Shown: in pieces, positions 1 through 64,000 of the stretch
Numbering within the stretch: position 1 is the stretch's first letter
Layout of the letters: every line of letters starts with the position of its first letter
Virus record (IMG/VR): IMGVR_UViG_3300042673_001035
Location: 32,001 to 96,000 of that record
From: a virus
Reading direction: 5' to 3' (one strand)
Length of the DNA stretch: 64,000 nucleotides
Program-made: the position numbers and the translations under genes
Notes under the pieces: model-generated
Databases searched by the model: none
Told to the model about the DNA's origin: nothing
What the model saw: only the letters and a program-made list of their open reading frames with translations

Positions 1-1
1 C

Positions 2-1408
2 AGGCATCTTTATGTCTATGTTTGGTAACGATATTGTTAATAATGATGCCAAATCGGTCACACTTATATTTGGCAATTGTGGTAACTCCGGAAATTGTGG
101 TAATTCTATACTACCTAAATCAACTTCGGGGAATTCAACCGTAGATGGAAAATCAGGAACCGGTGGGCCCATTTTAACTTGATATCCATTATAATTTATA
201 ATTGCAGGTGCCGGTGGAGTTGGAGGTGTGTATTGTGCCGTAACTACCATATTTCCACCCACATTTAATAAATGTAATTGTGCCAAAGATAAAAATGGGT
301 CAAGCATTACATTCGTTTTTGTACTGAAAATAAAACTTGGTGGAGTAAAACTAATAAATGGTGGGTCTGGTATTAACCCCTTTATCTTATCTTCCGCCAA
401 TGCTCTAATCTCTTCTTCAGTGGGAGTTTTATCTTTAATTTGTTTTTCCAATTCTTCTTTCGTTGGAAGTTTCGGTAATTGAATTTGCAAATCTATATCA
501 GGAACTAAACCATTTATCGTATCTTTTACAAATTTTTTAATTTCTTTTAAGTTTGGTTTTGGTTTTGGAATGGAATCTAAAATTGCAACAACTGCTTGAA
601 CATATTGATATATTGGTTGTAATATAATATCTTCAATTGGAGGAATGATTTGTTTTTTAACTTCTTCGATTGCCTGTTCTAATAATTTTTCTTTAGTTTC
701 TTCTATTATTTTTTTTCTATCTGGTAATTTTGGAAATTCAAATTTTAATGCCTTTTTAATTTGTTTTCCAATTGCTGATTTTTTCTTTTTTGCTTCTTTT
801 AATTTCTTTATTATTTCTACTGCACCCTTAACTATTGGGTTATTTTTTATATCCGGTGCAACAACTTCTTTATTTATTATCTTTTGTGCAGTTTCATATA
901 CAGGAATTGCAATCGGTGGTAAAGGTGGAACGGATGGTAAAGTAATTGTTTGTTTTTTTAATTCGTCCTCTAAAATTTTTAATGCTTCCACTTCAGCTTT
1001 ATGTGCTGCAGTAGTTGCAGCTAACGTAATTGGGTCTGGCCCTATGTTTTGAATAGCTCCAGGTGCAGGTGGAGTTGATGGCCATCCTAATGGTTTTATT
1101 AAAGGATTTGGCAATGGTGACATTTCTGCACCTAACCAGTATGCATCAAATGCAGATGGGTATAATTCTTGTAATACATTGAAATTACTACCTACACTAT
1201 CTGTTCCTTTTTTTAATGCAATTTTTATAGCATCTGCCATGCCTTTAACATTACCATTGATAACATTAACTCCGTATAATAAATCCCCACCACTTTTAAT
1301 TGCCTTATCATATTCATTTGCATAAAATTCAGCAAATGCATCAGGATCAGCTTTAAATTGACCAGTAAGCATTGCAGTTAATACATTCAATTTAAAAATT
1401 GCCCACAT
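2..1408 (-). CDS. Proline-rich hypothetical protein, probably virion/baseplate-associated (truncated at window edge)
   Basis: Not in ORF track. ATG at 1408 (MWAIFKLNVLTAMLTGQF...) read by eye as open to the window edge; many PxxP/PxLP segments; directly follows the gp5-like gene. Confidence 0.7.
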   Translation of the reverse strand, partial: MWAIFKLNVLTAMLTGQFKADPDAFAEFYANEYDKAIKSGGDLLYGVNVINGNVKGMADAIKIALKKGTDSVGSNFNVLQELYPSAFDAYWLGAEMSPLPNPLIKPLGWPSTPPAPGAIQNIGPDPITLAATTAAHKAEVEALKILEDELKKQTITLPSVPPLPPIAIPVYETAQKIINKEVVAPDIKNNPIVKGAVEIIKKLKEAKKKKSAIGKQIKKALKFEFPKLPDRKKIIEETKEKLLEQAIEEVKKQIIPPIEDIILQPIYQYVQAVVAILDSIPKPKPNLKEIKKFVKDTINGLVPDIDLQIQLPKLPTKEELEKQIKDKTPTEEEIRALAEDKIKGLIPDPPFISFTPPSFIFSTKTNVMLDPFLSLAQLHLLNVGGNMVVTAQYTPPTPPAPAIINYNGYQVKMGPPVPDFPSTVEFPEVDLGSIELPQFPELPQLPNISVTDLASLLTISLPNIDIKMP

Positions 1409-1409
1409 A

Positions 1410-2624
1410 TTACTTACTTAAAAAGTTTCTAGATGATTGTATCTTAGATAGTCTTTGTTTAATTGATGTGAATATTGCCGAATTATGTGGGCCTGCACCG
1501 GTTGGGCCGACACCTGTTGCAAATACCATTTTATTTATGGCATCTAACATTTCACTCATCAAATCAATCAATTCACCCGATAGTACCATTCTTTGAACTT
1601 CGGAACCGGCACCACCTGGATTTCCAACTTTACCAATGTAAACAACTCCGGATGCATCACTATTTAATACTATATTTTTATTGGTATGGATTACAATGTC
1701 ACTATCGGAATGTGCATATATTTCTTTTGCAGAATCTATACTATATCTACCATCGGTTATAACTCCAGTATTTCCTTTTCCAAATATAATAAACTCACTT
1801 GCCTTTGCAGACAATACTATTCTATCGGAATTTACGAATAATTGGTTACCTGTTAGTTTTTCTGAATTAGGATATTCTCTAAAAGCTATTTTGGTTTTAT
1901 TTATATTTTCTTTAAATGGTACTTTAATTTTATTAGATGTAAAATATACGGATGTACCATCACCATTGATATCTTCGTCTATTAGTGTTCCTATTTTTGA
2001 ATTGTCAAGTTGTGGATTTTGTTTATTTCTTATAAAAATACCAGGAGATGAAGTTTTACCATCCTCAGTTAAAAAAAATTCACTAAATCTAATAGTATTA
2101 CCAACTCTACCACTTATGATAGTGTCTCCATTTCTTGGTTTTAAGAATTTAATCTTTTCATTTACTTTATATCGTTTCTCATCCGATTTTTTAGGTGTTC
2201 CTGTCTGACCTGTGGAACCAGTTTTTGTTTCTGTATAGTTTTTGTTTTTACCTTCAGAATTTCCAGTAGATACATTTTTCTCTCTACCAATTTCGGAAAC
2301 TAATAATGACTCTCTAAAATTCGGATATTGTGTTGCAGAATATGGTAACCAATAATGTGAATTTTGAATGTTTAATATTAATACAGTTTCACCTATTAGT
2401 GGATATGTTATATTATTTTTGTCAAATGGAAATGCATAGTCTTCTTTGTTAATAAAACTTTCTCTCCTATACTCTATTGCACCTAAAAATCTAACATCAG
2501 TATCCGTAAAGTCATTATTATCATTATATACTGGTACTAATTTTTTCTCTAAATCATTTTTTATAGATTTATCCGATTCAGTATAAACTCTGTATACGGT
2601 TGCTAGATAAGTTTCACCAATCAT
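1410..2624 (-). CDS. Baseplate hub/spike-like protein (gp5/gpV-like)
   Basis: N-terminal OB-like segment (YPLIGETVLI), SGRVGNTIRFS, beta-rich C-terminal repeats and terminal GVGPTG motif typical of myophage spike proteins. Confidence 0.6.
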   Translation of the reverse strand: MIGETYLATVYRVYTESDKSIKNDLEKKLVPVYNDNNDFTDTDVRFLGAIEYRRESFINKEDYAFPFDKNNITYPLIGETVLILNIQNSHYWLPYSATQYPNFRESLLVSEIGREKNVSTGNSEGKNKNYTETKTGSTGQTGTPKKSDEKRYKVNEKIKFLKPRNGDTIISGRVGNTIRFSEFFLTEDGKTSSPGIFIRNKQNPQLDNSKIGTLIDEDINGDGTSVYFTSNKIKVPFKENINKTKIAFREYPNSEKLTGNQLFVNSDRIVLSAKASEFIIFGKGNTGVITDGRYSIDSAKEIYAHSDSDIVIHTNKNIVLNSDASGVVYIGKVGNPGGAGSEVQRMVLSGELIDLMSEMLDAINKMVFATGVGPTGAGPHNSAIFTSIKQRLSKIQSSRNFLSK

Positions 2625-3028
2625 TATAATTTAGTTTTAATTTCTTCAATTTCAATTTGAATATCCGTTAATTTCTCTTTATTTTTTTCTTCTACTTGAT
2701 TTATCGTATCTTCCATATCTGCAAGTAATTGTTCTTTTTCATGTTCACTTAACCAACCATCTTCACCGATGCCTTTAGCTTCGGCAGCTGCAAGTCTTTG
2801 TGCAATAGTTGCAAGTTTAATTAAGTGGTCATCATTCTTAACCGATACCTCAATCAAATCTTTTATGATTGGTGCAATTACCGTTGCCTCACCTACATTA
2901 CGAATTAATTTTCTCAAAGATTCAATTAATTCAGAAATGTTTTTCTTTTTATTTTGTTGATTTTCGTATATATCTTTAAATAATGATGATAAATTTTTAC
3001 CATCAAATAATTGAAATTCGTTTGCCAT
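2624..3028 (-). CDS. Helical phage protein of unknown function
   Basis: 134-aa helical/coiled-coil ORF coupled to the gp5-like gene. Confidence 0.55.
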   Translation of the reverse strand: MANEFQLFDGKNLSSLFKDIYENQQNKKKNISELIESLRKLIRNVGEATVIAPIIKDLIEVSVKNDDHLIKLATIAQRLAAAEAKGIGEDGWLSEHEKEQLLADMEDTINQVEEKNKEKLTDIQIEIEEIKTKL

Positions 3029-3051
3029 TTTATATGTTTATGTACTAATAA

Positions 3052-4749
3052 TTATTTACTTATTAAAAACTTACCCAAAATCAAGTAATCCATATCACAA
3101 TTATGAAATGTCCAAATTGCTTTTTGTGGGTCATTTGTCATTGTGTGGTCTTTTAAGTTAAATGATGTATTTAATAAAATAGGTGTTCCTGTTAGTTTTT
3201 CGAACTCCTTTAATAAGTCATAGTAAAGTGGGTTATCTTCTCTTTTAAGTGTCTGTATCCTTGCCGAATTGTCAACATGGGTTACTGATGGAATGTTTAC
3301 TCCATTTTTAACTTTGACAACCTGATTCATATAAGGAACATCTTCTTCTGATAGAAAATACTTTTGATAATCTTCAATTGTAACCGATGGTGCAAACGGC
3401 CTAAACATCTCTCTCTTTTTGACAACCTTATTAATTCTATCTCTAATATCCGGCAAATGTGGATTACCCAATATAGAACGATTACCCAATGCTCTTGCAC
3501 CAAATTCAGTTCTACCTTGAAACCAACCTATAATGTTACCTTCATCAATTAATTTTGCAACCGATTTACACAACATCTCATTGGTATCGAACATTTCAAC
3601 TTTACTTCTATTGTTTTGCAATATGATTTTAAGTAATTCAGTACTATTCCATTCTTCACCTAAATATGGAGATTGATTATCACCACCTTTTACTTTTGGA
3701 TTGCCTAATACAATATGATGTTGATATAAACATGCACCAATTGCAGAACCCGAATCTGATGGTGCAAATGGAATCCAAACATTTTTGATATTTGTATGTT
3801 TTTTTATTTTACCATTAGCAGTTCCGTTATATGCACATCCACCACCTAATACTAAATTTTCACATTCCCAAATATTAGTAATTCTATTGATAATGAAATA
3901 TAATGCACTTTCATACCACTTTTGTAATGCGGCAGCTAGGTCTTTATGATGTTGTTCAATTGGTTCATCTTTAAATCTTGGTGGAAATCCAATTAAATCA
4001 ATAAGTTTTTCATTAAACATATCATTATCCGATGTGTGCCATGTAAAGTAAGACATATCCATTTTTACAATATCAAATTCACCACCTATTGTTACAACTT
4101 TATCAAATACACTATGATATCTAGCATCATCACCATATGGAGCCAGTCCCATCACTTTATATTCACCTTCGTTTGGTTTAAATCCTAAATACGCCGTAAA
4201 TGCCGAATAAATCAACCCCAAAGAATGTGGAAATTGTAATGTTTGTATTTTATGAAACCCTTTACTATCACACATTGTGGCGTATACCGAATGTCTTTCA
4301 CCAACTCCGTCAATTGACAAACCTATTGTTGTATCAAATGGTGATGTATAATATGAAAGTGCTAAATGTGATAAATGATGATGTGTATAGGTAATAATTC
4401 CTTCATATCCAATAGATTTCAATATTTTTTTTAAATTACCTTCGGTTTCATTCCATCTTTTATTAAACTTTCTCCACTTCATTGGGTATCTTAAACCACC
4501 CCACTTTCCTATTGTTTCTTTAACTCTTTCATACTTATCATTTGGGTTTTCATACCAACAAACCATATCAATTTCATCAATTGTTATTTTTGTATATTCT
4601 AAACACCATTGAATTGCTTTAAATGGAAAAGAACTATCGTGTTTAATTCCTGATAGTTTCTCCTCTTCGATTGCACATATAACTTTACCATCTATAACAA
4701 TTGTAGCTGCTGAATCGTGGTAAAATCCTGATAAACCTAATTGTATCAT
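3052..4749 (-). CDS. Carbamoyltransferase (NodU/CmcH/TobZ family)
   Basis: HDSAA, HHLSH, DGVGE, GEYKVMGLAPYG, GGCAYN, EFGARALGNRSIL, RPFAP and LLNTSFN motifs. Confidence 0.95.
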   Translation of the reverse strand: MIQLGLSGFYHDSAATIVIDGKVICAIEEEKLSGIKHDSSFPFKAIQWCLEYTKITIDEIDMVCWYENPNDKYERVKETIGKWGGLRYPMKWRKFNKRWNETEGNLKKILKSIGYEGIITYTHHHLSHLALSYYTSPFDTTIGLSIDGVGERHSVYATMCDSKGFHKIQTLQFPHSLGLIYSAFTAYLGFKPNEGEYKVMGLAPYGDDARYHSVFDKVVTIGGEFDIVKMDMSYFTWHTSDNDMFNEKLIDLIGFPPRFKDEPIEQHHKDLAAALQKWYESALYFIINRITNIWECENLVLGGGCAYNGTANGKIKKHTNIKNVWIPFAPSDSGSAIGACLYQHHIVLGNPKVKGGDNQSPYLGEEWNSTELLKIILQNNRSKVEMFDTNEMLCKSVAKLIDEGNIIGWFQGRTEFGARALGNRSILGNPHLPDIRDRINKVVKKREMFRPFAPSVTIEDYQKYFLSEEDVPYMNQVVKVKNGVNIPSVTHVDNSARIQTLKREDNPLYYDLLKEFEKLTGTPILLNTSFNLKDHTMTNDPQKAIWTFHNCDMDYLILGKFLISK

Positions 4750-4751
4750 AC

Positions 4752-5450
4752 TTAAATTTTTATATCACCATATTTGTCATATTCATTATATAGTTCCATT
4801 TGCCTTTCTTTCATTTTGTTGACAACTTTGGTTATATAATGTGTAGGGTGTCCTGTCATTTCTCTAATAAGTAAATATAATGATTTTTTATTAAAGTTTT
4901 CAATAAATTCAGCTCTACGGAATAATTCTAATACTGAGTCTGCAATCTGTAAATCTCTTTTCTTTGGAAAATAATTCTCCAAATGTTTATCCCAATATTG
5001 TAACATTCTAACATTAAAAGTTCTAAATTCGTCATTTCTTTCCTCCTCTCTAAAGTTATTTTCAGTATCAAATGATTCAGGTAAACCAGACATTATATCC
5101 GTATCTTTATATCTTTTGTAATTTGCATTATTATTTAAAATAAGATAGTTTCTTGCAACAATAGTAAAATAAGAGAATGCTTTACCTTTACCACTCTTAT
5201 ACATGTGTATTTTTTCAATCATAAATGTAACAACCTCTGCCATTACATCTTTTGGGTCATCATCAAAATAAGTAAATTTCCATTTATTATAAACTATTTC
5301 TGCAAGTTTGTCAAATGCAGATGCAATTCTTTCTCTATATAATTTATCTTTAATATATTGGTCATCGGTTAGATTATATTCAATAATAGCATCTTCCGTA
5401 TCTTTTGTAAAATATTGACGATTCGGCCCCCTTTTCTTTCTAATTGGCAT
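4752..5450 (-). CDS. Phage RNA polymerase sigma factor (T4 gp55-like late sigma)
   Basis: YFTKDTEDAII and KAFSYFTIVARNYLI region-2-like motif characteristic of gp55-type phage sigma factors. Confidence 0.75.
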   Translation of the reverse strand: MPIRKKRGPNRQYFTKDTEDAIIEYNLTDDQYIKDKLYRERIASAFDKLAEIVYNKWKFTYFDDDPKDVMAEVVTFMIEKIHMYKSGKGKAFSYFTIVARNYLILNNNANYKRYKDTDIMSGLPESFDTENNFREEERNDEFRTFNVRMLQYWDKHLENYFPKKRDLQIADSVLELFRRAEFIENFNKKSLYLLIREMTGHPTHYITKVVNKMKERQMELYNEYDKYGDIKI

Positions 5451-5715
5451 TTTGTTGTGTTTTGAATTTTTCGATGGTTTCTTTTATTTGATAAAATATA
5501 GAACCTACTTCATCGTCCTTCTCAAACATTTCACGAGAATCGATTTCTCTTAATGCCTCCAGTAATGCTTCGTTTCTTTCTAATTCCGTTTGTAAAAATA
5601 CATCATTATCTTCGATGATATCTTCGTATTTTTCTAATTTTTGTAAAAGATTATAAATTACAAATAATGATGCAACTACTAATACTGATAATATTGTGAT
5701 TATTGTGTATAACAT
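5440..5715 (-). CDS. Small membrane-anchored coiled-coil protein
   Basis: N-terminal hydrophobic helix followed by an acidic coiled coil. Confidence 0.6.
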   Translation of the reverse strand: MLYTIITILSVLVVASLFVIYNLLQKLEKYEDIIEDNDVFLQTELERNEALLEALREIDSREMFEKDDEVGSIFYQIKETIEKFKTQQNAN

Positions 5716-5717
5716 AA

Positions 5718-6353
5718 TTAAACGATTTCGTATCCTTGTAAAAAATATTTGTTTGCATTTTTGTATTTGATTTCAACCATTTCACCTTGTGGAGATTTCA
5801 TTACAATTTTATCGTTTCTACCATAACTAACTCTTTTGACAACCTGTGTATTATAAACTCTATCTTTGATTGTAAATCCGTCTAAATGGTCAATTTCGTG
5901 TTGAACTATAACTGTCATCATAGTTTCCTTAGATACTGACTTATTTTGTTCATCACCTTCTGGATTAATTTCAAATGTTAATTCACCCAAATTATCCGTA
6001 GCTATAACAACTTTAGAAGCTCTAATTGTTTTGATTGGAGACCTTAATGTTGATGGTATAGATAAACAACCTTCAAAGAATAAAAATCCTTCTTTTGACT
6101 TTTCTTTAATTATTGGATTTACTAAGAATAATTCTTCATCACCAAGCTGGATTAAACATGCTCTTTTTTTAATTCCAATTTGTGTTGCAGAAATTCCCAA
6201 TCCTGGATGTTTTACCAAAGCTTCACTTAATTGTAATCTTAATTCATCATATTCTTGTTGTGTAATTTCTGTTTTAGGAGTCGGTGTTTTAAGATACTCC
6301 GTAAACTCTTTTGTTGTTAGTCCATTAGAACCTTTGTCAACTATTAATTTCAT
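5718..6353 (-). CDS. def: Peptide deformylase
   Basis: All three PDF motifs: GLGISATQIG, EGCLS, QHEIDHLDG. Confidence 0.95.
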   Translation of the reverse strand: MKLIVDKGSNGLTTKEFTEYLKTPTPKTEITQQEYDELRLQLSEALVKHPGLGISATQIGIKKRACLIQLGDEELFLVNPIIKEKSKEGFLFFEGCLSIPSTLRSPIKTIRASKVVIATDNLGELTFEINPEGDEQNKSVSKETMMTVIVQHEIDHLDGFTIKDRVYNTQVVKRVSYGRNDKIVMKSPQGEMVEIKYKNANKYFLQGYEIV

Positions 6354-6356
6354 ATT

Positions 6357-6566
6357 TTATTTTTTTAATCCGTATTTTATCCACTTATACCAAACTCTTT
6401 CGTGAATGTAATATTGAATGGGTTTATAAATCAATTCTGCTACTCCAAATGTTGCACCTATTTTAATATCACCACTTACCCACCACATTATACCAAATCC
6501 AATTAAAGTTGATACAATACGATATGAAATGGTTTTGGCAATATGTCTTTTACGCTCTACTACCAT
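6357..6566 (-). CDS. DUF2061-like small membrane protein
   Basis: KTISYRIVST...YYIHERVW signature. Confidence 0.8.
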   Translation of the reverse strand: MVVERKRHIAKTISYRIVSTLIGFGIMWWVSGDIKIGATFGVAELIYKPIQYYIHERVWYKWIKYGLKK

Positions 6567-6945
6567 CTTCTTTATCTATGTTATAAATAATTACATCACC
6601 ATTTGAGTCAATGTATTTTTGTCTAATTGCAGTTCCACTAATTTTTTCTATTTCTTTTGGGGGTTCGTGATATATAACCTCATATCCAACACCTCTACCA
6701 TAGTTTACACTTTCAATGTCTGGAATAATCGATAACAATATTTTATCCCAATTGTTTGTAAAAAATGGTTCTTTTTGTAATTCTTGTAATACTTCTTGTG
6801 CTGATTTAGGATTATTTTCATCCTTTTGTACATCTCTAATTGCAACCCAACAATTTTTTCCGTTTTCTAATTGTTGATTGATTAACCACTCATGTCCTTT
6901 GTGCCATGTTTGCCATCTTCCGATGAATAATGCATATTTTTTCAT
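6550..6945 (-). CDS. Cytidylyltransferase-like (HxGH) nucleotidyltransferase
   Basis: FIGRWQTWHKGH and C-terminal ISGTAIR motifs. Confidence 0.85.
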   Translation of the reverse strand: MKKYALFIGRWQTWHKGHEWLINQQLENGKNCWVAIRDVQKDENNPKSAQEVLQELQKEPFFTNNWDKILLSIIPDIESVNYGRGVGYEVIYHEPPKEIEKISGTAIRQKYIDSNGDVIIYNIDKEDGSRA

Positions 6946-6964
6946 AAATTATAATTTCGTATTT

Positions 6965-6996
6965 CTAATATACGAAAATAATTCTAATTTACCAAA
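6965..6996 (-). promoter_or_regulatory. Bacteroidota-type primary-sigma promoter
   Basis: Minus strand TTTG-N20-TATATTAG, resembling the -33 TTTG / -7 TAnnTTTG consensus. Confidence 0.65.
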
Positions 6997-6998
6997 TA

Positions 6999-8090
6999 TT
7001 AATAAGTTTTAATATTTTCATTTTCACTTCTCAATCTGGATAACTCTCTAACATTACCACCCTTAGTTGATAACCAATAATTAACGGCCTTTGGGTTATT
7101 TATCCATAAATTTCTTTTATTCCAAGGAAATTCTGGATGCATATACTCTTCCCATTTTAAATCTGGAAGGTTTTCTTCTACATTTTCAGAAGTAGGTGTA
7201 TCATCAACCACAACATCAGTAGATTCAACATTTGTATCTTCTTCTTTTTTGTTAGTCTCATTTTTTTCGTTTTCGTTAACAATATTATCTCCGTAAACCT
7301 CATATAAACCCAATTTTTCATCATTTTCCATCATTTCAACTAAAATTTCTTTTTGTTTTTGTTTTTTATTCGAAATTAACCCGTTGAATGCGATAATAAG
7401 TGCGACTGCCAATGGGTCAAACACTATTACAATCAAAAATATGAAGAATTTTACAACATTTTTCAGTTCCATACCAAATGCTTCGGCAATAAACCTAAAA
7501 CCACCAACTTCTTTCTCCAAATCTAAGTTTGAGGTCTTAATTTCGTTGATTTTTTCGTTATTTTTAGCATTTTCTGTTTGTAAACCTTCAATTTTTTTGT
7601 TAATTTGAGCTGTTTGTCTATCTTTTTGGTCAATTGAACGTAAAAGACGAGAATTTACCTTACCTTTGTCTAAAATTGTGTTTTGTGTTGAGGATAACTG
7701 ACCCAATTGGGCGTTTAATTGGGTAATTTGAGCGGTATTTTGGTCAATTTTCGTAGTATAGACTAAAACTTCTCTATCTACCTGTTGCAATTTTAAGGAC
7801 TGAGATTGGAATGCATTGGAAAGATATCCAAATATACCCGCAGAAGTGATTAACATCAGTAATGCAACTGCAGAGGTCAAATACCACTTATTAAACCCCT
7901 TAATGTTTTCCCACTCTTGTTTTAAATAAGTTGCTGCAACTAACTTTGCAAACTCTAATGCACCGGCCATTACCATAACTGATACGGCTGCTCCACTAAA
8001 TAGAACACCCAAACCTGTTACGGAGAAGTAAGCTGCACATCCGGCAATAATTAGTGCAGAAAATCCGACTAAGTATTTAAGCCAATTCAT
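6999..8090 (-). CDS. Multi-TM membrane protein with long coiled coil
   Basis: Three N-terminal TM helices, coiled coil, fourth TM (IVFDPLAVAL), acidic tail. Confidence 0.7.
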   Translation of the reverse strand: MNWLKYLVGFSALIIAGCAAYFSVTGLGVLFSGAAVSVMVMAGALEFAKLVAATYLKQEWENIKGFNKWYLTSAVALLMLITSAGIFGYLSNAFQSQSLKLQQVDREVLVYTTKIDQNTAQITQLNAQLGQLSSTQNTILDKGKVNSRLLRSIDQKDRQTAQINKKIEGLQTENAKNNEKINEIKTSNLDLEKEVGGFRFIAEAFGMELKNVVKFFIFLIVIVFDPLAVALIIAFNGLISNKKQKQKEILVEMMENDEKLGLYEVYGDNIVNENEKNETNKKEEDTNVESTDVVVDDTPTSENVEENLPDLKWEEYMHPEFPWNKRNLWINNPKAVNYWLSTKGGNVRELSRLRSENENIKTY

Positions 8091-8267
8091 TTATCGATTG
8101 ATTCTGGTTAATTCGGCAACTCTCTCTACTATCTTTCTTGCATCTTCTAAAGTAGTGTGAGCAACTGATGGTGTCATTGATTGTGCACCAGTAATTCCGT
8201 TTTGTAAAATCCTTAATTTTCCGTCTAAAGATTCTAATAACATTTGTATTTTTTCGTTGTATATCAT
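8091..8267 (-). CDS. Small hypothetical protein (58 aa)
   Basis: Below track cutoff; MIYNEKIQMLLESLDGKLRILQNG...RINR*; abuts the start of the next gene. Confidence 0.6.
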   Translation of the reverse strand: MIYNEKIQMLLESLDGKLRILQNGITGAQSMTPSVAHTTLEDARKIVERVAELTRINR

Positions 8268-8290
8268 AGTAATAAATATTTGTTTATAAT

Positions 8291-8324
8291 AAAAAAGGTA
8301 GAAGTGTTTAATCTCCTACCTTTT
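8291..8324 (-). terminator. Rho-independent terminator
   Basis: GGTAGGAG/CTTCTACC stem followed by T6 on minus strand, downstream of the Hsp20 gene. Confidence 0.75.
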
Positions 8325-8355
8325 CAATATACGAAAAATAACTGAATTAACCTAA
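8324..8355 (-). promoter_or_regulatory. Bacteroidota-type promoter (weaker match)
   Basis: Minus strand TTAG-N20-TATATTGA preceded by CG as in the other copies. Confidence 0.5.
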
Positions 8356-8733
8356 TTTCGGGGTTAATTTTTTTGGTTTGGACTCTTCTTTTCTTTCAAT
8401 AGTAATTAAGAGAATACCATTTTTAATTTCAGCTTTTGCTTTTTTACCATCAAAGTTTTTACCTACGGTAACTCTTTCTTCAATGTCTGAAATTAATTGA
8501 TTGAAAGGATTTTCTTTGTCCTCTTTTGTTTTTTTGGCTTTGATTTCAATCTTGTCCTCAAAACAATTGATTTCAATATCATCAGGATTGTGTCCTAATA
8601 CTGATAATGCAATTGATGCAGATTCATCTTTAATGTCTACTGCAAATTTGTTTTGAACATAAGTTGTTTTTGTTTTTGATTGTTCGATTGGAAAAAATTC
8701 TTCAAACAATTTACTGTAATCAATCATGTACAT
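8347..8733 (-). CDS. Small heat-shock protein (Hsp20/alpha-crystallin)
   Basis: GHNPDDIEI and KAEIKNGILLITI motifs; 128 aa. Confidence 0.9.
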   Translation of the reverse strand: MYMIDYSKLFEEFFPIEQSKTKTTYVQNKFAVDIKDESASIALSVLGHNPDDIEINCFEDKIEIKAKKTKEDKENPFNQLISDIEERVTVGKNFDGKKAKAEIKNGILLITIERKEESKPKKLTPKLG

Positions 8734-8810
8734 AATATAAATGTTTTTAGTTAATAATACTCTATATAGTCCAAATACTATACCAAAGGACTACTTTTGA
8801 CATTTTGACA

Positions 8811-9458
8811 TTAAATTATGTTATCTTGTCTTTCAATGATTGTAGACATATGGTCTGCCCAATGCATAATAAATTGTAACTTATAAACCAATTGTTTCTT
8901 TAAGTCGTGACCTGCTAAATACTTTTGATTATCTTCATCATACATACCATCGGTAAGTTTAATTGCAAAATATTCTTTCTCATTATACTGAATGCCGTAA
9001 TGGTTCAATGTAAAAAAAGTTCTATCGGTTAGTGTCATATATGGAATATTCTCATTACGAACAAATAAAGTTCCGTATTTTTTTTGAGACCACTCTTCCT
9101 GGTTTGGTAAATAATGTAATTCACCTTTAACACCCAGCTTTCCTAAATCGTGATGTAGACAACTAAATATCAATTCTTCTTCGGTGAAATCAATCTCTCC
9201 ACCCTGTGATACAAATAGGTCTCTCATTTTAAGAGCGTTCTTACATACATTAAAGATGTGGTCTATATACCCACCTATATATGCGTTATGATAGTGTTTT
9301 GAGCCAGATGCGGCCGATAGTGTAAGGTTAACACCCAATTCTTCTTCGGAATACATATGGAGTAATTTCTCCAATCTTTCTCCTGTGAAATATTTTTTAA
9401 TTATACCTATAAATCGGTCATAATTTGCTTTTAATTCTTGTTCTGTCTTTTGTTTCAT
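8811..9458 (-). CDS. HD-domain phosphohydrolase
   Basis: HNAYIGGYIDH, LHHDLGK and HWAD motifs. Confidence 0.9.
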   Translation of the reverse strand: MKQKTEQELKANYDRFIGIIKKYFTGERLEKLLHMYSEEELGVNLTLSAASGSKHYHNAYIGGYIDHIFNVCKNALKMRDLFVSQGGEIDFTEEELIFSCLHHDLGKLGVKGELHYLPNQEEWSQKKYGTLFVRNENIPYMTLTDRTFFTLNHYGIQYNEKEYFAIKLTDGMYDEDNQKYLAGHDLKKQLVYKLQFIMHWADHMSTIIERQDNII

Positions 9459-9486
9459 AATTTAGAGTTTAATTGTTTATAATACT

Positions 9487-9518
9487 CTAATATACGACAA
9501 ATTTTTGATAATACCAAA
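9487..9518 (-). promoter_or_regulatory. Bacteroidota-type promoter
   Basis: Minus strand TTTG-N20-TATATTAG. Confidence 0.7.
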
Positions 9519-9519
9519 T

Positions 9520-10002
9520 TTAAATTAATGAACTTAATTTTAAATTTTTAGATACCCATACTGCCATTATTTCTCTACAACCAGATGTTATTTCTTTAAC
9601 TTCATGATATTCGGTTTTGCCGTCAAATGTTACCATATCTCCTTTTTTAAAATCAATCAACTCTTCATTAACATATAATTGTCCCCCTTCAAAATTATCA
9701 TTTAACATAATCAAATATGTTTTACTTGATTTGATGTCCAAATGTTTTTTAGCAAAATATCCAGATTCATATTTTATATAATGTAATGAATATATTATTT
9801 CATCTTTTTCTAATGTTATATATTTTGATATGGTATCGACCAATATATTATTAGTTAAATCACAATAAAATATATCTTTTAAATTTATTACGTTTTTAAA
9901 ATCGTGATATGATTTTATTTTATTGTTTTCATTTCCAAAATTATAATTTTTTAATATTATATCAATATCGTTATAATCAATTTTATTTTTAAATATCTCC
10001 AT
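9520..10002 (-). CDS. 2OG-Fe(II) oxygenase
   Basis: HLD...LNDNFEGGQL...HEVKEITSGCR (HxD...H...R). Confidence 0.9.
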   Translation of the reverse strand: MEIFKNKIDYNDIDIILKNYNFGNENNKIKSYHDFKNVINLKDIFYCDLTNNILVDTISKYITLEKDEIIYSLHYIKYESGYFAKKHLDIKSSKTYLIMLNDNFEGGQLYVNEELIDFKKGDMVTFDGKTEYHEVKEITSGCREIMAVWVSKNLKLSSLI

Positions 10003-10005
10003 AAT

Positions 10006-10629
10006 TTATATAATTTTATTTGTTTTATTCTCAAATTTTACAATTGGTTCATTCGTATTTAATAAACTATAAATTTTTTTGTAAAAGTCATAACAACCTT
10101 GCCAACCTGGATGCCAATCCATTGGATTACCCCCTTCATCCGCAATAGAAGATACTTGTATTAATTCTACAAACTCTTTTGTTTTTTCATAAAAATCATC
10201 ATTCCACGTTACAAATATTGGTTCATATTCTTTATAAAAATATTTTAACTTTTTAATAAATAGTATTTCATCGTTTCTACCGTCAGCAAGCCAACTTTCC
10301 GTTTCTTTAACTCTTAATTCTAATAATTTTTTTGCAAACGATTTGTCTTTATACCACTCCCAATTTAAATATTTTATATTGTGATTCGTTTCTCTATCTC
10401 CAAAATATCTTCTTGGAAATCTTCCAGGTGCAGTAAATACGATTACGATTCTATCTCCTTCTCTATGATTTGGAATATTTCCAGTTTGATAAACTATTGA
10501 ATGATTATCAGAACCATATTTACCGAAATTTATAATATTATAGTGATTAGATAAATAATCAACCCAATGTATTTTAGGTAAATCCCAATCAACAAAGCTA
10601 TCTCCACATATATAAAGGTTTGGCTTCAT
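10006..10629 (-). CDS. SGNH/GDSL-like hydrolase or acyltransferase
   Basis: GDSF block I, GSDN, C-terminal DWHP. Confidence 0.75.
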   Translation of the reverse strand: MKPNLYICGDSFVDWDLPKIHWVDYLSNHYNIINFGKYGSDNHSIVYQTGNIPNHREGDRIVIVFTAPGRFPRRYFGDRETNHNIKYLNWEWYKDKSFAKKLLELRVKETESWLADGRNDEILFIKKLKYFYKEYEPIFVTWNDDFYEKTKEFVELIQVSSIADEGGNPMDWHPGWQGCYDFYKKIYSLLNTNEPIVKFENKTNKII

Positions 10630-11126
10630 ATTAATTTATTTGTTTCTAATTTTATGTGTTCATTTTGTAAAAACCAAATTAATGAATATCTATCTCCTTC
10701 TAAAATGGGTGTTATTTCGTGTTCAATTCTTACATCAAATATATAGGTATTTCCTATTTCTTTATTTAACACATATTCATCCGAATTATATAATTTAAAA
10801 TTTCCTCCCTCAAAATCATCATTCAATAATACACCCACTGCGTAAACTCTATTATCTCTAATATCATTATGTTTTCCAAACCATGCACCTTTTGTAAATT
10901 TATGAAAATGTATCCTTTTGTTTATTGTTCTGATTGTAATGTTTGTTTCCTTTTGTAAAAACTCCTTCAACTTATCAAATAACCAAATAGTATTTTTATT
11001 ATATTCTATACTCATTGATTCATACATTCTATCTTTATAGTTCCAATTTTGTTTTTTTGATTTTGATATATCAATAATTGATTGACATTCTTGTTGATTA
11101 AATAATATTTTTTGTTTTAATATCAT
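10626..11126 (-). CDS. 2OG-Fe(II) oxygenase
   Basis: HND...LNDDFEGGNF...HEITPILEGDRYSL. Confidence 0.9.
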   Translation of the reverse strand: MILKQKILFNQQECQSIIDISKSKKQNWNYKDRMYESMSIEYNKNTIWLFDKLKEFLQKETNITIRTINKRIHFHKFTKGAWFGKHNDIRDNRVYAVGVLLNDDFEGGNFKLYNSDEYVLNKEIGNTYIFDVRIEHEITPILEGDRYSLIWFLQNEHIKLETNKLI

Positions 11127-12181
11127 AAAAGTTTTGATAAGTTTTTTCTTAATTTGTGTTTTTTAATTATATCATTCATATTATGAATGCACATTTGATT
11201 AAAACAAACTTTATTTATTTGATTTAAAAATTCTTTAAATTCAGGGTGTGATTCTGACCATATTTGTTTTATTAAAAATTCACCATCTGTATATGTTCCC
11301 CAATTTGTAATTTTATTAAAATATATTTCAACCTTTTCTTTAAGTATATTTTTCATCAATTTATAAAATGAGTCCATCTCTGTGTAATTTGTATCTTGTA
11401 CAACGAATGAAGTTCTAACTTTTTTTATTGTTTCACATTTAGAAATAAAATTTAAGTTTTCAATTAAAACGCCCCAATCCCCACCTCTTCTAATAATTTC
11501 ATATGTTTTTTGAGTTGATGCATCTATACTTATTTCTATTGTTTTTATTAAATGGTGTATGTGGCTTAAACTATTCCACATTTTTTCATTTAATAATAAT
11601 CCATTGGTATGTAAATGAATTTGTTTTATATTTGGGAATTTTTTATTATCAAAATTTAGTAATAATTTTCTAATTGATTTGGATGCAAATGGGTCTGCAG
11701 AACCTGAAAGATATAACATCTTTATATTTTTACCATAAACATCAACAATTTTATTTATTGTATTATCAATAAATTCCAATTCCGCTCCATCCGCCATAAT
11801 TGCCACATTTCTACAAGATGGACATGATAGATTACAACTTCTATCAAATGCAAAATTAATATTAGTCGGGCCGTTTTTATAATCATTAACATTAAAATTG
11901 GTTATATGTTTAAACCCCTGTGGTATGTTTTTATTAATTAACAATTCAGACAAATACGGACATTGTGTTTTTGAACAATATTTGTATGAACCATCTAAAA
12001 TTGATTCTTGTATTTTTTTTAATTCGTCACTCTCCCAAGCAGTTTCAATATCTTTTAAATTGGAAATTTTATTGGGTAACCAAGATGGACAACAACTATA
12101 TATTCCATTTTTATGTGCTTCTAAATATTCAAATGGAGTTGTACATATATATTTTTTTAGTATTTCTTCGTTTGTATCCAT
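11123..12181 (-). CDS. Radical SAM protein with N-terminal SPASM/twitch-like Cys cluster
   Basis: CNLSCPSC (CxxxCxxC), HTNG, ISIDA; N-terminal CTTPF...CCP...CSKTQCP. Confidence 0.9.
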   Translation of the reverse strand: MDTNEEILKKYICTTPFEYLEAHKNGIYSCCPSWLPNKISNLKDIETAWESDELKKIQESILDGSYKYCSKTQCPYLSELLINKNIPQGFKHITNFNVNDYKNGPTNINFAFDRSCNLSCPSCRNVAIMADGAELEFIDNTINKIVDVYGKNIKMLYLSGSADPFASKSIRKLLLNFDNKKFPNIKQIHLHTNGLLLNEKMWNSLSHIHHLIKTIEISIDASTQKTYEIIRRGGDWGVLIENLNFISKCETIKKVRTSFVVQDTNYTEMDSFYKLMKNILKEKVEIYFNKITNWGTYTDGEFLIKQIWSESHPEFKEFLNQINKVCFNQMCIHNMNDIIKKHKLRKNLSKLL

Positions 12182-12187
12182 TTCATC

Positions 12188-12775
12188 TTACATTAATGTT
12201 TTTTTATTTTTGAAAGCTGGAATAGTAAATAAAACATTTGCTGCGATAACAACTCTATCCTTATCCGAATTTGGAGATGTTTCGGGTCTATGATATAACC
12301 CTGCAGGGAAAACAAATAGTTCATCTTCTTCAGGTAAAATGAGTATATCTTGTTCATTATGTATAAACCCCAATCTACCATCTTTTTTTTCTAAATTATT
12401 TGGCATTTGAGCATAATATGTAAAGGTATAATCACTTATTATGGAACTTTTGACTGTTTTTGAAAATTCCATATGATTATGCCAATGGGATTGTGTAGTG
12501 TCACTTCTTAATATAAGAGCCCATGGATAGATACAATAATCTGCATTTTCAATATTTTTATCTTTATAAAATAACTCTTTACATTTTTCTACACCAAAAT
12601 TAAGTATATAATCTATCTCTTTACATTTTAATATAAGCTCTGTTTGGATACCTGGATAGTCGTATGATAAATTATGAGAAAATAATCCTACATTTTCATA
12701 AATTTTTCTAATCAAATCTTCCTTTACAAATGGAAAATTTACTTTGTATCTATGTACATTCATTTCATTAATCAT
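12188..12775 (-). CDS. Putative 2OG-Fe(II) oxygenase (TIGR02466-like)
   Basis: WHNH...YYAQMP...FVFPAGLYHRP...DRVVIAAN. Confidence 0.8.
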   Translation of the reverse strand: MINEMNVHRYKVNFPFVKEDLIRKIYENVGLFSHNLSYDYPGIQTELILKCKEIDYILNFGVEKCKELFYKDKNIENADYCIYPWALILRSDTTQSHWHNHMEFSKTVKSSIISDYTFTYYAQMPNNLEKKDGRLGFIHNEQDILILPEEDELFVFPAGLYHRPETSPNSDKDRVVIAANVLFTIPAFKNKKTLM

Positions 12776-13386
12776 ATTAAGCTATTTTTACTTTTTATTT
12801 TAATATCGTTTTCAATAATCCAACCACTTATTGAATATCTTTTATAGGTTTTATCAACTATTTCATCGACGAGATGTAAATCTTTAATATTTTCAACATC
12901 AAATATATTTAAACTATTAAATTTAGGTAATAATTTATGTGTAATATTATCATTTTTATCAACAAATTGCAAGCACCCACCTTTACTTTCATCTACATCT
13001 TTTGTTAAATTATAAACAAATGCATATTTTCTATCAAACACCGAATCATTGTGTTTTGAAAGAAAACTACCATATGTATATTTTGAAATAAAAATACTTT
13101 GAGGTATGAAAAATTTGTCATTAAGTAAATTACTTAATTTAAATTCAAAATTTAACATTTTTAATAAATCATAGATAAATTCTGTATTTTCAATCTTTTC
13201 AAACCAATAAGAAAATTCACCTTTTTTAAATTTAGATTTTTCAAATTCATAAGATTTTTTATGATTAGAAGATGTTATCCAATCTTGTTGTGAATCTATT
13301 ATTTTATATATAGTTTCTGCAGTTTGTTCAGATAAAAAATTTTCTATCTGTGTTGGTTTGGTTTTTAATTCTTCTATATAATTCAT
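12772..13386 (-). CDS. 2OG-Fe(II) oxygenase (prolyl hydroxylase-like)
   Basis: FLSKHND...YNLT...GGCLQF...HLV...RYSISGW. Confidence 0.9.
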   Translation of the reverse strand: MNYIEELKTKPTQIENFLSEQTAETIYKIIDSQQDWITSSNHKKSYEFEKSKFKKGEFSYWFEKIENTEFIYDLLKMLNFEFKLSNLLNDKFFIPQSIFISKYTYGSFLSKHNDSVFDRKYAFVYNLTKDVDESKGGCLQFVDKNDNITHKLLPKFNSLNIFDVENIKDLHLVDEIVDKTYKRYSISGWIIENDIKIKSKNSLI

Positions 13387-13389
13387 ATA

Positions 13390-14076
13390 TTATATTAAAT
13401 TTATTTTATTTTGAAATCTTGATTCAAAGGTATTCCATAAAAAATTTTTTAAATCATCGTTTAATATAATTTTATTATTTTCTTTTTTTGTTTCATTAGT
13501 TTTTACTATTTTTAATTCTACACCAAATTTTTGGTATATAAAACTTGTAAATTTATCTAATTCTGTAATATCAAATTCGTATGTACATTTTTCATTTTCA
13601 GTCCAAAAGTTTTTAGAACCAAAAATACATAAAGTGCCAGTTAAATTTTTATTTATTTTAGTAAAAAAACCATTGTAACAATCCCGCATTTCTTCTAAAT
13701 TTTCTGAATATATTGCATTTGCAAAATTAGTATTGAAATGTTTGTAGATAAATTCATTATCAACATCTTTCCAATCTATAATTAGTTCATTTTTATGTGT
13801 GTTTTTAGAAACATCAAAAAAAAATTCTAATGCACTTAACCATCTATCAAACCAATTTCTATTAATACAAAACGTTTCTTTTATTCCAAACTCATTTATA
13901 CATTGACTTTTTCTTAAATGGTAGTGTTTTAAATTACTTTTACTATTTTTAATAAATGATTCTATTAAAGGTGATTTTTTAATTTTTAAAACTGACGATT
14001 CAAATGAATTTATTAAAGAAACAGATGCACACCTTGGTATTGAAATCCAAATAAGTTCGTTATTTATGAGTAACAT
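13390..14076 (-). CDS. Sulfotransferase-like protein (Sulfotransfer_2 type)
   Basis: WISIPRCASVS 5'-PSB-like loop and RNWFDRWLSA 3'-PB-like motif. Confidence 0.75.
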   Translation of the reverse strand: MLLINNELIWISIPRCASVSLINSFESSVLKIKKSPLIESFIKNSKSNLKHYHLRKSQCINEFGIKETFCINRNWFDRWLSALEFFFDVSKNTHKNELIIDWKDVDNEFIYKHFNTNFANAIYSENLEEMRDCYNGFFTKINKNLTGTLCIFGSKNFWTENEKCTYEFDITELDKFTSFIYQKFGVELKIVKTNETKKENNKIILNDDLKNFLWNTFESRFQNKINLI

Positions 14077-14088
14077 ATTAAAATATTT

Positions 14089-14358
14089 TTATAGTAACCT
14101 CTTTGATTCTGATTTTACTTTTGTAAAAAATTCATCATCTACATCTTTCCATTTACCTTTTGGACATGGATTTTGATTCTCTGAAAATATTTTTTTGGAT
14201 ATCGGACACCCACATGCCGAACAAATAGGTTTTGTTAATATAAGTTTTTTATACTCACATCCATTACATATGTTAGCTCTATTTAATGCCAACAATCTTT
14301 GGGATTCAGTTGGATTAAATGAAATTATCCAAGCATTAATTATTTCAGTAAAATTCAT
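14089..14358 (-). CDS. Small CxxC metal-binding protein (DUF6171-like)
   Basis: R..ICNGC...CSACGCPI..K...CPKGKW. Confidence 0.75.
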   Translation of the reverse strand: MNFTEIINAWIISFNPTESQRLLALNRANICNGCEYKKLILTKPICSACGCPISKKIFSENQNPCPKGKWKDVDDEFFTKVKSESKRLL

Positions 14359-14378
14359 AACTTATTAATTGAAAAAAT

Positions 14379-14456
14379 TTAAGAATTGTCACTTACTATT
14401 AATGCACCTATTTGGGTCATTATAGTATTAATTGTTGTAATTTCTTGTATAGTCAT
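14379..14456 (-). CDS. Possible 25-aa small ORF
   Basis: MTIQEITTINTIMTQIGALIVSDNS* fills the gap between the Hint protein and the CxxC protein. Confidence 0.4.
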   Translation of the reverse strand: MTIQEITTINTIMTQIGALIVSDNS

Positions 14457-14477
14457 TTTATTAAATATTTTATTTTA

Positions 14478-15986
14478 TTATAAATACAAACAAACTCTAC
14501 CACCATCATAACAAGGGTTATTATAATTGTAAGTACAGGTTTCGTACATTTTATTACATCCACCAGCTCCGATACCAAATACGAAACAACGTTGGCATTG
14601 AAAGTTATGTTCGATTGCTACAAACATACCATCATCGGTTTTAGTTAAGAATAAGTGTTCATCCTGAACTCCAATCTGCCATCCATCAAATCCTTCTACA
14701 CTATTTGTTATATTTGTTACAGTTTTTTCGTTTACTTCAATTGTTTCTAAATTATCCGTTTGTACTAAAAGTATTTTATCACCTATTTGTAACATATCTA
14801 CTTCTTCATCTTCGGAATGAAGTTTTGTCCATTTAACAATATCACCTCTCTTTATAAGATATTGTGATATGGATGTATCCTGCCATGTTGTATTATCATC
14901 AAATGTAATTGTTGTCATTGGTGATAATACATTTGATTTTGTTTTAAACTGAACGACATTTGTACTAAATGTTGAATTTGATAAAAATTCATTAAAATCA
15001 ACTTGATAATTTCGTAATTCGTTTGATGAATCTAAATTTGGTTGATTTTCATATAATTTAATAGTCTTTATTATATCACCAGCTTGTAATTCTAATCCTG
15101 TTTTATATGTACCATCTGCCATCATTACCAAATCGGTGTCTAACAATTTAGGCCTACTAATATCTTGGGTGTTTGTGATATATGACTTTCTAAAGTTTGA
15201 GTCTATTTCGAAAGTTTCAGAATTATAAGTAACATTATCATACAATTGTACATTACCATGTTTAGTATATGCACCAATTGAAATAGATTCTAATGTCGAT
15301 GGATATAATAAATTATATGAACGAACTATACTGACTACATTATTTTCAATTTTATTTAAATTTAAATGATACTCCATTAAAAAATATTCATCGGTTACAT
15401 TTTGTAATACCACATCTAATTCTTCCAATGTAGTTACTTTATAAAATTTAGGGTATTCGTTTCTGTCGTATACCGGATATTTAGCTTTTAAAATAAAATT
15501 TGGATGTACTCCATTATCCGATATCGTTGTTATATTTGATATAAGTTCGTCATTTTCATTTTTATATGCAAATTGATGGCCAAATTCAGTAGATTGGATT
15601 AACTTTAAAAAATTAACTTTATCCTTACAATAAGTTTCATCCAATATCGCCGTAACATCATATGCACTTCTTATAATTAGATGTGTATCGGAATCATCAA
15701 CGTGTGGGATAGTTATATTACCACCTACTTCCTCAAAAGCATATTCAATATTTAAACCAGTACATAAAATTTCTAATTTATCGTGAAATTGTCTTATGCC
15801 ACCAATATATGTTACTTTAGTAAAGTTATTGGTAGTTATGAAATTGGATAATTCATCTAAATTAAATAAACTATTATATTGTTCTTGTGTTAGTCTGTTG
15901 ATACCTGAATTTGTGTTTGTTTCAATTGGTAATAAATTACCTACCGAATTATATACAAAGTCGGTTCCTAATAATACTGTTCTCAT
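14478..15986 (-). CDS. Circularly permuted ATP-grasp-like + Hint domain + C-terminal Cys-rich peptide fusion
   Basis: N-terminal GTDF...IETNTNSG, later FILKAKYP and YFLMEY; Hint block A-like KLLDTDLVMMADGTYK...LQAGD; terminal block ...HLFL...IEHN; then a 41-aa peptide with 6 Cys. Confidence 0.7.
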   Translation of the reverse strand: MRTVLLGTDFVYNSVGNLLPIETNTNSGINRLTQEQYNSLFNLDELSNFITTNNFTKVTYIGGIRQFHDKLEILCTGLNIEYAFEEVGGNITIPHVDDSDTHLIIRSAYDVTAILDETYCKDKVNFLKLIQSTEFGHQFAYKNENDELISNITTISDNGVHPNFILKAKYPVYDRNEYPKFYKVTTLEELDVVLQNVTDEYFLMEYHLNLNKIENNVVSIVRSYNLLYPSTLESISIGAYTKHGNVQLYDNVTYNSETFEIDSNFRKSYITNTQDISRPKLLDTDLVMMADGTYKTGLELQAGDIIKTIKLYENQPNLDSSNELRNYQVDFNEFLSNSTFSTNVVQFKTKSNVLSPMTTITFDDNTTWQDTSISQYLIKRGDIVKWTKLHSEDEEVDMLQIGDKILLVQTDNLETIEVNEKTVTNITNSVEGFDGWQIGVQDEHLFLTKTDDGMFVAIEHNFQCQRCFVFGIGAGGCNKMYETCTYNYNNPCYDGGRVCLYL

Positions 15987-16007
15987 ATTTTATGTTTCTA
16001 TTTGTCT

Positions 16008-16015
16008 ATAAATAT
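16008..16015 (-). promoter_or_regulatory. Candidate phage late-promoter motif ATATTTAT
   Basis: Same 8-mer lies just upstream of the starts at 8267, 21340, 35572 and 37646 (variant before 3028). Confidence 0.35.
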
Positions 16016-16032
16016 AAATTAATTAAATAAAA

Positions 16033-17832
16033 TTATATTATTTTTTTTCCATATTGAGGTTTTGGAATATCGTTTAAGTCTTCAAATAAGATAATAGGTT
16101 CTTCAATGGTTTCAATCTCATTTGAGATTATAGTGTATGATTGTGATCCTGTTTCTTGTTTTTCTTTTAATTCTAAATATAATCCTCTATTATAGATTGA
16201 ATATGGTATTCCTATTCTTTTAAATGTCTCCTCAGCTTGTTCAATTCTTCTTAACCTATCCATTGGTGTATTCCACTTTGTTGTGAAATTAACACCATTC
16301 TCATATTCTAAATATTGTTTCTCCACATCTCTCCACTTTACTAATAGAGTTTGATGTAATAAAAATACGGAACAGGTTACTATTTCTGCCATACAATCTC
16401 TAAATTCCTCTACAAAGTCTAAAGTTTTTTGAAAATCTTCATCGGTTTCGTTTAGATATCCAACAATGATTTGCATACCAAACAACAATGGATATTCAAA
16501 TTCAGTTCCCTTATTTTCTTCATTTACCTTTCTTACATTTTCAAAAATTTCTCTCACACCTTGAACATCGGTGTATTTTTTCATATGTTTAAGAACTGGT
16601 TCGGAATAAGATTCGAATCCTGTAATAAACTTTGTTAGTCCTGCTCTACGATATAATCTTATAGTTTCTATATCTCTCATTTGAGATTGTAGTCTAACAT
16701 TACCACCGATATTAATATCTAATCCTCTTTCGATAATTTTTTCACACAATTCTTTTAACCACTTTGGATTACCATTGATAATTGAATCGTGACAAAAGAA
16801 ATACTTCTTTCCTTTTGCAACCCATCCTTCTAATTCCTCTAACACATTTTCAACGGTTCTATATCGGTATTCAGGTATATAATCCGGTACTGAACAAAAC
16901 GAACAACGATAAGGACAACCTCTACTCATTGTAATAGGTTTAGTGTCCTGATAAACTGACTTATAATAAAAATTATCTTCTAAAGAACTATAATCCGGAA
17001 TAGGTAATGCATCCATTGGAATATTTGCTCTCATTTTATTGTGGATAAAAATACCATTTAATTGCCAAATTAATCCAGGTATAGACATTAAGGACTCCTC
17101 ACTCCAATCTGACTTAAGTATTTCTACAAATGTCATCTCACCATCACCTCTACTGATTGCATCGATGAAAGTATATTCGTTTGTTTTATAATTTGAATTG
17201 GGTAATCTACCAAAGTCTAACACTTCAACACCATTACCACCAATTAAAATTTTAACCTCTGGATATTTTTCTTTTACTAATTTTGCAATTGCAAGTGTTG
17301 CATCTATATTACCATCGATAATACTAAATCCTAAAAATTTAGGCTTTGCTTTCTCTAAATATCTACCAACGAATCCGTATGCAATATCATATGTTTCCTG
17401 AAAATTATATAATAGATGAAACTGACTTTGTTTGGAGTATGTATTAAATAAATTGAAAAACTCACCTTGCTTATCCGGTGGATTTAAAAAGAAATAGTCA
17501 ATTACTGGGTCAATGATTGCAACCCTTAATTCGGGTTCATATTTGTCTATCCAAGACTTTAAACCAACTATGCCGGAATAATAACCTGATTCATTGATAT
17601 TAGGAACTTGTAATAACAAACAATCTTGTTCTTCTATATCTTGAAAATGGAATTTATGTTCTATCTCCAATCCTTTGCCTTTCTCTGCAAAAACAGTTTG
17701 ACGCATATATTGTAGTAAATCGACTTTGATGTCAAATACTTCAACACCACTTTTCATTTGGTCATCTACTCTATTCTCAACTTTTTGAATTTGACTTTCA
17801 ATATCAGGACTAATGATTTCGTCAATTTGCAT
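16033..17832 (-). CDS. B12-binding radical SAM enzyme (class B methyltransferase-like)
   Basis: Cobalamin-binding region (LGFS...ILIGG...GDGE), SRGCPYRCSFC, GFES, IIVGYLNET. Confidence 0.9.
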   Translation of the reverse strand: MQIDEIISPDIESQIQKVENRVDDQMKSGVEVFDIKVDLLQYMRQTVFAEKGKGLEIEHKFHFQDIEEQDCLLLQVPNINESGYYSGIVGLKSWIDKYEPELRVAIIDPVIDYFFLNPPDKQGEFFNLFNTYSKQSQFHLLYNFQETYDIAYGFVGRYLEKAKPKFLGFSIIDGNIDATLAIAKLVKEKYPEVKILIGGNGVEVLDFGRLPNSNYKTNEYTFIDAISRGDGEMTFVEILKSDWSEESLMSIPGLIWQLNGIFIHNKMRANIPMDALPIPDYSSLEDNFYYKSVYQDTKPITMSRGCPYRCSFCSVPDYIPEYRYRTVENVLEELEGWVAKGKKYFFCHDSIINGNPKWLKELCEKIIERGLDINIGGNVRLQSQMRDIETIRLYRRAGLTKFITGFESYSEPVLKHMKKYTDVQGVREIFENVRKVNEENKGTEFEYPLLFGMQIIVGYLNETDEDFQKTLDFVEEFRDCMAEIVTCSVFLLHQTLLVKWRDVEKQYLEYENGVNFTTKWNTPMDRLRRIEQAEETFKRIGIPYSIYNRGLYLELKEKQETGSQSYTIISNEIETIEEPIILFEDLNDIPKPQYGKKII

Positions 17833-17849
17833 GAATATAATAATTTAAT

Positions 17850-17881
17850 TAAATATACAAATAATTATTGAATTTTCCAAA
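17850..17881 (-). promoter_or_regulatory. Bacteroidota-type promoter
   Basis: Minus strand TTTG-N20-TATATTTA upstream of the B12 radical SAM gene. Confidence 0.6.
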
Positions 17882-17910
17882 TAAATCAATTTTATTCAAA
17901 AAAATAAAAT

Positions 17911-18558
17911 CTATATTAATGTTGAACCATTGTTATTAATATAATTAATCATTATATCAGCCAATACTTTACAGCCAAATTCGGATAGGTGGTGGTCATT
18001 TATTACGCCTTTTGTTTCATTTATTATTTCCATCTTACCTTTATAATATGACCAATATAAATTATTTACTATTTTACTTTTTTCAAATTCGGAAAAAGCT
18101 GACCAATAAACTATTTTGTTATTTTTAAATGTATAATTTAACAAATCCATCCATCCCATTATTTCTTTTAAAAATAATTCGGAATCTCTATTTACTAAAA
18201 TTTCTTGTAAAGTCCTCTCACTTATAAGTGGTAAATCTGGTAAATGATTAAGAATTATTGTATGGAAAAATTTGTTAGACATATCTGCTAGTCTAAATCT
18301 TGTTATTGATGACCATCCTATTATTATATAATCACCATCTTTGATGTTATTGATTTGTTTTATAATGGAATCTAATATCGTATAATTATCACTACCACCT
18401 TTAGCACAATTTCGAAATGGTAATTCTAAATTATCCGCAAGAATTTCTGGCCAAAATTTGGGTTCATACCCTTTCCATTTGATATATTCATCTGCCCACC
18501 GATAAGATTTATTATATCCCTCAGTATTAGAATCACCAAAAAACCATATCTTATTCAT
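17911..18558 (-). CDS. SGNH/GDSL-like hydrolase or acyltransferase
   Basis: FFGDSNTEG, GGSDN, DHHLS; close paralog of 30030..30677. Confidence 0.8.
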   Translation of the reverse strand: MNKIWFFGDSNTEGYNKSYRWADEYIKWKGYEPKFWPEILADNLELPFRNCAKGGSDNYTILDSIIKQINNIKDGDYIIIGWSSITRFRLADMSNKFFHTIILNHLPDLPLISERTLQEILVNRDSELFLKEIMGWMDLLNYTFKNNKIVYWSAFSEFEKSKIVNNLYWSYYKGKMEIINETKGVINDHHLSEFGCKVLADIMINYINNNGSTLI

Positions 18559-18584
18559 ATTTTATAATATTGTTTAAATTAATT

Positions 18585-18628
18585 GGGGTGGGGGTTGGGG
18601 GAGAAAGTCGTTTTTTAAGAAAATTTTT
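18585..18628 (+). repeat. G-tract element G4-T-G5-TT-G5-AGAAAGTCGTTTTTTAAGAAAATTTTT (copy 1)
   Basis: Intergenic; matches the reverse complement of 28111..28151. Confidence 0.75.
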
Positions 18629-18651
18629 AGAACATACCTTCTATTGATAGT

Positions 18652-19353
18652 CTATATCAATTCTCTTTTTATACTTATTATACTTTTTAATTTCATTTTA
18701 AGATTCAATATATCATCTTCCAATTTATCAATTTCATTTTGTTTTTCCATTAATAAGTCGTATGATGTCAGTCCTCTTTCATTATTTAAAATTCGTTTTA
18801 ACCATAACTCATCTTTGTCACATAAAATATATAATTCATCCAATTTGTCTTTTGATATCATAGATAAAATTTCAACTTTTGATTTAAAATGTTTCATTTT
18901 ATGGGAATCATATAATTCGGGTTTATATTCAATTTTATAATCAAAAAATTCCGACAATTTGTCTAGATGTATCATTTTGAATCCAAAAATATTCCATATA
19001 CGATACAGATTTTTATATAAGTTTGGAGACCAATGTTCGGATTTATCATCAATCATATTTTCAATAATTACATCCAAATTCCAATCTTGTTTACGATTAT
19101 TGGAGGTGTGTATTTTGCCCTCTATATTTCCCCACACATAATCGGTTTGAATCGCCGATATGATATGTTCACACGGATTTCTATATGTTACAATTGAATT
19201 TTGTGTAATATCGATTGGTGGATTAGGTGAATTTGGGTCTATATCCACTTCCGATTGGTTTATCCAATTAGAATTTCTTACAAATCGAATACCACACTTT
19301 GGAATACAAATAATTGGTTCTCTATCTTTATATTCATGTTTTGATAAAATCAT
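18652..19353 (-). CDS. Sulfotransferase-like protein
   Basis: ICIPKCG and YRNPCEHIISA motifs; C-terminal coiled coil. Confidence 0.6.
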   Translation of the reverse strand: MILSKHEYKDREPIICIPKCGIRFVRNSNWINQSEVDIDPNSPNPPIDITQNSIVTYRNPCEHIISAIQTDYVWGNIEGKIHTSNNRKQDWNLDVIIENMIDDKSEHWSPNLYKNLYRIWNIFGFKMIHLDKLSEFFDYKIEYKPELYDSHKMKHFKSKVEILSMISKDKLDELYILCDKDELWLKRILNNERGLTSYDLLMEKQNEIDKLEDDILNLKMKLKSIISIKRELI

Positions 19354-19502
19354 AGTATTGTGTTTATTTCTTCATTAGGTCTCTTTTAAGACGCTTTAGA
19401 TACCATATAGGAAAATATATCACCCAATACATAGAAACGACAAATACACCACCCATAATGACAATGGACATGGTTATAAGTCTTAAGATTAGTAATATAG
19501 TA

Positions 19503-19778
19503 TTAATGAGAGATACCATTACCATAAATTGATGTCCAGATGCCGACTATACCAACCAAACACCAAAAGGCATTCAATATAATGTATGCACGGTTATCTC
19601 TTTCCCATGCAGCATAAGTTAAAATAACGGCATCGATAGTATTCCATATCCACATCCAAAGAAAAGGAGTATCAGGTCCCATAATAGAAAGAGTACCAAA
19701 TGCAATGATTCTCATCACTACTCCGATATTCTCCATCCATTTAATTGTGGTTTCACTTAATAACTTTAGTTTTGACAT
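19503..19778 (-). CDS. Small 3-TM membrane protein
   Basis: Three hydrophobic helices, LNAFW motif (CBU_0592-like). Confidence 0.6.
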   Translation of the reverse strand: MSKLKLLSETTIKWMENIGVVMRIIAFGTLSIMGPDTPFLWMWIWNTIDAVILTYAAWERDNRAYIILNAFWCLVGIVGIWTSIYGNGISH

Positions 19779-19783
19779 AACTT

Positions 19784-20809
19784 TTATTTAGTTTGTAGTT
19801 TCTTAATTTGTTCTTGTAGTTCTACTACCTTACGAGCAAGATACCCTTGATTTTGTGCATCCGTAGTTTGGCCTTGTTGTATTTGTTTTTCTACATTTGC
19901 TCTATCTTCTTTTGCCTTTCTCTCTATATCGGACAAACCTTTATCTAATTCTTTTTTAGCATCGTCTAAATCAGTCTTAATAGTATTAATAGGATTAGTT
20001 TCAACGGATACTAATGTACTACTTTCAGTACTCTTAACACTATGATTGTCTTCGTCACTATCGGACTCTGCAATAAGGTCTTTTTGAATTATACCATAGA
20101 TATTAGGAGTAGGTATTATGCCATCAAAGAAAGTACTCTTAATACGATTAAAATCTTTTCTGAGTAAATCTAATTGTTTATCTAACTCTATAAGAAAGGT
20201 TTGTAGTTTGAGTGGGTCGAAAATAGTTTTTTCTTGGTCGGTTACTGTTGCAATAGGTACAAACGTATAGTGAGGGTTTAATTGTTTATCTACCATTTTT
20301 TCATAGTCTACCACTTCAAACTTATCGGATGGTCGTTTACTTACCTTATCTAATGTATAATTAATTTGGTCTATTAACTTATTGGGTATACCTTCTGTTA
20401 ATCCGTTTTCTGCATCATCTATATAAGATACATCTACAACGCCTGCCTGTCTATTCTGTAAATCTCTACTATCTATACTCTTTTGTAGTTGGGTTACGTC
20501 CAATTCAATAATCTTAATTGTTTTACCCATACCCACTTCTTTATCCTTAACCATTATCTTACCATTCTCTACAATATCATAGTGTGGGTTCTTTGAGTCT
20601 TTTATATCGTTAAGTGTTTGTGGAGAACATAAATAATCTAAACCTATCTTTACTATAATACCATTTCCTTTAATAACTGGTTTAAGGTTTGCAAGTGGTG
20701 TACCAATAGGCAGGTATATAGGTTTAATATCGTTTGATGCAGATATCTTCCAATTCTTGCCATCGGTTGTATATCTTTCCGAATTTTGATTGATTAACTT
20801 AATACTCAT
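19784..20809 (-). CDS. Hypothetical protein with C-terminal coiled coil
   Basis: 341-aa ORF in an operon-like arrangement. Confidence 0.65.
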   Translation of the reverse strand: MSIKLINQNSERYTTDGKNWKISASNDIKPIYLPIGTPLANLKPVIKGNGIIVKIGLDYLCSPQTLNDIKDSKNPHYDIVENGKIMVKDKEVGMGKTIKIIELDVTQLQKSIDSRDLQNRQAGVVDVSYIDDAENGLTEGIPNKLIDQINYTLDKVSKRPSDKFEVVDYEKMVDKQLNPHYTFVPIATVTDQEKTIFDPLKLQTFLIELDKQLDLLRKDFNRIKSTFFDGIIPTPNIYGIIQKDLIAESDSDEDNHSVKSTESSTLVSVETNPINTIKTDLDDAKKELDKGLSDIERKAKEDRANVEKQIQQGQTTDAQNQGYLARKVVELQEQIKKLQTK

Positions 20810-21098
20810 TACTTATTTCTTTATATGCCTTTCTATATAACTTTAATTCATCCTTAATAGTAGTTTTACGATTTACTCTTATATCGTATATCGTTCTTTG
20901 TAGTTCTTTATACAATCCCATATAGATTGCATCTGTTATTATATAGTTAATAGTTAATTTTCTTTCATATTCTTTATACTCTTTCTTTTCAAATTCATCT
21001 CTTACTTCCTCTAATGGTTGCAAAGAAAAGATTTTTGCAACTCCAATAGATGTGCCAAACTCTTGTGCAGCTTTGTCAAAGACTTCTTCTTTTAACAT
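20799..21098 (-). CDS. Hypothetical protein
   Basis: 99-aa ORF overlapping the next start. Confidence 0.6.
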   Translation of the reverse strand: MLKEEVFDKAAQEFGTSIGVAKIFSLQPLEEVRDEFEKKEYKEYERKLTINYIITDAIYMGLYKELQRTIYDIRVNRKTTIKDELKLYRKAYKEISNEY

Positions 21099-21109
21099 AT
21101 AGAATAGAT

Positions 21110-21340
21110 TTAATAAGGTTTCTTTTTGGTTGGAATTGGTATAACTAATTTTTTTTGCATGATAGTAGACATGTGTGGAGTAAGATTGATGCCTACACCT
21201 CCGTCATTACCCCATCCCTGATTACCACAACGAGTTATAAAATCCTCATCACTCTCTCCTTCTAATCTTTCACACCTACCCTCTAACACTTTAACCAATA
21301 CCTCTTTTAACTTAATCATTTCTGAATGTTTATTGTACAC
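21110..21340 (-). CDS. Hypothetical protein
   Basis: 76-aa ORF preceded by ATATTTAT; start may be the internal MIKLK. Confidence 0.55.
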   Translation of the reverse strand: MYNKHSEMIKLKEVLVKVLEGRCERLEGESDEDFITRCGNQGWGNDGGVGINLTPHMSTIMQKKLVIPIPTKKKPY

Positions 21341-21523
21341 ATAAATATCTTAGATAAAAGAAATTCAGTTAAAGGGTATATGTGTGTATCATACATCATG
21401 TCAAAAAAGAGCTATAGGTAAAAAATTGGACCCCGGTATTCGCACGTATCCGACCCGGTTTTACAACTCGCGCTTTTTTTGAGCGACATGAAACTGTTAC
21501 TCGTTTCTCTCCAACCCCGCCAC

Positions 21524-21593
21524 AAAAAAATGAGCACAAAGAGACCGACAGCATTTACGCTATCGGTTCATCCTATGATTAGGAGCTCTTTGT
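21524..21593 (-). terminator. Branched (three-way junction) structure followed by a U-tract; terminator or structured RNA
   Basis: ACAAAGAG/CTCTTTGT closes two hairpins (TCCTA/TAGGA and ACCGATAGC/GCTGTCGGT), then GCTCA and T7. Confidence 0.6.
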
Positions 21594-21634
21594 AATTAAA
21601 ATAAAAATATGAAAACCAATGAAAACTTTTCTCT

Positions 21635-21847
21635 TTAAAATTGTCTACTTACCCACTTAGGATAATTACTATATTGTTGCATGAGTTCAGTTGCTCGATA
21701 ATCTTTCACTTCTACTCTACAACCTATATTCATCTCTTTGCACCAATGTTGAAAGTTCTCATCTGCTAATACCTTCTCTCTTTCTTTCTCTATACTATGT
21801 AATCTATCTATGTCTATACTATTGATTGTCTCTACTATTGTATTCAT
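21635..21847 (-). CDS. Hypothetical protein
   Basis: 70-aa ORF. Confidence 0.55.
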   Translation of the reverse strand: MNTIVETINSIDIDRLHSIEKEREKVLADENFQHWCKEMNIGCRVEVKDYRATELMQQYSNYPKWVSRQF

Positions 21848-21898
21848 ACTACTATGTTTTATAACTTAACTGAATTTATTTTTATTAAGATTGTCCGA

Positions 21899-22129
21899 TT
21901 AAGCTTTTGCTTTGGGTGGACTCTGCGTGAATAACTCTTTAAGGTATTCTTCCTCATCCTCCATTTGTTCAGCGGTCATCTCATTGTATCTATCTAACAA
22001 TGCAATTGCGGACCTGATTTCACTTAACTGCTCACTAGCAGCCCACTTCGGTTTGCCGTCTTGCAGACCTTTAATCTTCTTCATCAATACTATCTCGTCT
22101 TGTTTTAACTTCTTAATTGCGTAGTCCAT
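21899..22129 (-). CDS. Hypothetical protein
   Basis: 76-aa ORF. Confidence 0.6.
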   Translation of the reverse strand: MDYAIKKLKQDEIVLMKKIKGLQDGKPKWAASEQLSEIRSAIALLDRYNEMTAEQMEDEEEYLKELFTQSPPKAKA

Positions 22130-22535
22130 CTTTATACTTTTTATTTATCTTATCTTTAATTTGTTTCCACACTATCGGTGTATACTTATCTTCGTTTCTT
22201 CTTGCTTGTCTCTCATACGGGTTTCTACTATATGAACCGGGGTACTTATAGTATTTCGTTCTTATTGGTTGTAGTTGGTGTGTCCATTCGTGTATACACG
22301 TATTGATTAACTCTCTCACATCACTACATTGGTCCCAGTATATCCATACCTCATTGTCGTCCGCGTCATATGCACCACAATCGGTGTCATATCCTTTCAC
22401 TACGGACCAGATAGGGTCAAACTTCTTTCGTTTGTTTACTCCCATATTCGTGCGACACCATCTCAGGACCATATTTGCAATTCGCACTGCAGGTTCTCTA
22501 CCTAATTTTGTTATAGGCGTTTTTAAATATATCAT
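22113..22535 (-). CDS. Zincin-like metallopeptidase (HEXXH)
   Basis: IHEWTHQLQ and NPYERQAR; start moved to MIYLKTP because the track start overlaps a terminator. Confidence 0.7.
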   Translation of the reverse strand: MIYLKTPITKLGREPAVRIANMVLRWCRTNMGVNKRKKFDPIWSVVKGYDTDCGAYDADDNEVWIYWDQCSDVRELINTCIHEWTHQLQPIRTKYYKYPGSYSRNPYERQARRNEDKYTPIVWKQIKDKINKKYKDGLRN

Positions 22536-22555
22536 ATTCGTTTTAATATGGTTAT

Positions 22556-22586
22556 AAAAAAAGTGGTACTCTCGGGGTACCACTTT
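22556..22586 (-). terminator. Rho-independent terminator
   Basis: AAAGTGGTAC/GTACCACTTT stem with T7, downstream of the tRNA-like gene. Confidence 0.8.
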
Positions 22587-22665
22587 GTTAACTATCAAAG
22601 TTTTTCTTGTAAAGTAAATCGGAGAATAACCTATTTGTAAAGTAACCGAGATAACTTTGATATAG

Positions 22666-22764
22666 AGCGGTGAGCTAGATTTGAACTAACCCCTTTAGTC
22701 TGGATGACTATCGTGCAACCCATGGGCTTTTACGTCCGTGAGGTAACCATTACACTTTCACCGC
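22666..22764 (-). tRNA. tRNA-Gly(TCC)-like gene with 28-nt D-loop insertion
   Basis: Acceptor GCGGTGA/TCACCGC + T discriminator; D stem GTGT/GCAC; anticodon arm TAGT-CATCCAG-ACTA; T arm GTTAG-TTCAAAT-CTAGC. Confidence 0.7.
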
Positions 22765-22796
22765 TTCATTGGTACGAACTAATAGTCCGTACTAAA

Positions 22797-23120
22797 TTAT
22801 TTTACTTCAACAACTTCAGCTGAAGGTGTTTGTAAAGTATCAACTGTTTGTGTTGTAGTTGTATCTACTACTGCTGTTGTTGAATCAGTTGTTGCTTCAG
22901 TTGAAGCAGAACCACAACTAGCCAAACCTAATACTAATACTAAAGACATCGCACCTACTTTTGCTTTATTCAAAATAGATGATAATCTTTTTGCGTTGTA
23001 AAGAGCTTTAGTTGTATAAAAATCTCTCTTTTGTTCACTCAAAGTCGTACTCGCTTCGTTTAAGTTGTTTACTAATTCAGTTACTTGATAGTTCACTTTT
23101 GTTGCAATTTTCTTTGCCAT
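22797..23120 (-). CDS. Putative lipoprotein with Thr-rich tail
   Basis: Hydrophobic stretch + LASC lipobox-like motif followed by a T/S/D-rich linker. Confidence 0.6.
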   Translation of the reverse strand: MAKKIATKVNYQVTELVNNLNEASTTLSEQKRDFYTTKALYNAKRLSSILNKAKVGAMSLVLVLGLASCGSASTEATTDSTTAVVDTTTTQTVDTLQTPSAEVVEVK

Positions 23121-23230
23121 GTTATTTTTTTGCTTCCCATTAAGTTATTAATTGTTCAAACTCCATTGAGGCGGGTCGCTTTTACCTCAGCTTCGTTTGT
23201 ATCTTTATTGTGTTAATGTCTTTGTTATAT

Positions 23231-23262
23231 GTAATATACGACAAATATTTGACATTACCAAA
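23231..23262 (-). promoter_or_regulatory. Bacteroidota-type promoter
   Basis: TTTGGTAATGTCAAATATTTGTCGTATATTAC; nearly identical to 59265..59296. Confidence 0.75.
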
Positions 23263-23263
23263 T

Positions 23264-23524
23264 TTATTTTGCCCATTGGAATTGGATATTATCCACTCGG
23301 TCTAATTTCTTTTGCATTTTCATATACAATTCTGCAACTTCAAGGTTTCCTTTGTCGGATAATGTACCTGTGAAAAATTCTTGTAATACGATATTTAATG
23401 CTTTTTCTTTTGCTTCATATTCATATTGCATTGCTTCATCAAACATATCACTTATTAATTCTTGAATACGTGTTTGACTCAATTTGGAATAGTTTACTTT
23501 TTGTTTCTTTACTTTCTTACTCAT
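23264..23524 (-). CDS. Hypothetical protein
   Basis: 86-aa ORF with basic N-terminus. Confidence 0.6.
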   Translation of the reverse strand: MSKKVKKQKVNYSKLSQTRIQELISDMFDEAMQYEYEAKEKALNIVLQEFFTGTLSDKGNLEVAELYMKMQKKLDRVDNIQFQWAK

Positions 23525-23551
23525 TTTGTTTTATTTTGTTTTGTTTATAAT

Positions 23552-23935
23552 TTATTTTCTTTTAGCTACTACATTATTGATTGCAGTTCTTGATTTCGTA
23601 CGTTTATCTGAAAATTGATAAGCTAATTCATTACTTTCTTTTGATTTTCTCCAAGGTTTCTTACTAAGTCTATTGGTATTTAGGTATATACACAATGAAC
23701 CGATACCAGGTACATATTGCCTACCTGAATTGATTAAATAATTTTGTACCAATTGAAGTGTTGAATTTGAAAATTCCCTATCTTCTCTTAAAGCAGAGTT
23801 ATCATATATATTTGCAGTCTGCATGCAAAGATGATAGAAGTCTGTGTATTGTTTAGTATATTTATCTGTCCATGTATTTGGTGGCATTGTTTCACCAATA
23901 ATTTGTTTTACTTTTGTTGTTTTCACTTTACTCAT
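23552..23935 (-). CDS. Hypothetical protein
   Basis: 127-aa ORF with basic N-terminus. Confidence 0.6.
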   Translation of the reverse strand: MSKVKTTKVKQIIGETMPPNTWTDKYTKQYTDFYHLCMQTANIYDNSALREDREFSNSTLQLVQNYLINSGRQYVPGIGSLCIYLNTNRLSKKPWRKSKESNELAYQFSDKRTKSRTAINNVVAKRK

Positions 23936-23958
23936 TTTGTTTCTTTTTTATTTATTAA

Positions 23959-24357
23959 TTATTTATCGGTGTCCTCACCATTTGCGGTTGTTGATTCTAC
24001 ATTGATACTACCACCATTGTAGTATGTACTATAAGCGGTGTCCAATGACAATTTGTTTGAAACCAATGCACCCTCTAATGCATTAGTTGCAATCAATTCC
24101 TTTTTATCTTTCTTACTCAATACATTTTTTATCAATGAGGTTTCTAACTTATCCATTTTAGTTTCTACTTCAATCTCACCTACATACTTACGAACACTTT
24201 CTTCGTCAACAAAGATACGAGGTTTGTCCATCTTGGGACCTGATAACTCAATCACTTCGTAGATATGTTTACCATCACCGAAATTGAATTTCTTATTCTT
24301 CACTACAGCTTTATAACCTCTCTTACCTAGCTTAATTTCTTTTACTTTCTTATTCAT
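23959..24357 (-). CDS. Hypothetical protein
   Basis: 132-aa ORF; YEVIELSGP segment resembles YKVTGP in 25384..25650. Confidence 0.6.
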   Translation of the reverse strand: MNKKVKEIKLGKRGYKAVVKNKKFNFGDGKHIYEVIELSGPKMDKPRIFVDEESVRKYVGEIEVETKMDKLETSLIKNVLSKKDKKELIATNALEGALVSNKLSLDTAYSTYYNGGSINVESTTANGEDTDK

Positions 24358-24421
24358 ATATTATCTTTTAATGTTTTTAATTACTTCGTTCATTGGGTAC
24401 CAGGGTATTGACCTTTGCATA

Positions 24422-24739
24422 TTAATGTGTTGAATTTAATTCATAATGAAACTTTTGTAATTGTTTCGTTTCATATTCGTGAGCGGATTTCTTTCCTCTA
24501 ATTACTTTGAGGATAAACAAATCATAAACTGACTCACTATGTTCTCTCATATCGTTGTATAAGGACCAGTTTTTGTTTTCTTTTCTCGCTCGACTAAAGT
24601 GTTTTTGTAATCTTAATTTCGCAGAGTAGTGGAAACGTCTACCTATTGCGGCAGTAATACCAATATAACTCTTACCATTTTCAGTATTGACTATCTCATA
24701 TACTACATGGTTTCTATCGTTTCGTTTCTTTCGTACCAT
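24422..24739 (-). CDS. GIY-YIG-like nuclease domain protein
   Basis: VVYEIVNTENGKSYIGIT, conserved R (RLQKH), later E and terminal N. Confidence 0.7.
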   Translation of the reverse strand: MVRKKRNDRNHVVYEIVNTENGKSYIGITAAIGRRFHYSAKLRLQKHFSRARKENKNWSLYNDMREHSESVYDLFILKVIRGKKSAHEYETKQLQKFHYELNSTH

Positions 24740-24989
24740 TTCTTAATCTCTTTATCTATTGAAAAATTTGTTTCTTCTTTGTTCGTATATTGCACAATTA
24801 GTTTTTGTGGTTTCTTACGACAAAGATAAGTTTGTTTTTTCGATTTTAGTTTTTTAATTTTCCCTAATACAAATGCAAACCAAACTTTATCCGATTGGTG
24901 AACTTCAGGTAATACCTTCTCCCACACTTTTAATTGGTGGTTGATAAGGTGTAATGTTAAATGCTTACTCATATTCTATTTTATTTATT

Positions 24990-25382
24990 TTATTTTACTA
25001 TTGTACCATACCCACCTGAATTTGTGTTAGTTCTAAACCAACTCCAATCTTCATCACTATAAAACCTATCCCAATTCTCACCTTTCTCCAATCCCTTACG
25101 ACCATTGTATTTGATTACTTTGATATCTTTTAAATTCTTTCTAATCGTTGAATAGTATCCGTTTACTTTCACTTCATGCAATCTACCATCTTCTTTTAAC
25201 ATTAAACTAATGATTGTAGTCCATGCTGGTTTATTCATTAACTCCATTGCATTGTATAAATGTTTATATACTTTTGCAATCATTCTTTTGTTAATACTAT
25301 CATATCCTACTTTTGACTCCCATATTTCGTTTGGTGTATCAATTGGACTTTGTAAATGTGTTGGTGTTATATTCTTATTCAT
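24990..25382 (-). CDS. Hypothetical protein
   Basis: 130-aa ORF. Confidence 0.6.
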   Translation of the reverse strand: MNKNITPTHLQSPIDTPNEIWESKVGYDSINKRMIAKVYKHLYNAMELMNKPAWTTIISLMLKEDGRLHEVKVNGYYSTIRKNLKDIKVIKYNGRKGLEKGENWDRFYSDEDWSWFRTNTNSGGYGTIVK

Positions 25383-25383
25383 A

Positions 25384-25650
25384 TTATTGTATTATTTTAA
25401 TTGGTAATTTAATATTTTCTATTCTTTTGATTTCAGTAAACACATCAACGATATTCATTTTTGTATCGGTATGTTTTTTAACGAACTCACTCGCGTCCTT
25501 TCTATTACTGAAAAACTTTTTGATACCTTTAGGACCTGTTACTTTATATACTTCAAATTCAGCAGGTTTAAAGTTCTCACTTTTCATTCTCAATACTCTT
25601 TTGACTTTCTTTATAGAGTAGTTACTCTTTACATTTTCTTTACTTTTCAT
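25384..25650 (-). CDS. Hypothetical basic protein
   Basis: 88-aa ORF. Confidence 0.6.
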   Translation of the reverse strand: MKSKENVKSNYSIKKVKRVLRMKSENFKPAEFEVYKVTGPKGIKKFFSNRKDASEFVKKHTDTKMNIVDVFTEIKRIENIKLPIKIIQ

Positions 25651-25689
25651 ACTTTACTTTTTTAATGATTAAACAAAAATAGTGTTAGA

Positions 25690-26064
25690 TTAACCTAACA
25701 CTATATCAATAGCTCGTTTTGACAAACCTAAAGTTTGTTTCAACTCTTTACGACATTGACTAACAAACTTCTTTTCTACTTTACCCAATTTGATAGGATA
25801 AGATGAAATAATTTGTGAAATAGTCAAAGACTCTTTTTTCAACTCAGCGAAAAACTTCATCTGTTTTTTCACTTCGGTATTATTTTTACACACTACCTTA
25901 TGTGTACGACCCATAAAGTCTTTAAACTCAACAATACTATTCGGTTTTGTAGGTATGTTAAACTTACTAGCCGAAAAATTACGATATTGAGGTTTTTCGT
26001 TACGAGACGTATTATACGCGACTTCCGTATAAAAGTTAAATTCATTTGTCATTCTATTATTCAT
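25690..26064 (-). CDS. Hypothetical basic protein, first gene of a probable early operon
   Basis: 124-aa ORF directly downstream of a promoter and IHF-like array. Confidence 0.6.
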   Translation of the reverse strand: MNNRMTNEFNFYTEVAYNTSRNEKPQYRNFSASKFNIPTKPNSIVEFKDFMGRTHKVVCKNNTEVKKQMKFFAELKKESLTISQIISSYPIKLGKVEKKFVSQCRKELKQTLGLSKRAIDIVLG

Positions 26065-26077
26065 ATTACAATTTTTT

Positions 26078-26205
26078 ATATGTGATAGGTCATTCTCTCA
26101 ACCCAATACATAAAGATACGACTATTTAAGGTCCTGGCAATGGACTTTTGAAACTATTTTGAAAAGTTTTTATGGGCAATCAACCAGTTGCACATATATT
26201 TTTTT
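26078..26205. repeat. About 125-bp imperfect direct repeat (promoter module), copy 1
   Basis: Shares TCAACCCAATA, AAAGATACGAC, CTGGCAAT and exact TGAAACTATTTTGAAAAGTTTTTATGGGCAATCAAC with 48975..49100. Confidence 0.85.
26111..26141 (-). promoter_or_regulatory. Bacteroidota-type promoter
   Basis: Minus strand ATTG-N19-TATCTTTA; part of the repeat shared with 48.98-49.10 kb. Confidence 0.65.
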
Positions 26206-26425
26206 ACTATGTGTAAGTCATTAAGAATCAATCTGTTATAACTCATTGAAAATCAACCAGTTACGGGCCGGGATTTAACATAATATCAGTTATATGTCTT
26301 TTTGAGCATAACTCATTGATACTGAATAAGTTACTCATTTAACATAATATCTTATATAAGAACACTCTAATGCGTTGAAAATCAGTCAGTTATACCAACA
26401 TATTGATTATCAACGAGTTGCACAG
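26170..26425. promoter_or_regulatory. Array of 25-bp palindromes TAAnnnnTTGAnnnTCAAnnnnTTA (paired IHF-consensus sites)
   Basis: Copies near 26214, 26239, 26309, 26368, 26396; each half matches or approximates WATCAAnnnnTTR. Confidence 0.7.
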
Positions 26426-27017
26426 GTCAACCTTTAACTTTACTTTTCCGGGATTCGGTAAAGGGATTACTTTACTTTTTTAAATATATTTGACTAATAT
26501 CAGCAGGACCCGTGCAACCCTTGCCCACATTGAGTTTCAGAGGACGACTAAAATAAATTCACTTTACTAAACCCGTGCAATCCACTGCCAGTAAGGGTTT
26601 GACAGAATATTTTTCTACCAGGTCCGTGCTACAACAGAATATTTTTCGGTGTATTATTTCGTATGGAGAAAAAATCCGTTTCAATGTGTGAATGTGCAGG
26701 ATATATTGACTTTGTTTGATATACTTTTATTGATATGTTCGTTTATGTAGTGTGTAAGTATGTAAGTATTTTATTTTGATACATAAAAACTTTTGACACT
26801 CTTTAACACAATTTACCACTTTCACCCACAAATTAACACTGAATTATTTATTTTGATATACCATTGATTGATATACTAACTAAATAAATGTTTGTATTGT
26901 TTAAATATCTTTGAGGCTTTCTTTTTTCGTTTCACACCTACTATCTTTTTATCTTTAATTTGTACTATCTTGCCTGCTCGTATAGTTTCATTCTCTTTTA
27001 ATAATATCATATCTTAT

Positions 27018-27218
27018 TTACTTTCTCATTGTTATACTTCTAAAGTTACTTGCATCCTTTGTAAGTTCTCTTAACTCCTTCACTTCATATAGTACACATA
27101 CCATACCTATTATCGCAATACACATTAATATAAACGATATTCCCTCTAATATATCTTTTGTTTTTAGTTCGTTACTCATACTATTTTGTTTTTGTTTTAA
27201 TTCTACTCCAACTCTCAA
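27018..27218 (-). CDS. Small single-TM protein
   Basis: Hydrophobic helix ISFILMCIAIIGMVCVLY; likely start is MSNELK. Confidence 0.5.
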   Translation of the reverse strand: MRVGVELKQKQNSMSNELKTKDILEGISFILMCIAIIGMVCVLYEVKELRELTKDASNFRSITMRK

Positions 27219-27685
27219 TGATTAGTTCCCCTATAATCAATAATGCAAAGTAATCCTTTACAACAGGTACCTTATTCCAATCCTTTAATATAACTTGCCA
27301 AAAGATACTTACAATCAATATCAATTCAATTAGAACTATCCACTTATTAATTCCTTTCATATTATCTTATTGTTGCTCTATGTCTCTAAATCGTTTCAGT
27401 AATTGATTCTCTCGCTTATTGTAGTATTCCTCTAATCTTTCCTCTAATTCCTTTATTCTTTTCTTATCCTTTATATAGTTCTTATGTTGGTTATACATTA
27501 CTATTACACTTACTATCATTACTACTATTATTCCTATCATATTGTTTTATTTATTTCTTTTATTCTTTATATACACTCTTAACCATATCAGGTATACTAT
27601 CATTATACTGACTACATATAGTATTGTTTGTCTTATATACATTATTCTTAGCTGAATTTATTTTATCTCATTTTTCAAATTTGAA

Positions 27686-27907
27686 TTAGTTTATTATACA
27701 CTTACTACCTTCCCAAATAATTGTATCACTTTCACACGTTATGTGCCACTTATACCCTACTCCTTCAATCCAATCTTTTGTAGTCCTTAACTTTACATTG
27801 ACTTCTACTTCACTTGCGAGATACTCTACTTCATTAATCAGGACTCGCCAATGTAGTGTGTCAGTTTCTAAAGCTTTTGTATTATATCTTATATTTACTT
27901 TATTCAC
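27686..27907 (-). CDS. Hypothetical protein
   Basis: 73-aa beta-rich ORF. Confidence 0.6.
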   Translation of the reverse strand: MNKVNIRYNTKALETDTLHWRVLINEVEYLASEVEVNVKLRTTKDWIEGVGYKWHITCESDTIIWEGSKCIIN

Positions 27908-28110
27908 TATCTTTATTTATTGTTTCATTTGTCGCAAATAGAATAAATAAACAACCTAATCCTACTTCACCCATTAACATATACATTCCACCCAAAAAGA
28001 ATGCAGTCGGTGCGCATACTACATTCCAAATCCTTTTAATCTTTTCCATTTTACTATTGTTTTATTTGTTATTACTATCTTATTACTGTTTTTGACTTTG
28101 CATGACTATC

Positions 28111-28151
28111 AAAAAAATTTCCTTAAACGACTCACCCCCAACCCCCGCCCC
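28111..28151 (-). repeat. G-tract element G4-C-G5-TT-G5-TGAGTCGTTTAAGGAAATTTTTTT (copy 2, inverted)
   Basis: Intergenic; reverse-complement match to 18585..18628. Confidence 0.75.
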
Positions 28152-28177
28152 TTCGGTTCGTGGATCGTGGTTTCGTA

Positions 28178-28483
28178 TTAACCTAATGCAACTAATCTTA
28201 ATTTATCAATGAATATATCCATATTACGAATATCTAATAGGGTTATATAAAGTACATGTCCTGTACTACTTTGTAATTTGTATGTATTGGTATTCCATTC
28301 ATTCCTATTCAATGTAACTGTTATTGCGTATTTCATGTTAGATAATTCAAATTTGTATTGATATTCACTTTTACTATATGTAATATTATCAATACTAAAT
28401 TGTTCCTCAATTCTTGCAACATAAAAGTTTTTCTTACCCAATCCTTTATTGTTTAGTTTATTTAAGTTCTTAATCGTTAACAT
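28178..28483 (-). CDS. MLTIKN-family paralog
   Basis: MLTIKNLNKL...YKF...VTLNR...YKL pattern. Confidence 0.7.
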   Translation of the reverse strand: MLTIKNLNKLNNKGLGKKNFYVARIEEQFSIDNITYSKSEYQYKFELSNMKYAITVTLNRNEWNTNTYKLQSSTGHVLYITLLDIRNMDIFIDKLRLVALG

Positions 28484-28486
28484 ATA

Positions 28487-28705
28487 CTATCCTTTTATTT
28501 CAAATTCTTTATTGTAGATATTGTTTTCTTTTATCCATTCTATCGCATAGTTTATACCTATTCCCTTTTGATACATTCCTGCATCTTCTATCTTACTACC
28601 CTTATCCATCAATTCATCTGCCAATCCTTGTAATTGATTTAATTCCTTTCTTTCAATTGTTATAAATTGTTTAAAGTCTCCTATTAATTGATTTGTCTTG
28701 TCCAT
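28487..28705 (-). CDS. Hypothetical protein
   Basis: 72-aa ORF. Confidence 0.55.
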   Translation of the reverse strand: MDKTNQLIGDFKQFITIERKELNQLQGLADELMDKGSKIEDAGMYQKGIGINYAIEWIKENNIYNKEFEIKG

Positions 28706-29208
28706 AATCCGTTTATTAATTTATAATGTTTAATTCTATCTATTCCGATTGAGTAAGGTATTGTTATAAATGTTCGCTCACTTTCAATACTCCATTCTTT
28801 TTTTAAACTATTAGCAGTATATTGATTGTTGATATATTCTTTTATTAGTTTATAATCATACCAAAGTAATTCATCTAAGTTATTATTGAGAAATTGTATA
28901 TAGTCTACATACCAACCTTTATACTTGTTTGTCCATACTGAATTATCAGTAGCTGTATATGTGTCCGAATTATTCCAATACTTTTGTTTTCTTACGGGTA
29001 TTCTAAAATGATTATATTGTTTAATCCTATCCATTCCGTAACTAATCATCTCAACATCACATCCTCTTTTAAATTTGTTCACCTCTAAGTCTAAATCCCA
29101 TTTGCCACCTATTTGAATGTCGTACCAATTATTTTCCTCTAAAAATTGTTTTGCAACTTCCCTATCTTTTGTATCGTCGTGAGAAAGTGCATCCTTTCTA
29201 TTTACCAT
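28684..29208 (-). CDS. Hypothetical protein (possibly nuclease-like)
   Basis: 174 aa; DLDL...CDVEM segment loosely PD-(D/E)xK-like. Confidence 0.5.
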   Translation of the reverse strand: MVNRKDALSHDDTKDREVAKQFLEENNWYDIQIGGKWDLDLEVNKFKRGCDVEMISYGMDRIKQYNHFRIPVRKQKYWNNSDTYTATDNSVWTNKYKGWYVDYIQFLNNNLDELLWYDYKLIKEYINNQYTANSLKKEWSIESERTFITIPYSIGIDRIKHYKLINGLWTRQIN

Positions 29209-29214
29209 TTCGTT

Positions 29215-29757
29215 TTATATTAATTTTCTTTTTGCTTTGTTTCTATTCCTCAATCTATTTGTGTTATCCAATAGGTGTTCATACCTTGTATTCATTATAC
29301 CTATGTAATCCTTTATTCTTTGTATGTCCTCTTTTGTATTATATATCCTTTCGTATGTAACTTGTAAGTCAATTTCTTTTATTCCATTAATTAGTTCGTT
29401 ACGATTATAAATCACATTTTCAAATTGTTTTATATATATTTCGTTTTCTATTATCCATTCATCACTTACTTCATATCCATTACGCCATTCCTTTCGTTGT
29501 GATGCTCTGGTTTGAGATATTGCACATTCCCTTGCATCCGTTCTAGTCAATCCAATTATCTTGTCCCAATTACTGAAATCAATATCTTTTATATTTTCTA
29601 TTTCATTTATCAAATATTTCACTACGATATTATCACCTTCAATAGATTCATTTGTTCGTATTGGTTCGTGTATCATTTTATATCCCAACTCCAATGCTAA
29701 CCATTCATTCAATTGATACCCACCACTTCTCGCCAATGCTATAATTAATATTCTCAT
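29215..29757 (-). CDS. Sulfotransferase-like P-loop protein
   Basis: IIALARSGG, HEP, AISQ, VTYE motifs (Stf0-like). Confidence 0.75.
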   Translation of the reverse strand: MRILIIALARSGGYQLNEWLALELGYKMIHEPIRTNESIEGDNIVVKYLINEIENIKDIDFSNWDKIIGLTRTDARECAISQTRASQRKEWRNGYEVSDEWIIENEIYIKQFENVIYNRNELINGIKEIDLQVTYERIYNTKEDIQRIKDYIGIMNTRYEHLLDNTNRLRNRNKAKRKLI

Positions 29758-29766
29758 ACTATTATT

Positions 29767-30018
29767 TTATTTGTCCATTTCGTTTTCAAAAGCTTTCATC
29801 GCTCTTTTTACATTATCCATTTCGGGTATATCTAACTTTTCACCCAATGAAACGAATCCTATTGTTAATATTGCAAATACAATACCAATACTAAATTCAA
29901 CCGCTCGTTCACTATACAATGTGTCATTTTTTGCAGTCACTCCGTTATGTGTGGTTATTTGCAACCCTAATAGTGTTTCTCTTTTACTTAAAAAGCTAAA
30001 TCCTAATTCTATTTTCAT
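29767..30018 (-). CDS. Hypothetical protein
   Basis: 83-aa ORF. Confidence 0.55.
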   Translation of the reverse strand: MKIELGFSFLSKRETLLGLQITTHNGVTAKNDTLYSERAVEFSIGIVFAILTIGFVSLGEKLDIPEMDNVKRAMKAFENEMDK

Positions 30019-30029
30019 ATTATATTGTT

Positions 30030-30677
30030 TTATATTATTTCTTTGTTTTTAATTCTGTTATATTTTGCTTCTAATACTTGGGATAATTTTAATTGTCCTT
30101 GTTCACTAAAATGTTTATTATCTATTTCACCATTGGTTTCATTTTTGATTATTTCAAACTCATTTAAACAATCTGCTTCTAAAGTATTTTTAAATGCTGT
30201 CCAATGTATCACATAGTTATTCTTTAATGTATGGTTTATTAAATTTATCCAATTATTAACCTCACTGTCATATTTTTTATTACTTCTATTTGCTAATAGT
30301 TTCTTTATACTATCCCTATCCATATATTCCGCATCCCTTAACATTCCATTATCATTGGGTAAATAGTTTATCCACTCTCCATTCTTATCGGTTAATCTAA
30401 ATCTAGCACTATTTGACCAACCAAATATAATTAAGTCATCTTTTTTAATTTCTTTTACAACTTTGCAAAAAGATTCAAATATAGAATAGTTATCCCAACC
30501 ACCTACACCATAATTCATTAACTTCATACCCAATCGTTCCGATAATAGTTCACCATATACTTTTGGTACATATCCTTTCCAATTTATATAATGGTGTCTC
30601 CAATGAATTACTTTACAATCTTTATTTGGTAAAAAACTTTCAGTAAAACTATCACCAAATGTCCACAATTTTAACAT
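30030..30677 (-). CDS. SGNH/GDSL-like hydrolase or acyltransferase
   Basis: TFGDSFTE, GGWDN, KHFSE; paralog of 17911..18558 (WKGY.PK, GWS..RFRL, ET.G.I). Confidence 0.8.
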   Translation of the reverse strand: MLKLWTFGDSFTESFLPNKDCKVIHWRHHYINWKGYVPKVYGELLSERLGMKLMNYGVGGWDNYSIFESFCKVVKEIKKDDLIIFGWSNSARFRLTDKNGEWINYLPNDNGMLRDAEYMDRDSIKKLLANRSNKKYDSEVNNWINLINHTLKNNYVIHWTAFKNTLEADCLNEFEIIKNETNGEIDNKHFSEQGQLKLSQVLEAKYNRIKNKEII

Positions 30678-30744
30678 ATTATTTTATTTATACTATCAAA
30701 AAAATTTTCACAATTCGAATGGTACTCAACCCTATCCTTTTTTA

Positions 30745-31092
30745 TTAAGATGGAAAATAGTTTATATTGTTATTCATTTGCGTTTGTGCTTTTGGTTTAC
30801 ATTTTACTATCAATGCTTCAAATATTAATGCGGTAAGTTCAAATGATTTTAATTTTCTACCTACAATCCATTCTCTGCCGTATTGTGTTATATCTGCACC
30901 ATCCCTTAATACTATTTCATATTCTTTTGTCGTAGTTCCGTTTCTAAATATTTTTATTGTGTATGGCATAGAATTATATGCAACTTTAAAACTATATTCC
31001 GTTTCGGTTTCTCTTACTTCACCTATTCTAAAGTCTTTGTAGTCATGTGACCAACCTTCTAACTTTTTATAGTTATTTATTGTCAAACTCAT
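30745..31092 (-). CDS. MLTIKN-family paralog
   Basis: MSLTINNYKKL...IGEVRE...YSF...IKIFR...YEI. Confidence 0.7.
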   Translation of the reverse strand: MSLTINNYKKLEGWSHDYKDFRIGEVRETETEYSFKVAYNSMPYTIKIFRNGTTTKEYEIVLRDGADITQYGREWIVGRKLKSFELTALIFEALIVKCKPKAQTQMNNNINYFPS

Positions 31093-31223
31093 ACACTAAA
31101 TAGTTTTGTTCTTTGTGTGTTTCAACTCTTGTAGGTTTTTGTTTTAGTAAACTATCTACTGACAATTCAATTTCATTTTTAACAATCATTTCAATTGTCC
31201 TTTGCATGTATATTATTTTCACA

Positions 31224-31793
31224 CTATCCTTTTAAATCGTTTCTAATATCTTGTTTTACTTTTTCCAAATATACCATTCTTTCATTATGTGAAACAAAGG
31301 GTACACTCCAAAATTGACGGGTTTTTGTTTTAAACCAACCGAATACAAATGAATATACACCCATAACCAACCTCAATTTAACTGAATTAAAATACATTGT
31401 TAATACAGGTAATGCAGGTGCTCCATGTGTCAAATAAGTTCTAACTTTTTTATCACTCAATAAAGGTGTCGGATATCCATACACTTTTGTAACGGGTGTA
31501 AACTTATATGCAAATCCTGGTGTAAATATTTGGTCAAAGAATGCCTCCATTGCCGGCGTACATCTAAACCACCAAACGGGAGATATAAAGTAAATTCTAT
31601 CTGACCATGTTATCAACTCTTTATATTTTTTTATTTTATCCTTTCCAAAATCAAATGTTATATTTTCTTTGTATAAATCAATAACACATGTTTCCTCTTT
31701 ATTTTCTTTTAAAAAGCTTTCAATAGTTTTTTTAATACCATTGTAGCAGAAACTCTTTTTATCAGGGTGTCCTATTATAATTAAGTTTTTCAT
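31224..31793 (-). CDS. NAD(P)H-dependent oxidoreductase (flavodoxin-2 family)
   Basis: IGHPDKKSF, IDLY, PVWWFRCTP, FDQIFTPGFAY. Confidence 0.9.
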   Translation of the reverse strand: MKNLIIIGHPDKKSFCYNGIKKTIESFLKENKEETCVIDLYKENITFDFGKDKIKKYKELITWSDRIYFISPVWWFRCTPAMEAFFDQIFTPGFAYKFTPVTKVYGYPTPLLSDKKVRTYLTHGAPALPVLTMYFNSVKLRLVMGVYSFVFGWFKTKTRQFWSVPFVSHNERMVYLEKVKQDIRNDLKG

Positions 31794-31794
31794 T

Positions 31795-32682
31795 TTATAT
31801 AAATTTTAATATTGCTAAATCTTTTTGTTTTGCTTCAACCATTATGTCCACGTCGTTATTATATGTTTCAGGTAATTTTTGAATGTAATCACTATGAGCT
31901 TGTGGTTTTACTTTTATATTGTTTTCGTGTAATGCTTTTGATTCGGAATAGTGTACTGCGGGTGTTATACCTTTGGGCCATGTTGTAATTGCTAGGTCTA
32001 ATGCATGTTGCTCAATCAAATCACCCGTACAAAATTGGTGGTGGTGATAATCAAATACAATAGGTATGTTAATCTTATTATGAATATACATTAAGTCTTT
32101 AACCGAATACATACTTGCTTTGTCATCATTTTCAATTGTTAGTCTACTCTTTACTGAATTAGATAGTTTTTCAAAATTAGTACAAAACCTATCCATTGCT
32201 GCAATCTTGTCACCATACACTCCGTTACAATGTATATTAATTTTATTGTAAGGTGTTTTAGATAAGTTCATTGCGTCCATTATTTTACCATGCACCTCCA
32301 AATCTTTAATCGTATTCAATACCACATTTTCTTTTGGGGATACTAATACATTGAAAGGTCCTGGGTGAAATGATAATCTTTGTTTATACATTGTTGCCTT
32401 TGCACCACATCTTTGTAGTATCTTTTGTATTTCGTTCCAATCTTTAAGGTCAGTAAATTCGTATTCGGTTGCCCACGGAAACATATCACTACTCATGCGA
32501 TACATTTTAATTCCCATTTCCTCATTCCAATCTATAATCTTTTCTAAGTCTGCAACATTCTGCAATACCAAATCCGATACATAGTCAACTCCCTTTGCTA
32601 TGAAAGTTCGTTTGACCATTGTTCTATTCGTTGTAATCTTTTTACCTAATGAAAGGTTAATACATGCATATCCTATACTCAT
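31795..32682 (-). CDS. uvsE: UV DNA damage endonuclease (UvsE/UVDE)
   Basis: IGYACIN, RMSSDMFP, RLSFHPGPF, IENDD, FDYHHH, HSD, MVEAKQK; start moved to MSIGYAC. Confidence 0.95.
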   Translation of the reverse strand: MSIGYACINLSLGKKITTNRTMVKRTFIAKGVDYVSDLVLQNVADLEKIIDWNEEMGIKMYRMSSDMFPWATEYEFTDLKDWNEIQKILQRCGAKATMYKQRLSFHPGPFNVLVSPKENVVLNTIKDLEVHGKIMDAMNLSKTPYNKINIHCNGVYGDKIAAMDRFCTNFEKLSNSVKSRLTIENDDKASMYSVKDLMYIHNKINIPIVFDYHHHQFCTGDLIEQHALDLAITTWPKGITPAVHYSESKALHENNIKVKPQAHSDYIQKLPETYNNDVDIMVEAKQKDLAILKFI

Positions 32683-32686
32683 ATAG

Positions 32687-32718
32687 TAAATATACGACAA
32701 ATTTTTCACTTTACCAAA
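32687..32718 (-). promoter_or_regulatory. Bacteroidota-type promoter
   Basis: Minus strand TTTG-N20-TATATTTA just upstream of uvsE. Confidence 0.7.
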
Positions 32719-32988
32719 TTAGATAGTCTGCATGCAAATGATAATCTTATCCGTAGTATCAAACTCATTCGTATTTAACCAAAGGGTTTTATTGTTATAC
32801 TCCATTATATACATTCCGTTATCGGTTTGCTTTCTATGTAGTAATATTGTTTCTACTGCCGGTTTTATAGTAGCATCATATCCTAATGTAAATTCGTAGT
32901 GGTCTTTATGTTCTTTAACTCCAATAATATTAAACACTTCGTTGTATTCTTGTCCGATTATGGTTTGTATATTTTTTATTTTTAGCAT
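32719..32988 (-). CDS. MLTIKN-family paralog
   Basis: Likely start MLKIKNIQTI...IIGVKE...YEF...ILLHR...YIM. Confidence 0.7.
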   Translation of the reverse strand: MLKIKNIQTIIGQEYNEVFNIIGVKEHKDHYEFTLGYDATIKPAVETILLHRKQTDNGMYIMEYNNKTLWLNTNEFDTTDKIIICMQTI

Positions 32989-33248
32989 ATCAATCTTTTT
33001 ATTTGTGCACAAAATAAATCCAAATTGTGTATGTCTGAAAATTTCAAATATAAACAATGATTACCATGTGATATTGTGTATTTACCTCGTCTACTTTTCA
33101 TACGATTAAGTTTTAAGTCTCTACATCCACCTTTACCATCTATTAAACTGATATGATAATTTGTATGTCCACATACCATTGACTTAACACGAAAGGAATA
33201 TCCTATTGGGTATCTAACTATTTTATTTAAATTATTTATTGTTAACAT
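32982..33248 (-). CDS. MLTIKN-family paralog
   Basis: MLTINNLNKI...YHI...LKLNR...YTI. Confidence 0.7.
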   Translation of the reverse strand: MLTINNLNKIVRYPIGYSFRVKSMVCGHTNYHISLIDGKGGCRDLKLNRMKSRRGKYTISHGNHCLYLKFSDIHNLDLFCAQIKRLIC

Positions 33249-33251
33249 ATC

Positions 33252-33512
33252 TTACCATTTACTTAATGGACATTTACTTTCAGGACTTAAAGTCTTTGCT
33301 GATATATTACATCCACATCCTTTTGTTTCTTGTTTTGTTATTTCGTTTATTCCTATATTTTTAGGACTACATGTATTATTTATCCTCATATAACATGAAT
33401 TACATAATATCAATCTATTCTCTGCCATTTGTTTTATATTCGGGTCCAATGTTCCAATTCTGTCTTTTACTACATTTGCCCATCCATTTATTATTTCATT
33501 TAACTTTGACAT
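33252..33512 (-). CDS. Small CxxC metal-binding protein (DUF6171-like), paralog of 14089..14358
   Basis: EIINGW...RLILCNSC...GCGCNISAK...CPLSKW; start moved to MSKLNE. Confidence 0.7.
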   Translation of the reverse strand: MSKLNEIINGWANVVKDRIGTLDPNIKQMAENRLILCNSCYMRINNTCSPKNIGINEITKQETKGCGCNISAKTLSPESKCPLSKW

Positions 33513-33528
33513 ATTATGTATTTTTACA

Positions 33529-33930
33529 TTAATTATATAATTGTGTTGCAATTGAATAACTAACTGGTGCCGATGTTAATTGTATTTTCAATATTTCATC
33601 CACCATATCTTCAAATGTTTGTCTAAAATTTGAAATAGACTTCATCATTTGTTTATTCATTTTACGACTTGTACTAAATCTATTATCATCCCACATTGAT
33701 ATAAAAAATATACCATCTGCATCATCAGCAATATTAAATTTGTGTTGAGGTGTCAATACTGATAATTCCCATTTTGGTTTTTGTGGTAAGTTTAAGTTTA
33801 ATATTGTTGCCTCATACTTTGTTTCATGTGCATTGTGTATTGGGTTAACTATACAATAACCTTTATATGTAATCCCACTTAATTTTTCCCAACCTTTTAT
33901 TTTCATATTAATATTTTTTGACTGCTTCAA
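33529..33930 (-). CDS. Hypothetical protein, possible diverged MLTIKN-family member
   Basis: Internal MKIKGWEKL start resembles the family N-terminus. Confidence 0.5.
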   Translation of the reverse strand: MKQSKNINMKIKGWEKLSGITYKGYCIVNPIHNAHETKYEATILNLNLPQKPKWELSVLTPQHKFNIADDADGIFFISMWDDNRFSTSRKMNKQMMKSISNFRQTFEDMVDEILKIQLTSAPVSYSIATQLYN

Positions 33931-34378
33931 TCATTCTATTTATCAATTCATCCCTATCTTGTATTACATCAATTGGTAAATTACTAAATTCCATACTTTT
34001 ACCGGCATTCCAAATATTAAATTGTACTTTGTTATCTATTATCTTAGTATGTATTTCAAATACTACATTGATTGTATGTGAACCATTTTTAATTCCACAA
34101 AATTTGTAAAAAGTATATGGTTTATTATCTGATGCGTTGATTGCCGTTTCATGTCCAACATAATTTATTTGAACCTTTGTGCCATCTAAACATAAATTCG
34201 TTGTATTAATCTTTTCGGGATTACTTATTTTTAGTTTTGTTTTCATTTTAATATTACTTAATGCACATGATAAATGGTCATACCCATCTAAATAATCGTA
34301 ATCAATATCGGATGTATCTTTACCACAATATCTACAAATCCAATTCATTATTTTTTTCCACTCTTTTCTCTTATCCAC
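33908..34378 (-). CDS. Hypothetical protein with N-terminal CxxC
   Basis: CRYC...HLSC followed by KLKISNPEKI (MLTIKN-like). Confidence 0.5.
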   Translation of the reverse strand: MDKRKEWKKIMNWICRYCGKDTSDIDYDYLDGYDHLSCALSNIKMKTKLKISNPEKINTTNLCLDGTKVQINYVGHETAINASDNKPYTFYKFCGIKNGSHTINVVFEIHTKIIDNKVQFNIWNAGKSMEFSNLPIDVIQDRDELINRMIEAVKKY

Positions 34379-34590
34379 TTATACATAAAATCGATATCTG
34401 CTTTTTCAATTTCTTTTTGGGATTCTAATTCATGCCCAACACAGGGTTCTATTTTTGCATGTTCTCTTTGATAATCGGTTTGTGTTTTTGGTTTACTACC
34501 TATTGTACCATACTTTGTAAGTCTTTTTTGTTCTTGTTTTGCACCCACTAACCAACCTATCAAAAATGATGCAATTAATAATACTACCAT
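34348..34590 (-). CDS. Small membrane-anchored protein
   Basis: N-terminal TM helix. Confidence 0.55.
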   Translation of the reverse strand: MVVLLIASFLIGWLVGAKQEQKRLTKYGTIGSKPKTQTDYQREHAKIEPCVGHELESQKEIEKADIDFMYKWIREKSGKK

Positions 34591-34593
34591 AAC

Positions 34594-34782
34594 TTATTTT
34601 TTAGATTTTAATTCTATTATTTGTTTTTCTACTTTTGCAAACCTTTCTTTCAATCTTTCTAATCTTATACTACGACCCCACTTACCTAACCAATTCACTC
34701 CCTGAAATTTCTCCCAATAAATGATTTGTTCTTGCAATTCTTTTTTTCTTTTATAGAGTGCCATAACTTTTTCCGATTTCAT
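34594..34782 (-). CDS. Hypothetical protein
   Basis: 62-aa ORF. Confidence 0.55.
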   Translation of the reverse strand: MKSEKVMALYKRKKELQEQIIYWEKFQGVNWLGKWGRSIRLERLKERFAKVEKQIIELKSKK

Positions 34783-34785
34783 TCT

Positions 34786-34977
34786 TTACTTCTTTTGTAA
34801 TGTGAAATAGTAATTCCACTTCAACCAACTAATTGCTATTCCAAATGCCGGTGTAAATGTATTCGGCCCTGCATAATATTTTTTACTATACCACAATTTT
34901 ACTATTGGTAAAACCACTACAATATCTTTATTCTTTTGTAGTTTGTTGTTGTCAATAACCCATTCTAATTTTCTCAT
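34786..34977 (-). CDS. Hypothetical protein
   Basis: 63-aa ORF. Confidence 0.55.
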   Translation of the reverse strand: MRKLEWVIDNNKLQKNKDIVVVLPIVKLWYSKKYYAGPNTFTPAFGIAISWLKWNYYFTLQKK

Positions 34978-34978
34978 T

Positions 34979-35173
34979 TTATTTTGTATTTTGTTTTGTA
35001 TTTTCTATTGTTTCATTTTGACTTACTACTTTTGCCTTATACATTTGTCTGATTATTTGACCTAATTGTTGGTCGGTAGTATTTTCGTCTAATATAATTT
35101 CTTTACGGATAGTCAAATATTGTTTTGCTTCCTCTGCCCATTGTATTATTTGTTTTGCGTATTGTTCTTTCAT
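34979..35173 (-). CDS. Hypothetical protein
   Basis: Start moved to MKEQY, downstream of the promoter. Confidence 0.55.
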   Translation of the reverse strand: MKEQYAKQIIQWAEEAKQYLTIRKEIILDENTTDQQLGQIIRQMYKAKVVSQNETIENTKQNTK

Positions 35174-35188
35174 AACTTTATTTATAAT

Positions 35189-35220
35189 GTAATATACGAA
35201 ATTTATTCCATTCTGCCAAA
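35189..35220 (-). promoter_or_regulatory. Bacteroidota-type promoter
   Basis: Minus strand TTTG-N20-TATATTAC. Confidence 0.7.
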
Positions 35221-35221
35221 T

Positions 35222-35257
35222 AAAAATGGGATACCTCAATTAAGAGACATCCCATTT
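35222..35257 (-). terminator. Rho-independent terminator
   Basis: AAATGGGATGTCTC/GAGGTATCCCATTT stem ending in T5. Confidence 0.75.
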
Positions 35258-35380
35258 CGCATGGCATGCAAGATTTTTTATGTATGTTTCCTATAAGATT
35301 TTGCTTTTAATTGCTCACTTCTAGTTTTATTTCCCATCTTTTTTCTATTCAGGGATTTTGTTTCTTTCTTAGTCATTTAT

Positions 35381-35572
35381 TTATGCTGGTTCGTTAAATT
35401 GAGAAACAGGCATAAATATATATTTAGCTGTATCTGCACATTCTGCAGTTTCCTCAAGTTGTTCATTATCATTGTTTGCAAACCACTCTTCAACTTGAGC
35501 CATAGTCATTGATTCACATCCAGATACAACTGGTCCACCACATGCTTCTCTGATACAAAATAATTCTTCCAT
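35381..35572 (-). CDS. Small acidic Cys-containing protein
   Basis: 63 aa, 4 Cys, a single Lys; preceded by ATATTTAT. Confidence 0.6.
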   Translation of the reverse strand: MEELFCIREACGGPVVSGCESMTMAQVEEWFANNDNEQLEETAECADTAKYIFMPVSQFNEPA

Positions 35573-35605
35573 TTTTTTTAATTTTTAATTGTTCGTATAT
35601 AAATA

Positions 35606-35860
35606 TCAAATAATTTCCAATTCATCAATTTTATTTACAAATAAATATTCCATTGTTTGATTAAACTTCAATATCTTTTCAACTCCATAATACTTTTTTA
35701 ATGCCTCTGCATATTCACCCGTCACTTCTCTACTAAATCTTTGTATTGGTAATTTTTTTACTATTTCATATAAGTCCTCACCAACTTTAGCTGTTTCTAT
35801 TTTTCTCATCATTTCCAAAATATTTGAACTAATAAAATACTTGCTGCCAATAATAAACAA
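35606..35860 (-). CDS. Hypothetical protein
   Basis: ORF; likely start at MMRKIE. Confidence 0.55.
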   Translation of the reverse strand: MFIIGSKYFISSNILEMMRKIETAKVGEDLYEIVKKLPIQRFSREVTGEYAEALKKYYGVEKILKFNQTMEYLFVNKIDELEII

Positions 35861-36150
35861 ACCAATGTTTTAAGTGTTAATGGTTCTTTAAATAATATCA
35901 TACTCAAAAGTACAAATACAATCATACCAATACCAAATCCAATAAGACGAGAGGGCCATAATTGACCATCACCCCACGCAACTAAATGTTCTACTGATTT
36001 AATGTAAAACCATGCCGCGGGTATCGAACTCAATAATATTATAATTGGATATTTTTGATACCAACCATACTTTATACTTCCCTGTAATTGCATAAAGGAA
36101 AAAACCTGCCCAAAGATACCAAAAAAGATACCCAATAATAACCTATTCAT
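35809..36150 (-). CDS. Small 4-TM membrane protein (DMT/SMR-like topology)
   Basis: Four hydrophobic helices; LFKEPLTLK motif. Confidence 0.65.
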   Translation of the reverse strand: MNRLLLGIFFGIFGQVFSFMQLQGSIKYGWYQKYPIIILLSSIPAAWFYIKSVEHLVAWGDGQLWPSRLIGFGIGMIVFVLLSMILFKEPLTLKTLVCLLLAASILLVQIFWK

Positions 36151-36161
36151 TTTCTTTTGTT

Positions 36162-37142
36162 TTAAAAATATTCTTTCATTAAATGATTAACAATTAAATC
36201 CTGATATATTTGTGTTGTGGGGTGTTGACCAAATAAATTTTGGTCATTATTTCTATTATCATATGCGGATATGCCATATTTGTCAATTGCAAATTCATCT
36301 ATCCCACCCCAAATAATATTTTTTTCTTCATTTTTATAAAACCACCAATTACTCCAATCAATCATATTATATAATATTTTTATCATAGAGTTTATGTCCC
36401 AAATTTGTTTTGAATTTATGTAATCTTGAAATAAACAATGTTTCCCATCAATAACTTTGGTTTCTTTATTGGTCTGTAAACCATTTTCGGAAAACATTGA
36501 AAATTGATTATTTATCAAACAAAACTTATATTTGATTCCTTTGGATTTTAAATATTGTTCCGTTGTTAAAATGTTTTGAAAATATTGGATTGCTCTATCC
36601 ACAAATTCAATATTTCTTCTATCCATTGATTTTATATCTAAACCATTAACATAACTATCTAATATTGATTGGACTATTTGGTTTGGAAAGTTTGGTATAT
36701 TTTCTTTTTCAGGATTTATTACATAATAATTTCTGAATTTAGGATAATCTCCAGGGAATATTTTTTTAACTACTATTTTTTCCAAAACAGTTTTTGAAAA
36801 ATCGGTGTGCTTTACGATAACTCTGTCTGGATAATTTATCGGTTCTACTTTAAATGATTCGTCTATTTGATTAACTAAAAATTCGTTTTGAATTACAATA
36901 TCTTTTCTATGTATTTCTGAAAATTCAGCTAGAACAAATATATCATCTATATCTACTCCAATTGAAATTAATTTATCAATAGTATCTACGATGGATATCA
37001 TTTGAAAATTAGAGCCCATAGACATTGAATGCAAGTCTATAACCAATTCCAAATTTTGGATATCTTTTGTAAAATTTTGGTTAAAAACATCTGCAAATTT
37101 GCCATAACTACATCCGGTTGTAACCAGAATTTTTGGAACCAT
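36162..37142 (-). CDS. SGNH-like protein (DUF6071-like)
   Basis: TTGCSYG, SMGSN, GGIDE, C-terminal QHPT. Confidence 0.6.
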   Translation of the reverse strand: MVPKILVTTGCSYGKFADVFNQNFTKDIQNLELVIDLHSMSMGSNFQMISIVDTIDKLISIGVDIDDIFVLAEFSEIHRKDIVIQNEFLVNQIDESFKVEPINYPDRVIVKHTDFSKTVLEKIVVKKIFPGDYPKFRNYYVINPEKENIPNFPNQIVQSILDSYVNGLDIKSMDRRNIEFVDRAIQYFQNILTTEQYLKSKGIKYKFCLINNQFSMFSENGLQTNKETKVIDGKHCLFQDYINSKQIWDINSMIKILYNMIDWSNWWFYKNEEKNIIWGGIDEFAIDKYGISAYDNRNNDQNLFGQHPTTQIYQDLIVNHLMKEYF

Positions 37143-37156
37143 ATTTGTTTTTTTAT

Positions 37157-37339
37157 TTAGTAATCATCATCTTCAAATGATAATGCGTTTGCTTGTGCAT
37201 CATCTTCATAGATTTCATCTTCAATCAATTCTAATTTTTCGTAGACATCATCAATTAACGGGTGAGAAATTCCTTCTCTATCCATTGATTTTAGATTTTC
37301 TTTGATTTGATTTACCAGTTTTAATATTTCCTGCTTCAT
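37157..37339 (-). CDS. Hypothetical acidic protein
   Basis: 60-aa ORF. Confidence 0.55.
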   Translation of the reverse strand: MKQEILKLVNQIKENLKSMDREGISHPLIDDVYEKLELIEDEIYEDDAQANALSFEDDDY

Positions 37340-37646
37340 TTTCTAAGTTTTGAATAAGTATATCCAAATCACGAATTTCAGCACATTTTTCATATTCTTC
37401 TATTTCCATAAAATATTCCATTGCTTTTTCCAAAGTCAATTTGAGATTTTCTTTCTTTAGAATGAATACCAAGTTGTCATAATGATTAGAAACCATTATA
37501 GCTTGTACATTATCCAAATCTTCAGTTAGTAATTTTTTAGAATACCTAACTAATTCTGAAAAAATGATATAACGATTTTCCTCTAACCAACCATTAACCG
37601 ATTGATTTTCTAAGTCTATATGTAATATAATTGGAATATCTTTCAT
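37278..37646 (-). CDS. UVR (UvrB/UvrC) motif-containing protein
   Basis: AMEYFMEIEEYEKCAEIRD. Confidence 0.7.
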   Translation of the reverse strand: MKDIPIILHIDLENQSVNGWLEENRYIIFSELVRYSKKLLTEDLDNVQAIMVSNHYDNLVFILKKENLKLTLEKAMEYFMEIEEYEKCAEIRDLDILIQNLENEAGNIKTGKSNQRKSKING

Positions 37647-38138
37647 CTACAATAAATATTCCAAACCTTTAATATTCGGCCGTTTTAATTGTATGTCAGT
37701 TTCCGACTTTGTAGTTCCAATTTTACATTGTTTCTTATACCAATTATATAAATCCTCCAATGTACCTTTACCTCTACTTCGTTCCATTGCTTTATCCCAC
37801 AAATCTTTACCAAATTCCTTAGTAAGTTCACTTCGTAGTTTATACAATATCATATTCTCATCTCTATTTGCTTCAAATTCTAACTTCAAAGCTTTAACTC
37901 TTTTCATTTGAGATGCTTCCAATGCAGCCTGTATTCTATTTTGTTCGTCCGTTCCACCATAGTTTTTGTAAGCCTGTTCATATACTTTTTGTGATGTTGC
38001 TCTCATTTCTTTTGCTTCACCAAACATATATGAATAATCAAAATCACCATTACGAATTTTCAATAGTAAAGGTGCATCTGCTTTTAGTGGATTATGTGTT
38101 TTACCCTTTGTCCACCAACGAAATTTATTGTATGCCAT
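37647..38138 (-). CDS. Hypothetical phage protein
   Basis: 163-aa ORF. Confidence 0.6.
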   Translation of the reverse strand: MAYNKFRWWTKGKTHNPLKADAPLLLKIRNGDFDYSYMFGEAKEMRATSQKVYEQAYKNYGGTDEQNRIQAALEASQMKRVKALKLEFEANRDENMILYKLRSELTKEFGKDLWDKAMERSRGKGTLEDLYNWYKKQCKIGTTKSETDIQLKRPNIKGLEYLL

Positions 38139-38140
38139 AA

Positions 38141-39553
38141 TTAAAATGTTTTGAATATAGATAAATGTAAACTCCTTTCAAGTATTAAGAAAATATTTAC
38201 TCCATTTTTTTCATCCGTAAACGCTTTATAGGTATAATGTTTAATTTTACTATCATGTACATTTCCTATCCAACCTGTGTGGTATAATTTCAATTCATAT
38301 CTACCATTTATCAATTTATAATAATATGTATCGTTTCCTTTTTTGTGGCCAACACCACTTGCAGGGAATATTTCCATTATTCCGTCATTGTCCATATCTG
38401 CAAATGTATAAAAAATAAATCCAGTTTGCCAACTGCCAATCCAATCGAATTGTTCATATGTAAGTGGTTTTGTTAATTCACTATCCATATATTTATTACT
38501 CACATCATTACCATTCTCATCTACAATCATTAAATATGGTGTTGCAGGTATCGTATTGTCTGAATTTTCAGATATCCACATTGGTATTATGTATTCCATT
38601 TTTCCATCATTGTCCAAATCTTCTATATGAATTTTTTGTGGAGGGCCTGAATTAAGATACCTTGGTTTAAATTTTATTTTTGGTATTAGTTTATTGTTTT
38701 CAACTTTTAAAATAAAATAACTTTCACCAAAAATGTTTTCCGATATGAAAATCATACCTATATTTTTATCTGCATATTTTGGAGTTATAACATTTAAATT
38801 ATAGTTTATATTTTTGAAATTGTTATCTAAATATAGATTATTTCTAACAAAGGAATTACCGTTAAATTCAAAATAACATAGACAAGATTGTGAATATATT
38901 TCACTCATGCCATTTTTATTATTATCAAAAATTATTGATTCGGTTGAAGCACCATCATTTTGTATTGGTAAAATATATTTTGTAAAATTTTTATTTTTAT
39001 TATTCATAAATACAAAACTATTCATTCCACCTCTACCATTATTATTATAATAAGGTGGTTTTAAAAAGCTCTCGCCTTTCCAATATCCGGTCATTTGATA
39101 TATGTCTAAATACCCATCGTTGTTTATATCTGCAACCGATATATCACTATATCCACCCAAATATGAATACACCAAATTAGTATCTAATTCAAAATAAGTT
39201 TTATGGTTTATAAATACACCAACCACAACTCTACTAGAGTCATGTCTTTGAAATTGATATTTAGATTCCGTATTCGTTGCAAACATAACAACTAAATCTT
39301 TTTTACCATCACCATTGAAATCACCTTCACCCTTTCCATTATGTGTTTCAATCCAATATCCTGTAAATTGTTTTTTAAACCAATTACTATCAATAACAAA
39401 TCCAACTTTTGAGGGAGTTGGATTGGTTGTAGGTAGTATCGGTTTATTAATTAAATCAAAGTTTTCTTTTGTTTTCAATCTCCAAGTATCTGGAGCCACT
39501 TTCTCACATCCAAACAATATTATCACCACTATCAGTATCAATAACCTTTTCAT
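38141..39553 (-). CDS. Lipoprotein with FG-GAP/VCBS repeats
   Basis: Lipobox LFGC; repeats GDFNGDGKKDL, ADINNDGYLDI, EDLDNDGKME, ADMDNDGIME. Confidence 0.85.
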   Translation of the reverse strand: MKRLLILIVVIILFGCEKVAPDTWRLKTKENFDLINKPILPTTNPTPSKVGFVIDSNWFKKQFTGYWIETHNGKGEGDFNGDGKKDLVVMFATNTESKYQFQRHDSSRVVVGVFINHKTYFELDTNLVYSYLGGYSDISVADINNDGYLDIYQMTGYWKGESFLKPPYYNNNGRGGMNSFVFMNNKNKNFTKYILPIQNDGASTESIIFDNNKNGMSEIYSQSCLCYFEFNGNSFVRNNLYLDNNFKNINYNLNVITPKYADKNIGMIFISENIFGESYFILKVENNKLIPKIKFKPRYLNSGPPQKIHIEDLDNDGKMEYIIPMWISENSDNTIPATPYLMIVDENGNDVSNKYMDSELTKPLTYEQFDWIGSWQTGFIFYTFADMDNDGIMEIFPASGVGHKKGNDTYYYKLINGRYELKLYHTGWIGNVHDSKIKHYTYKAFTDEKNGVNIFLILERSLHLSIFKTF

Positions 39554-39710
39554 ATTCTTTTATTTTACTTTCTAAGAAATTAATTGCATCAGAATCACCC
39601 GACCAACTATCGTAGTTTCTAAATCGTTTATATAACATTTCCAAACCAAATTCATTATAGTATTTAGTCAATTCAGTTAAGTTCGGTATATAACAATTAT
39701 CAAATCCCAC
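39504..39710 (-). CDS. Hypothetical protein
   Basis: 68-aa ORF. Confidence 0.5.
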   Translation of the reverse strand: MGFDNCYIPNLTELTKYYNEFGLEMLYKRFRNYDSWSGDSDAINFLESKIKEYEKVIDTDSGDNIVWM

Positions 39711-40306
39711 TATTTTTTATCTTTTTTCTTTTTAGATTTCATTTTTTTCACTTCACTTTTATATCTTTCATTTGCAGCTTTTAAGTTTTCATTTGTTTCC
39801 CACTCATCACCTTCAAATAAATTGTCATCTTCTGGTATATCACCCCATTCAAAACCAACTCTATCTTCTGGAATTCTCATACCATAGTCATCAAATTCAG
39901 CTTCATCTTCATCGGTTGCTCTATAATGTAATCCTTCATTTCCGTTTTGTCCTATGATATCCATTCTCTTTTCATCAATATCCAATCCTCCAAAGAAATC
40001 ATTTTCTAATTCGTCTAGACTTTCATATCCCTCACTATCTTTTAAATAACGATGTCTCAAACCATTATAATCATCTTCAAACTTCCATGCTTCTAACTTT
40101 TCTTTTAAGTCCTCTGCATCGGTTTCATTATATTCATTTGCTCTATCTATTACCCAATTCTTAAATGAATTTTCGTGATATCCCATACCAATAATTAAAG
40201 TTTGGAATGCATCCATAACTTCATCTAAACTCAAATCACTATGGTCTATCTTTACTTTGATTTTTGTTCCGTAGGTTTCTGCTATAAACTTTGATGGTTT
40301 ATTCAT
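39710..40306 (-). CDS. Hypothetical acidic protein
   Basis: 198 aa; contains EKRMDIIGQNGNEGLHY, a short motif recurrent in phage proteins. Confidence 0.6.
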   Translation of the reverse strand: MNKPSKFIAETYGTKIKVKIDHSDLSLDEVMDAFQTLIIGMGYHENSFKNWVIDRANEYNETDAEDLKEKLEAWKFEDDYNGLRHRYLKDSEGYESLDELENDFFGGLDIDEKRMDIIGQNGNEGLHYRATDEDEAEFDDYGMRIPEDRVGFEWGDIPEDDNLFEGDEWETNENLKAANERYKSEVKKMKSKKKKDKK

Positions 40307-40607
40307 TGTTTTTTCTTTTTATTTTGTTTATTAAAATATCCTTACCCATTTTATCATGTTGGTCTGCAATTTCTTTTACTTTATTGTAGTCCAATTTCTG
40401 AAACATATCATCCGTTCCTTTGTCATTTTTAGATATCGCTTGGCCAATGTGAGCAAATCGTTTTGTTTGATAACTACTTAATGGTGCAATATGTTGTTTT
40501 AAGTGTAATGCTTTTGCATCCAAATATTCAAACAATTCATCATCACTCATTCGTTTTAATTCTTCATCAGTCTTGCTGAAAGTCATCATCATCTTTTTCC
40601 CATTCAT
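40299..40607 (-). CDS. Hypothetical protein
   Basis: 102-aa ORF. Confidence 0.55.
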   Translation of the reverse strand: MNGKKMMMTFSKTDEELKRMSDDELFEYLDAKALHLKQHIAPLSSYQTKRFAHIGQAISKNDKGTDDMFQKLDYNKVKEIADQHDKMGKDILINKIKRKNNE

Positions 40608-40914
40608 AATCTTTATTTGCTGAATACACTATTTCACCATCTTCATTTATACTCATATTAAGTGCACCCTTATCTACTAAATCTTCAATCGTTTTACCAA
40701 TTTCATTATTAGAAACACTTTGACAAACATCTAAAAATTCGTCATCAGTTAAAAACATATCATCTTCTTGTTCCCACTTTTGTTGCATTCTAATTTGTAA
40801 TGCTCTCTTTAGAGGTATTTGTTCTAAAAAAGGATTTTCTAAAAAGAAATCACTCTCTTCTAAAGCATCTATCATATGATTTGATGCTTCAATTATTTCA
40901 TTAAGAATGTCCAT
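40567..40914 (-). CDS. Hypothetical acidic protein
   Basis: 115-aa ORF; LVDKG.L...INEDGE..Y winged-helix-like end. Confidence 0.55.
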   Translation of the reverse strand: MDILNEIIEASNHMIDALEESDFFLENPFLEQIPLKRALQIRMQQKWEQEDDMFLTDDEFLDVCQSVSNNEIGKTIEDLVDKGALNMSINEDGEIVYSANKDYEWEKDDDDFQQD

Positions 40915-41158
40915 CTTGTTTTATTTGTTTAAAGTTTTCTGCCTCCTCGTCGGGTGTTGGTAAATAACTTGATTTATAATATTCATCATCATATTCCATA
41001 TCATCTGGAAATATAGAATGACTTTGTGCATTTTTCCATTGCCAATATTCCTCATTCATTTGTTCTTGAGCAATGTATTGTTCATATAAAAAATCTTCAT
41101 CACCACCAATAGAACCTGTCAATTGTTGTTTCATAAATTCTTCGTTTGTCTTACTCAT
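40901..41158 (-). CDS. Hypothetical acidic protein
   Basis: 85-aa ORF. Confidence 0.55.
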   Translation of the reverse strand: MSKTNEEFMKQQLTGSIGGDEDFLYEQYIAQEQMNEEYWQWKNAQSHSIFPDDMEYDDEYYKSSYLPTPDEEAENFKQIKQDGHS

Positions 41159-41174
41159 AATTATTTTCTTTTAG

Positions 41175-41205
41175 TAAATATACACCAATTATTTGTTATT
41201 TCAAA
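41175..41205 (-). promoter_or_regulatory. Bacteroidota-type promoter
   Basis: Minus strand TTTG-N19-TATATTTA. Confidence 0.5.
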
Positions 41206-41915
41206 ATTATTTTTTGGATAACTAAAACCGAATCCGATTTCCATGCAGTTTCAAACATACCATTCTTTTTAGTTGCATATGTATATTTTACTCTTGCAGT
41301 TATCGTCATTGTATCACCTCTCATTTCACTCACCGGTGCAATGTTTGTGTTTATCTCACCCGTTTCTCTATTAGAATAACACGACTTATTTATCGTAGGT
41401 ATCACATAGTCAGCTTGTGCAATTACATCAGGTAATTGTGAGGTTGTCCATTGACCATTGTATTGGTTTAAGTAATTCTTATATACTTTGAAAACCGTAC
41501 TACCGGCTTTTAATAACCAAAAGTGTGAACTTTCCCAATTTACTATTACGGGTTCTGGACTTGGTGGTAAACCATCTATCAATACTCTACCACTTATTCT
41601 ATGAATATTTTGTCCGTCTGGATTATATAAAGTAAAATACGGATAACCATTTTGGTCAATAGGTAATCTCGTATTTAATACCAAACTAATAACTGGTTTC
41701 TTTATCGGTGGTTCTACTTCTTTACTACAACCCATAAGTCCTGCAGCTATAAGTGCAAATAATATACACAATGCTAATAGAGCACTAAGTTTTAAATCTT
41801 TTTTATCACTTTCTTTACCTTGCATTTTATTTCTTTTTTCGTTTGTCATATCCAACTGGATAGTAAGATATTCCATCCAATTTAATATTAAGAACTTTGA
41901 ATCCATTGTCCTCAT
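41196..41915 (-). CDS. Putative lipoprotein
   Basis: Hydrophobic signal + LMGC lipobox; true start probably internal (MQGKE). Confidence 0.65.
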   Translation of the reverse strand: MRTMDSKFLILNWMEYLTIQLDMTNEKRNKMQGKESDKKDLKLSALLALCILFALIAAGLMGCSKEVEPPIKKPVISLVLNTRLPIDQNGYPYFTLYNPDGQNIHRISGRVLIDGLPPSPEPVIVNWESSHFWLLKAGSTVFKVYKNYLNQYNGQWTTSQLPDVIAQADYVIPTINKSCYSNRETGEINTNIAPVSEMRGDTMTITARVKYTYATKKNGMFETAWKSDSVLVIQKIILK

Positions 41916-42036
41916 CTTTCACTTCGATTGCTTTATCTGGGTTTTTATCCCATACCAATCCATCTAATACAATTCTATCATTGTCTAATTTTCTAAATTC
42001 ATTCATTTGTGTTTGTACTACTTTTGCCATGTTATT

Positions 42037-42630
42037 TTATTTTGTTTTAAGTTGTTTAATATGTTTACATTCATTTCCACCTGTGTATGTATAAGATGGA
42101 CAATCACATTCCCAATTACCATTATCTTCAGTTACATTGTATTGAACATTCGGGTCTTTTGAGGATTGGATTTTATACTTTTTAGTTTCCGATAATCCTT
42201 TATCTTTTAATTTTTGTTTAATCAAATCATCTACGGCATCATTGGTACTCCATTCCGCTCTATTCTTTCTAAACTCCGAAAAGAAATATTGGTCATCAAA
42301 TAATGCATCCAATACTTTTACCGATATGTCCTCACCTTCATTACTTGCTACATTGTAAAGATTTCGGTCAGCTTCTTTTACAAACTTACCTTCATCGGCG
42401 TAATCACCTGCAACAACAATGTTATCACCTGCCCAACTACCTACGATACCATTTGTACTATGTAAGTCTCCACCACCTCTACCATTTCCGTCAGCAAGTA
42501 ATATTGCTAAACCGGCCATTACACCACTAGCTGACATACTAAATTCCATTAACTTTGAACCATCACCAAATGTGTGAGGTGATATGTATTGTTTCTTTTT
42601 GATATTTACTATCTTGTAATATTGTCCCAT
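42037..42630 (-). CDS. SWIM zinc-finger protein
   Basis: C-terminal YNV...WECDCPSY...CKH; N-terminal MGQYY...GSWAGD phage domain. Confidence 0.8.
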   Translation of the reverse strand: MGQYYKIVNIKKKQYISPHTFGDGSKLMEFSMSASGVMAGLAILLADGNGRGGGDLHSTNGIVGSWAGDNIVVAGDYADEGKFVKEADRNLYNVASNEGEDISVKVLDALFDDQYFFSEFRKNRAEWSTNDAVDDLIKQKLKDKGLSETKKYKIQSSKDPNVQYNVTEDNGNWECDCPSYTYTGGNECKHIKQLKTK

Positions 42631-42633
42631 GTT

Positions 42634-43044
42634 TTATAATTTATATACTTTTACTTTTTTTAATTTTGTTTGTTTGTCGTTATGTCCAATCAATATATCA
42701 ATTCTATTTCTATATCGTTTGTTCATTACATCATGTACTCTATAAGTTCCGTTGTATTTTCCTGCACCTGTTATCCTAACCTTTTGTCCGAATTTATACT
42801 TTCGCTTCAGGTCTCTACTAACTGCAATTATTCTATGTTTCTTTGGGTTAGTAATTTTAAACCCACTTGCTGTAATATTTGGTGTCGAATCCGTTTCACT
42901 TTCACTTGCTTTGTATGTAGTTAGTGTTACAATTTCAGGTGTTATTGTTTCTATCATTTTGTTTACTCTAATTTCCTCTTTCTCCATTTCGTAAGGTAAA
43001 CATATCAATACCATTGAAAGTATTATATTGTAATTCATAATCAT
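42634..43044 (-). CDS. 3D domain (double-psi beta barrel) cell-wall-related protein
   Basis: TDSTPNITASG, IIAVSRDL, VHDVM, RIDIL. Confidence 0.85.
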   Translation of the reverse strand: MIMNYNIILSMVLICLPYEMEKEEIRVNKMIETITPEIVTLTTYKASESETDSTPNITASGFKITNPKKHRIIAVSRDLKRKYKFGQKVRITGAGKYNGTYRVHDVMNKRYRNRIDILIGHNDKQTKLKKVKVYKL

Positions 43045-43049
43045 AACTT

Positions 43050-43397
43050 TTAATTTTGGAATGTTCCATCTTTAATTTCATTTGAAATACATTTTGAAAT
43101 ATATTGAATAAATGTATCTTTTGTTTTCATCCACTTTGGGTGTATCAAATCATCTTGAAATATATAATTACCCGTTGTACCTTCACCTAATACACATTTT
43201 TTCATACTATAACAATCATGTTCCCATTTTAATTCAAATAGAATTGCATACTCACCTAATATTTGTCCGTTACAAAATACCCATACCCAACTACTTTCTT
43301 TTCTATTTTGTAAGGTATCTAAATCGGTATAAAACGAATTACCCATCATTTCAAAATCCACCGCATCTATTGTTTCAAAGTTTACTGGTCGTTTCAT
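43050..43397 (-). CDS. Hypothetical protein
   Basis: 115-aa ORF. Confidence 0.55.
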   Translation of the reverse strand: MKRPVNFETIDAVDFEMMGNSFYTDLDTLQNRKESSWVWVFCNGQILGEYAILFELKWEHDCYSMKKCVLGEGTTGNYIFQDDLIHPKWMKTKDTFIQYISKCISNEIKDGTFQN

Positions 43398-43403
43398 ATT
43401 ATT

Positions 43404-43715
43404 TTATTTACTATTTACATAATCGGTTTGCATTTGTTTTATTCTCATTATTTGTTTACAAAATAACTTCAAATCTTTAATGTGTTCCATTGGTAAATCC
43501 AATTCTCTTGTTGAACAATGTAATTTATACCATACACCATTGGGATTTTTATCCAATTCAAAATGCCAACCTCCATCACCTATTGTAAATCTAAAATGAT
43601 ATTGATTTGTATCATCCTCAATTGAAACTTTAGATATACTTCCACCTAATTGGTTTTCCATCAAAATTCCAAATTTATGTATTGATTGTTCGTTTATATC
43701 TAATTTTAATCTCAT
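43404..43715 (-). CDS. Hypothetical protein, possible diverged MLTIKN-family member
   Basis: ISKVSIE...YHF...FELDK...YKL...IKDLKLF pattern. Confidence 0.55.
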   Translation of the reverse strand: MRLKLDINEQSIHKFGILMENQLGGSISKVSIEDDTNQYHFRFTIGDGGWHFELDKNPNGVWYKLHCSTRELDLPMEHIKDLKLFCKQIMRIKQMQTDYVNSK

Positions 43716-43718
43716 AAC

Positions 43719-44078
43719 TTATAATTTTCTTTTATGTCTTTCTTCAAATTTATCTTCTACTAATTGTGCAGCTTTGGTATATCCCTTATCTTTTAGTAAT
43801 ATGATTGCAAACATATCAGCTGCAATTTCATCATCATCATTTCTATCCTTTGTATGTTTCAACATTATGTGTGCTAACTCATGTGCTTCAACCCACCTTA
43901 ATTCATCTTTGGTTAACTTCACTTCACCATCTATGAATACACAACCCGAACTTGTCTCAGCAAAACCAAAACCACATTGTTCAAATAGTGGTTTCATCAC
44001 TTCATATCGGTAGTCATCTTTGGTTAGTATTGCAACTGCAACATCACTTTTGAACTCACTAAAATATGTCTTACTCAT
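43719..44078 (-). CDS. ImmA/IrrE-like metallopeptidase
   Basis: AHELAHIML and EIAADMFA. Confidence 0.8.
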   Translation of the reverse strand: MSKTYFSEFKSDVAVAILTKDDYRYEVMKPLFEQCGFGFAETSSGCVFIDGEVKLTKDELRWVEAHELAHIMLKHTKDRNDDDEIAADMFAIILLKDKGYTKAAQLVEDKFEERHKRKL

Positions 44079-44081
44079 AAC

Positions 44082-44252
44082 TTATATATTTTGATTTAGT
44101 AGGTGATAATTAATCCATTCAAATTTATCAGAATGTTCAAATGAAAAATTTGCACTCCATACTTTAATTCCCATATCATATTCAGTAAATGGGCCAAAGT
44201 ATTCTACACTTCTATCATTCCATTTTACTTCTGCAATCCAAATTTGTTTCAT
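44082..44252 (-). CDS. Small hypothetical protein (56 aa)
   Basis: Below track cutoff; MKQIWIAEVKW...NQNI* fills the gap. Confidence 0.5.
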   Translation of the reverse strand: MKQIWIAEVKWNDRSVEYFGPFTEYDMGIKVWSANFSFEHSDKFEWINYHLLNQNI

Positions 44253-44262
44253 AACTTTGTTT

Positions 44263-44637
44263 TTAATATACTATGTGTATTGGTTCTTTAATTTTTACAT
44301 TACCACCATTATAGTCACCCCATCCCTGGTCGGGGTCTCCTTCACTTTGTTCAGTTGGTATCGTATCCCTAAAATACTTTTCTAATACTACTGCGATACC
44401 ATCACCTACATTATCATTAAACATCATATCACATACATCACTCCAATGCATTTTCCATTCAAACGAATCCTCACATATTCTATCTTTGAATACTCTACCA
44501 TAAGAGTCGTAATGACCTCTCATCTCCTCTATAACCTCACCATTTTTTAATAGATACAATCTTACCGCATCACCACTAAAAGAGTCTGATGCAACTGGCA
44601 ATCCACTCTCTTTACATATAAAACTAAAACATCCCAT
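44263..44637 (-). CDS. Hypothetical phage protein
   Basis: MGCFSF...YDSYGRV...DPDQGWG pattern. Confidence 0.6.
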   Translation of the reverse strand: MGCFSFICKESGLPVASDSFSGDAVRLYLLKNGEVIEEMRGHYDSYGRVFKDRICEDSFEWKMHWSDVCDMMFNDNVGDGIAVVLEKYFRDTIPTEQSEGDPDQGWGDYNGGNVKIKEPIHIVY

Positions 44638-44640
44638 AAC

Positions 44641-44979
44641 TTATTTATTTTTTATTTCTTTAATGTGTTTACAATCTCTACCTCTACCAAATCCATGTGC
44701 AGGACAACTACAACTCCAAAATCCCTCATCATTTACTACCTTATATACATTGTCTTTACTTCCTTTGACTTTGTATTCAATTTTCACTTCGGTCTTTTTG
44801 AACTCTTTTGGTTTTATGTAGTCAATTTTATCCCACATCTTTTCCAATTCGTTCCAACTATACCATCTATTTACTTCTATCCACCCACTACTTTCTTTAC
44901 CACCCGTACATACGATATATGTCTTACCTGATAATGTTGATTCAAAACAAATGGGTGGTAATGTTGATTTAATTCTCAT
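44641..44979 (-). CDS. SWIM zinc-finger protein
   Basis: VKGSKDNVYKV...WSCSCP...CKH. Confidence 0.8.
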   Translation of the reverse strand: MRIKSTLPPICFESTLSGKTYIVCTGGKESSGWIEVNRWYSWNELEKMWDKIDYIKPKEFKKTEVKIEYKVKGSKDNVYKVVNDEGFWSCSCPAHGFGRGRDCKHIKEIKNK

Positions 44980-44980
44980 A

Positions 44981-45289
44981 CTATAATAATTTTGGTTTCC
45001 AATCGTCAGTCATTAATTTAAGTTTGTCCATTAGACTATTTATATTCACTATGTCCTCATGCTTTATCCAATAGGGATATCTTACACACATTGCTTCATT
45101 ACTCCATTTTCCAATTTTGTAATAACCATTTTCTACCGGCCTTCTTTCTAAAATAATAAAATGTCTCATATGTTCTCTCCATACATTAATTCTATATTCA
45201 TTCCTATTTTCATCAATGTCCTCAATGTAGTTTTTATCATCCCATTCTTTACGGAATAGTTTTTCATAATTCTTTATAGTCAATTTCAT
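44981..45289 (-). CDS. MLTIKN-family paralog
   Basis: MKLTIKNYEKL...IEDIDE...YRI...IILER...YKI. Confidence 0.7.
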   Translation of the reverse strand: MKLTIKNYEKLFRKEWDDKNYIEDIDENRNEYRINVWREHMRHFIILERRPVENGYYKIGKWSNEAMCVRYPYWIKHEDIVNINSLMDKLKLMTDDWKPKLL

Positions 45290-45299
45290 AACTTATATT

Positions 45300-45677
45300 T
45301 TACCACCAACTTGTATAATAAACTGTCTTACCTTCTTTGATTGCTTCTCTCGCTTTACTAACGAACTCTAAATCGTAATCATTTTCTTCATCATTGTTAG
45401 AACTTTCACCAAAAAAGAAACCCGATGTATCGGGTAAATTACCATCCTTAATATCTTGTTCTAAATTGTCTAAGTCTTCACTATCTAATACAACACAATC
45501 ACCATTAAAGTCGTCTGATGTTCCACCCTTTGCGTCATATAAGTTCTGCATCCAACCATGTAAGTTAGGGTGCTTTCTCCAATAGTGTAATTCATCTTGT
45601 TCAAAGTTCTTCGTTGAAAAGTCTACATCCGTTTCCGGTTTTGCTTTTGTAGCTAAAGCGTACATATCTAATCCCAT
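45300..45677 (-). CDS. Conserved phage protein of unknown function
   Basis: MGLDMY...YWRKHPNLHGWM...GFFFG...YYTSWW, a widespread phage family. Confidence 0.75.
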   Translation of the reverse strand: MGLDMYALATKAKPETDVDFSTKNFEQDELHYWRKHPNLHGWMQNLYDAKGGTSDDFNGDCVVLDSEDLDNLEQDIKDGNLPDTSGFFFGESSNNDEENDYDLEFVSKAREAIKEGKTVYYTSWW

Positions 45678-45678
45678 C

Positions 45679-45942
45679 TTAATTTAAGTTTATATTGTTT
45701 GTTAATACTTCGTTTAATATTCTATCTCCGTTTAATTGTCTAACGATACTTTGCATCTCATTGTCCATTGCTGTTGATAACTGAATTAGTTCATCATTCA
45801 AAAACGGACTACCTTCCTCACCAATCAAATGTTGAAATGTTGATATCGTTGCTTGTTTAGTTGCTTGCGGTGTGTGTTCACTTTTAACTATTGAACATAA
45901 TACACCGAATAATTGTGCTATTGCTTTTTCACTATTTGTCAT
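45679..45942 (-). CDS. Hypothetical protein
   Basis: Start moved to MTNSEK to remove overlap. Confidence 0.55.
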   Translation of the reverse strand: MTNSEKAIAQLFGVLCSIVKSEHTPQATKQATISTFQHLIGEEGSPFLNDELIQLSTAMDNEMQSIVRQLNGDRILNEVLTNNINLN

Positions 45943-45952
45943 TTGTTTTAAT

Positions 45953-46684
45953 TTATATGTTACTAACTTTATATTTTCCATCGGTATCTTTATACAAATA
46001 CCTACCACATCTTCTACCAATTGCATTACGCATATCAATCAAAGAATGTAAATGATGTATGAAACTTCCACCTTTTTGGATAGTTGCATTACCTCTCATT
46101 ACAATATCATAATGACTTTTCAATTGTGAAAATGATACTTTATTACATAGGTAAGTGTAGTCTAATAACTCTTGTGCTATATAACCCCAATCACCTTTTT
46201 GTAATTTGTAAGTCTTATTCATATACTTTCGTTTCATTTCCTTTCTTTGAAACTTTGGGTCTTTCATTTGAGTTTGATATTGTAATTCCTTAATTGCCAT
46301 TAAAGGAGAACTCGGACGAGATTGTTCGGTATGTTTAACACCATCTGCTAAACTATAACCCATACTACCCAATGTCCTAGCAATCATTACATTGGTATCA
46401 TTCAATTGTAAGTTCTTTCGTTCCATACCTTGCTTTTTCCATATCCTCATACGATTTGGATTAGCAGCGTGTAAGTAAATGTCAATGTATTGTGCTACTC
46501 TCCACGGCACATCATTTTGTTTACTTCTACCCCAACCTTTCACTACGGATTTTCTATCACTATGACGACCTCTCAATGTAACCCAACCAAATATTTGTTC
46601 TAATACTTTTTTCACTTCTAACACTTGCTCCTCATTCTTCATTGGAATAGTTGCAATGTAGTTTGATGTTCTATTTGCTGCCAT
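45953..46684 (-). CDS. Hypothetical protein
   Basis: 243-aa ORF. Confidence 0.6.
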   Translation of the reverse strand: MAANRTSNYIATIPMKNEEQVLEVKKVLEQIFGWVTLRGRHSDRKSVVKGWGRSKQNDVPWRVAQYIDIYLHAANPNRMRIWKKQGMERKNLQLNDTNVMIARTLGSMGYSLADGVKHTEQSRPSSPLMAIKELQYQTQMKDPKFQRKEMKRKYMNKTYKLQKGDWGYIAQELLDYTYLCNKVSFSQLKSHYDIVMRGNATIQKGGSFIHHLHSLIDMRNAIGRRCGRYLYKDTDGKYKVSNI

Positions 46685-46856
46685 ATTATTTTATTTTTTT
46701 ATCGTATTGTTTTGTAATTGTGATTGATTTTAATTCAGTATTATTACTTGCTATGTTCATAATAGTTGAATAACTCAATCCCTTAATTGTAATTGTGTCA
46801 CCTGATTGAGATACTATTTCAATGTCGTGCATCGTTTTGTAATTCATATAATTGTA

Positions 46857-47204
46857 TTAAAGATATTCAGGTCCGTATATACCATAACGAGCAGTTCCGT
46901 CAATGATATTTCCTCTCGCATGTTTTGCTGGTGCTTTCCACGTTGCACATTTTAATAAATCACCTTTCTTAATTGGTGAACCTTTTAAGTCTCCATCAAC
47001 TCTACTAATGAAACCCCAACAAGTAGTACCCACCCATAAACGAATATACTTTTGTCCAACCTCAACCGTTAACTCTTTCCATTGATTAACCATATCTGCT
47101 TTCACATAGTGGTCTTTTCTTTGGATGTTTAGTTTGTTTATAAAGTTTGCTACAATAGGATTACCTTTAAGATACTCCATTGCTTTTTTATCAGTCGTTC
47201 TCAT
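46857..47204 (-). CDS. Conserved phage protein of unknown function
   Basis: GQKYIRL...GDLLKCATWKAPAKHARGNI, a motif common in large phages. Confidence 0.75.
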   Translation of the reverse strand: MRTTDKKAMEYLKGNPIVANFINKLNIQRKDHYVKADMVNQWKELTVEVGQKYIRLWVGTTCWGFISRVDGDLKGSPIKKGDLLKCATWKAPAKHARGNIIDGTARYGIYGPEYL

Positions 47205-47212
47205 AATATTAT

Positions 47213-47428
47213 TTAATCTATGTTATCTAATCTATTAACTTCATCATACAGAGCAGTTTGAATTTTATGTAACAACTGAACTGACTTACTTAATTCTCTA
47301 TCAAAATAGTTTTCCAATTCAGGTGTAGTTCGTTTAGCTATTTCAACTAACTCTTTATGAGACTCTACTCCTTTATTAACCACATAATAAAGGTCATTCA
47401 ATTCCATTAAACTTAATTCCAAATTCAT
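47213..47428 (-). CDS. Hypothetical protein
   Basis: 71-aa ORF. Confidence 0.55.
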   Translation of the reverse strand: MNLELSLMELNDLYYVVNKGVESHKELVEIAKRTTPELENYFDRELSKSVQLLHKIQTALYDEVNRLDNID

Positions 47429-47434
47429 ATTATA

Positions 47435-47698
47435 TTATTTATAGTTTCCTTTAATTCCTTTACTAACTCCATACCCTTGTCTTTGTGATAGTGTGTATAA
47501 TCTATCAGCATCTTCTTTAGGCATAATTTGTATTTCGTTACCCGTCTTATGATTTGCAATTGCAACACCACCAACTTTTTGAATAGTGGAACAATCAACA
47601 CAACTTTTGTAACCATACTTCACTACTCGCAAAAGTGGCATCTTACCACCACACTTAATACATTGTGTCATTTCTAATTTTACTTTCACTCCTTTCAT
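47435..47698 (-). CDS. DksA/TraR-like C4 zinc-finger protein
   Basis: CIKC...PLLR...CVDCS. Confidence 0.65.
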   Translation of the reverse strand: MKGVKVKLEMTQCIKCGGKMPLLRVVKYGYKSCVDCSTIQKVGGVAIANHKTGNEIQIMPKEDADRLYTLSQRQGYGVSKGIKGNYK

Positions 47699-47699
47699 A

Positions 47700-48110
47700 T
47701 TATCTATCGTTATTTAATGTGAATAATTTTCTTTCAGTTTCGGTATAAGGTTTGAACCAACCTTTAATTACTCTATGTGTTAAATCATCTCCGTTACTAT
47801 CCTTATCATTGTATTCTTGTTTGACAATGGATAAAACTCTATCTAACAAATCATCAGCATCATATCTACATACCGAAATTAGTATGTGTAGTTTTTCTTC
47901 AATTTGTCTTTCAAAACTACGACCTCTCATATAAACATTGTGGTCATCACTCATCATATAAGAATAGTCGTGCAGTTTCACTTCATCCATAAACTCACCA
48001 TACAATTTACTTTCTTCATTATACGCATCATTGATAAATGCATCGTTATTTACTTTCATATTTTCTTTTTTTAATTGTTGTGCAAATGCAACTATTTGAT
48101 AATAATTCAT
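47700..48110 (-). CDS. Hypothetical protein
   Basis: HDYSYMMSDDHNVY.RG motif common in phage proteins. Confidence 0.6.
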   Translation of the reverse strand: MNYYQIVAFAQQLKKENMKVNNDAFINDAYNEESKLYGEFMDEVKLHDYSYMMSDDHNVYMRGRSFERQIEEKLHILISVCRYDADDLLDRVLSIVKQEYNDKDSNGDDLTHRVIKGWFKPYTETERKLFTLNNDR

Positions 48111-48111
48111 A

Positions 48112-48957
48112 CTATTTTATTTTAAGTTTACTTTGTGCTGCTTTTGTTATCATAGGATTAACATCATACACACTAAATTGACTATCCATTGGTATAATGA
48201 ATTTGTTGTTTGCTGTGTCAATCTTATTACGGACAAACTTAAACTTCAATCCTACAATAACACCTTGCTCATCCAAATATCTCATATCGTATTCATCACC
48301 ATCAATTACCTTATAACCCATAAATGATTTGGGTAATTGTTTACCTTCAAATACCATTGCAACTCTACCTTTATTTTCACTTAACAATTCTAATGATTGT
48401 AACATATTATAACCACTAAAAGAATAAGTCAAATCATAGTTAGGATATTTGTCCATTAACTTAAATCGTTTACTTACCTTTGTATAATCATAGAATTGAG
48501 TATCGTTAAACAATTCTAATATGTTTCGTTTACCATTTAATTTGAAAGTAGTAATGTCAATATCACTCGTACCATTGATACGAACTGAAAAACGATAACC
48601 TAATTGTTCCGCGTTGTACTTAGCTTTCTCAATTTCGGTAACTAACCAACTCATAAAGAAATTTCTATGTTCAAAGAACAATTTAGTTTTTGCAATCCTT
48701 GCTTTATTAATATTATTCTTTTTGACATCAATACGATTATGTCCACTTTCAGTTAAACACGCGGTACGACATTCTTCCGTACTCATAGGACAAACATTGT
48801 AACCCGATTGACTAGCGGGAGCGAGATACAAAATGTAAGTCATTTCGTTATACTTTAACCCTTTAGCGATTTTTGAACTACTCGCGACACTACCTAAATA
48901 AGATAACTTAGTTAATTTCTTCGCGGAACTAATTGTTGTAAATTTCATTGTATTCAT
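48112..48957 (-). CDS. GP88-family phage protein
   Basis: LYLAP...NVCP...CRTACL..SG, RINGTSDI, FYDYTK, YDLTYS, IDGDEYDMR, VGLKFK. Confidence 0.8.
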   Translation of the reverse strand: MNTMKFTTISSAKKLTKLSYLGSVASSSKIAKGLKYNEMTYILYLAPASQSGYNVCPMSTEECRTACLTESGHNRIDVKKNNINKARIAKTKLFFEHRNFFMSWLVTEIEKAKYNAEQLGYRFSVRINGTSDIDITTFKLNGKRNILELFNDTQFYDYTKVSKRFKLMDKYPNYDLTYSFSGYNMLQSLELLSENKGRVAMVFEGKQLPKSFMGYKVIDGDEYDMRYLDEQGVIVGLKFKFVRNKIDTANNKFIIPMDSQFSVYDVNPMITKAAQSKLKIK

Positions 48958-48974
48958 ATTATGATTTTTTTTAA

Positions 48975-49100
48975 TGTGAGTAGGTAGTCTTTCAACCCAA
49001 TAACCAAAGATACGACAATTTAGGGTACTGGCAATACCATTATGAAACTATTTTGAAAAGTTTTTATGGGCAATCAACGAGTTACATATATGTTTTTTTG
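48975..49100. repeat. About 125-bp imperfect direct repeat (promoter module), copy 2
   Basis: See 26078..26205; includes a perfect -7 element TATCTTTG at 49005..49012. Confidence 0.85.
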
Positions 49101-49104
49101 TAAT

Positions 49105-49236
49105 AAGCATAACTCATTGAGGGCCAATAAGTTAGAATTTGAGGTCTAAAGCGTTATGGGCCATTGGGTTATACATAGAAATAACCCCAATTCATAACTC
49201 GTTGATTATCAATAAGTTATAAAATGGGGTTATTTT
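49105..49236. promoter_or_regulatory. IHF-consensus palindrome array; last copy embedded in a long hairpin
   Basis: TAACTCATTGAGGGCCAATAAGTTA and TAACTCGTTGATTATCAATAAGTTA, the latter flanked by AAATAACCCCA/TGGGGTTATTT. Confidence 0.7.
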
Positions 49237-49268
49237 AGGGTATATTATAAATTTTTGTTATATGATTA

Positions 49269-50381
49269 TTATTCGTAACTTTTTCTATCAATATTCACTA
49301 CATACGGAAAACGAGGTATACCGGCCGGCGTTAAGTTGAAATACTTAATCGTTGCTTCCTTACCTATCAACTTCTTTTTGTTCTTTAACATTTCAGCAGT
49401 TTCTTCCCAAGAACCTTTTACATTACTTTTGAATCTATCACCATTTTCAGTTTCAAATACCATATATCCAGCGGTACCAGTTCGGTTTCCTTCCCCTTCC
49501 ACAATATCCAAAATAGTATATTCCTCATCTATGAATGACTTATGCTTCATTAAAGACTTACTTCTCTTATTTTCGTATTTTTTATCTAATCGTAACATCT
49601 GACCTTCGAATCCTTTATCTACATATTCACCATACAATTCCATCACTTCATCCTCATTGTTACAAGTATCGGTTTCAACTAATACACAATGTTTTTCAAA
49701 TGATTCTAATTCGGTATCAAACAATTCATCTAATGCATAACACCTTTCACCAAAGTTTTGGTCTTCACTTGGTATATCGTAAATCCAATACTGAATATTC
49801 TTTTTACTTTCTTTTAAGTCAGCATCCGTTGGTTTTGTTTTCTTTACCAACGATACAATCTTATTAAAGTCATTTGCGAACTTGTCAGCATATAACTCAC
49901 CATCCAATATCAATTCAGGATATGATTCAAATACTTCACTTAAACTTTCTATAATATGTGGTGCTGAAATGATTGGTTTACCATTACGACTAAACATTCC
50001 ATCTTTTGTAACGATACATCTAATACCATCCAATTTAGGTTGAGAGAATATTGGGTAAGTAATCTTATCTTTACTATCCTCCCACTTACTCGCTAACATT
50101 GGTTCAAAGTATTGTGTTTTGTTTATGTGTTTAATGTTCTCAAAGTAACCACTCTCTAATTTCTTTGTTCTCTTTGCAATAGCTTCTTTAAGAGCTTGTT
50201 CATTATCGGTAGTACCATTTGCCTTACCTTCGTTCTTACCATACACTAATGTCCATGCATTTGTAGTAATTATACCACCAACTTGTCCACTATGAGTTCG
50301 GTATTTATTATCCGATACTTCAATTGTCCATTCTTGTGTTGCACCCGTCTTTGTCTTTTTATATATTGTTTCTAATTTCAT
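49269..50381 (-). CDS. lig: ATP-dependent DNA ligase
   Basis: QPKLDGIRC (motif I), LDGELY, EGQMLR, KRSKSLMKHK, PRFP. Confidence 0.95.
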   Translation of the reverse strand: MKLETIYKKTKTGATQEWTIEVSDNKYRTHSGQVGGIITTNAWTLVYGKNEGKANGTTDNEQALKEAIAKRTKKLESGYFENIKHINKTQYFEPMLASKWEDSKDKITYPIFSQPKLDGIRCIVTKDGMFSRNGKPIISAPHIIESLSEVFESYPELILDGELYADKFANDFNKIVSLVKKTKPTDADLKESKKNIQYWIYDIPSEDQNFGERCYALDELFDTELESFEKHCVLVETDTCNNEDEVMELYGEYVDKGFEGQMLRLDKKYENKRSKSLMKHKSFIDEEYTILDIVEGEGNRTGTAGYMVFETENGDRFKSNVKGSWEETAEMLKNKKKLIGKEATIKYFNLTPAGIPRFPYVVNIDRKSYE

Positions 50382-52017
50382 AATCTATTTTGTTACTCTT
50401 TTTTGCATTTGGTATACCACCGACTAATCTTAAATTTTCAAAATCATTGGTACCACCATTGTCTATTGCTAAATCATGGTCAACTTCGTATCCAGTAGTT
50501 CTATCCGTATTATATACTTCTGAAAAAGGTATTTGTAAACCAGTTAATGTGTCTATTCCCTTTTGTTCATTCCAAAGTGCCAATCTAATTTCGGGTGTAT
50601 TAACATTTGCAGTTCTATCATCCTTTATAACAAAAAAGTTCACTTTGTTATTTTGTAAAAAATCAGATAAAAATAATTCTAAAGATTCAGACCATTCAAT
50701 TACACCCGTTTGTTTATCTCTATAAGTAAAATAACCTATACCACCACGATATGCGGCCCAATCACCTCTACCTTTACCTACTTTATAAATGTTACCTTTT
50801 TTTCTTTGTTGTTCCATCCATTTTGCATGTAATTTCATTACTCTTTCCCAACCTTTGTTATTTCCTGTTTTTTCATCAACGTCCGCGTCAATTAACGATG
50901 TAGCTATTTTATTTTGAACCATCCATTTAGCTATTGCAAAAATATCTACAAATAAAGCCTTATGATTTAAACTATTTGTTTGTGTGTTTGACAATTTGAT
51001 AAAAGTATTCCATATTTCATTTTCAAAAGTTGAAAAATATGAATCACGTGTTTCTTTCCAAAATTTGTCTAATCCACTTGCATTTAATTTTCTTCTACCA
51101 TTTTTAAGAGAGGTTTCATGTTGAAGATAGTACATACAAAATCCAACCATTTCGTGATGTGTTCTATCTAAAAGAGATGCTGAATTCATTTTTTGTTCAA
51201 AACACCTACTCAATTCTGGAGAAATGTTTCTAACAGAATTGGACATACCACAATCGAACGCGTTTCTAATATCCTGTCTATTTATAATTTCATTTAAGTT
51301 ATAATGAATAAATAAATTATGCATTTCCGGTTTGGTTATTTTTCCCCAAATTTCTATGTTAAATTTAATACTAGATGTATAATATTCATACATTTCAATT
51401 AGATTATTAATATCACTTTTATCCAATTCTATTTTTTTATTACCATTGTATTTAATTAAACCTTCTTTTTTAATTGTTTTTTCATCTTTAATTTGATATA
51501 GTGCAAATGATGGATATATGGATTTATTTTTAGACTTTTTTGTCATTAATGCAATTGTTCTTGTGAATTTTTTGTCTTTTGGTAAATCATTATAGTCCCA
51601 GGGATACTTTAAATTAAAGTTTTTATTGTGTATATCCGTTTTTGGCCCTTTGATATTATCTAATATTTGTTTTGTAAATCCTGAAATAAATAATGAGTTC
51701 CATGTAGTTCTAGAATTACCATCTAATGAAACATATTTATAACCATCTTTTTTTAATTTTGTAAAATATACAAATGATTCTAAATGATTTATTTCCTTTG
51801 AATATTCCAATGCACTATTTACACAAACAACACGTATTTCAACATTTCCAAGTCCGTCTATAACAGAGCTAAAGTATTGAAATCCCCTAATAGAAGCCCA
51901 TCTAGTCCATCTTTGGAAATCCAAATCAAGATAAGTTTCTAAAAAGAATTGAACCATCTCTTTTTGTGTCAACAATTTTGATTCTTTAATTCTATCTTCT
52001 TTGAATAAACTATTCAT
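50359..52017 (-). CDS. DUF262/ParB-like + HNH protein (GmrSD-like)
   Basis: FQRWTRW, LDGNSR, LFIHYN; C-terminal EVDH...GGTN...NL...NAKKSNK. Confidence 0.7.
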   Translation of the reverse strand: MNSLFKEDRIKESKLLTQKEMVQFFLETYLDLDFQRWTRWASIRGFQYFSSVIDGLGNVEIRVVCVNSALEYSKEINHLESFVYFTKLKKDGYKYVSLDGNSRTTWNSLFISGFTKQILDNIKGPKTDIHNKNFNLKYPWDYNDLPKDKKFTRTIALMTKKSKNKSIYPSFALYQIKDEKTIKKEGLIKYNGNKKIELDKSDINNLIEMYEYYTSSIKFNIEIWGKITKPEMHNLFIHYNLNEIINRQDIRNAFDCGMSNSVRNISPELSRCFEQKMNSASLLDRTHHEMVGFCMYYLQHETSLKNGRRKLNASGLDKFWKETRDSYFSTFENEIWNTFIKLSNTQTNSLNHKALFVDIFAIAKWMVQNKIATSLIDADVDEKTGNNKGWERVMKLHAKWMEQQRKKGNIYKVGKGRGDWAAYRGGIGYFTYRDKQTGVIEWSESLELFLSDFLQNNKVNFFVIKDDRTANVNTPEIRLALWNEQKGIDTLTGLQIPFSEVYNTDRTTGYEVDHDLAIDNGGTNDFENLRLVGGIPNAKKSNKIDYEIRNNI

Positions 52018-52039
52018 AATTATTTTTTTTTAATTTTTT

Positions 52040-52071
52040 GAAAGGTAATAATAATTTTTTACATTTCCAAA
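52040..52071 (-). promoter_or_regulatory. Bacteroidota-type promoter
   Basis: Minus strand TTTG-N20-TACCTTTC. Confidence 0.55.
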
Positions 52072-52082
52072 TTTATTTTACA

Positions 52083-52424
52083 TTAATTTGTTTTTTGATT
52101 TTCCCACCAATATTTTGTTGTTCGTAACACTTCGGATATTTCAACTAATAAGGATGTAAAATGTTGTATTTCGGCTAAAACAAGTCTCCTTTCCGTTGCT
52201 ACTTGTAATCCCATAGTAAATAATCCATATGTTCCATCAAACTCATTACGAACTAAATGAACTTCTTGTGGTGCATTCCATCCACCAAAACCACTATCAT
52301 GTATATCAAATTCAAATACATATGCACCTTGTCCGACACTATTTGTAAATTCTCTTACATGATAAATCGGTCTACCATAACAGGTCATATTTATTACCTT
52401 ATCTATATTCTTAATTGTTAACAT
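52083..52424 (-). CDS. MLTIKN-family paralog
   Basis: MLTIKNIDKV...IYHVRE...YVF...VHLVR...YGL. Confidence 0.7.
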   Translation of the reverse strand: MLTIKNIDKVINMTCYGRPIYHVREFTNSVGQGAYVFEFDIHDSGFGGWNAPQEVHLVRNEFDGTYGLFTMGLQVATERRLVLAEIQHFTSLLVEISEVLRTTKYWWENQKTN

Positions 52425-52425
52425 A

Positions 52426-52716
52426 CTATAAATCTTTTAATGCTTCTGTAAATGTAAATTTCATATTCCTAATTATACCAAAGTATTTAGCTGATATCCA
52501 ATGGTTGTCAAATTTACCATTATCAACTCTATACATATTTACATTTTGTTCACTATCCCATTTTGGGTATCTATATACATCAACATATACCCACCTACTG
52601 GTTTCCTTAAATGCAAATCTATACTTCTCATAAAATATTTCAACACCTCTTAATGTAAATCTACCATCTACAAAATTCATTCCTTTTATATCATCTGGGT
52701 TTTTAATCACTAACAT
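52426..52716 (-). CDS. MLTIKN-family paralog
   Basis: MLVIKNPDDI...LRGVE...YRF...VDVYR...YRV. Confidence 0.7.
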   Translation of the reverse strand: MLVIKNPDDIKGMNFVDGRFTLRGVEIFYEKYRFAFKETSRWVYVDVYRYPKWDSEQNVNMYRVDNGKFDNHWISAKYFGIIRNMKFTFTEALKDL

Positions 52717-52717
52717 A

Positions 52718-53086
52718 TTATATTGATTTTGCCATATTATAAAATACTTTTTTTAGTCCACCTAATGAACTCAATTTTGATTTAGTAACCATTACTTTTG
52801 TCAAAACAACATCACGACCTTTTGGGCGGGGTTCAATCATATGTACGTGTGCGGGTTCACCATTTGCATCGGTGGTGGGTATAAACAAATCGATAGTTAT
52901 TCTTTCTGGAACCGAATAGTTTTGTTTTACTTCACTTAAAGAAATAGTGTAATCTTTACCACCCGGTGAGGATGCTATTTCGGAAACATCTGTGCAAACA
53001 TACATTTGTGTTGCTGCATTGAATAAAGGAATATTAAACTCCATATCAATTAAACTATTCGGACTTTTTTTTGTCATCTTTCTCAT
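52718..53086 (-). CDS. Hypothetical protein, possible diverged MLTIKN-family member
   Basis: DVSE...YTI...ITIDL; adjacent to two family members. Confidence 0.5.
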   Translation of the reverse strand: MRKMTKKSPNSLIDMEFNIPLFNAATQMYVCTDVSEIASSPGGKDYTISLSEVKQNYSVPERITIDLFIPTTDANGEPAHVHMIEPRPKGRDVVLTKVMVTKSKLSSLGGLKKVFYNMAKSI

Positions 53087-53607
53087 TATCTATTTAGTTT
53101 TGTTATACATTCATCAACCTTATCTCTTAATTTACCACCATATCCAAAATCACCATTAACTTGTACATGCCTCCATTGTGGAATACCTAATGACTTATAT
53201 CCAAAGTTTAACTTCATATCATCAATAGAAATCCAATTGGTAGGTTTGAATGACTTAACCCACATTTCAATCTCACATGCTCTATCCCATTCTAACGATG
53301 AACTCATTTTCTTTTTGGGATTAAAGTTTGTTGTAGTATCTAATAAGTTCCACCTACCAATACCATAGTGTTCAAATATCATACTCAACTGAATAAAACC
53401 ATAATGCTTTTTCCAGTCAGACGATACTACTAATCTTGCATCAGTTTGTTTTATAATCTCACTCAATGCATCACACTCAGCTTTGTCCCATGCGTAAGGT
53501 ATTGTAAACTCATTCATCGTTCCTTCCATTATTTTCACTTTACCATCTCCCCAATTACCCCACGATAATGGGCCATCTATGTCTATGAATATTGCTTTAC
53601 CTCTCAT
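53086..53607 (-). CDS. HAD-family phosphatase (Swiss Army Knife RNA-repair type)
   Basis: IFIDIDGPL, VVSSDWK, RACEI..W, WISIDD. Confidence 0.85.
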   Translation of the reverse strand: MRGKAIFIDIDGPLSWGNWGDGKVKIMEGTMNEFTIPYAWDKAECDALSEIIKQTDARLVVSSDWKKHYGFIQLSMIFEHYGIGRWNLLDTTTNFNPKKKMSSSLEWDRACEIEMWVKSFKPTNWISIDDMKLNFGYKSLGIPQWRHVQVNGDFGYGGKLRDKVDECITKLNR

Positions 53608-53610
53608 AAC

Positions 53611-53826
53611 TTATTTCATTATCTTATTAACTAATTCATTCCATTCTTGTCTTTCTATCTTGTCTGCATTAAACATTTCAAACTCATCTTCATCTTTATT
53701 ATTTCTCAATGTTATGATATGATAGTCATCTGCTAATGGTGACTTAAATAATGTATCTTTACATTTTGAAAATTCATAATCATCCATTGACATACGAAAC
53801 TTCATTATGAATATTGGTTTTGCCAT
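53611..53826 (-). CDS. Hypothetical protein
   Basis: 71-aa ORF. Confidence 0.55.
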   Translation of the reverse strand: MAKPIFIMKFRMSMDDYEFSKCKDTLFKSPLADDYHIITLRNNKDEDEFEMFNADKIERQEWNELVNKIMK

Positions 53827-53834
53827 AATCTATT

Positions 53835-54152
53835 TTATTTATTTGTTACATTATCCCAATCATACAATACCTCTTTCAAATAGTTGAGTAATGTGAATGG
53901 GTCTTTTACATCATGCAATCCAAAATTATATTCTAATGGTGTAGAATTTATATCATCCCATAATTTCATTTTATATGAATCGTTATCACCTTTATCGGGA
54001 TATCTACTCATATGAACTTTGAAATTGGTTGAATAAATATTATCATGTTCAAATATAAATTGATAATAATCAGGTTCACATTCCCAACCCATCACTTCAA
54101 TATTTTGTGAATTGATTGATAATATTTTTTCTATATTGTTTATTGTTATCAT
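53835..54152 (-). CDS. MLTIKN-family paralog
   Basis: MITINNIEKI...VMGWE...YQF...VHMSR...YKM. Confidence 0.7.
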   Translation of the reverse strand: MITINNIEKILSINSQNIEVMGWECEPDYYQFIFEHDNIYSTNFKVHMSRYPDKGDNDSYKMKLWDDINSTPLEYNFGLHDVKDPFTLLNYLKEVLYDWDNVTNK

Positions 54153-54153
54153 A

Positions 54154-54456
54154 TTATTTTTTTAATAGTTCATCCATATGCTCTAATAATACCCATTGGT
54201 TTTCAATATCTTTTTTTGGTATCTTTAATCTTTTAGTTTTAACTCTACGAGATGGTTTTGGTGATGGTTGTCTTATCCATAATTCATAATCACCATTAAT
54301 ACCCAATCGTTCTAAACATATTGTAAAACGTGGGTTTTTATCATCATATAAAATTATAGTATATTGCGTTGGTAATTCATCCACACCTACAATTTTATGG
54401 CCTTTATCACCCACATGTTGTCCACATATCTCACTATAATTCTTTATTGTTAACAT
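54154..54456 (-). CDS. MLTIKN-family paralog
   Basis: MLTIKNYSEI...IVGVDE...YTI...ICLER...YEL. Confidence 0.7.
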   Translation of the reverse strand: MLTIKNYSEICGQHVGDKGHKIVGVDELPTQYTIILYDDKNPRFTICLERLGINGDYELWIRQPSPKPSRRVKTKRLKIPKKDIENQWVLLEHMDELLKK

Positions 54457-54457
54457 A

Positions 54458-54721
54458 CTATAATTTTTGTATTTTTTCCATTACTTCGGTTACATCTATT
54501 GGTCTTAAATAACCAATCACATCATCCGTAATTGGTGTATCGTAACATATCTCACCATCTTTGAAAACTGCTAATTCATATAATCCTGTTTCACCACCAT
54601 AAGAGTATTTACTTTTCACTACTGATACTTCATACCCATTGTCAAATTTTGTTCTACTTACAATTCCATATTCTTCACCCATTGGGTTTGATTTGAATAT
54701 TATGTCGTTAAATGTTTTCAT
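54458..54721 (-). CDS. Conserved phage protein of unknown function
   Basis: [10 protein letters not shown]...SYGG..GLYELAV...DVIGYL, a common phage family. Confidence 0.7.
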
Positions 54722-54722
54722 T

Positions 54723-55316
54723 TTAAATACTTTGTTCTTTATATAATTTTAATAATCTTTCACTCATCTGTGTATATCTCATATTGAATTTGTTACTCAT
54801 TTTAGATACAATCATTTGGTTTGTGTAAGGTGCGTTATTAGGATTTGACCACTTACGAGAATGATACATATAGTTGTAAAACATCACATACGCATTTGCC
54901 TTTCTAATGTAATCATCTATGTCAATGTTTAAACCCCACTTCTTCATTAAAGCAACCGACCTCTTTTCGTTATCCAATTCCAAGTCTCTACTTTTAGCAA
55001 GTGCTGTTTTGATACCTCTCACATTTTTACCATCTAACCATTCTTCAACTTTCTCTAAACCTTTACAACCATCAGTCCATACTTTCACTCCTTCCAACCA
55101 TTGTGTCATGTGACAATATTCATGTACGACTACACCCAACGAATCATTACTATTCATAGCAACTACTAATTCTTTACTTTCTTCGTCAAAGTAACCACTA
55201 CATCTAATATTACCACTTAACTTCAAATACTTCACTTTGCGTAAATCACACTTTACACCATTCTCTTTACATTGTTTTTTCACCCATTGTATAAATCTCT
55301 TTTCTTTTGCTCTCAT
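54723..55316 (-). CDS. Zincin-like metallopeptidase (HEXXH)
   Basis: [24 protein letters not shown]. Confidence 0.7.
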
Positions 55317-55346
55317 ATAATTTTTTTCGTTACCAAATTGGTAGAT

Positions 55347-55382
55347 AAAATGATAGGGGATAGAACTTAATCTACCCCCTAC
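55347..55382 (-). terminator. Probable terminator hairpin
   Basis: TAGGGGGTAGA/TCTATCCCCTA stem followed by TCATTTT, after the AAA gene. Confidence 0.6.
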
Positions 55383-55403
55383 ACATTCTCACCATTAAAA
55401 CTA

Positions 55404-56696
55404 CTACCAAACGATAGTTTCGTCATCGGTTGTCTCATCATCTTTCACTTCATTGAAAAGTTGAGACTCATCATCCGACTTAATATATTTTTGTAGTAAT
55501 TGAGTCATAAATACTCTCTCACTATCTAATCCACCATCATTACTGAAATAAGGTAAGATTGCAATGTTTGCTGCTTCAAACAATGTGAAACCATCATAGA
55601 TAAGTCCAGCAGCTTCTACATTCACACGGGTAGAAACGATAGTTGAAATCTTACTTGCGTCAGTCTTAATCAATTGACGAGTAGTGTCAGCAATCTCTGC
55701 TAATGCGTTCAATGAATACTCATCAGCTTCAGGAAACTTAAACTTCAATAAGGCAAGTTCACCCTCTTTGTCCAATAAGTCCATTTCAATTTGAACAAAT
55801 CTATCCATCAATGCTCTATCCATTACTCTCGTAGCGGTGTATTCTCCACCAATATTGGCCGTCGCGATAAACGTCACGCCATTTGCAACTTTTACAATTG
55901 GTGAACCTTCCGCCTCATCCAAACGTAAGTATCTTTGACCAGCATCTAACACAGTCATTAAGATATTCGCAGCTTCTGGGTGAGCTCTACTCAACTCATC
56001 CAATAAGATAATTGCGTTCGGTGTTTTGATTGCTTTAACGAATGCTGATTCACTAAAGAAAGTACCACTCTCTTTGTTGAAATGTGTGTTACCGATTAAG
56101 GTTGCTCTCGCATCTTGTGTAGCACCTAAGTTGAAATAGAAATCAGGTCGTTTCAAAGACTTCACTAACGATTGTGCAGCTAATGTCTTACCACAACCCG
56201 TTGGACCTGTCATTAAGATATTCTTACCTCTAACTGCTGAACGGAGTAAATACTTCCACTTCAATTCTTCAATGAATAGTCCGTTTGGTTTTAAGTCCTT
56301 ACCCTTTGTATGGATAAATTCTTTTAGTAAGTCATGTGTTTCAAATGCTTCTTGTACTGAATCACACGCCTCATCCGATATAGTAGCTGAATGTTTTTTG
56401 AACTCATCCATCTCTACCATTTTGTAGGATAACTTACCTGTTTTACCTATGTAAGCTTGGATTGCTTTATTCTCATCCATTGCTTTTTTCATAGTTTGTT
56501 TACTTACACCGGCTAACTTAGTTACCGGTTGATTGTTTGTGGTTAACATTGCAAATGTTCTACCGACTTGAATTACTTTGTAAATTTCATTTGTGAAACC
56601 CACTGTGAAATCTTTCACTTTTGTTGTTGTTCTTTTTACCATTGTTTTTGTAGTTTTAACTTTATTAACTTTTTTGTTAGTTTGATTAGTTCGCAT
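55404..56696 (-). CDS. MoxR/CbbQ/CobS-type AAA+ ATPase
   Basis: Walker A GPTGCGKT, Walker B ILLDE, ATAN, DRALMDRF, STR. Confidence 0.9.
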   Translation of the reverse strand: MRTNQTNKKVNKVKTTKTMVKRTTTKVKDFTVGFTNEIYKVIQVGRTFAMLTTNNQPVTKLAGVSKQTMKKAMDENKAIQAYIGKTGKLSYKMVEMDEFKKHSATISDEACDSVQEAFETHDLLKEFIHTKGKDLKPNGLFIEELKWKYLLRSAVRGKNILMTGPTGCGKTLAAQSLVKSLKRPDFYFNLGATQDARATLIGNTHFNKESGTFFSESAFVKAIKTPNAIILLDELSRAHPEAANILMTVLDAGQRYLRLDEAEGSPIVKVANGVTFIATANIGGEYTATRVMDRALMDRFVQIEMDLLDKEGELALLKFKFPEADEYSLNALAEIADTTRQLIKTDASKISTIVSTRVNVEAAGLIYDGFTLFEAANIAILPYFSNDGGLDSERVFMTQLLQKYIKSDDESQLFNEVKDDETTDDETIVW

Positions 56697-56729
56697 AACT
56701 TTATAATGTTTAATTGGTGAATTGTTTAC

Positions 56730-56761
56730 ACAATATACGACTTTTTTCCCGTATCACCAAA
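56730..56761 (-). promoter_or_regulatory. Bacteroidota-type promoter
   Basis: Minus strand TTTG-N20-TATATTGT. Confidence 0.7.
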
Positions 56762-56769
56762 TCTATTTT

Positions 56770-56866
56770 TAATTGATTGATTATTAATGAGTTATAGGCA
56801 GTAAAAAGACCTAATACATAACTCATTGATTATCAACGGATTAGTGTTTTTAGGTCTTTTTTACCT
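56770..56866. promoter_or_regulatory. IHF-consensus palindromes; second copy inside a long inverted repeat
   Basis: TAATTGATTGATTATTAATGAGTTA and TAACTCATTGATTATCAACGGATTA, the latter flanked by AAAAAGACCTAA/TTAGGTCTTTTT. Confidence 0.7.
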
Positions 56867-56922
56867 ATATTTGTGAAAAATGGGACCCGAAAGTCCCAAA
56901 TTTCACTTTGGGCTTTCCGAGC

Positions 56923-59217
56923 CTATTTTTTGTTTTTAGATAGGAATAATTCGTTCATAGTTTTAGCGACTTCAAACATATTTTCCACGTTGACATATTT
57001 TGCGTCATTTCCATACATTGTTTTGAATGCTCTCCAATCGGATGAATGTTCAAAGTTACTACCATAATCGGTAATAAAGTATGAAAGGACATCTATACCA
57101 CTATCTCTAATTTTTTTCACTTGCTTTTTAGTGTGTAATGCAGCAGGTTCACCTGAATACTGAATTTCATCACTACCTCTACTAATTGAGTAAGAGGGTT
57201 GACCATCAGAAAAGTTTAGGAAATACGATTGACTTTCATTCGTTGACGGAACTAATTGTTTCAATATTGCCTCAAAACACAATCCTTCTGGTGTAGTGTT
57301 GTTTGCTTGTAAGATAGACATATATCTTGCGAATTGTCTAAATGAATCTCTACGACTATCGTGGATAATTGCAACATATGGTAAACAAGTACTACCTCTA
57401 TCAGTAGAACGAATTGAAACTTGTACATTGATATTACGAGCCATCTCACATGCTTTCACAATAGCGACAGTTGATACAATACATTTTCTCAATTTATCAC
57501 CACTCATTGAACCAGAATAGTCAATTGATATATGTAGGTTTGCTTTTTTGAATTGGTCAACTTCGTTTGTGAAAAACACATTCTCATTATCATAACCCAA
57601 TGACGCAACCATACGACCATCAATCTTACCTCTTTTCAATCTACTGAATACCGTCTCACGACTTTCACTACGAACTTGTAGTTTCTTACCCAATAGTGTA
57701 CCTAATGTTGTACCTCTACGAACTTCGTCAGCTGCCCATATCTTTGGTTCACTTGTGTTCCAATCATTATGTGAGAATGGAAAGTCATCCGACTTCAACA
57801 TATTTTCGGTCAATCGTTTCACTACGATACAATCAACACCTTTCATCACACTACCATGTCTATCCATACCATTACCAACACGAACCAATTCGGTATCTGA
57901 TTCTTGAATGTCTTTCAGTTTCTCCAATTCATTCTTTTGGACATTCTTCTTTTTGATATTACCATCAATAAAGTCTTTTTGCTTTTGGATTTTCTTATCC
58001 AATTGTTTTTTAGCAGCATCGGATAACTTCACTTTGGTATTACCTTGCTGACCTTGTCCGTCATCGGTGTTACCCAATTTAGCAGTTACTTGACCACTCA
58101 TTTGTCCATCCGTTCCACCCATATCACCGTTGTCATCATTATCATCATCTTCATTGATATCGGCAATTTCTATTTCACTATCACCATCACCATCCGTTCC
58201 ACTTTCACCTTTACCCTTACCTTTACCTTTCATCATTTGTGCGTTATCGTAAGGGACAGTTTTAAGTATCTCAGCAAGAATGTCTACTGCTAATTGGAAA
58301 CTATCTTTTGTTGATGTCAAACGACTAATGTCCTTTAAGTTCACTAAACGATAGATTGCTCTCAATCCTTTCAATTTAGATAGGTCAGTTTTCTCATTCA
58401 TCAAGTTAATGATACGGAACATATAGGCTTCGAATGTCTCATCCGTATATTCATCACTCTCAATACCTTTAGTTACAATCTTATCGTTGAAATAGTTATC
58501 ATACATTTGAGTATAATAATCTCTATAACCAGGTGCAGTTTTGAATATGTGCATATCAATACGTCTATCCTCTACCCAATTGGTAAGAGAACTAATGATA
58601 TTGAATATCTCATCATTCATACTACCCTTACTACCAATCTTACCCGTTGACAAATACATCTCATTGAATAGATTTTCGTATATTGGATATTGACAAGTAT
58701 ATTTTCTAATCTGAGCATCCACTTTATCAATAGTCCAACTGATTGGTAGATTGTTCTCAATTTCATTTTGAGTATCACTATTGATTTGTCTTTGTACTCT
58801 TTCGTAGTTAGATAACATATCGTTCATATTAGACAACAACTTAAAGTCCGACAATATAATGTGTGAACCTTCGTGTAATGCTAAACCAACCGACACGTCG
58901 AATTTGTCATCAACATCGGCCGAAAGAATAACTCTCTTACCATCCGTTTTACTATCACTTTTTGTAGCGAATGTAACGGGTATGTTTTTTTGTGTAACGA
59001 TTTGTACGAAGTTAGAAATAGCTCGTCTTACTGATGCTAACTTATATAGGTTGTTAGTCTTTTTATACAAGTCTAAATCTTGTTTTTTGAAACCACCATA
59101 GGTTTCTAATACATCATACGAAGTGTCATAATCATCATACCAAAATGATGATGCGTAACTTTTACCTTTTGTTAGGTAGTCTTTCGTACCTGTCTTGAAT
59201 TTGTCATACCAACTCAT
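56923..59217 (-). CDS. vWA-domain protein with N-terminal metallopeptidase-like domain (CobT-like partner of the AAA ATPase)
   Basis: LHEGSH, NWVEDRRID, acidic Gly-rich linker, MIDAS DYSGSMS, TPEG, FSDGQP. Confidence 0.85.
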   Translation of the reverse strand: MSWYDKFKTGTKDYLTKGKSYASSFWYDDYDTSYDVLETYGGFKKQDLDLYKKTNNLYKLASVRRAISNFVQIVTQKNIPVTFATKSDSKTDGKRVILSADVDDKFDVSVGLALHEGSHIILSDFKLLSNMNDMLSNYERVQRQINSDTQNEIENNLPISWTIDKVDAQIRKYTCQYPIYENLFNEMYLSTGKIGSKGSMNDEIFNIISSLTNWVEDRRIDMHIFKTAPGYRDYYTQMYDNYFNDKIVTKGIESDEYTDETFEAYMFRIINLMNEKTDLSKLKGLRAIYRLVNLKDISRLTSTKDSFQLAVDILAEILKTVPYDNAQMMKGKGKGKGESGTDGDGDSEIEIADINEDDDNDDNGDMGGTDGQMSGQVTAKLGNTDDGQGQQGNTKVKLSDAAKKQLDKKIQKQKDFIDGNIKKKNVQKNELEKLKDIQESDTELVRVGNGMDRHGSVMKGVDCIVVKRLTENMLKSDDFPFSHNDWNTSEPKIWAADEVRRGTTLGTLLGKKLQVRSESRETVFSRLKRGKIDGRMVASLGYDNENVFFTNEVDQFKKANLHISIDYSGSMSGDKLRKCIVSTVAIVKACEMARNINVQVSIRSTDRGSTCLPYVAIIHDSRRDSFRQFARYMSILQANNTTPEGLCFEAILKQLVPSTNESQSYFLNFSDGQPSYSISRGSDEIQYSGEPAALHTKKQVKKIRDSGIDVLSYFITDYGSNFEHSSDWRAFKTMYGNDAKYVNVENMFEVAKTMNELFLSKNKK

Positions 59218-59264
59218 AGCTCGGAAATTTTATGTGTTTTTGTTAAATAATTGTTGAATATACC

Positions 59265-59296
59265 TCAATATACGACAAATAATTGACATTACCAAA
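59265..59296 (-). promoter_or_regulatory. Bacteroidota-type promoter
   Basis: Minus strand TTTGGTAATGTCAATTATTTGTCGTATATTGA. Confidence 0.75.
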
Positions 59297-59315
59297 TATT
59301 TATTAAACTTTTTTT

Positions 59316-59389
59316 TAATATGTTGATAGTCAATGAGTTATACATAAAAAAAGACCTACATATGTAAGTCTTTGATTATCAATGAGTTA
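59316..59389. promoter_or_regulatory. Two IHF-consensus palindromes
   Basis: TAATATGTTGATAGTCAATGAGTTA and TAAGTCTTTGATTATCAATGAGTTA. Confidence 0.7.
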
Positions 59390-59576
59390 TGAAAATACCC
59401 CTTTATAGGGTAAAATCCTCGTTAGTTTGCATCCCTTTTGGGATTTTTGTATTATTTTGAGGTTTATTACCTACTACGGTAATTTTCGTTTGAGGTTGTT
59501 TGTCCTCTTTCAATAAATCCCTTATTTCTTCTAAAAGACTTTTGATAATTGTAAATTGTTCTACATCCATATTTGT

Positions 59577-60647
59577 TTAATTTAATAACTTTTTAATGAT
59601 TTCTTCACTTTGAGAATAATCGTTTAAATGATGAAATAACATTTTTCTATTGTTTTGTGATTTTTCTAGCCAAATATTATACATTTTTTCAAATTCTTCT
59701 TCGGTGGCCAGTTTTATCCAATTTTTGAAATTATTAAAATTATGATTTAAATCTGTAATAGAATCAAAACTACTTCCAAATTCAAAATTTAATAAATAAA
59801 ACCCTCTAGATTTTAAATAAGATATTATATTCACAGGTGCAAGTAAATAAAAGGGTTTTGCAAAAAATAATCCTTTATATGTTTTTTCTGTTAAAAATGC
59901 CTCAGCTTTATTATCACAATTAATTGTTTCAAATATTAAATTGATATTACAATTCGTATAATCAAATATTGTTTCAAAATGTTTATACTTTGGATATGTT
60001 AAATCATATGCATCGTTTGCAGAATTTTTAGGTGTTAAATCTTCTCCAAGTTGTAAAATATATTCATTTCTCCAACTACTAGAATTATATGCTCTACTAT
60101 AACTAAATAATCTTGGAGAATTTCTATTGTATTTTGTATAAATAAAATTATTCATCAAATCTTCAATCCAATAATAACCTATATAGTATCTAAAATATCT
60201 AAAAGGTAATAGATAATCTATTTCACATTCTAATTCTGGTCTATTTGAACCTAATAGAATTTTATCGTATTTTATTTTTTCAAATGATTTTAAAAATTGT
60301 TTAGTAAATACTTCACCAAAATACCATATAAATATTTTCTTTGAATTTGGTATTTTTGATATTTTTTCATCGAATAAAAATTCCTTTCCATCAATTAAAT
60401 CCATAGAAAAAATCTTAACATCATATTCATCAAATATTTCATTTGATTCTTCTAAAAAATAAAAAGTATCCGCATAAATCAAAATATCACAATTCAATTT
60501 AGTATGATAATACAATTGTGTTTTACTTTCATCAAAAATAGTTGGGTTAAACTCCGATTTATATTCTAAATTTTCTTTTCCAAAAAATCCCAAAATAAAT
60601 GGAATATGAGATTTGTAACTTCCTACAAAAACTATAACACTTTTCAT
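59577..60647 (-). CDS. Hypothetical protein, glycosyltransferase-like C-terminus
   Basis: INLIFET...FLTEKTYK...KPF...YLKSRGF resembles the GT10-like motif of phage accessory enzymes. Confidence 0.5.
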   Translation of the reverse strand: MKSVIVFVGSYKSHIPFILGFFGKENLEYKSEFNPTIFDESKTQLYYHTKLNCDILIYADTFYFLEESNEIFDEYDVKIFSMDLIDGKEFLFDEKISKIPNSKKIFIWYFGEVFTKQFLKSFEKIKYDKILLGSNRPELECEIDYLLPFRYFRYYIGYYWIEDLMNNFIYTKYNRNSPRLFSYSRAYNSSSWRNEYILQLGEDLTPKNSANDAYDLTYPKYKHFETIFDYTNCNINLIFETINCDNKAEAFLTEKTYKGLFFAKPFYLLAPVNIISYLKSRGFYLLNFEFGSSFDSITDLNHNFNNFKNWIKLATEEEFEKMYNIWLEKSQNNRKMLFHHLNDYSQSEEIIKKLLN

Positions 60648-60650
60648 TAT

Positions 60651-60947
60651 TTATTCGGTTTCAGTTTCCATAAATCTTTGAAATTCTAATCCCGCACTTT
60701 GATTCACTTCGTGTAAATGTTCTAAACTTAATTCATATCTCCCATTCATAGTTTGAGACATGAATAATTCAGTTTCTAAACTATCTACTACTTTTTGCAA
60801 ACTATCCGTTGTTTTTGGTGTAGATATAACTACTCTTTCACTTCTAAGTTTACTTAATTCTTTTTGTTGGAAATAACAAATCAATAATACTGATACTGCA
60901 CCTGTTCCAATAATTGCTTTCTGATGTTTTTGTATAAATTCTTTCAT
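60651..60947 (-). CDS. Membrane-anchored hypothetical protein
   Basis: N-terminal TM + coiled coil. Confidence 0.55.
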   Translation of the reverse strand: MKEFIQKHQKAIIGTGAVSVLLICYFQQKELSKLRSERVVISTPKTTDSLQKVVDSLETELFMSQTMNGRYELSLEHLHEVNQSAGLEFQRFMETETE

Positions 60948-61165
60948 ACTGTTTTATTTAAAAGTCTCCTTCCGAATGTATGTTATTGTCATCCCAACCA
61001 TCTCTACCAGCTGATGTTAGAAAATCACTTTCATCAACATCAATTTCATCTTCAACCATATAATCAACACTCTTTACCCATGCCCAAATGAGAAAAGATA
61101 ATCCAATTAGGATAAAACCATAAACCAACAACATAAAATATATACTTTAACAATTAATAATCCTT

Positions 61166-61675
61166 TTAATCCCACCAACCTCTCATTCCGCCTTTCAAAT
61201 TTTTCCACAATTCCTTCCATTCAGCCTCTTGTATTTCGTGAGACCTTTTGAATACTTTTGAATTATGTTCTCTTTGTTCGGGTGTATCTTCTATTTCATC
61301 AAACCACCAATCTTTGTTTTGGATTTCTCCTAATTCCGTTTCAGCATCTTTAAGATATTCATCTTCTCTAATTCTATCAATTAAGTATATTACTCTTTTG
61401 ATTTCTTTAACTTTCTTTAATCTACTTTCATCCACCTCCTGTCCATAAAACTCCAATGTGTGAGCAAGTTTAGTCAAAGAACGTCTTAACATCATTAGTG
61501 AGAAAATATAATCCCAACTACGATACTCCCATAATTCTTTTCTAAAATACCAAACATTGTCAACGAAACATGGTATTTTATATCTAAATAATTCATAGGT
61601 TTTATACCACCAAGTTTGGTGCCTATTCATTGTCTTTAAAGATTTCAAAAAACTATCCGTAAATTGAACATCCAT
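61166..61675 (-). CDS. Hypothetical phage protein
   Basis: 169 aa; W..R.WDY and terminal GWWD. Confidence 0.65.
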   Translation of the reverse strand: MDVQFTDSFLKSLKTMNRHQTWWYKTYELFRYKIPCFVDNVWYFRKELWEYRSWDYIFSLMMLRRSLTKLAHTLEFYGQEVDESRLKKVKEIKRVIYLIDRIREDEYLKDAETELGEIQNKDWWFDEIEDTPEQREHNSKVFKRSHEIQEAEWKELWKNLKGGMRGWWD

Positions 61676-61840
61676 AACTATTTGTTTTTATTTTTTTTCT
61701 TAAAAAAGTCGATTATTTTCTTTTCTTTTCTTATCGTAGTCCACGAACCATCAGGATTTTCTCTTAAAAGTGGTGCTTTCCACATCTCAAATGCAATCCA
61801 TAAAAATGTACCGACAACTCCAATTAAAATATATTCCATA

Positions 61841-62323
61841 TTATACAAATTTTAAAAATCTACTTTCGGTAAACTTATAAGAATACTTTATAACAAATCC
61901 CCAAAATAAATCACCAATGATAGAATATCCAAAGAAAGGAATTGCTAATGTATAACACATAGTCAATCCCTGAATTGTATGTGGATAGTCCATAAGCCAT
62001 ACTCCAAAATTTGATACTATAAAAAATATTAAAGATGATAATAAGATTGATTTAACATTCATCTGATTTAAAATCCAACCCAACATTGTAATCATTATAA
62101 ATGCAGAATATACCCACAAAGATATCATTCCAAATCCTAATACCATATCCGATACGAACATTGCAACCAATGGTACTAATATACTCAACCATCTTTTTTG
62201 AAACATTAGTCCTGAGAATAATGCCAATGAGGTTATTGGTGTAACATTTGGTGGATGTGGTATTAATCTAAACCACACTGCAATTAGGATAAATATCACT
62301 AATAGATTTTGTTTTTTATTCAT
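61841..62323 (-). CDS. DUF6580-like putative transporter (ECF S-component-like)
   Basis: RLIPHPPNVTPI, SSLIFFIVSNFGVW, CYTLAIPFF, GDL. Confidence 0.85.
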   Translation of the reverse strand: MNKKQNLLVIFILIAVWFRLIPHPPNVTPITSLALFSGLMFQKRWLSILVPLVAMFVSDMVLGFGMISLWVYSAFIMITMLGWILNQMNVKSILLSSLIFFIVSNFGVWLMDYPHTIQGLTMCYTLAIPFFGYSIIGDLFWGFVIKYSYKFTESRFLKFV

Positions 62324-62324
62324 A

Positions 62325-62840
62325 TTATTTGTTTTTATATTTTTCTAATATTTTATATCTTCTATTTCTTTCCTCTTCTGTCGTAATTGTATCAGGTGCA
62401 TATGTATGTTCAATATTCACTTTTACACATACTTCCGGTAATTTATTATTTCTAAAATAGTTGTTTACATATCCTATTATGTTTGCTGCACCAATTGGAT
62501 TTGCAGAATGGACATAGACAGTTGGTAATGGAATTTTTTTATTCATTCCTTCTGCAACCAAATACCTTGCACAATCCATTCCTGTTTTTTCAGGTATACG
62601 ATTGTAGTCTAATTCGTAATTTGGTTTTACATTTGTATAGTATTCTACCATTGCACCTTCACCTAAATCGTGGTCTAAACTAATCACTTCATAATTTTCT
62701 ATTCCATTCATTTTTATATGAGCAACAAATTCATCATAGTTTCTCACTACTTCCCATTCACCTTCGGTTGGTATTCTTACATCATCCAAATACAACCATA
62801 TTTTATTCTTTCTCATTTTGTAATTTTTTAATGTGTTCAA
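62325..62840 (-). CDS. Cyclic-phosphate-processing receiver-like domain protein
   Basis: LYLDDVR, ISLDHDLG, TGMD, VHSANPIG. Confidence 0.85.
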   Translation of the reverse strand: MNTLKNYKMRKNKIWLYLDDVRIPTEGEWEVVRNYDEFVAHIKMNGIENYEVISLDHDLGEGAMVEYYTNVKPNYELDYNRIPEKTGMDCARYLVAEGMNKKIPLPTVYVHSANPIGAANIIGYVNNYFRNNKLPEVCVKVNIEHTYAPDTITTEEERNRRYKILEKYKNK

Positions 62841-63636
62841 TTACTATATTCGCAACTCTACGATGTCCTTCTATGGAGCCATGATCTTCTTTAAAATTGT
62901 ATTGATAATTACCATTAAATGCCTTTGCTTTATTCCAAACTTGTATTTTTTGTTGTAATTGAAAATCGTATACCGATAGATATTTTTTATTATTTTCTAC
63001 AATTGGAATAATATTTTCCTTTAAACTAAATTCATTAGGTATTGAATCACGATTAAAATGCCAAGGTAATATTAAAAACTCAATTTCTTTATACTTTTCT
63101 TTCAAATAAAATATTTTCTTATAAAGTTCATTCATATATGTAGATAAATCAACTTCTTGTATCCATTGCAATGTTTTTGATACAATAGTTATATCACTTT
63201 TTGGATTATTTATTAAATTAATCATTTCTTGAATAGTGTTTGGGTATTTATCACCATCTTTACCTCCATGCAAGTTCTCATCATACCATCTAATATATCC
63301 TATTTCTAATATAACATATTTTGTTTTTTCTAAAATGTGTTTTATTTTTTCCTCATCTCTAACCATCATCCATATCGTTTCAACTGCATTACCACCTATT
63401 TTAATATCATTTTCCATATCATGGACATTGTATTGCACATACCCCAATTCATTACAAACCAATGTTGGCCATCTCTTTTCTCTCCAATATTTTTGATAAA
63501 CATCTGGTCTTGGAATTGGTAAGTTTACTCCCTTTTGTAAATATTCTTCACTATTTAATATTGGGTCTAATTCCCATTCCAATCCCAATCCAAATGTATG
63601 TGATGCACCTGAAAATATAATTGTATTTCTTTCCAT
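62803..63636 (-). CDS. SGNH-like protein
   Basis: FSGASHTFGLG, RWPTLV, C-terminal DHGSIEGHRRVA. Confidence 0.65.
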   Translation of the reverse strand: MERNTIIFSGASHTFGLGLEWELDPILNSEEYLQKGVNLPIPRPDVYQKYWREKRWPTLVCNELGYVQYNVHDMENDIKIGGNAVETIWMMVRDEEKIKHILEKTKYVILEIGYIRWYDENLHGGKDGDKYPNTIQEMINLINNPKSDITIVSKTLQWIQEVDLSTYMNELYKKIFYLKEKYKEIEFLILPWHFNRDSIPNEFSLKENIIPIVENNKKYLSVYDFQLQQKIQVWNKAKAFNGNYQYNFKEDHGSIEGHRRVANIVIEHIKKLQNEKE

Positions 63637-63998
63637 TAAATAAATTCCAATTGTCTTGTTATAAAATCATAGTCAAATGTAATTGGATTATTATCAATAT
63701 CATATCTCAAATTACAACTACATCCGTTAAATGTATAAATATCACCCCACTCATCTTTATATGGAATAGTTCCCCAACCATATGCTTCGTGAATATGTCC
63801 TGCAAAGTGTAAATGTGGTTTTACTTCTTGTAATCTATGATATAAATCTTCACAACCTACTTTTTGATTTGTATTAGATGCTCTATCACAATAACCGTGA
63901 ATTGGTGTATGTGTAATTACGATATCGGTGTCCGTTGGTATTCGATTCCATATTTCATTTATATCATGTCCCCTATCTTTATTGAAGGCCCAACCGTA
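63636..63998 (-). CDS. Calcineurin-like metallophosphoesterase (C-terminal part; start lies beyond the window)
   Basis: Not in track; translates as YGWAF...IPTDTDIVITHTP...VGCEDL...HFAGHIHEAYG. Confidence 0.85.
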   Translation of the reverse strand, partial: YGWAFNKDRGHDINEIWNRIPTDTDIVITHTPIHGYCDRASNTNQKVGCEDLYHRLQEVKPHLHFAGHIHEAYGWGTIPYKDEWGDIYTFNGCSCNLRYDIDNNPITFDYDFITRQLEFI

Positions 63999-64000
63999 TC

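What the first reader, a model, noticed from the sequence alone, without database searches (positions are those of the whole stretch)
9520..19353. RiPP-like tailoring cluster surrounding the Hint precursor
Seen: the co-oriented genes around the fusion protein encode a B12-binding radical SAM, a second radical SAM with an extra Cys cluster, four 2OG-Fe(II) oxygenases, two sulfotransferase-like proteins, two SGNH-like proteins and one CxxC protein. No ordinary phage genes are interspersed. Known: these families perform methylation, thioether/C-C crosslinking, hydroxylation, sulfation and acylation in peptide and glycan pathways. Inference: this is a phage-encoded biosynthetic cluster whose substrate may be the released Cys/Tyr/Asn-rich peptide, giving a toxin, signal or virion decoration. 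The enzymes might instead modify virion proteins or host surface glycans.
Basis: partly seen in the sequence, partly recalled or inferred. Interest (0 to 1): 0.88.

Follow-up and report, generated by a model that had tools for sequence, protein, structure and literature searches.

The report
Phage peptide-tailoring cassette with self-cleaving precursor
A lake-water phage carries a conserved block of modifying enzymes around a protein that looks built to cut off its own variable, cysteine-rich tail, so it may be a previously undescribed viral route to modified peptides, though no chemistry has been shown.

Summary
Window 9520-19353 (minus strand) is an unbroken run of 12 co-oriented genes: a B12-type radical SAM, a twitch/SPASM-like radical SAM, four 2OG-Fe(II) oxygenases, a sulfotransferase-fold protein, two SGNH-like proteins, a CxxC protein and the 502-aa ATP-grasp/Hint protein. 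The second "sulfotransferase" rests on motifs only.

Of 51 distinct homologues of the fusion gene with at least 6 kb on both flanks, 51 have the CxxC gene beside them, 47 have oxygenases (median 4) and 46 have the sulfotransferase. B12-rSAM is rare (3).

New here:
- Nearly every enzyme of the cassette, whatever its family, ends in a shared tail, K-[T/S]-L-I.
- A conserved 25-aa micro-gene follows the fusion gene.
- A sister subfamily pairs Trp-rich tails with a Trp halogenase.
- APS kinase often sits next door.
- A complete related phage without the fusion gene has none of the tagged enzymes.

The family is missing from GenBank phages. Among 185,579 cellular species genomes it hits only one 2-kb MAG contig.

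Best reading, about 50%: a RiPP-like pathway acting on the self-released Cys-rich peptide. Virion or glycan decoration is not excluded. Cleavage, modification and tag docking are all inferred, not shown.

The parts
14478..15986 (-). 502-aa fusion protein ('HINT'). Residues about 1-270 have a glutathione-synthetase-like ATP-grasp fold. Residues about 280-461 are a Hint/BIL-like domain that lacks an N-terminal nucleophile and ends in an invariant E-H-N. Residues 462-502 are a 41-aa tail with 6 Cys.
   Evidence: AlphaFold model pLDDT 84.2, pTM 0.77. Foldseek PDB: BIL2 6y75_B E 4e-8, TMt 0.74; inteins; hedgehog 1at0; YgiC 7uk8 E 5e-5; glutathione synthetases. In 117 sequences E459, H460, N461 and C477 are invariant, and P279-K280-L281 occupy the place of Cys1.
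14481..14603 (-). Codons for the 41-aa hypervariable Cys-rich tail, the putative core peptide.
   Evidence: 167 distinct tails among 172; length 24-62 aa; 6 Cys (79) or 8 Cys (84). Tail identity is 0.46 where the body is 0.80, and 0.31 where the body is 0.51 (0.14 without shared Cys).
14379..14456 (-). Conserved 25-aa micro-gene directly after the fusion gene. Function unknown.
   Evidence: present in 99 of 147 fusion-gene loci and in 0 of 41 of the sister subfamily; third-position variability 0.377 against 0.231 and 0.211; 8279 synonymous against 17122 non-synonymous codon differences; the other frames contain stops.
14089..14358 (-). CxxC protein ('Cx'), 89 aa, six conserved Cys, ends KRLL. 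It is the invariable partner of the fusion gene.
   Evidence: Alignment. Co-occurrence 79 of 80 loci and 51 of 51. Weak DUF6171 hit. Atlas neighbours are virus-only.
13390..14076 (-). Sulfotransferase-fold protein ('ST'), ends NLI.
   Evidence: Present beside 46 of 51 fusion genes. APS kinase is nearby in relatives, 28 of 51.
12772..13386 (-). 2OG-Fe(II) oxygenase (PF13661/PF13640), ends SLI.
   Evidence: 1.7e-19.
12188..12775 (-). Divergent 2OG-Fe(II) oxygenase, ends TLM.
   Evidence: Pfam 0.016; PHROG 81 at 4.6e-15.
11123..12181 (-). Radical SAM with an extra Cys-rich N-terminus, twitch/SPASM-like, ends KLL.
   Evidence: Beside 22 of 51 fusion genes.
10626..11126 (-). 2OG-Fe(II) oxygenase (PF13640), ends KLI.
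   Evidence: 1.4e-7. PHROG 61 at 2.3e-14.
10006..10629 (-). SGNH-like protein with GDS near its N-terminus, ends KII.
   Evidence: No Pfam hit. Family HMM 1.4e-45. Alignment and profile.
9520..10002 (-). 2OG-Fe(II) oxygenase (PF13640), ends SLI. It is the last tagged gene.
   Evidence: 3.2e-9.
16033..17832 (-). B12-binding-domain (class B) radical SAM, ends KII. It is accessory, in 3 of 51 contexts.
17911..18558 (-). SGNH/GDSL-like protein, ends TLI.
   Evidence: 1.7e-4, below cut-off.
18652..19353 (-). 233-aa protein of unknown family. Ends ELI. It is the first tagged gene.
   Evidence: No hit. hhalign probability 0.6%. In 3 of 51 contexts.

Best explanation
Proposed mechanism. The cassette is a phage-borne, RiPP-like peptide maturation system. 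The 502-aa protein is both precursor and platform. Its 41-aa hypervariable Cys-rich C-terminus is the core peptide. The co-encoded enzymes modify it: hydroxylation by prolyl-hydroxylase-type 2OG oxygenases, PAPS-dependent sulfation, radical-SAM cross-linking or methylation, and SGNH acyl chemistry. In a sister subfamily Trp halogenation is added. The peptide is then released when the invariant terminal Asn of the Hint domain cyclises. This is C-terminal cleavage only, because the N-terminal nucleophile and the +1 nucleophile are absent. The enzymes share a C-terminal K-[T/S]-L-I tail, which I infer to be a docking motif that brings them to one hub, most simply the ATP-grasp/Hint body.

Shown: the folds, the invariant residues, the hypervariability of the tail, the synteny, the shared tail on the enzymes, and the restriction of the family to viruses.

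Inferred: cleavage, every modification, the role of the ATP-grasp domain, the docking role of the tail, and what the peptide does.
For: Architecture. ATP-grasp plus Hint folds. E-H-N is invariant in 117 sequences, and the block-F-like His444 is nearly invariant.

Tail.
- It evolves much faster than the body.
- 167 of 172 tails are distinct, on a fixed 6- or 8-Cys frame.
- In four variants (L105, L111, L139, L141) the Cys-rich segment is followed by an extra C-terminal module that looks like a second self-cleaving domain. Peptidase_S74 is a weak Pfam hit in two of the four (E 0.006 and 0.02, below cut-off). If real, the peptide would be bracketed by two cutters.

Synteny. Around 51 distinct fusion genes: Cx 51, OX 47, ST 46, SG 40, a second sulfotransferase-like family 36, APS kinase 28, rSAM 22. 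In the reverse direction: 74 of 80 Cx loci and 66 of 74 ST loci have the fusion gene.

Residue-specific enzyme. Trp halogenase (PF04820, 1e-86) is present only with tails that carry the conserved CWC..W pattern. 24 of 24 such tails have at least 2 Trp, against 9 of 31 where it is absent.

Shared tail on the enzymes.
- 804 distinct genes; K at -3 in 57%, T/S at -2 in 61%, L at -1 in 77%, I at 0 in 69%.
- Leu codon use at the tail equals internal use.
- By family: ST 52/52, Cx 55/56, rSAM 37/40, against 0 in HSP20, CarbT and p363.
- It is absent from the cofactor-supply genes: APS kinase 2/37, NT128 0/49.
- It is disordered in the ST model.

Control genome. One complete 274-kb relative without the fusion gene has no OX, ST, SG or rSAM members. 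Its Cx-like and halogenase homologues are untagged.
Against: - No cleavage, mass shift or binding has been observed.
- ST with APS kinase occurs without the fusion gene in three loci, L185, L211 and L220 (L185 and L211 have the same gene map). All three lie on incomplete records.
- In this genome three genes with the same kind of tail lie beside the tail-fibre gene, a methyltransferase and two GT7 glycosyltransferases.
- The best structural neighbours of ST are heparan-sulfate sulfotransferases (tyrosylprotein sulfotransferase only Z 4.5). The SGNH profile hits carbohydrate esterases.
- The halogenase-Trp link is confined to one subfamily, so it may be a single evolutionary event. At least one context of that subfamily (L156) lacks the halogenase.
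- Enzyme content otherwise tracks tail composition poorly. Only oxygenase count against Pro stood out (rho 0.37, p 0.008, uncorrected, one of about a dozen tests).
- No transporter or recognisable RRE domain was seen.
- The Pfam, PHROGs and NCBIfam searches used here name neither the fusion protein nor Cx.
Confidence: 0.5

Rival explanations
1. The tagged enzymes decorate something else, such as virion proteins (for example tail fibres) or a glycan, by hydroxylation, sulfation, acylation and carbamoylation. In this reading the fusion protein is one more enzyme of that pathway (an ATP-grasp ligase), or its regulator, and its Cys-rich tail is not the substrate.
For: - Genes with the same kind of tail follow the 1283-aa tail-fibre gene, next to a methyltransferase and two GT7 glycosyltransferases, in this genome.
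- Carbamoyltransferase and a GT4-FkbM fusion flank the cassette in many relatives: 23 and 13 of 51.
- The nearest folds to ST are carbohydrate sulfotransferases, and the SGNH hits are carbohydrate esterases.
- ST plus APS kinase occur without the fusion gene in three loci, L185, L211 and L220.
- Iyer et al. 2010 (PMC2938197, passages read) predicted hydroxylation followed by sulfation of tail-collar or collagen-like proteins in bacterial operons.
Against: - The fusion gene and Cx are the only invariable members, 51 of 51.
- The one complete relative examined that lacks the fusion gene lacks all the tagged enzymes.
- This reading does not explain a hypervariable tail behind an intact self-cleavage motif.
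- It does not explain the halogenase/Trp-tail pairing either.
Confidence: 0.27
2. The cassette makes a small-molecule or non-ribosomal product, as was proposed for the tandem dioxygenase arrays of cyanophage Syn9. The Cys-rich tail is a metal-binding or structural appendage, and it need not be released.
For: - Tandem dioxygenase and halogenase arrays with no known substrate were described in cultured cyanophages (PMC2938197, passages read; PMC3037559, passages read).
- The ATP-grasp fold is that of peptide-bond-forming ligases.
- The tail is 18% Cys.
Against: - An invariant E-H-N, together with loss of every splicing nucleophile, is best explained by cleavage.
- The tail is hypervariable apart from its Cys frame.
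- Oxygenases of the PF13640 type are, to my recollection, typically protein hydroxylases.
- tblastn with the fusion gene, ST, the rSAM and an oxygenase found no cyanophage record in the GenBank phage collection.
Confidence: 0.15
3. The genes are unlinked 'morons' gathered in a hypervariable island, or they serve only to consume 2-oxoglutarate.
For: - The island sits at a variable position between conserved backbone genes (p341/tm91 on one side, HD/HSP20 on the other).
- Sullivan et al. 2010 proposed a role in modulating 2OG (PMC3037559, passages read).
Against: - Gene order is conserved down to 39% identity of the fusion protein.
- Unrelated families share the same C-terminal tail.
- Co-occurrence is 51 of 51.
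Confidence: 0.03

Closest known systems
RiPPs with large protein-like leaders (proteusins and NHLP/Nif11 precursors, including prochlorosins) and the flavin-dependent RiPP Trp brominase
   Same: - A large folded N-terminal part, derived from an enzyme fold, precedes a short hypervariable, Cys-rich core.
- Tailoring enzymes are co-encoded.
- Trp halogenation of a ribosomal precursor has precedent (PMC12537861 and PMC10858898, search listing and abstracts only; prochlorosins are recalled).
   Different: - The 'leader' here is about 460 aa and carries what looks like an active ATP-grasp domain plus its own Hint cutter.
- No RRE or leader-peptide logic was seen. Instead the enzymes carry a common C-terminal tail.
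- The family is virus-only, apart from one 2-kb MAG contig.
HINT domains that release C-terminal toxins in bacterial polymorphic toxin systems, and bacterial intein-like (BIL) domains / the Tetrahymena BUBL BIL2
   Same: - A Hint fold is used for cleavage, not splicing, and sits directly before a variable C-terminal cargo.
- BIL2 is the best structural match (6y75_B, E 4e-8, TMt 0.74).
- The polymorphic-toxin usage is recalled. PMC3417536 and PMC3113570 appeared only in search listings.
   Different: - The cargo is a 24-62-aa Cys-rich peptide, not a toxin domain.
- There is no secretion or trafficking N-terminus.
- There is no Cys1, so conjugation through a thioester, as in BUBL, is not possible by the usual route.
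SCIFF/ranthipeptide and sactipeptide systems (radical SAM/SPASM maturases acting on Cys-rich peptides)
   Same: - About six Cys in about forty residues.
- A twitch/SPASM-like radical SAM is encoded nearby. The class features are recalled.
   Different: - The radical SAM is present beside only 22 of 51 fusion genes.
- Its NCBIfam scores are below every curated cut-off.
- The precursor is a 500-aa protein.
Tandem 2OG-Fe(II) dioxygenase / Trp-halogenase arrays of cultured cyanomyoviruses (Syn9 gp49-gp58)
   Same: Many tandem dioxygenases, sometimes with a Trp halogenase, occur in T4-like aquatic phages with no known substrate (PMC2938197 and PMC3037559, passages read).
   Different: - Those phages gave no tblastn match to the fusion gene, ST, the rSAM or an oxygenase of this cassette.
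- Here a candidate substrate is encoded in the middle of the array.
- I did not check whether the Syn9 enzymes carry the same C-terminal tail.
RaxX/RaxST (a sulfated ribosomal peptide of Xanthomonas)
   Same: A PAPS-dependent sulfotransferase is encoded beside a Tyr-containing ribosomal peptide (recalled). Here APS kinase is also adjacent in relatives.
   Different: There is no sequence relation. The target residue is unknown, and the nearest folds are carbohydrate sulfotransferases.

Membership tests
RiPP biosynthetic gene cluster | A ribosomal precursor with a conserved leader and a variable core | tested here: met
   The body is conserved and the tail is hypervariable on a fixed Cys frame.
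RiPP biosynthetic gene cluster | Tailoring enzymes co-encoded with the precursor across relatives | tested here: met
   Cx 51/51, OX 47/51, ST 46/51. Searches show the reverse direction.
RiPP biosynthetic gene cluster | The core peptide is actually modified and released | not testable with these tools
   This needs expression and mass spectrometry. No RNA holder was listed.
RiPP biosynthetic gene cluster | Leader recognition element (RRE) on the enzymes | tested here: inconclusive
   No RRE-type Pfam hit. A shared C-terminal tail is found instead.
Hint superfamily (inteins, BIL, hedgehog) | Hint fold | tested here: met
   Foldseek: BIL2 E 4e-8, TMt 0.74; many inteins; hedgehog 1at0. BFVD Hint proteins.
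Hint superfamily (inteins, BIL, hedgehog) | C-terminal His-Asn | tested here: met
   H460 and N461 are invariant in 117 sequences. The sister subfamily ends in MHN.
Intein (protein splicing) | Cys, Ser or Thr at Hint position 1 and at +1 | tested here: not met
   P279-K280-L281 are invariant where Cys1 would be. The +1 residue is V, Y, A, G and others; Cys in 2, Ser in 9 and Thr in 6 of 172. So it is not an intein; it is a cleavage-only Hint.
ATP-grasp ligases (glutathione synthetase / GspS-like) | ATP-grasp fold | tested here: met
   YgiC 7uk8 E 5e-5, YjfC, and yeast, plant and human glutathione synthetases. TM scores are low (TMt about 0.3), so support is moderate.
ATP-grasp ligases (glutathione synthetase / GspS-like) | Mg/ATP-binding residues | tested here: inconclusive
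   E22 (at least 90%), N24, R106, K167 and R222 are invariant or nearly so. Assigning them to catalytic roles rests on recall, not on a superposition.
Radical SAM | Pfam PF04055 above its cut-off, and a CxxxCxxC motif | tested here: met
   36.5 and 67.7 bits against a cut-off of 29.5. CNLSCPSC and CPYRCSFC can be read.
2OG-Fe(II) oxygenase (PF13640/PF13661) | Pfam match above its cut-off | tested here: met
   Three of the four genes pass. The fourth passes only by PHROG 81, 4.6e-15.
PAPS-dependent sulfotransferase | Sulfotransferase fold | tested here: met
   VIA-align: the 13 best rows are all sulfotransferases; the top is Z 8.8, rmsd 3.9, 169 aligned. Foldseek gives nothing at E <= 0.001, but its top rows are sulfotransferases. 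Atlas neighbours carry Sulfotransfer_2 in 13% and 57% of members. Support is moderate, because Z near 8 can arise from a common arrangement.
PAPS-dependent sulfotransferase | PAPS-binding motifs and a PAPS supply | tested here: inconclusive
   The motifs P-[KR]-C-A-S-x-S and R73...S81 are conserved, but their reading as PAPS loops is recalled. APS kinase (PF01583, 8.7e-18) is adjacent in 28 of 51 relatives. It was not found in this 116.7-kb, 52%-complete record.
SGNH/GDSL hydrolase | Pfam match, and catalytic Ser and His | tested here: inconclusive
   The Pfam hit is below cut-off. Ser10 and His190 are invariant. All 14 PDB profile hits are SGNH/GDSL but weak.

The most novel reading that the evidence does not exclude
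This would be a virus-only class of peptide factory with reversed recognition logic. In ordinary RiPP systems a short leader is read by each enzyme. Here a 460-aa self-cleaving 'leader' (ATP-grasp plus Hint) would gather up to a dozen or more unrelated tailoring enzymes through one shared C-terminal K-[T/S]-L-I tail. It would then process its own hypervariable knotted peptide and cut it free, with the ATP-grasp domain possibly ligating or cyclising the product.
Probability: 0.3. Interest if true: 0.92.

Novelty: new variant of a known kind. Interest (0 to 1): 0.82.

Why it matters
- Substrate for phage oxygenase arrays. Multiple 2OG oxygenases in aquatic T4-like phages have lacked a substrate since at least 2010 (PMC2938197, PMC3037559). 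This cassette puts a concrete, testable candidate substrate in the middle of such an array.
- A new way to release a peptide. If the reading holds, phages of lake bacteria make heavily modified, fast-evolving Cys-rich peptides by a route not seen in cells. Leader removal would be by a built-in Hint domain.
- A new way to recruit enzymes. Recruitment by a four-residue C-terminal tail would be of use for enzyme discovery and for engineering.
- Abundance. The family is large: at least 702 relatives of the fusion protein and at least 510 Cx loci in IMG/VR. None of them carries a functional name.

Tried and rejected
Searches and tests that gave nothing usable:
- Complex prediction of the fusion protein (A2) with Cx (A4) gave no verdict: score 0.14 against a mark of 0.32, and the controls were not run.
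- The look-up of sequencing runs listed no RNA holder.
- Sequence searches for ST found nothing: PDB profile, Pfam on 31 members.
- hhalign of the ST profile against the 233-aa protein gave probability 0.6%.
- Megablast of the region, and tblastn of the fusion gene (both subfamilies), ST and the rSAM against GenBank phages, gave no match. Cx gave one marginal 38%-coverage hit in a Halomonas phage. The oxygenase gave seven records, none a cyanophage.
- The promoter/terminator scan was uninformative: 80 promoter-like sites against 106.5 expected.
- Links between enzyme content and tail composition were weak. ST against Tyr: 3.07 against 2.40, with only 5 contexts lacking ST. rSAM against Cys: 7.50 against 6.97. 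Oxygenase number against Pro: rho 0.37, p 0.008, uncorrected.
- BFVD gave only partial Hint matches.
- Four literature searches found no description of an ATP-grasp/Hint/Cys-tail protein or of the shared tail. These cover open-access text only, and no supplements were seen.

Ideas I rejected:
- A DNA-level signal as the cause of the shared tail. Leu codon use at the tail equals internal use, and the downstream bases are not conserved.
- An intein. It has no nucleophiles.

Not done:
- I did not check the C-termini of the oxygenases of cultured cyanophages.
- I did not make a residue-level superposition of the ATP-grasp active site.

Full report
**What is in the window.** The window is bases 32001-96000 of a 116,680-base IMG/VR virus record that CheckV rates 52% complete. 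Every large gene is on the minus strand, and GC content is 23-34%. Elsewhere the record encodes a baseplate wedge protein, a 1283-aa tail fibre with a Peptidase_S74 chaperone, an SbcCD-like nuclease and a primase. The window itself holds a DNA ligase, CobS/CobT-like proteins, Hsp20, peptide deformylase and a carbamoyltransferase. So this is a large tailed phage of the T4-like kind. Nearly identical DNA is held by lake-water metagenome runs: 24 runs from 21 studies, 10 of them with at least half of the sampled words and 3 marked as possible sources.

**The observation.** From 9520 to 19353 there are 12 co-oriented genes with nothing else between them.
- Both radical SAM enzymes, three of the four oxygenases and the CxxC protein are confirmed directly.
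- The fourth oxygenase rests on a PHROG match (4.6e-15).
- The 228-aa 'ST' protein has no sequence match. Its model (pLDDT 89.6) has sulfotransferases as its 13 best VIA-align rows; the top is Z 8.8, rmsd 3.9, 169 aligned. Foldseek is weaker, with nothing at E <= 0.001.
- The second 'sulfotransferase' (233 aa) could not be confirmed.
- The two SGNH-like proteins have an invariant Ser and His and only weak profile hits, all to SGNH/GDSL esterases.

**The central protein.** The 502-aa protein has no Pfam or PHROG hit. It has at least 702 relatives in metagenomes, all unnamed. A model built on 117 sequences (pLDDT 84.2, pTM 0.77) matches Hint domains best: BIL2 of Tetrahymena at E 4e-8 and TMt 0.74, then inteins and hedgehog. 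It also matches glutathione-synthetase-type ATP-grasp enzymes, starting with YgiC at E 5e-5.
- E459, H460 and N461 are invariant. The His of an intein-like block F is nearly invariant.
- The place of the N-terminal nucleophile is held by an invariant P-K-L.
- The residue after Asn is Cys in 2, Ser in 9 and Thr in 6 of 172 sequences, and otherwise not a nucleophile.
- Everything needed for Asn cyclisation is kept, and everything needed for splicing is gone. This is the pattern of a cleavage-only Hint.
- What follows is a tail of 24-62 aa (median 39) with 6 Cys (79 cases) or 8 Cys (84 cases), and 167 of 172 tails are distinct.
- The tail diverges far faster than the body. Tail identity is 0.46 where the body is 0.80, and 0.31 where the body is 0.51 (0.14 once shared Cys are set aside).

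- A scan of IMG/VR with the fusion protein gave 101 relatives, of which the best 80 loci were kept (39-83% identity).
- I built profile HMMs from the window's proteins and searched the ORFs of these loci. Cx occurs in 79 of 80, oxygenases in 69-71, ST in 63, SGNH-like proteins in 59, the rSAM in 45 and the B12-rSAM in only 6.
- Gene order is conserved: fusion gene, oxygenases, Cx, ST, then more oxygenases, rSAM and SGNH.
- I then counted only distinct fusion genes with at least 6 kb on both sides (n = 51): Cx 51, OX 47 (median 4, range 0-10), ST 46, SGNH 40, a second sulfotransferase-like family 36, APS kinase 28, carbamoyltransferase 23, rSAM 22, Trp halogenase 14, B12-rSAM 3.
- In the reverse direction, Cx has at least 510 loci in IMG/VR. 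Of the 80 kept, 74 have the fusion gene, 2 end at the contig edge, and 4 carry an untagged Cx-like paralogue.
- Of 74 ST loci, 66 have the fusion gene and Cx, and 5 are at contig ends. Three (L185, L211, L220) have ST next to an APS kinase without the fusion gene, all on incomplete records; L185 and L211 have the same gene map.

**Two subfamilies.** The Cx scan revealed a second arrangement, ST-Cx-fusion gene. In it the Hint domain ends in MHN and the tail is a more conserved Trp-rich pattern (CWCPW.YCG..C.S..C..C). These clusters carry a Trp halogenase (PF04820, 9.8e-87). All 24 distinct tails in halogenase-containing loci have at least 2 Trp. Of 31 well-flanked loci without a halogenase, 9 do, and 17 have none. 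This is the only residue-specific match between an enzyme and the tail. It is confined to one clade, so it may count as a single event, and one context of that clade (L156) lacks the halogenase.

In four variants the Cys-rich segment is followed by an extra C-terminal module that starts S-D and resembles a Peptidase_S74 domain. Pfam finds S74 weakly in two of the four (E 0.006 and 0.02, below cut-off). If real, it would cut the other end of the peptide.

**A shared C-terminal tail on the enzymes (new).** In the window all 11 enzymes end in two hydrophobic residues preceded by K, S, T or N (SSLI, NKII, NKLI, SKLL, KTLM, NSLI, INLI, KRLL, KKII, STLI, RELI). The fusion protein and the flanking genes do not.
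- Across loci the same holds by family: ST 52/52, Cx 55/56, rSAM 37/40, the oxygenase models 96/113, 39/42 and 22/23, B12-rSAM 6/7. It is found in 0 of 18 HSP20, 0 of 28 carbamoyltransferase and 0 of 15 p363 sequences.
- It also marks unlabelled cluster genes, the halogenase (27/27) and the second sulfotransferase-like family (68/70). It does not mark APS kinase (2/37) or its small neighbour (0/49).
- Over 804 distinct genes the consensus is K (57%), T/S (61%), L (77%), I (69%). Leu codon use at the tail equals internal use, and the downstream bases are not conserved, so the constraint is on the protein.
- In the ST model the last four residues are disordered.
- One complete 274-kb relative shares the backbone genes but has no fusion gene. 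It has no oxygenase, ST, SGNH or rSAM family member. Its two Cx-like genes and its halogenase homologue are untagged, and only 5 of its 286 ORFs end in a tag-like way, against 12 of 141 in this record.
- I infer a docking motif tied to the cassette. The partner is unknown, and the one complex prediction I ran gave no verdict.

**Micro-genes (new).** A 25-aa ORF at 14379-14456 follows the fusion gene. Its family is found after 99 of 147 fusion genes and after none of the 41 of the second subfamily. It has the codon signature of a coding region. The second subfamily has a different conserved micro-gene of about 45 aa at the same place. Their roles are unknown.

**Distribution.** No GenBank phage record matches the fusion gene, ST or the rSAM. 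In 185,579 species genomes only one 2-kb contig of a MAG matches. BFVD holds no full-length look-alike.

**Interpretation.** The most economical reading is a RiPP-like system in which the fusion protein is the precursor and the enzymes act on its tail before Hint-mediated release. I put this at about 0.5. The main rival, at about 0.27, is decoration of virion proteins or glycans. It is fed by four points:
- tagged genes lie beside the tail-fibre and glycosyltransferase genes;
- a carbamoyltransferase and a GT4-FkbM fusion flank the cassette in relatives;
- the nearest folds of ST and the SGNH proteins act on carbohydrates;
- ST plus APS kinase occur without the fusion gene in three loci.

A small-molecule pathway, of the kind proposed for Syn9's dioxygenase array (PMC2938197), gets about 0.15. 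Chance co-location is practically excluded.

**Comparison and novelty.** Parts of the logic are known: protein-like RiPP leaders, RiPP Trp halogenases, HINT-released cargo in polymorphic toxins, radical SAM maturases of Cys-rich peptides, and cyanophage dioxygenase arrays. The combination was not found in four full-text searches. That combination is an ATP-grasp/Hint body carrying its own core peptide, a tail shared by all the tailoring enzymes, and restriction to viruses. I file it as a new variant of a known kind. The bolder reading, reversed recognition, is kept as the novel case.

Noticed in passing
window 9520-19353, and loci L002-L230: Unrelated enzymes of the cassette share a C-terminal tail, K-[T/S]-L-I. 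It is seen on 804 distinct genes. It is absent from the fusion protein, from the cofactor-supply genes and from the backbone genes.
   Followed up: yes
window 14379-14456 (-): A conserved 25-aa micro-gene lies right after the fusion gene. The sister subfamily has a different micro-gene of about 45 aa at the same place (for example downstream of the fusion gene in L089).
   Followed up: partly
G000 5428-8677 (outside the window; L162): Three ORFs with the same kind of C-terminal tail follow the 1283-aa tail-fibre gene (Peptidase_S74). They precede a methyltransferase and two GT7 glycosyltransferases, one of which has a Laminin_G_3 insert.
   Followed up: partly
window 29215-29757, 30030-30677, 33252-33551, 62803-63636: Further copies of cassette families lie away from the cluster. 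They are a second sulfotransferase-like protein (tagged), an SGNH-like protein (tagged), a short untagged Cx-like protein that ends at its CPLSKW motif, and a weak SGNH-like hit.
   Followed up: partly
window 6550-6945 (-): This is a homologue (3.4e-72) of the 128-aa protein that sits between APS kinase and the fusion gene in many relatives. It has an HxGH-like motif and no Pfam hit. No APS kinase was found in this record.
   Followed up: partly
L139:327-2252, L141:2868-4772, L111:5897-7819, L105:8324-10018: These fusion-protein variants carry an extra C-terminal module after the Cys-rich segment. It looks like a Peptidase_S74 domain, but Pfam finds S74 only weakly, in L139 and L105 and not in L141 or L111.
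   Followed up: partly
L007 and L052 (one 211-kb IMG/VR contig): One phage genome carries two diverged copies of the fusion gene, each with its own Cx and ST.
   Followed up: no
L231-L244 (record G005, 273,997 bases, CheckV 100%): This related phage has the same backbone (HD, HSP20, p363, PDF, p232) but no cassette. It marks the insertion point upstream of the HD gene.
   Followed up: partly
L134: One 5.4-kb contig with the cassette is labelled as a giant-virus MAG in IMG/VR. This is probably a binning label only.
   Followed up: no

What the first reader, a model, noticed from the sequence alone, without database searches (positions are those of the whole stretch)
9520..30677. Shared C-terminal tag (polar/basic-x-x-[LI]-[LIM]-COOH) on 13 enzymes of unrelated folds
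Seen: all 11 non-precursor proteins of the cluster end alike: KLSSLI (9520), KTNKII (10006), ETNKLI (10626), NLSKLL (11123), NKKTLM (12188), SKNSLI (12772), NKINLI (13390), ESKRLL (14089), YGKKII (16033), NGSTLI (17911), IKRELI (18652). So do two same-family enzymes 10 kb away: AKRKLI (29215) and KNKEII (30030). The tag often follows a short Lys-rich extension beyond the catalytic fold. The CxxC paralog outside the cluster (33252) stops at PLSKW, while the in-cluster copy carries an extension ending KRLL. Only a few other ORFs end this way (e.g. 8811, 35606, 37647, 44981). Inference: a common docking, targeting or degron signal that recruits a modular enzyme set to one scaffold, compartment or protease.
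Basis: partly seen in the sequence, partly recalled or inferred. Interest (0 to 1): 0.87.

Follow-up and report, generated by a model that had tools for sequence, protein, structure and literature searches.

The report
Shared C-terminal tag on phage enzymes
In this uncultured lake phage and many relatives, nearly every modifying enzyme encoded beside one ligase/self-cutting peptide-precursor gene ends in the same short tail (about Lys-x-x-Lys-Thr/Ser-Leu-Ile), a selected protein label that probably plugs unrelated enzymes into one partner that is still unidentified.

Summary
All 13 named ORFs carry the tail. In the island, 12 of 13 consecutive genes end [LI][LIM], against 7 of 138 elsewhere in the 116.7-kb record (Fisher p=3e-12).

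- **Motif:** a 7-residue C-terminal motif, K-K/N-x-K/N-T/S/K-L-I/L/V-COOH, added beyond the catalytic fold.
- **Selection:** it acts on the protein, not the DNA. Many NTN codons are used, and synonymous usage matches internal usage.
- **Genomic link:** the tag is tied to the 502-aa ATP-grasp/Hint/Cys-peptide precursor at 14478-15986. In 78 related virus loci, genes at +1 to +4 from that gene have hydrophobic-pair ends in 92, 93, 87 and 80% of cases. The precursor itself has one in 0 of 78.
- **Families:** each is either almost fully tagged or never tagged.
- **Controls:** distant 2OG-oxygenase homologues and the dioxygenase array of cyanophage Syn9 lack the tag.

The reader of the tag is unproven. 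I favour docking onto the precursor or its complex. A Clp-type degron is the main rival, because related phage records encode ClpP and an N-domain-less ClpC-like unfoldase.

This scan has already found the same tag on other genomes. My four paper searches found no description of it.

The parts
9520..10002 (-). Tagged 2OG-Fe(II) oxygenase, 160 aa, ends KLSSLI (tail codons 9523-9543)
   Evidence: Pfam PF13640, E=3e-9, domain ends at residue 150 of 160. Tail score 6.2. The family alignment shows the extension.
10006..10629 (-). Tagged 207-aa protein, no Pfam hit, ends KTNKII
   Evidence: Tail score 9.6.
10626..11126 (-). Tagged 2OG-Fe(II) oxygenase, 166 aa, ends ETNKLI
   Evidence: Pfam PF13640, E=1.4e-7. 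Tail score 10.0. Orthologues in relatives end TNKLI, INKLI or TNTLI.
11123..12181 (-). Tagged radical SAM enzyme, 352 aa, ends NLSKLL
   Evidence: Pfam PF04055, E=7e-9. Family tagged in 6 of 7 and 37 of 44.
12188..12775 (-). Tagged 195-aa protein of unknown family, ends NKKTLM
   Evidence: Tail score 11.5. Family tagged in 8 of 9 and 18 of 19.
12772..13386 (-). Tagged 2OG-Fe(II) oxygenase (Oxy_4 type), 204 aa, ends SKNSLI
   Evidence: Pfam PF13661, E=1.7e-19, domain ends at residue 190 of 204. Only 7 of its 150 best library homologues pass the tag score, and distant ones end at the last strand of the fold.
13390..14076 (-). Tagged 228-aa sulfotransferase-like enzyme, ends NKINLI
   Evidence: Family tagged in 53 of 53. 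AlphaFold2 pLDDT 91; residues 222-228 are coil and 225-228 have pLDDT below 50. Nine of the 10 best-ranked distinct Foldseek entries are sulfotransferases, but E is 0.04 or weaker.
14089..14358 (-). Tagged 89-aa CxxC zinc-ribbon-like protein, ends ESKRLL
   Evidence: Weak Pfam hits to DUF6171 and DZR_2. Family tagged in 10 of 10 and 45 of 49. Carries 19 residues more than its untagged paralogue 33252.
14379..14456 (-). Untagged conserved 25-aa micro-gene between the precursor and the zinc-ribbon gene, ends ...NS
   Evidence: Listed. A homologous 24-29-aa ORF follows the precursor in 77 of 78 loci.
14478..15986 (-). Untagged 502-aa precursor: permuted ATP-grasp ligase domain, Hint/BIL domain ending EHN, and a 41-aa Cys-rich peptide. 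It anchors the tagged island.
   Evidence: AlphaFold2 pLDDT 82. Foldseek: BIL2/inteins E=2e-8, glutathione synthetases E=5e-5. In 120 of 120 homologues, EHN is followed by a variable Cys-rich tail. Never tagged, 0 of 78.
16033..17832 (-). Tagged B12-binding radical SAM enzyme, 599 aa, ends YGKKII
   Evidence: Pfam PF04055 E=2e-18 and PF02310. Orthologues end KNLI, KTLI, RSLI, RKLI, QQLI or IKLI. The 59%-identical copy on a record where no precursor was found ends REKR.
17911..18558 (-). Tagged GDSL/SGNH hydrolase, 215 aa, ends NGSTLI
   Evidence: Pfam PF00657. Family tagged in 10 of 16; the untagged paralogues lie outside the islands.
18652..19353 (-). Tagged 233-aa protein, no Pfam hit, ends IKRELI
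   Evidence: Tail score 4.6.
29215..29757 (-). Tagged 180-aa protein 10 kb from the island, ends AKRKLI
   Evidence: Its family lies inside the islands of relatives and is tagged in 8 of 8 and 36 of 36. Tail score 4.7.
30030..30677 (-). Tagged GDSL/SGNH hydrolase 11 kb from the island, ends KNKEII
   Evidence: Pfam PF00657, E=6e-6. Same family as 17911. Tail score 6.9.
33252..33551 (-). Untagged CxxC paralogue used as an internal control, ends CPLSKW
   Evidence: BLASTP against 14089: 34% identity, E=2e-7, with the alignment ending at the C-terminus of 33252.
8811..9458 (-). Island-border gene ending QDNII. It has a hydrophobic end but is not a tag.
   Evidence: Tail score -0.6. Its family is mixed, 7 of 19, and lacks the Lys positions.

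Best explanation
The tail K-K/N-x-K/N-T/S/K-L-[I/L/V]-COOH is a short, flexible address tag at the free C-terminus. It was added to otherwise unrelated tailoring enzymes: 2OG oxygenases, radical SAM enzymes, SGNH hydrolases, sulfotransferase-like proteins, glycosyl- and methyltransferases, and a zinc-ribbon protein.

I think one common reader recognises it. The most likely reader is the precursor protein itself or its complex. This is the 502-aa ATP-grasp-ligase/Hint protein that carries the Cys-rich peptide at its end, possibly together with the conserved micro-protein. Docking the tail there would hold any tagged enzyme next to the peptide substrate. That would let phages swap enzymes in and out of the island without evolving a new recognition domain for each.

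Shown:
- The tag is real and selected at protein level.
- It is an add-on beyond the fold.
- It is genomically bound to the precursor gene.

Inferred:
- That it is read by a receptor.
- That the receptor is the precursor's ligase domain or complex.
For: 1. **Statistics.** The island has 12 of 13 tagged genes against 7 of 138 elsewhere, p=3e-12. 18 of 151 ORFs pass the tag score where 1.5 are expected.

2. **Protein-level selection.**
- Positions -1 and -2 use 14 and 13 different codons, all NTN.
- Leu codon usage at -2 (TTA 0.72) matches internal usage (0.68), and Ile usage at -2 is also the same as internal.
- Tails differ in sequence but not in class within families, e.g. KGNLV, KKILL, RNALI and KINLI.

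3. **Position-specific motif anchored on the free end.** L is 0.74 at -2, I/L/V is 0.89 at -1, T/S is 0.54 at -3, and K is 0.48, 0.41 and 0.43 at -4, -6 and -7. Information content falls to background beyond -8.

4. **Add-on beyond the fold.**
- Untagged 2OG paralogues stop at the last strand.
- Distant homologues stop at query residue ~190 of 204, and 143 of 150 lack the tag.
- The paralogue 33252 lacks the 19-residue extension.
- The modelled tail is coil with low confidence.

5. **Coupling to the precursor.** In 78 loci, downstream genes have hydrophobic-pair ends as follows: +1, 67 of 73; +2, 69 of 74; +3, 61 of 70; +4, 56 of 70. The precursor itself has one in 0 of 78. A tagged rSAM 17 kb from any island still shares its record with a precursor gene. 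The untagged rSAM sits on a record where none was found.

6. **Family split.** 15 families of four or more members are at least 70% tagged, and 40 are at most 10% tagged.

7. **The nearest structural relatives of the ligase domain are glutathione synthetases**. From established enzymology (recalled, not tested here), these enzymes activate the free C-terminal carboxylate of a short peptide. That is the chemical group that defines the tag.

8. **Charge fit.** The precursor body is acidic (pI 4.8 and 4.3 for its two domains) and the tail is basic (mean net charge +1.6 against +0.3).
Against: - No binding has been measured, and I obtained no model that supports it.
- Several tagged genes lie far from the precursor: 29215, 30030, and the trio next to the tail fibre.
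- The loci were found by searching with the precursor. Co-occurrence is therefore partly built in, and many loci are near-duplicates.
- The tag stays invariant while the precursor drifts to 39% identity. That also fits a highly conserved host reader.
- Related phage records carry their own Clp protease parts, which gives a credible alternative reader.
- The acidity of the precursor is weak evidence, because many phage proteins are acidic.
Confidence: 0.45

Rival explanations
1. The tail is a C-terminal degron. A Clp-type AAA+ protease engages the basic-then-hydrophobic free end and removes the tailoring enzymes at a set stage of infection. The protease could be the phage's own ClpP with its N-domain-less ClpC-like unfoldase, or host ClpXP.
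For: - The tail resembles the MuA-type ClpX signal RRKKAI (C-motif 2). I saw this in Table 1 of PMC8138137 and in passages of PMC12723719.
- A ClpP-family gene is present in 5 of 5 large related records. Four score 185-194 bits and one scores 93 bits.
- A ClpC/ClpA-like double AAA+ gene of about 670-707 aa, without an N-domain, is present in 3 of those 5.
- In record G002 a GDSL-like gene (judged by its N-terminus; no Pfam hit) ending KKIM overlaps the end of the unfoldase gene.
Against: - The tag is confined to enzymes of the precursor system. 40 other conserved families have it in no more than 10% of members.
- A complete 179-kb relative has the precursor and tagged genes but no AAA_2 unfoldase, and only a weak ClpP-like hit.
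- Neither Clp gene is present in this record's 116.7 kb, although the record is only 52% complete.
- The strict Leu at -2 and Thr/Ser at -3 are not features I know from the MuA class (recalled).
- In the complete genome G004 the Clp genes are not next to tagged genes.
Confidence: 0.2
2. The tail is a localisation signal. A polybasic stretch followed by two hydrophobic residues would take the enzymes to the membrane or to an export or assembly site where the Cys-rich peptide is processed and exported.
For: - The tail has net positive charge and a hydrophobic tip.
- Small membrane proteins lie in the neighbourhood: the 91-aa and 53-aa ORFs at 19364-19778 and a DUF2061 membrane protein.
- A peptide with 6 or 8 Cys probably needs an oxidising compartment (inference).
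Against: - Two hydrophobic residues make a weak membrane anchor.
- The motif is strictly registered to the free carboxylate and has specific residues at -2 and -3. That points to a protein pocket rather than a lipid surface.
- I did not test whether the tail forms an amphipathic helix.
Confidence: 0.1
3. The tail is the acyl substrate of the precursor's ligase domain. The free carboxylate would be activated and joined covalently to the conserved Lys, or to the freed N-terminus, of the Cys-rich peptide.
For: - The ligase domain resembles glutathione synthetases.
- All 118 cores of 60 residues or fewer hold a Lys in a C-x(0-2)-K motif.
- The tag is defined by a free C-terminus.
- ATP-grasp enzymes that act on protein C-termini exist: RimK on S6, LysX on LysW, and tubulin tyrosine ligase (recalled).
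Against: - One Lys cannot serve ten enzymes in turn unless the bond is reversed.
- The conserved Lys is explained more simply by an internal ring made by the ligase, as in graspetides (recalled).
- There is no direct evidence.
Confidence: 0.08
4. The tail is a by-product of nucleic-acid constraints. Candidates are AT-rich gene ends that help translation of the next, tightly packed gene, or boundary sequences used to shuffle cassettes.
For: - Tail codons are AT-rich.
- Hydrophobic-pair ends are commoner where the next gene overlaps or lies within 15 nt (52-54%) than where it is farther away (20-33%).
- Ile at -1 uses ATA more often than internal Ile does (0.65 against 0.47).
Against: - Synonymous usage at -2, and for Leu at -1, equals internal usage.
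- 131 of 475 tagged genes have more than 15 nt, or a strand switch, after them. 304 untagged genes are just as tightly packed.
- Families in the same loci are either tagged or not.
- AT-richness would not order K, T/S, L and I by position.
- Isolated genes carry the tag (29215, 30030).
Confidence: 0.02

Closest known systems
Peroxisomal targeting signal 1 (-S-K-L-COOH read by the Pex5 TPR domain); recalled, not tested
   Same: A very short motif at the free C-terminus, shared by enzymes of unrelated folds and read by one receptor.
   Different: The residue pattern differs (see membership test). PTS1 belongs to a eukaryotic organelle. Here the setting is a bacterial virus, and no receptor or compartment is known.
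CIA targeting-complex recognition tripeptide [LIM]-[DES]-[WF]-COO- (PMC10245660, abstract read)
   Same: A C-terminal peptide that is necessary and sufficient to recruit unrelated client proteins to one machine. It can be moved onto non-native proteins.
   Different: That motif is acidic and aromatic and is eukaryotic. Here the motif is basic and aliphatic, and the clients are enzymes recruited to a substrate rather than substrates recruited to a maturation machine.
ClpX C-motif-2 degron of MuA transposase, RRKKAI-COOH (PMC8138137 Table 1; PMC12723719 passages)
   Same: Basic residues followed by an aliphatic free C-terminus. It is also a mobile-element protein. Relatives of this phage encode Clp parts.
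   Different: The degron marks single proteins. Here a whole enzyme set around one gene is marked, with conserved T/S at -3 and L at -2. Degradation has not been tested.
Leader-peptide recognition in RiPP pathways (RRE domains; long NHLP/Nif11 leaders); recalled
   Same: Several unrelated tailoring enzymes are directed to one ribosomal peptide substrate by a shared recognition element.
   Different: In known RiPPs the shared element is on the substrate and each enzyme carries a reader.
ATP-grasp enzymes that read protein C-terminal tails (RimK on S6, LysX on LysW, tubulin tyrosine ligase); recalled
   Same: An ATP-grasp fold recognising a conserved free C-terminal tail of a protein.
   Different: Those enzymes modify the tail covalently, and the tails are acidic. 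No ligation to this tail is shown.
Dioxygenase arrays of cyanophages such as Syn9 (Iyer et al. 2010, PMC2938197, passages read)
   Same: Tandem arrays of diverse 2OG oxygenases in large aquatic phages, proposed to modify peptides or secondary metabolites.
   Different: The 24 Syn9 ORFs I read (gp35-gp62, not all of them) show no such tail. No precursor homologue was found in the GenBank phage collection.

Membership tests
ClpX C-motif-2 (MuA-type) degron | Basic residues followed by aliphatic residues at the free C-terminus | tested here: met
   Motif profile: K at -7, -6 and -4; L at -2; I/L/V at -1. Compared with RRKKAI as printed in PMC8138137.
ClpX C-motif-2 (MuA-type) degron | The tail causes ClpXP-dependent unfolding or degradation | not testable with these tools
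   Needs a degradation assay.
ClpX C-motif-2 (MuA-type) degron | A Clp unfoldase and peptidase are available in the system | tested here: inconclusive
   ClpP family in 5 of 5 related records, and an AAA_2 unfoldase in 3 of 5. Neither is in this 52%-complete record. One complete relative lacks the unfoldase. No zf-C4_ClpX in 3 records. The host is unknown.
PTS1 / Pex5 | C-terminal tripeptide [SAC]-[KRH]-[LM] (consensus recalled) | tested here: not met
   Here -3 is T/S/K, -2 is L (0.74) and -1 is I/L/V. The basic residue is not at -2.
Class I PDZ ligand | [S/T]-x-hydrophobic-COOH (consensus recalled) | tested here: inconclusive
   T or S at -3 in 54% and a hydrophobic last residue in over 90%, family-weighted. 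K at -3 in 20% does not fit.
Class I PDZ ligand | A PDZ-domain reader encoded in the system | tested here: not met
   PF13180: 0 of 1 in this record and 0 of 5 in relatives. PF17820: 0 of 5. Peptidase_S41: 0 of 1. Host PDZ proteins were not examined.
Dockerin-cohesin type enzyme docking | A folded docking module of about 70 aa on each enzyme | tested here: not met
   The shared element is about 7 residues, modelled as coil with low confidence.
RiPP-like tailoring cluster | A ribosomal precursor with a hypervariable core, next to several modifying enzymes | tested here: met
   In 120 of 120 precursor homologues, EHN is followed by a variable Cys-rich peptide. Tagged neighbours include 2OG oxygenases, rSAM enzymes, an Asp/Asn hydroxylase, a SET domain and glycosyltransferases.
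RiPP-like tailoring cluster | The peptide is actually released and modified | not testable with these tools
   Needs expression and mass spectrometry.

The most novel reading that the evidence does not exclude
The tail is the handle of a covalent system, not only a docking peg. The precursor's own ATP-grasp ligase would activate the free carboxylate of each tagged enzyme. Its structural relatives activate a peptide's free C-terminal carboxylate. The ligase would then join that carboxylate to the single conserved lysine, or to the N-terminus freed by the Hint cut, of the Cys-rich peptide. This would tether substrate and enzyme through an isopeptide bond, a ubiquitin-like logic run in reverse inside a phage.
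Probability: 0.08. Interest if true: 0.95.

Novelty: new variant of a known kind. Interest (0 to 1): 0.8.

Why it matters
- **A simple rule for recruiting enzymes.** If the tail is a portable address that brings any enzyme to one peptide-bearing scaffold, it explains how these large aquatic phages keep a fast-changing, mix-and-match set of tailoring enzymes around one hypervariable Cys-rich peptide.
- **An inversion of RiPP logic.** In known RiPP pathways the substrate carries the shared recognition element. Here the enzymes would carry it.
- **A sequence marker.** The tail picks out members of the pathway anywhere in a genome, including genes with no recognisable family.
- **A possible tool.** It offers a 7-residue tag for directing enzymes to a chosen substrate.
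- **If it is a degron instead.** It would be the first case known to me of a phage marking a whole enzyme set for timed removal, possibly by its own Clp machine.

Tried and rejected
**Complex prediction.** I submitted precursor residues 1-461 (alignment A1), ATP, and the last 40 residues of the B12-rSAM enzyme. The verdict was no answer (scores 0.00 and 0.02; the mark is 0.32), and controls were not run. This is neither support nor evidence against binding.

**Search for a phage-encoded reader.**
- PDZ_2, PDZ_6 and Peptidase_S41: no match.
- zf-C4_ClpX: none in 3 records.

**Cultured relatives.**
- megablast of 9000-20000: no match.
- tblastn of the precursor: no match.
- tblastn of two enzymes: only remote hits.

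So no cultured phage is available for a direct test.

**Fold of 13390.** Nine of the 10 best-ranked distinct Foldseek entries are sulfotransferases, but none is significant (E of 0.04 or weaker). I therefore call it sulfotransferase-like only.

**Ideas considered and dropped.**
- ER-type KKXX, di-leucine sorting signals and clamp-binding motifs. The patterns do not fit, or they belong to eukaryotes. These are recalled and were not tested.
- Capsid or encapsulin cargo tags. These are cofactor-dependent biosynthetic enzymes, and the motif is unlike what I recall of those tags.
- A DNA-level cause (see rivals).

**Literature.** Four full-text searches and passages of PMC2938197 and PMC11118758 gave no description of this tail or of the precursor layout. 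Supplementary files were not opened. Those of PMC11118758 (phage RiPP mining) and PMC2938197 could list such clusters.

**Limits of my counts.**
- In some searches, 'tagged' means the last two residues are both in LIVMF.
- Loci were dereplicated only by exact protein sequence, and several loci are near-identical.
- ORFs are my own mechanical calls (at least 50 or 60 aa, longest first, no more than 30 nt overlap).

Full report
**Setting.** The window is bases 32001-96000 of a 116,680-bp virus record with 30% G+C. CheckV rates it 52% complete. By my mechanical ORF call, 151 of 169 ORFs lie on the minus strand. The record carries tail-fibre and baseplate genes, an SbcCD-like nuclease, DNA ligase, CobS/CobT-like genes and a carbamoyltransferase. 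Related records reach 335,630 bp, so this is a fragment of a very large uncultured phage. Megablast and tblastn against the GenBank phage collection found no close relative.

**The observation.**
- From 8811 to 19353, 12 of 13 consecutive genes end [LI][LIM], against 7 of 138 other minus-strand ORFs (Fisher p=3.3e-12).
- The same dipeptide class fills only 3.9% of internal positions in these proteins (binomial p=1.7e-16).
- I built a seven-position scoring matrix from tagged families of other phage loci. 18 of 151 ORFs exceed the 99th percentile of internal 7-mers, where 1.5 are expected.
- 8811 and 37647 do not score as tags, and 44981 is borderline.
- A trio of genes just after the tail-fibre gene (genome 5428-8677) also ends RLLI, NKLI and KKII. 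Two of the three pass the cut; the RLLI gene scores 2.9, just under it. None of the three has a Pfam or PHROG match.

**What the tagged proteins are.** In the window:
- three 2OG-Fe(II) oxygenases
- a radical SAM enzyme and a B12-binding radical SAM enzyme
- two GDSL/SGNH hydrolases
- a small CxxC protein
- five proteins without Pfam matches

One of the five, 13390, models well (pLDDT 91). Nine of its 10 best-ranked distinct Foldseek entries are sulfotransferases, but none is significant. An APS kinase gene lies in the same neighbourhood in relatives.

I scanned 64 representatives of 48 tagged families from related loci. The Pfam matches were:
- 2OG oxygenases: 11, 3 and 1 members for three models
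- radical SAM: 7
- DUF6734: 3
- zinc-ribbon models: 3
- cupin: 2
- single members of Asp/Asn beta-hydroxylase, SET, several glycosyltransferase families, FkbM methyltransferase and a short-chain dehydrogenase
- one terminase, which I take to be a chance ending

The claim of unrelated folds therefore holds.

**The tail is an add-on.**
- In the 2OG family alignment, untagged paralogues stop at the last strand of the fold (…NFWFH, …NCWPK). Tagged members go on for 8-15 residues.
- I took the 150 best library representatives found with the 12772 protein. Seven pass the tag score: the query itself, two full-length relatives at 34-36% identity, two fragments, and two doubtful cases. The distant homologues align only to query residue ~190 of 204 and end there.
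- The CxxC paralogue at 33252 ends at …CPLSKW, and the island copy has 19 more residues.
- In the model of 13390 the last seven residues are coil and the last four have pLDDT below 50.

**Protein-level, not DNA-level.**
- I pooled 154 non-identical ORFs with hydrophobic-pair ends from the first set of loci. Position -1 uses 14 codons and position -2 uses 13, all of the NTN type.
- In the larger set, Leu at -2 uses TTA at 0.72 against 0.68 internally. Leu at -1 and Ile at -2 also match internal usage. Only Ile at -1 shifts toward ATA (0.65 against 0.47). The script stopped before the planned significance tests.
- 131 of 475 tagged genes are followed by more than 15 nt or by a strand switch. 304 untagged genes are just as tightly packed.
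- The family-weighted profile is position-specific: K 0.43 at -7, K 0.41 at -6, K 0.48 at -4, T/S 0.54 at -3, L 0.74 at -2, and I/L/V 0.89 at -1. Information content falls to background beyond -8.

**Link to one gene.** The only untagged large gene inside the island is the 502-aa protein at 14478-15986.
- Its model (pLDDT 82) matches BIL/intein/Hedgehog Hint domains in the C-terminal part (E=2e-8) and glutathione synthetases in the N-terminal part (E=5e-5).
- All 120 retrieved homologues have the motif EHN followed by a hypervariable peptide, of 24-56 residues in 118 of them. That peptide mostly holds 6 or 8 Cys and always holds a Lys in a C-x(0-2)-K motif.
- The family has at least 702 clusters in the protein collection. 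None carries a functional name or a precomputed Pfam domain.

I searched the virus collection with an alignment of this family and got 80 loci. I analysed 79 of them, and my pattern recognised the precursor in 78. Using the looser rule (both last residues in LIVMF), genes downstream of it have hydrophobic-pair ends as follows: +1, 67 of 73; +2, 69 of 74; +3, 61 of 70; +4, 56 of 70. The fraction declines as the islands end. The precursor itself has such an end in 0 of 78.

In some loci the tagged run lies upstream of the precursor instead. The tail consensus does not change from 83% down to 39% precursor identity, or from 26 to 35% G+C.

Among 1206 non-identical ORFs, families split cleanly. 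Tagged examples are 53 of 53, 36 of 36, 45 of 49, 99 of 116 and 37 of 44. By contrast, 40 families of four or more members are at most 10% tagged.

A tagged B12-rSAM with no precursor within 10 kb still shares its record with a precursor gene. The one untagged orthologue lies on a 40-kb fragment where none was found.

These loci were found by searching with the precursor or with island enzymes, and many are near-duplicates. The counts therefore overstate independence.

**Controls from outside the group.** The dioxygenase array of cyanophage Syn9, described by Iyer et al. 2010 (PMC2938197, passages read), shows no such tail in the 24 ORFs I read (gp35-gp62). In the complete 335,630-bp relative G004, 19 of 396 ORFs pass the score. 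Seven of them sit in the single precursor island and most of the rest lie nearby.

**Who reads the tag?** This is not settled.

My preferred reading is docking onto the precursor or its complex.
- The precursor is the one untagged protein that always accompanies the tag.
- Its ligase domain belongs to a fold whose nearest solved relatives act on the free C-terminal carboxylate of a short peptide (recalled enzymology).
- The tag is defined by its register to a free C-terminus.
- The precursor body is acidic and the tail is basic.
- Enzyme content differs between related islands while the tail stays the same, which suits a plug-in handle.

The main rival is a degron.
- The tail resembles the MuA-type ClpX signal.
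- ClpP-family genes occur in 5 of 5 large related records.
- A ClpC-like double AAA+ protein without an N-domain occurs in 3 of 5.
- Against it, the tag is limited to this enzyme set, and one complete relative with tagged genes has no such unfoldase.

No PDZ or S41 reader was found.

**Prior notes of this scan.** The same tail has been reported on at least five other genomes, with similar conclusions. One note claims a model that puts the tail in a groove of the ligase, and I could not reproduce or test that here. My work adds:
- the Clp rival
- the Syn9 and distant-homologue controls
- the codon-usage and spacing tests
- the census of a complete genome
- the extra tagged trio beside the tail fibre

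**Verdict.** This is a real, strongly selected and widespread C-terminal tag that my searches did not find in print. The principle has known parallels in PTS1, the CIA client tripeptide and C-terminal degrons. The motif, the setting and the probable logic (the enzymes carry the address, the substrate scaffold reads it) are new.

Noticed in passing
window 14379-14456 (minus); L015-L102: A conserved 24-29-aa micro-gene follows the precursor gene in 77 of 78 loci. It has a conserved ...IG.LI...NS end and is never tagged. It could be a subunit or a substrate of the ligase.
   Followed up: partly
G001:C1:136275-136802, G002:C1:84034-84558, G002:C1:193467-195554 (L033:8468-10555), G003, G004: Related giant-phage records encode a full-length ClpP (185-194 bits). 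Three of them also encode a ClpC/ClpA-like double AAA+ unfoldase of about 670-707 aa that lacks the usual N-domain and has a short UVR motif.
   Followed up: partly
genome 6333-7706 (L001), outside the window: The 457-aa tagged protein next to the tail fibre has a tandem duplication of 12 residues just before its tag...NDVNVLLLKNKK twice, then NKLI.
   Followed up: no
L075 and L020 (same 211-kb record G001): One record holds two diverged precursor genes (76% and 45% identical to the window's). Each is followed by tagged genes. The collection labels this record a provirus.
   Followed up: no
window 5718-8733; L017:5524-5958: The neighbourhood of the island holds a peptide deformylase (5718-6353), an Hsp20 (8347-8733) and a DUF2061 membrane protein (6357-6566). 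Relatives also have an APS kinase and a 911-aa GT4/FkbM-methyltransferase fusion.
   Followed up: partly
L025:3808-5580, L026:5250-7022: In two relatives, two untagged 2OG-oxygenase paralogues and a Cys-ending 231-aa protein sit between the tail fibre and the tagged trio.
   Followed up: no
window 19364-19778 (minus): Two small, apparently membrane-spanning proteins lie at the upstream edge of the island. One is 91 aa and ends GNGISH; its family is conserved in relatives (8 non-identical members). The other is 53 aa.
   Followed up: no
L007:12891-15218: One relative has a 775-aa variant of the precursor that ends ...VHNK, with only one residue after the Hint His-Asn and so no Cys-rich peptide. 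Several neighbouring genes still carry the tag.
   Followed up: no

What the first reader, a model, noticed from the sequence alone, without database searches (positions are those of the whole stretch)
14478..15986. ATP-grasp + Hint + Cys-rich peptide fusion: a candidate self-releasing peptide precursor in a phage
Seen: the 502-aa protein has three parts. (1) An N-terminal domain with GTDF...IETNTNSG at its very start and FILKAKYP / YFLMEY later. (2) A segment at about 14604-15149 that begins KLLDTDLVMMADGTYK...LQAGD and ends HLFL...IEHN. (3) A 41-aa tail at 14481-14603, FQCQRCFVFGIGAGGCNKMYETCTYNYNNPCYDGGRVCLYL, with 6 Cys. Known: the ATP-grasp D...ExN motif normally follows the ATP-binding Lys/hinge, and the reverse order marks circularly permuted ATP-grasp amide ligases. 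Hint domains ending in His-Asn cleave C-terminally by Asn cyclisation, and without residue-1 Cys/Ser they cannot splice. Inference: position 1 is Lys and +1 is Phe, so the domain should only release the Cys-rich peptide. The fused ligase might then cap, cyclise or attach it. I do not recognise this architecture as a described phage system.
Basis: partly seen in the sequence, partly recalled or inferred. Interest (0 to 1): 0.93.

Follow-up and report, generated by a model that had tools for sequence, protein, structure and literature searches.

The report
Self-cleaving ligase-peptide fusion in phages
A large phage encodes one protein that joins an ATP-driven bond-forming enzyme, a half-disabled self-cutting domain and a small cysteine-rich peptide, a widespread design that seems undescribed and probably releases and then couples the peptide.

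Summary
ORF 14478-15986 (-) encodes 502 aa in three parts.

- **Residues 1-279:** a circularly permuted ATP-grasp fold. It resembles YgiC, glutathionylspermidine synthetase and eukaryotic glutathione synthetase. D9, E22, N24, K167 and R222 are kept in 91-93 of 93 homologues.
- **Residues 280-461:** a Hint fold (Z 14.8 to a BIL2 domain). Position 1 is never Cys and block B has no His, yet His460-Asn461 is kept in 92 and 93 of 93.
- **Residues 462-502:** a 41-aa tail with six Cys.

The family is large and viral: at least 702 proteins, on contigs up to 335 kb. No Pfam, NCBIfam or PHROG model fits the window protein, and eight paper searches found no description.

New here:
- Tails are unalignable apart from the Cys (7% non-Cys identity). 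They carry 6 or 8 Cys and always a Lys (177 of 177; about 137 expected).
- In relatives the tail is replaced by other cargo.
- A roughly 90-aa zinc-ribbon gene is a same-strand neighbour in 100 of 103 loci.

Best reading: Asn cyclisation releases the peptide, and the ligase then forms an amide at its Lys. Neither cleavage nor ligation has been shown. The scan had noted this same stretch in an overlapping window, not on other DNA.

The parts
14478..15986 (-). Whole ORF, 502 aa plus stop (P0001): ATP-grasp, Hint and Cys-rich tail
   Evidence: AF2 full-length model: pLDDT 87.3, pTM 0.84.
15150..15986 (-). Residues 1-279: circularly permuted ATP-grasp-like amide ligase domain
   Evidence: Domain model pLDDT 91.4. 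VIA wide search: 16 chains with Z>=5, nearly all ATP-grasp enzymes; the permuted ones align from residue 1. Foldseek: glutathione synthetases and YgiC at E about 1e-4. No sequence-level match.
15915..15962 (-). Codons of D9, E22 and N24 (the D...ExN metal/ATP motif at the very N-terminus)
   Evidence: D9 in 91 of 93 (2 gaps); E22 and N24 in 93 of 93. A weak profile match of residues 10-32 to the ExN region of a biotin carboxylase domain, E=1.3.
15486..15488 (-). Codon of K167 (candidate ATP-binding Lys in FILKA). R222 at 15321-15323 is equally invariant
   Evidence: K167 and R222 each in 93 of 93.
14604..15149 (-). Residues 280-461: Hint domain that keeps only the C-terminal cleavage residues
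   Evidence: Position 1 in 93 sequences: K 36, H 23, L 13, I 8, S 4, E 2, Q 2, T 1, Cys 0. The block B His position is S 64, T 11, N 7, A 6, His 0. The block F position 444 is H 45, D 33.
14604..14609 (-). Codons of His460-Asn461, the predicted scissile end (Asn cyclisation)
   Evidence: H460 in 92 of 93 and N461 in 93 of 93. N461 aligns with the terminal Asn of inteins.
14481..14603 (-). Residues 462-502: 41-aa tail with 6 Cys, the predicted released cargo
   Evidence: Tail pLDDT 52-64. dN/dS about 0.21 among 8 close relatives, so it is a constrained coding sequence.
14550..14552 (-). Codon of K479 (C-x-K motif), the only Lys of this tail
   Evidence: Lys in 177 of 177 short tails; expected 136.8, maximum 148 in 500 shuffles. 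Lys in 38 of 38 tail clusters, P=4.9e-5.
14089..14358 (-). 89-aa zinc-ribbon-like protein, the constant neighbour
   Evidence: Same-strand homologue in 78 of 80 loci and 22 of 23 further loci. Invariant W10, A24, R27, C34, C46, C49, C51, K56, C65, W70. Weak TFIIB/RPB12 ribbon matches, E=0.024-0.15. DUF6171 matched weakly by 7 of 46 members.
10626..11126 (-). 2OG-Fe(II) oxygenase, a frequent but not constant neighbour; membership of the system is not shown
   Evidence: PF13640 E=1.4e-7. Homologue in 69 of 80 and 17 of 23 loci. This family is multi-copy in these phages.
13390..14076 (-). 228-aa protein of no known family, a frequent neighbour; membership not shown
   Evidence: Homologue in 55 of 80 and 16 of 23 loci. 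No Pfam or NCBIfam match.

Best explanation
The gene encodes a self-processing precursor-enzyme. Shown by computation: an N-terminal, circularly permuted ATP-grasp amide ligase with its metal-, ATP- and acylphosphate-type residues intact; a Hint domain that has lost the N-terminal machinery (no Cys/Ser at position 1, no block B His) but keeps blocks F and G (His/Asp444, His460, Asn461); and a C-terminal cargo, here a 41-aa six-Cys peptide. Inferred: Asn461 cyclises to a succinimide and cuts the Asn461-Phe462 bond. This frees the peptide without splicing, as C-terminal cleavage does in inteins and as Hint domains release cargo in polymorphic toxins. Further inferred, with lower confidence: the ATP-grasp then uses ATP to make an amide bond involving the peptide. 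The most likely site is its obligatory Lys, as the amine. The carboxylate donor is unknown. One candidate is the conserved C-terminus of the zinc-ribbon protein encoded next door; another is a virion or host protein. The Cys framework (mostly 6 or 8 Cys) suggests a disulfide-knotted or metal-bound mini-protein, whose sequence is swapped freely between phages.
For: Folds. Profile match to inteins: (KlbA intein E=1.3e-7, BIL2 1.3e-3). In that alignment T371-x-x-S374 lies on the intein T-x-x-H and H444 on the block F His.
Selective retention in 93 homologues: E22, N24, K167, R222, R106, D116, N163 and N461 in 93 of 93; H460 in 92; D9 in 91. Position 1 is never Cys, and the block B position is never His.
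Cargo behaviour. Tails have a median of 41 aa, with 6 Cys (79 tails), 8 Cys (76) or 10 Cys (13). Non-Cys identity to P0001 is 7%, against 38% for the ATP-grasp part and 31% for the Hint part. In relatives the position after HN holds other cargo: BACON-domain extensions of 700-1240 aa, a longer Cys-rich segment ending in a Peptidase_S74 self-cleaving chaperone domain, or a Cys-rich peptide followed by a second, canonical Cys1 Hint.
A closely syntenic phage (L092, neighbours 70-98% identical) carries an allele only 28.7% identical, with different cargo.
Lys is in 177 of 177 short tails; 136.8 expected, maximum 148 in 500 shuffles. It is in 38 of 38 tail clusters, P=4.9e-5. No other non-Cys residue is enriched.
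The best structural match of the Hint part, BIL2 of the Tetrahymena BUBL1 locus, makes a Lys isopeptide (PMC8616854, section 2.4 passages).
The closest ATP-grasp folds (YgiC, GspS, glutathione synthetases) are said, from recall, to activate a peptide's C-terminal alpha-carboxylate for attack by an amine.
The zinc-ribbon neighbour is present in 100 of 103 loci, and its extreme C-terminus is conserved.
Against: No experiment shows cleavage or ligation.
The +1 residue is Pro in 14 of 199 tails. Its effect on Asn cyclisation is unknown to me.
Block F is Asp rather than His in 33 of 93.
The ATP-grasp assignment rests on fold matches of middling Z (8.2 at best) plus motifs. No sequence model matches.
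The tail is modelled with low confidence (pLDDT 52-64).
The Lys moves between positions (after Cys3, after Cys1, or at the C-terminal end). That fits a chemical handle, but also a loose electrostatic or recognition role.
The sequences are related, so the shuffle statistics overstate independence.
A paralogue of the zinc-ribbon protein lies elsewhere in the window with no ATP-grasp gene beside it, so that family is not exclusive to this pairing.
Among close relatives the tail shows no positive selection.
Confidence: 0.55

Rival explanations
1. Head-to-tail or side-chain macrocyclisation. After Hint cleavage, the ATP-grasp activates the peptide's own C-terminal carboxylate and closes it onto the new alpha-amine or onto the Lys. 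The product would be a cyclic, Cys-knotted peptide, made as a ribosomal natural product whose 'leader' is the enzyme itself.
For: The protein's own C-terminus is the only alpha-carboxylate available in cis. The nearest ATP-grasp folds are peptide-carboxylate ligases (their chemistry is recalled). The tails have 6 Cys in about 40 aa. Radical SAM and 2OG oxygenase genes lie nearby.
Against: Cyclisation onto the alpha-amine would not need a Lys, yet Lys is obligatory. In 48 of 177 tails a Lys lies within the last 4 residues, too close for a Lys-to-C-terminus ring. 34 of 177 tails have no Asp or Glu, so graspetide-type side-chain rings cannot be general. Both termini are highly variable, with 0-14 residues after the last Cys. 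The tailoring genes are not constant: twitch-type radical SAM in 42 of 80 and 1 of 23 loci, B12 radical SAM in 7 of 80 and 1 of 23.
Confidence: 0.12
2. Polymorphic toxin or bacteriocin-like system. The cargo peptides and domains are toxins or adhesins released by the Hint domain. The downstream small protein is an immunity protein. The ATP-grasp is a loading or trafficking module.
For: A Hint domain directly upstream of a variable C-terminal cargo is the hallmark of polymorphic toxins (PMC3482391, passages). One relative gives a weak PT-HINT match, E=3.4e-4. A small gene lies immediately downstream in 45 of 78 loci. There is cassette-like allele replacement in a syntenic phage.
Against: The small neighbour is conserved (invariant Cys, Trp, Arg and Lys). 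It stays homologous whatever the cargo type: short tails, S74 type, two-Hint type. Immunity proteins co-vary with their toxins (established for these systems), so this behaviour is not what is expected. No secretion or trafficking domain is seen, and no known toxin domain was found in the cargos scanned. That scan covered 18 of the 41 long forms.
Confidence: 0.15
3. No cleavage. The protein stays whole and is an ATP-grasp enzyme with a degenerate Hint spacer and a Cys-rich metal-binding tail, for instance a zinc or iron-sulfur module or a virion-attached adhesin tip.
For: The N-terminal catalytic residues of the Hint domain are lost. Even Cys counts also fit metal sites. The infected cell's cytoplasm is reducing (general knowledge). 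S74 and BACON domains in relatives are typical of virion fibres and decorations.
Against: His-Asn is kept in 92 and 93 of 93 while the other catalytic positions drifted, which is hard to explain without selection for Asn chemistry. Some cargos are flanked on the far side by a second self-cleaving module, S74 or a Cys1 Hint.
Confidence: 0.15

Closest known systems
Bacterial intein-like (BIL) domains; BIL2 of the Tetrahymena thermophila BUBL1 polyubiquitin-like locus (PDB 6Y75, 6TMM)
   Same: This is the best structural match of residues 277-466: Z 14.8, rmsd 3.0, 148 of 153 residues; Foldseek E=2.5e-8. Both are Hint domains that process a small flanking module rather than splicing a host protein. 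BIL2 uses a Lys of the C-flank to form an isopeptide (PMC8616854 passages), and the phage cargo always carries a Lys.
   Different: BIL2 has Cys1 and works through a thioester without ATP. The phage Hint has Lys at position 1 and no block B His, and is fused to an ATP-dependent ligase. The flanks are Cys-rich peptides, not ubiquitin-like domains.
HINT releasing peptidase of polymorphic toxin systems (Pfam PT-HINT, PF07591)
   Same: The Hint domain sits just before a highly variable C-terminal cargo (PMC3482391 passages). There is a weak PT-HINT match in relative P0186, and clear ones to the second Hint of the two-Hint relatives.
   Different: The N-terminus is an enzyme, not a secretion or filament module. 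The cargo is mostly a peptide of about 40 aa. The adjacent small gene does not co-vary with the cargo. The family is viral only: Atlas clusters are 96-100% viruses, and no relative was found in the genome-contig scan, which was pattern-limited.
Circularly permuted ATP-grasp amide ligases: E. coli YgiC, glutathionylspermidine synthetase, trypanothione synthetase, eukaryotic glutathione synthetase
   Same: Same fold and same strand order. These align from model residue 1-5 to about 275, with Z 8.2-6.2. The D...ExN motif precedes the Lys and the hinge, as in these enzymes. The residue equivalence D9/E22/N24 to GspS D318/E330/N332 is recalled; it is consistent with the range 2..274 to 311..608.
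   Different: There is no detectable sequence similarity. The domain is much smaller, about 275 aa, with no extra substrate domains. It is fused to a Hint domain. The substrate is unknown.
Inteins with non-nucleophilic position 1 (Methanocaldococcus jannaschii KlbA intein, PDB 2JMZ)
   Same: This is the best sequence-profile match, E=1.3e-7. It too lacks Cys/Ser at position 1 (Ala1, recalled).
   Different: KlbA still splices through its +1 Cys (recalled). In this family the +1 residue is A, V, Y, P, I, L, G or F in most members, and C, S or T in only 19 of 199, so splicing is not expected.
LysW/LysX amino-group carrier system (zinc-ribbon carrier plus ATP-grasp ligase)
   Same: A small zinc-ribbon protein is paired with an ATP-grasp ligase. 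LysX/ArgX complexes with LysW appear among the fold matches, Z 5.2-5.5. A conserved C-terminal end of the small protein could be the ligation site.
   Different: LysW ends in an acidic tail whose Glu side chain is used (recalled). The phage protein ends in K-[TS]-hydrophobic-hydrophobic. LysX is a classical, non-permuted ATP-grasp. No interaction has been shown here.

Membership tests
ATP-grasp superfamily | ATP-grasp fold | tested here: met
   of the 16 chains with Z>=5, nearly all are ATP-grasp enzymes (best is YgiC: Z 8.2, rmsd 4.7, 203 aligned). Foldseek E about 1e-4 to glutathione synthetases and YgiC. Z is middling, so this is a fold-level assignment.
ATP-grasp superfamily | Conserved metal/ATP residues (D...ExN, ATP-binding Lys, Arg) | tested here: met
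   D9 in 91 of 93; E22, N24, K167 and R222 in 93 of 93. Their roles are inferred from motif position. The mapping to GspS residues is recalled.
Circularly permuted ATP-grasp clade (GspS, YgiC, eukaryotic GS) | The ExN strand precedes the Lys and hinge in sequence | tested here: met
   permuted enzymes align over model 1..274, while classical ones (TTLL11, ArgX, LysX, PurK, Ddl, RimK, GshB) align only from 48-62 onwards.
Circularly permuted ATP-grasp clade (GspS, YgiC, eukaryotic GS) | Match to the family's sequence models | tested here: not met
   Pfam gives 0 families at E<=10. NCBIfam gives 0. The A3 profile against PDB sequences gives 0 hits at E<=10.
ATP-grasp superfamily | ATP-dependent carboxylate-amine ligation | not testable with these tools
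   Needs an enzyme assay.
Hint/intein superfamily | Hint fold | tested here: met
   Z 14.8-11.4 to 50 BIL, intein and Hedgehog entries, covering model 277-466. E=2.5e-8.
Hint/intein superfamily | Sequence-profile similarity | tested here: met
   KlbA intein E=1.3e-7, BIL2 E=1.3e-3. The single sequence gives no Pfam hit.
Intein (protein-splicing element) | Nucleophile (Cys/Ser/Thr) at position 1 | tested here: not met
   K280 aligns to intein residue 1. In 93 sequences: K 36, H 23, L 13, I 8, S 4, E 2, Q 2, T 1, Cys 0.
Intein (protein-splicing element) | Block B T-x-x-H | tested here: not met
   The His position is S374: S 64, T 11, N 7, A 6, His 0 of 93.
Intein (protein-splicing element) | Nucleophile at +1 | tested here: not met
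   +1 is Phe here. C, S or T occurs in 19 of 199 tails.
Hint/intein superfamily | Terminal His-Asn (block G) for Asn cyclisation | tested here: met
   H460 in 92 of 93 and N461 in 93 of 93. N461 aligns to the terminal Asn.
Hint/intein superfamily | Autocleavage activity | not testable with these tools
   Needs expression and mass spectrometry.
Polymorphic toxin system | Immunity gene that co-varies with the C-terminal cargo | tested here: not met
   The adjacent small gene is one conserved family across all cargo types.
Graspetide (microviridin-type) RiPP | Core peptide with Asp/Glu and Ser/Thr/Lys side chains cross-linked by an ATP-grasp | tested here: not met
   34 of 177 tails have neither Asp nor Glu.
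SCIFF/ranthipeptide-type RiPP | Six-Cys peptide with a dedicated radical SAM/SPASM maturase | tested here: inconclusive
   A radical SAM gene (11123-12181) is below the cut-off of every NCBIfam model; the best is the twitch-domain rSAM model, 69 bits against a cut-off of 170. It has a homologue in 42 of 80 and 1 of 23 loci.
Knottin / inhibitor cystine knot | Three knotted disulfides | not testable with these tools
   Only Cys counts and spacings were seen. The tail model has low confidence.

The most novel reading that the evidence does not exclude
A phage-encoded, self-contained peptide-dispensing ligase. The Hint domain cuts off a knotted, Lys-bearing mini-protein. The fused ATP-grasp then spends ATP to couple that Lys through an isopeptide bond to the conserved C-terminus of the zinc-ribbon partner, or to a virion or host protein. 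This would be an ATP-grasp counterpart of ubiquitin-like or BUBL conjugation, with freely exchangeable cargo. It would give large phages an enzymatic way to decorate particles or targets with swappable binding or toxic peptides.
Probability: 0.2. Interest if true: 0.92.

Novelty: new variant of a known kind. Interest (0 to 1): 0.8.

Why it matters
It would be the first case I can find of an amide ligase fused to a cleavage-only Hint domain and its own peptide cargo. The family has hundreds of members in large T4-like and jumbo phages of natural waters, and none is annotated.

If the reading holds, it adds a new route to ribosomal peptide products, with an enzyme as leader and self-release with no protease. 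It may also add a new protein-conjugation chemistry.

It offers a natural set of several dozen unrelated classes of Cys-framework mini-proteins (38 clusters among the 177 tails seen) on one scaffold. That is of interest for peptide engineering and for intein technology as a clean C-terminal-cleavage module.

It may also explain a hypervariable locus in these phages.

Tried and rejected
**Sequence models.**
- Pfam, PHROGs (only E=0.19 and 0.21) and NCBIfam give nothing for P0001.
- PDB sequences give nothing for the single protein (one hit at E=0.59, taken as chance).
- The N-domain profile A3 gives 0 hits against PDB sequences.

**Other collections.**
- tblastn against 50,697 GenBank phage records found no match.
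- Genome contigs gave 24 pattern matches, none confirmed. That scan used two short patterns from close relatives, so it is weak evidence of absence from cellular genomes.

**Complex prediction.** P0001 family plus zinc-ribbon family gave no verdict: scores 0.41, 0.03, 0.08 against a mark of 0.32. This counts neither for nor against binding.

**Expression.** One freshwater metatranscriptome run held 8% of the sampled words. Laying it gave three 151-base contig pieces at depth 2, over 15477-15986 only. That is too little to claim transcription, a habitat, or anything about the uncovered part.

**Own record.** Searches for Gp23 and psbA models found nothing. The record is only about 52% complete, and the Gp23 control rang nowhere, so neither says anything.

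**Zinc-ribbon protein.** 27 close homologues were found. Ten of them carry the JGI name 'ribosomal protein L37E' and one 'hypothetical protein'; the rest have no name. I take the L37E name as a zinc-ribbon look-alike annotation.

**Positive selection on the tail: rejected among close relatives.** dN/dS is about 0.21 in all three segments, from 28 pairs of 8 sequences.

**Papers.**
- Eight full-text searches found no description of an ATP-grasp-Hint fusion.
- I read passages only of PMC3482391, PMC8616854 and PMC7824862. The last discusses R2K and RNA-ligase ATP-grasps in jumbo phages, not this family.
- PMC3268129 (Iyer et al. 2009, on amidoligases) is not held. What I say about permuted ATP-grasp families, the GspS residue numbers, KlbA Ala1, LysW, and BIL domains without a +1 nucleophile is recalled.
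- Supplementary files were not seen and might list this family.

**Rows dropped.**
- In one search, 70 of 269 proteins lacked the ..HN pattern. Many are fragments under 430 aa, but the set also includes full-length proteins of 440-676 aa whose motif the narrow pattern did not match. They were left out of those tail counts.
- In some searches, a looser pattern applied to proteins of 430 aa or more found 221 tails. The 177 'short tails' are those of 20-70 aa; 41 longer and 3 shorter ones were treated apart.
- Two entries in the long list (P0051, P0104) are artefacts of the pattern catching an earlier HN.
Full report
**What is there.** The minus-strand ORF 14478-15986 encodes 502 aa. The tail FQCQRCFVFGIGAGGCNKMYETCTYNYNNPCYDGGRVCLYL has six Cys, while the other 461 residues have two. 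The window belongs to a 116,680-base viral record judged about 52% complete. It is AT-rich, with GC 0.23-0.34, and almost all genes lie on the minus strand. Phage genes in the window include a DNA ligase, CobS/CobT-like proteins and a carbamoyltransferase.

**No name from sequence models.** Pfam gives no family at E<=10. PHROGs gives only E about 0.2, NCBIfam nothing, and PDB sequences nothing for the single protein. Yet the protein is far from an orphan. At least 702 proteins match at E<=0.001 among 8000 scored candidates. Those that carry a name are all 'hypothetical protein', and none has a precomputed Pfam domain. There are 243 representatives of 50% clusters, 72 of them at E<=1e-30. IMG/VR holds 98 confirmed relatives on contigs up to 335 kb, and one contig has two copies. 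Atlas clusters are 96-100% viral. GenBank phages gave no tblastn match. A pattern-limited scan of 185,579 species genomes confirmed none.

**The N-terminal domain.** A model of residues 1-279, built from 56 homologues, has pLDDT 91.4. In an all-against-representatives structural search, 16 chains reach Z>=5, and nearly all are ATP-grasp enzymes. The top matches are:
- YgiC, Z 8.2
- glutathionylspermidine synthetase, Z 7.7
- a putative gamma-glutamylcysteine synthetase, Z 7.7
- nematode, trypanosome and soybean glutathione synthetases, Z 7.7-7.4
- trypanothione synthetase, Z 6.2
- yeast glutathione synthetase, Z 5.7

All of these align from model residue 1-5 to about 275. Classical ATP-grasps (TTLL11, ArgX, LysX, TTL, PurK, Ddl, RimK, bacterial GshB) align only from residue 48-62 onward. 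That excludes the N-terminal hairpin carrying D9, E22 and N24.

This is the behaviour expected of a circular permutation shared with the first group. That this group is permuted relative to the classical enzymes is established knowledge that I recall; it comes from no call. Foldseek on the full model independently lists glutathione synthetases and YgiC at E about 1e-4. In 93 homologues down to 22% identity, E22, N24, K167, R222, R106, D116 and N163 are invariant, and D9 is present in 91. The Z values are middling and there is no sequence-level match. I therefore file it as an ATP-grasp fold with intact catalytic-type residues, not as a member of any named family.

**The middle domain.** The full-length model (pLDDT 87.3, pTM 0.84) matches BIL2 of the Tetrahymena BUBL1 locus at Foldseek E=2.5e-8. 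VIA gives Z 14.8, rmsd 3.0, with 148 of 153 residues aligned. Fifty intein, BIL and Hedgehog entries follow at Z 14.1-11.4. In rows that start at intein residue 1, that residue falls on K280 and the terminal Asn on N461. The family profile hits the KlbA intein at E=1.3e-7. In that alignment T371-x-x-S374 lies on the intein T-x-x-H, and H444 on the block F His.

Across 93 homologues:
- Position 1 is K, H, L, I, S, E, Q or T, and never Cys.
- The block B His position is never His.
- Position 444 is His (45) or Asp (33).
- H460 is kept in 92 and N461 in all 93.

The residue after Asn is mostly A, V, Y, P, I, L, G or F. The N-terminal half of the splicing machinery is gone, and the C-terminal half is under strong constraint. 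By the established intein mechanism, this leaves Asn cyclisation and cleavage of the downstream bond as the only reaction.

**The cargo.** In the 199 of 269 proteins that matched the ..HN pattern, the tail has a median of 41 aa. It carries 6 Cys in 79, 8 in 76 and 10 in 13. Cys makes up 17.6% of tails against 0.48% of bodies. Non-Cys identity of tails to P0001 is 7%, against 38% and 31% for the two domains. Among eight close relatives the tail is 78% identical, and dN/dS is about 0.21 in all three segments. So it is a constrained product that differs between lineages, not a fast-evolving one within a lineage.

Other members put different things after HN:
- BACON-domain extensions of 700-1240 aa.
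- A longer Cys-rich segment ending in a Peptidase_S74 self-cleaving chaperone domain.
- A Cys-rich peptide ending in Gly-Gly, followed by a second, canonical Hint with Cys1 and His-Asn, and then a short Lys-bearing stub.

A phage contig that is otherwise syntenic with the window (L092, neighbours 70-98% identical) carries an allele only 28.7% identical, with S74-type cargo. The locus therefore behaves like an exchangeable cassette site.

**An obligatory lysine.** Every one of the 177 short tails has at least one Lys. Composition predicts 136.8, with a maximum of 148 in 500 shuffles. No other residue apart from Cys departs from expectation. After clustering tails at under 35% non-Cys identity, 38 of 38 clusters have Lys (P=4.9e-5).

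The Lys sits after the third Cys (C-x-K) in 86 tails, after the first Cys in another group, and within the last four residues in 48. In two-Hint variants the inter-Hint peptide has no Lys, but the stub after the second Hint always does. 34 of 177 tails have neither Asp nor Glu. A residue that must be present but may move reads as a chemical handle. BIL2, the nearest structure, is reported to form an isopeptide through a Lys of its C-flank (PMC8616854, section 2.4 passages).

**The constant neighbour.** The 89-aa gene at 14089-14358 has a same-strand homologue in 78 of 80 loci. In 45 of those it lies within 300 bp downstream, and in a few immediately upstream. It is also present in 22 of 23 loci of the distant S74 and two-Hint types. 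It has invariant W10, A24, R27, C34, C46, C49, C51, K56, C65 and W70, and weak zinc-ribbon matches. Its extreme C-terminus is conserved as K-[TS]-hydrophobic-hydrophobic. It follows the enzyme part, not the cargo, which argues against an immunity role. A paralogue lies at 33252-33551 with no ATP-grasp gene beside it.

The other neighbours are frequent but not constant:

| Neighbour | Loci (of 80) | Further loci (of 23) |
|---|---|---|
| 2OG oxygenase | 69 | 17 |
| 228-aa protein of no family | 55 | 16 |
| Twitch-type radical SAM | 42 | 1 |
| B12 radical SAM | 7 | 1 |

Elsewhere the neighbours are a halogenase, a glycosyltransferase, thymidylate synthase and gp32.

**Mechanism proposed.** Shown: the architecture and the pattern of residue retention. 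Inferred, at about 0.7: Asn461 cyclisation frees the peptide. Inferred, at about 0.45: the ATP-grasp acts on the freed cargo. My lead version is an ATP-dependent amide bond at the cargo Lys, with an external carboxylate donor; the partner's conserved C-terminus is one candidate. Head-to-tail cyclisation is less likely, because it needs no Lys. A Lys-to-C-terminus ring is impossible in the 48 tails with a terminal Lys.

**Novelty.** The parts are known kinds, and Hint-mediated release of variable C-terminal cargo is known from polymorphic toxins (PMC3482391 passages). Three things were found in none of eight full-text searches, nor in the jumbo-phage survey passages: the fusion with a permuted ATP-grasp, the cleavage-only Hint, and the Cys-plus-Lys mini-protein cargo with its zinc-ribbon partner. 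The library lacks most subscription journals, and supplements were closed.

Noticed in passing
window 33252-33551 (-): A paralogue of the zinc-ribbon neighbour (C-x2-C ... CGC-x-IS-x-K ... CP-x2-KW). It ends right at the KW motif and has no ATP-grasp gene beside it.
   Followed up: partly
L092:1-13884 compared with window 8811-25382: This viral contig is syntenic with the window (neighbour proteins 70-98% identical). Its ATP-grasp-Hint gene, however, is only 28.7% identical and carries different cargo (Cys-rich segment plus Peptidase_S74). This is allele replacement at one locus.
   Followed up: partly
P0199, P0206, P0219, P0229, P0185, P0201, P0235, P0173, P0248 (L082:4564-6558 encodes P0199): Relatives with a second, canonical Hint (Cys1 ... 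His-Asn) inserted between a Gly-Gly-ending Cys-rich peptide and a short Lys-bearing stub. Single-Hint siblings end ...GG-x-K. It looks like a BIL-type insertion, or a thioester-based alternative to the ligase step. P0248 has two such Hints in tandem, with only 2- and 6-residue linkers.
   Followed up: partly
P0183, P0186, P0220, P0225, P0234 (1129-1667 aa): Members whose cargo after His-Asn is a long extension of 700-1240 aa. BACON domains were detected in the three that were scanned (P0183, P0186, P0220), which suggests glycan- or surface-binding cargo.
   Followed up: no
L006 and L050 (one viral contig of 211,168 bases): Two copies of the family, 76% and 45% identical to P0001, lie about 38 kb apart in one phage contig. 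Each has its own zinc-ribbon neighbour.
   Followed up: no
window 11123-12181 (-): A radical SAM protein with an N-terminal Cys-rich region. Its best match is the NCBIfam 'twitch domain-containing radical SAM' model, far below cut-off (69 against 170 bits). It is present in 42 of 80 related loci.
   Followed up: partly
window 3052-8733 (-): A run of auxiliary genes: carbamoyltransferase, peptide deformylase, DUF2061 membrane protein, cytidylyltransferase-like protein and Hsp20. In many relatives the DUF2061 and cytidylyltransferase genes lie directly upstream of the ATP-grasp-Hint gene, so the window has a rearrangement or insertion of about 7 kb.
   Followed up: no
L084:3714-4934: A flavin-dependent tryptophan-halogenase-like gene (Pfam E=7e-97) lies two genes from the module in one jumbo-phage contig.
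   Followed up: no
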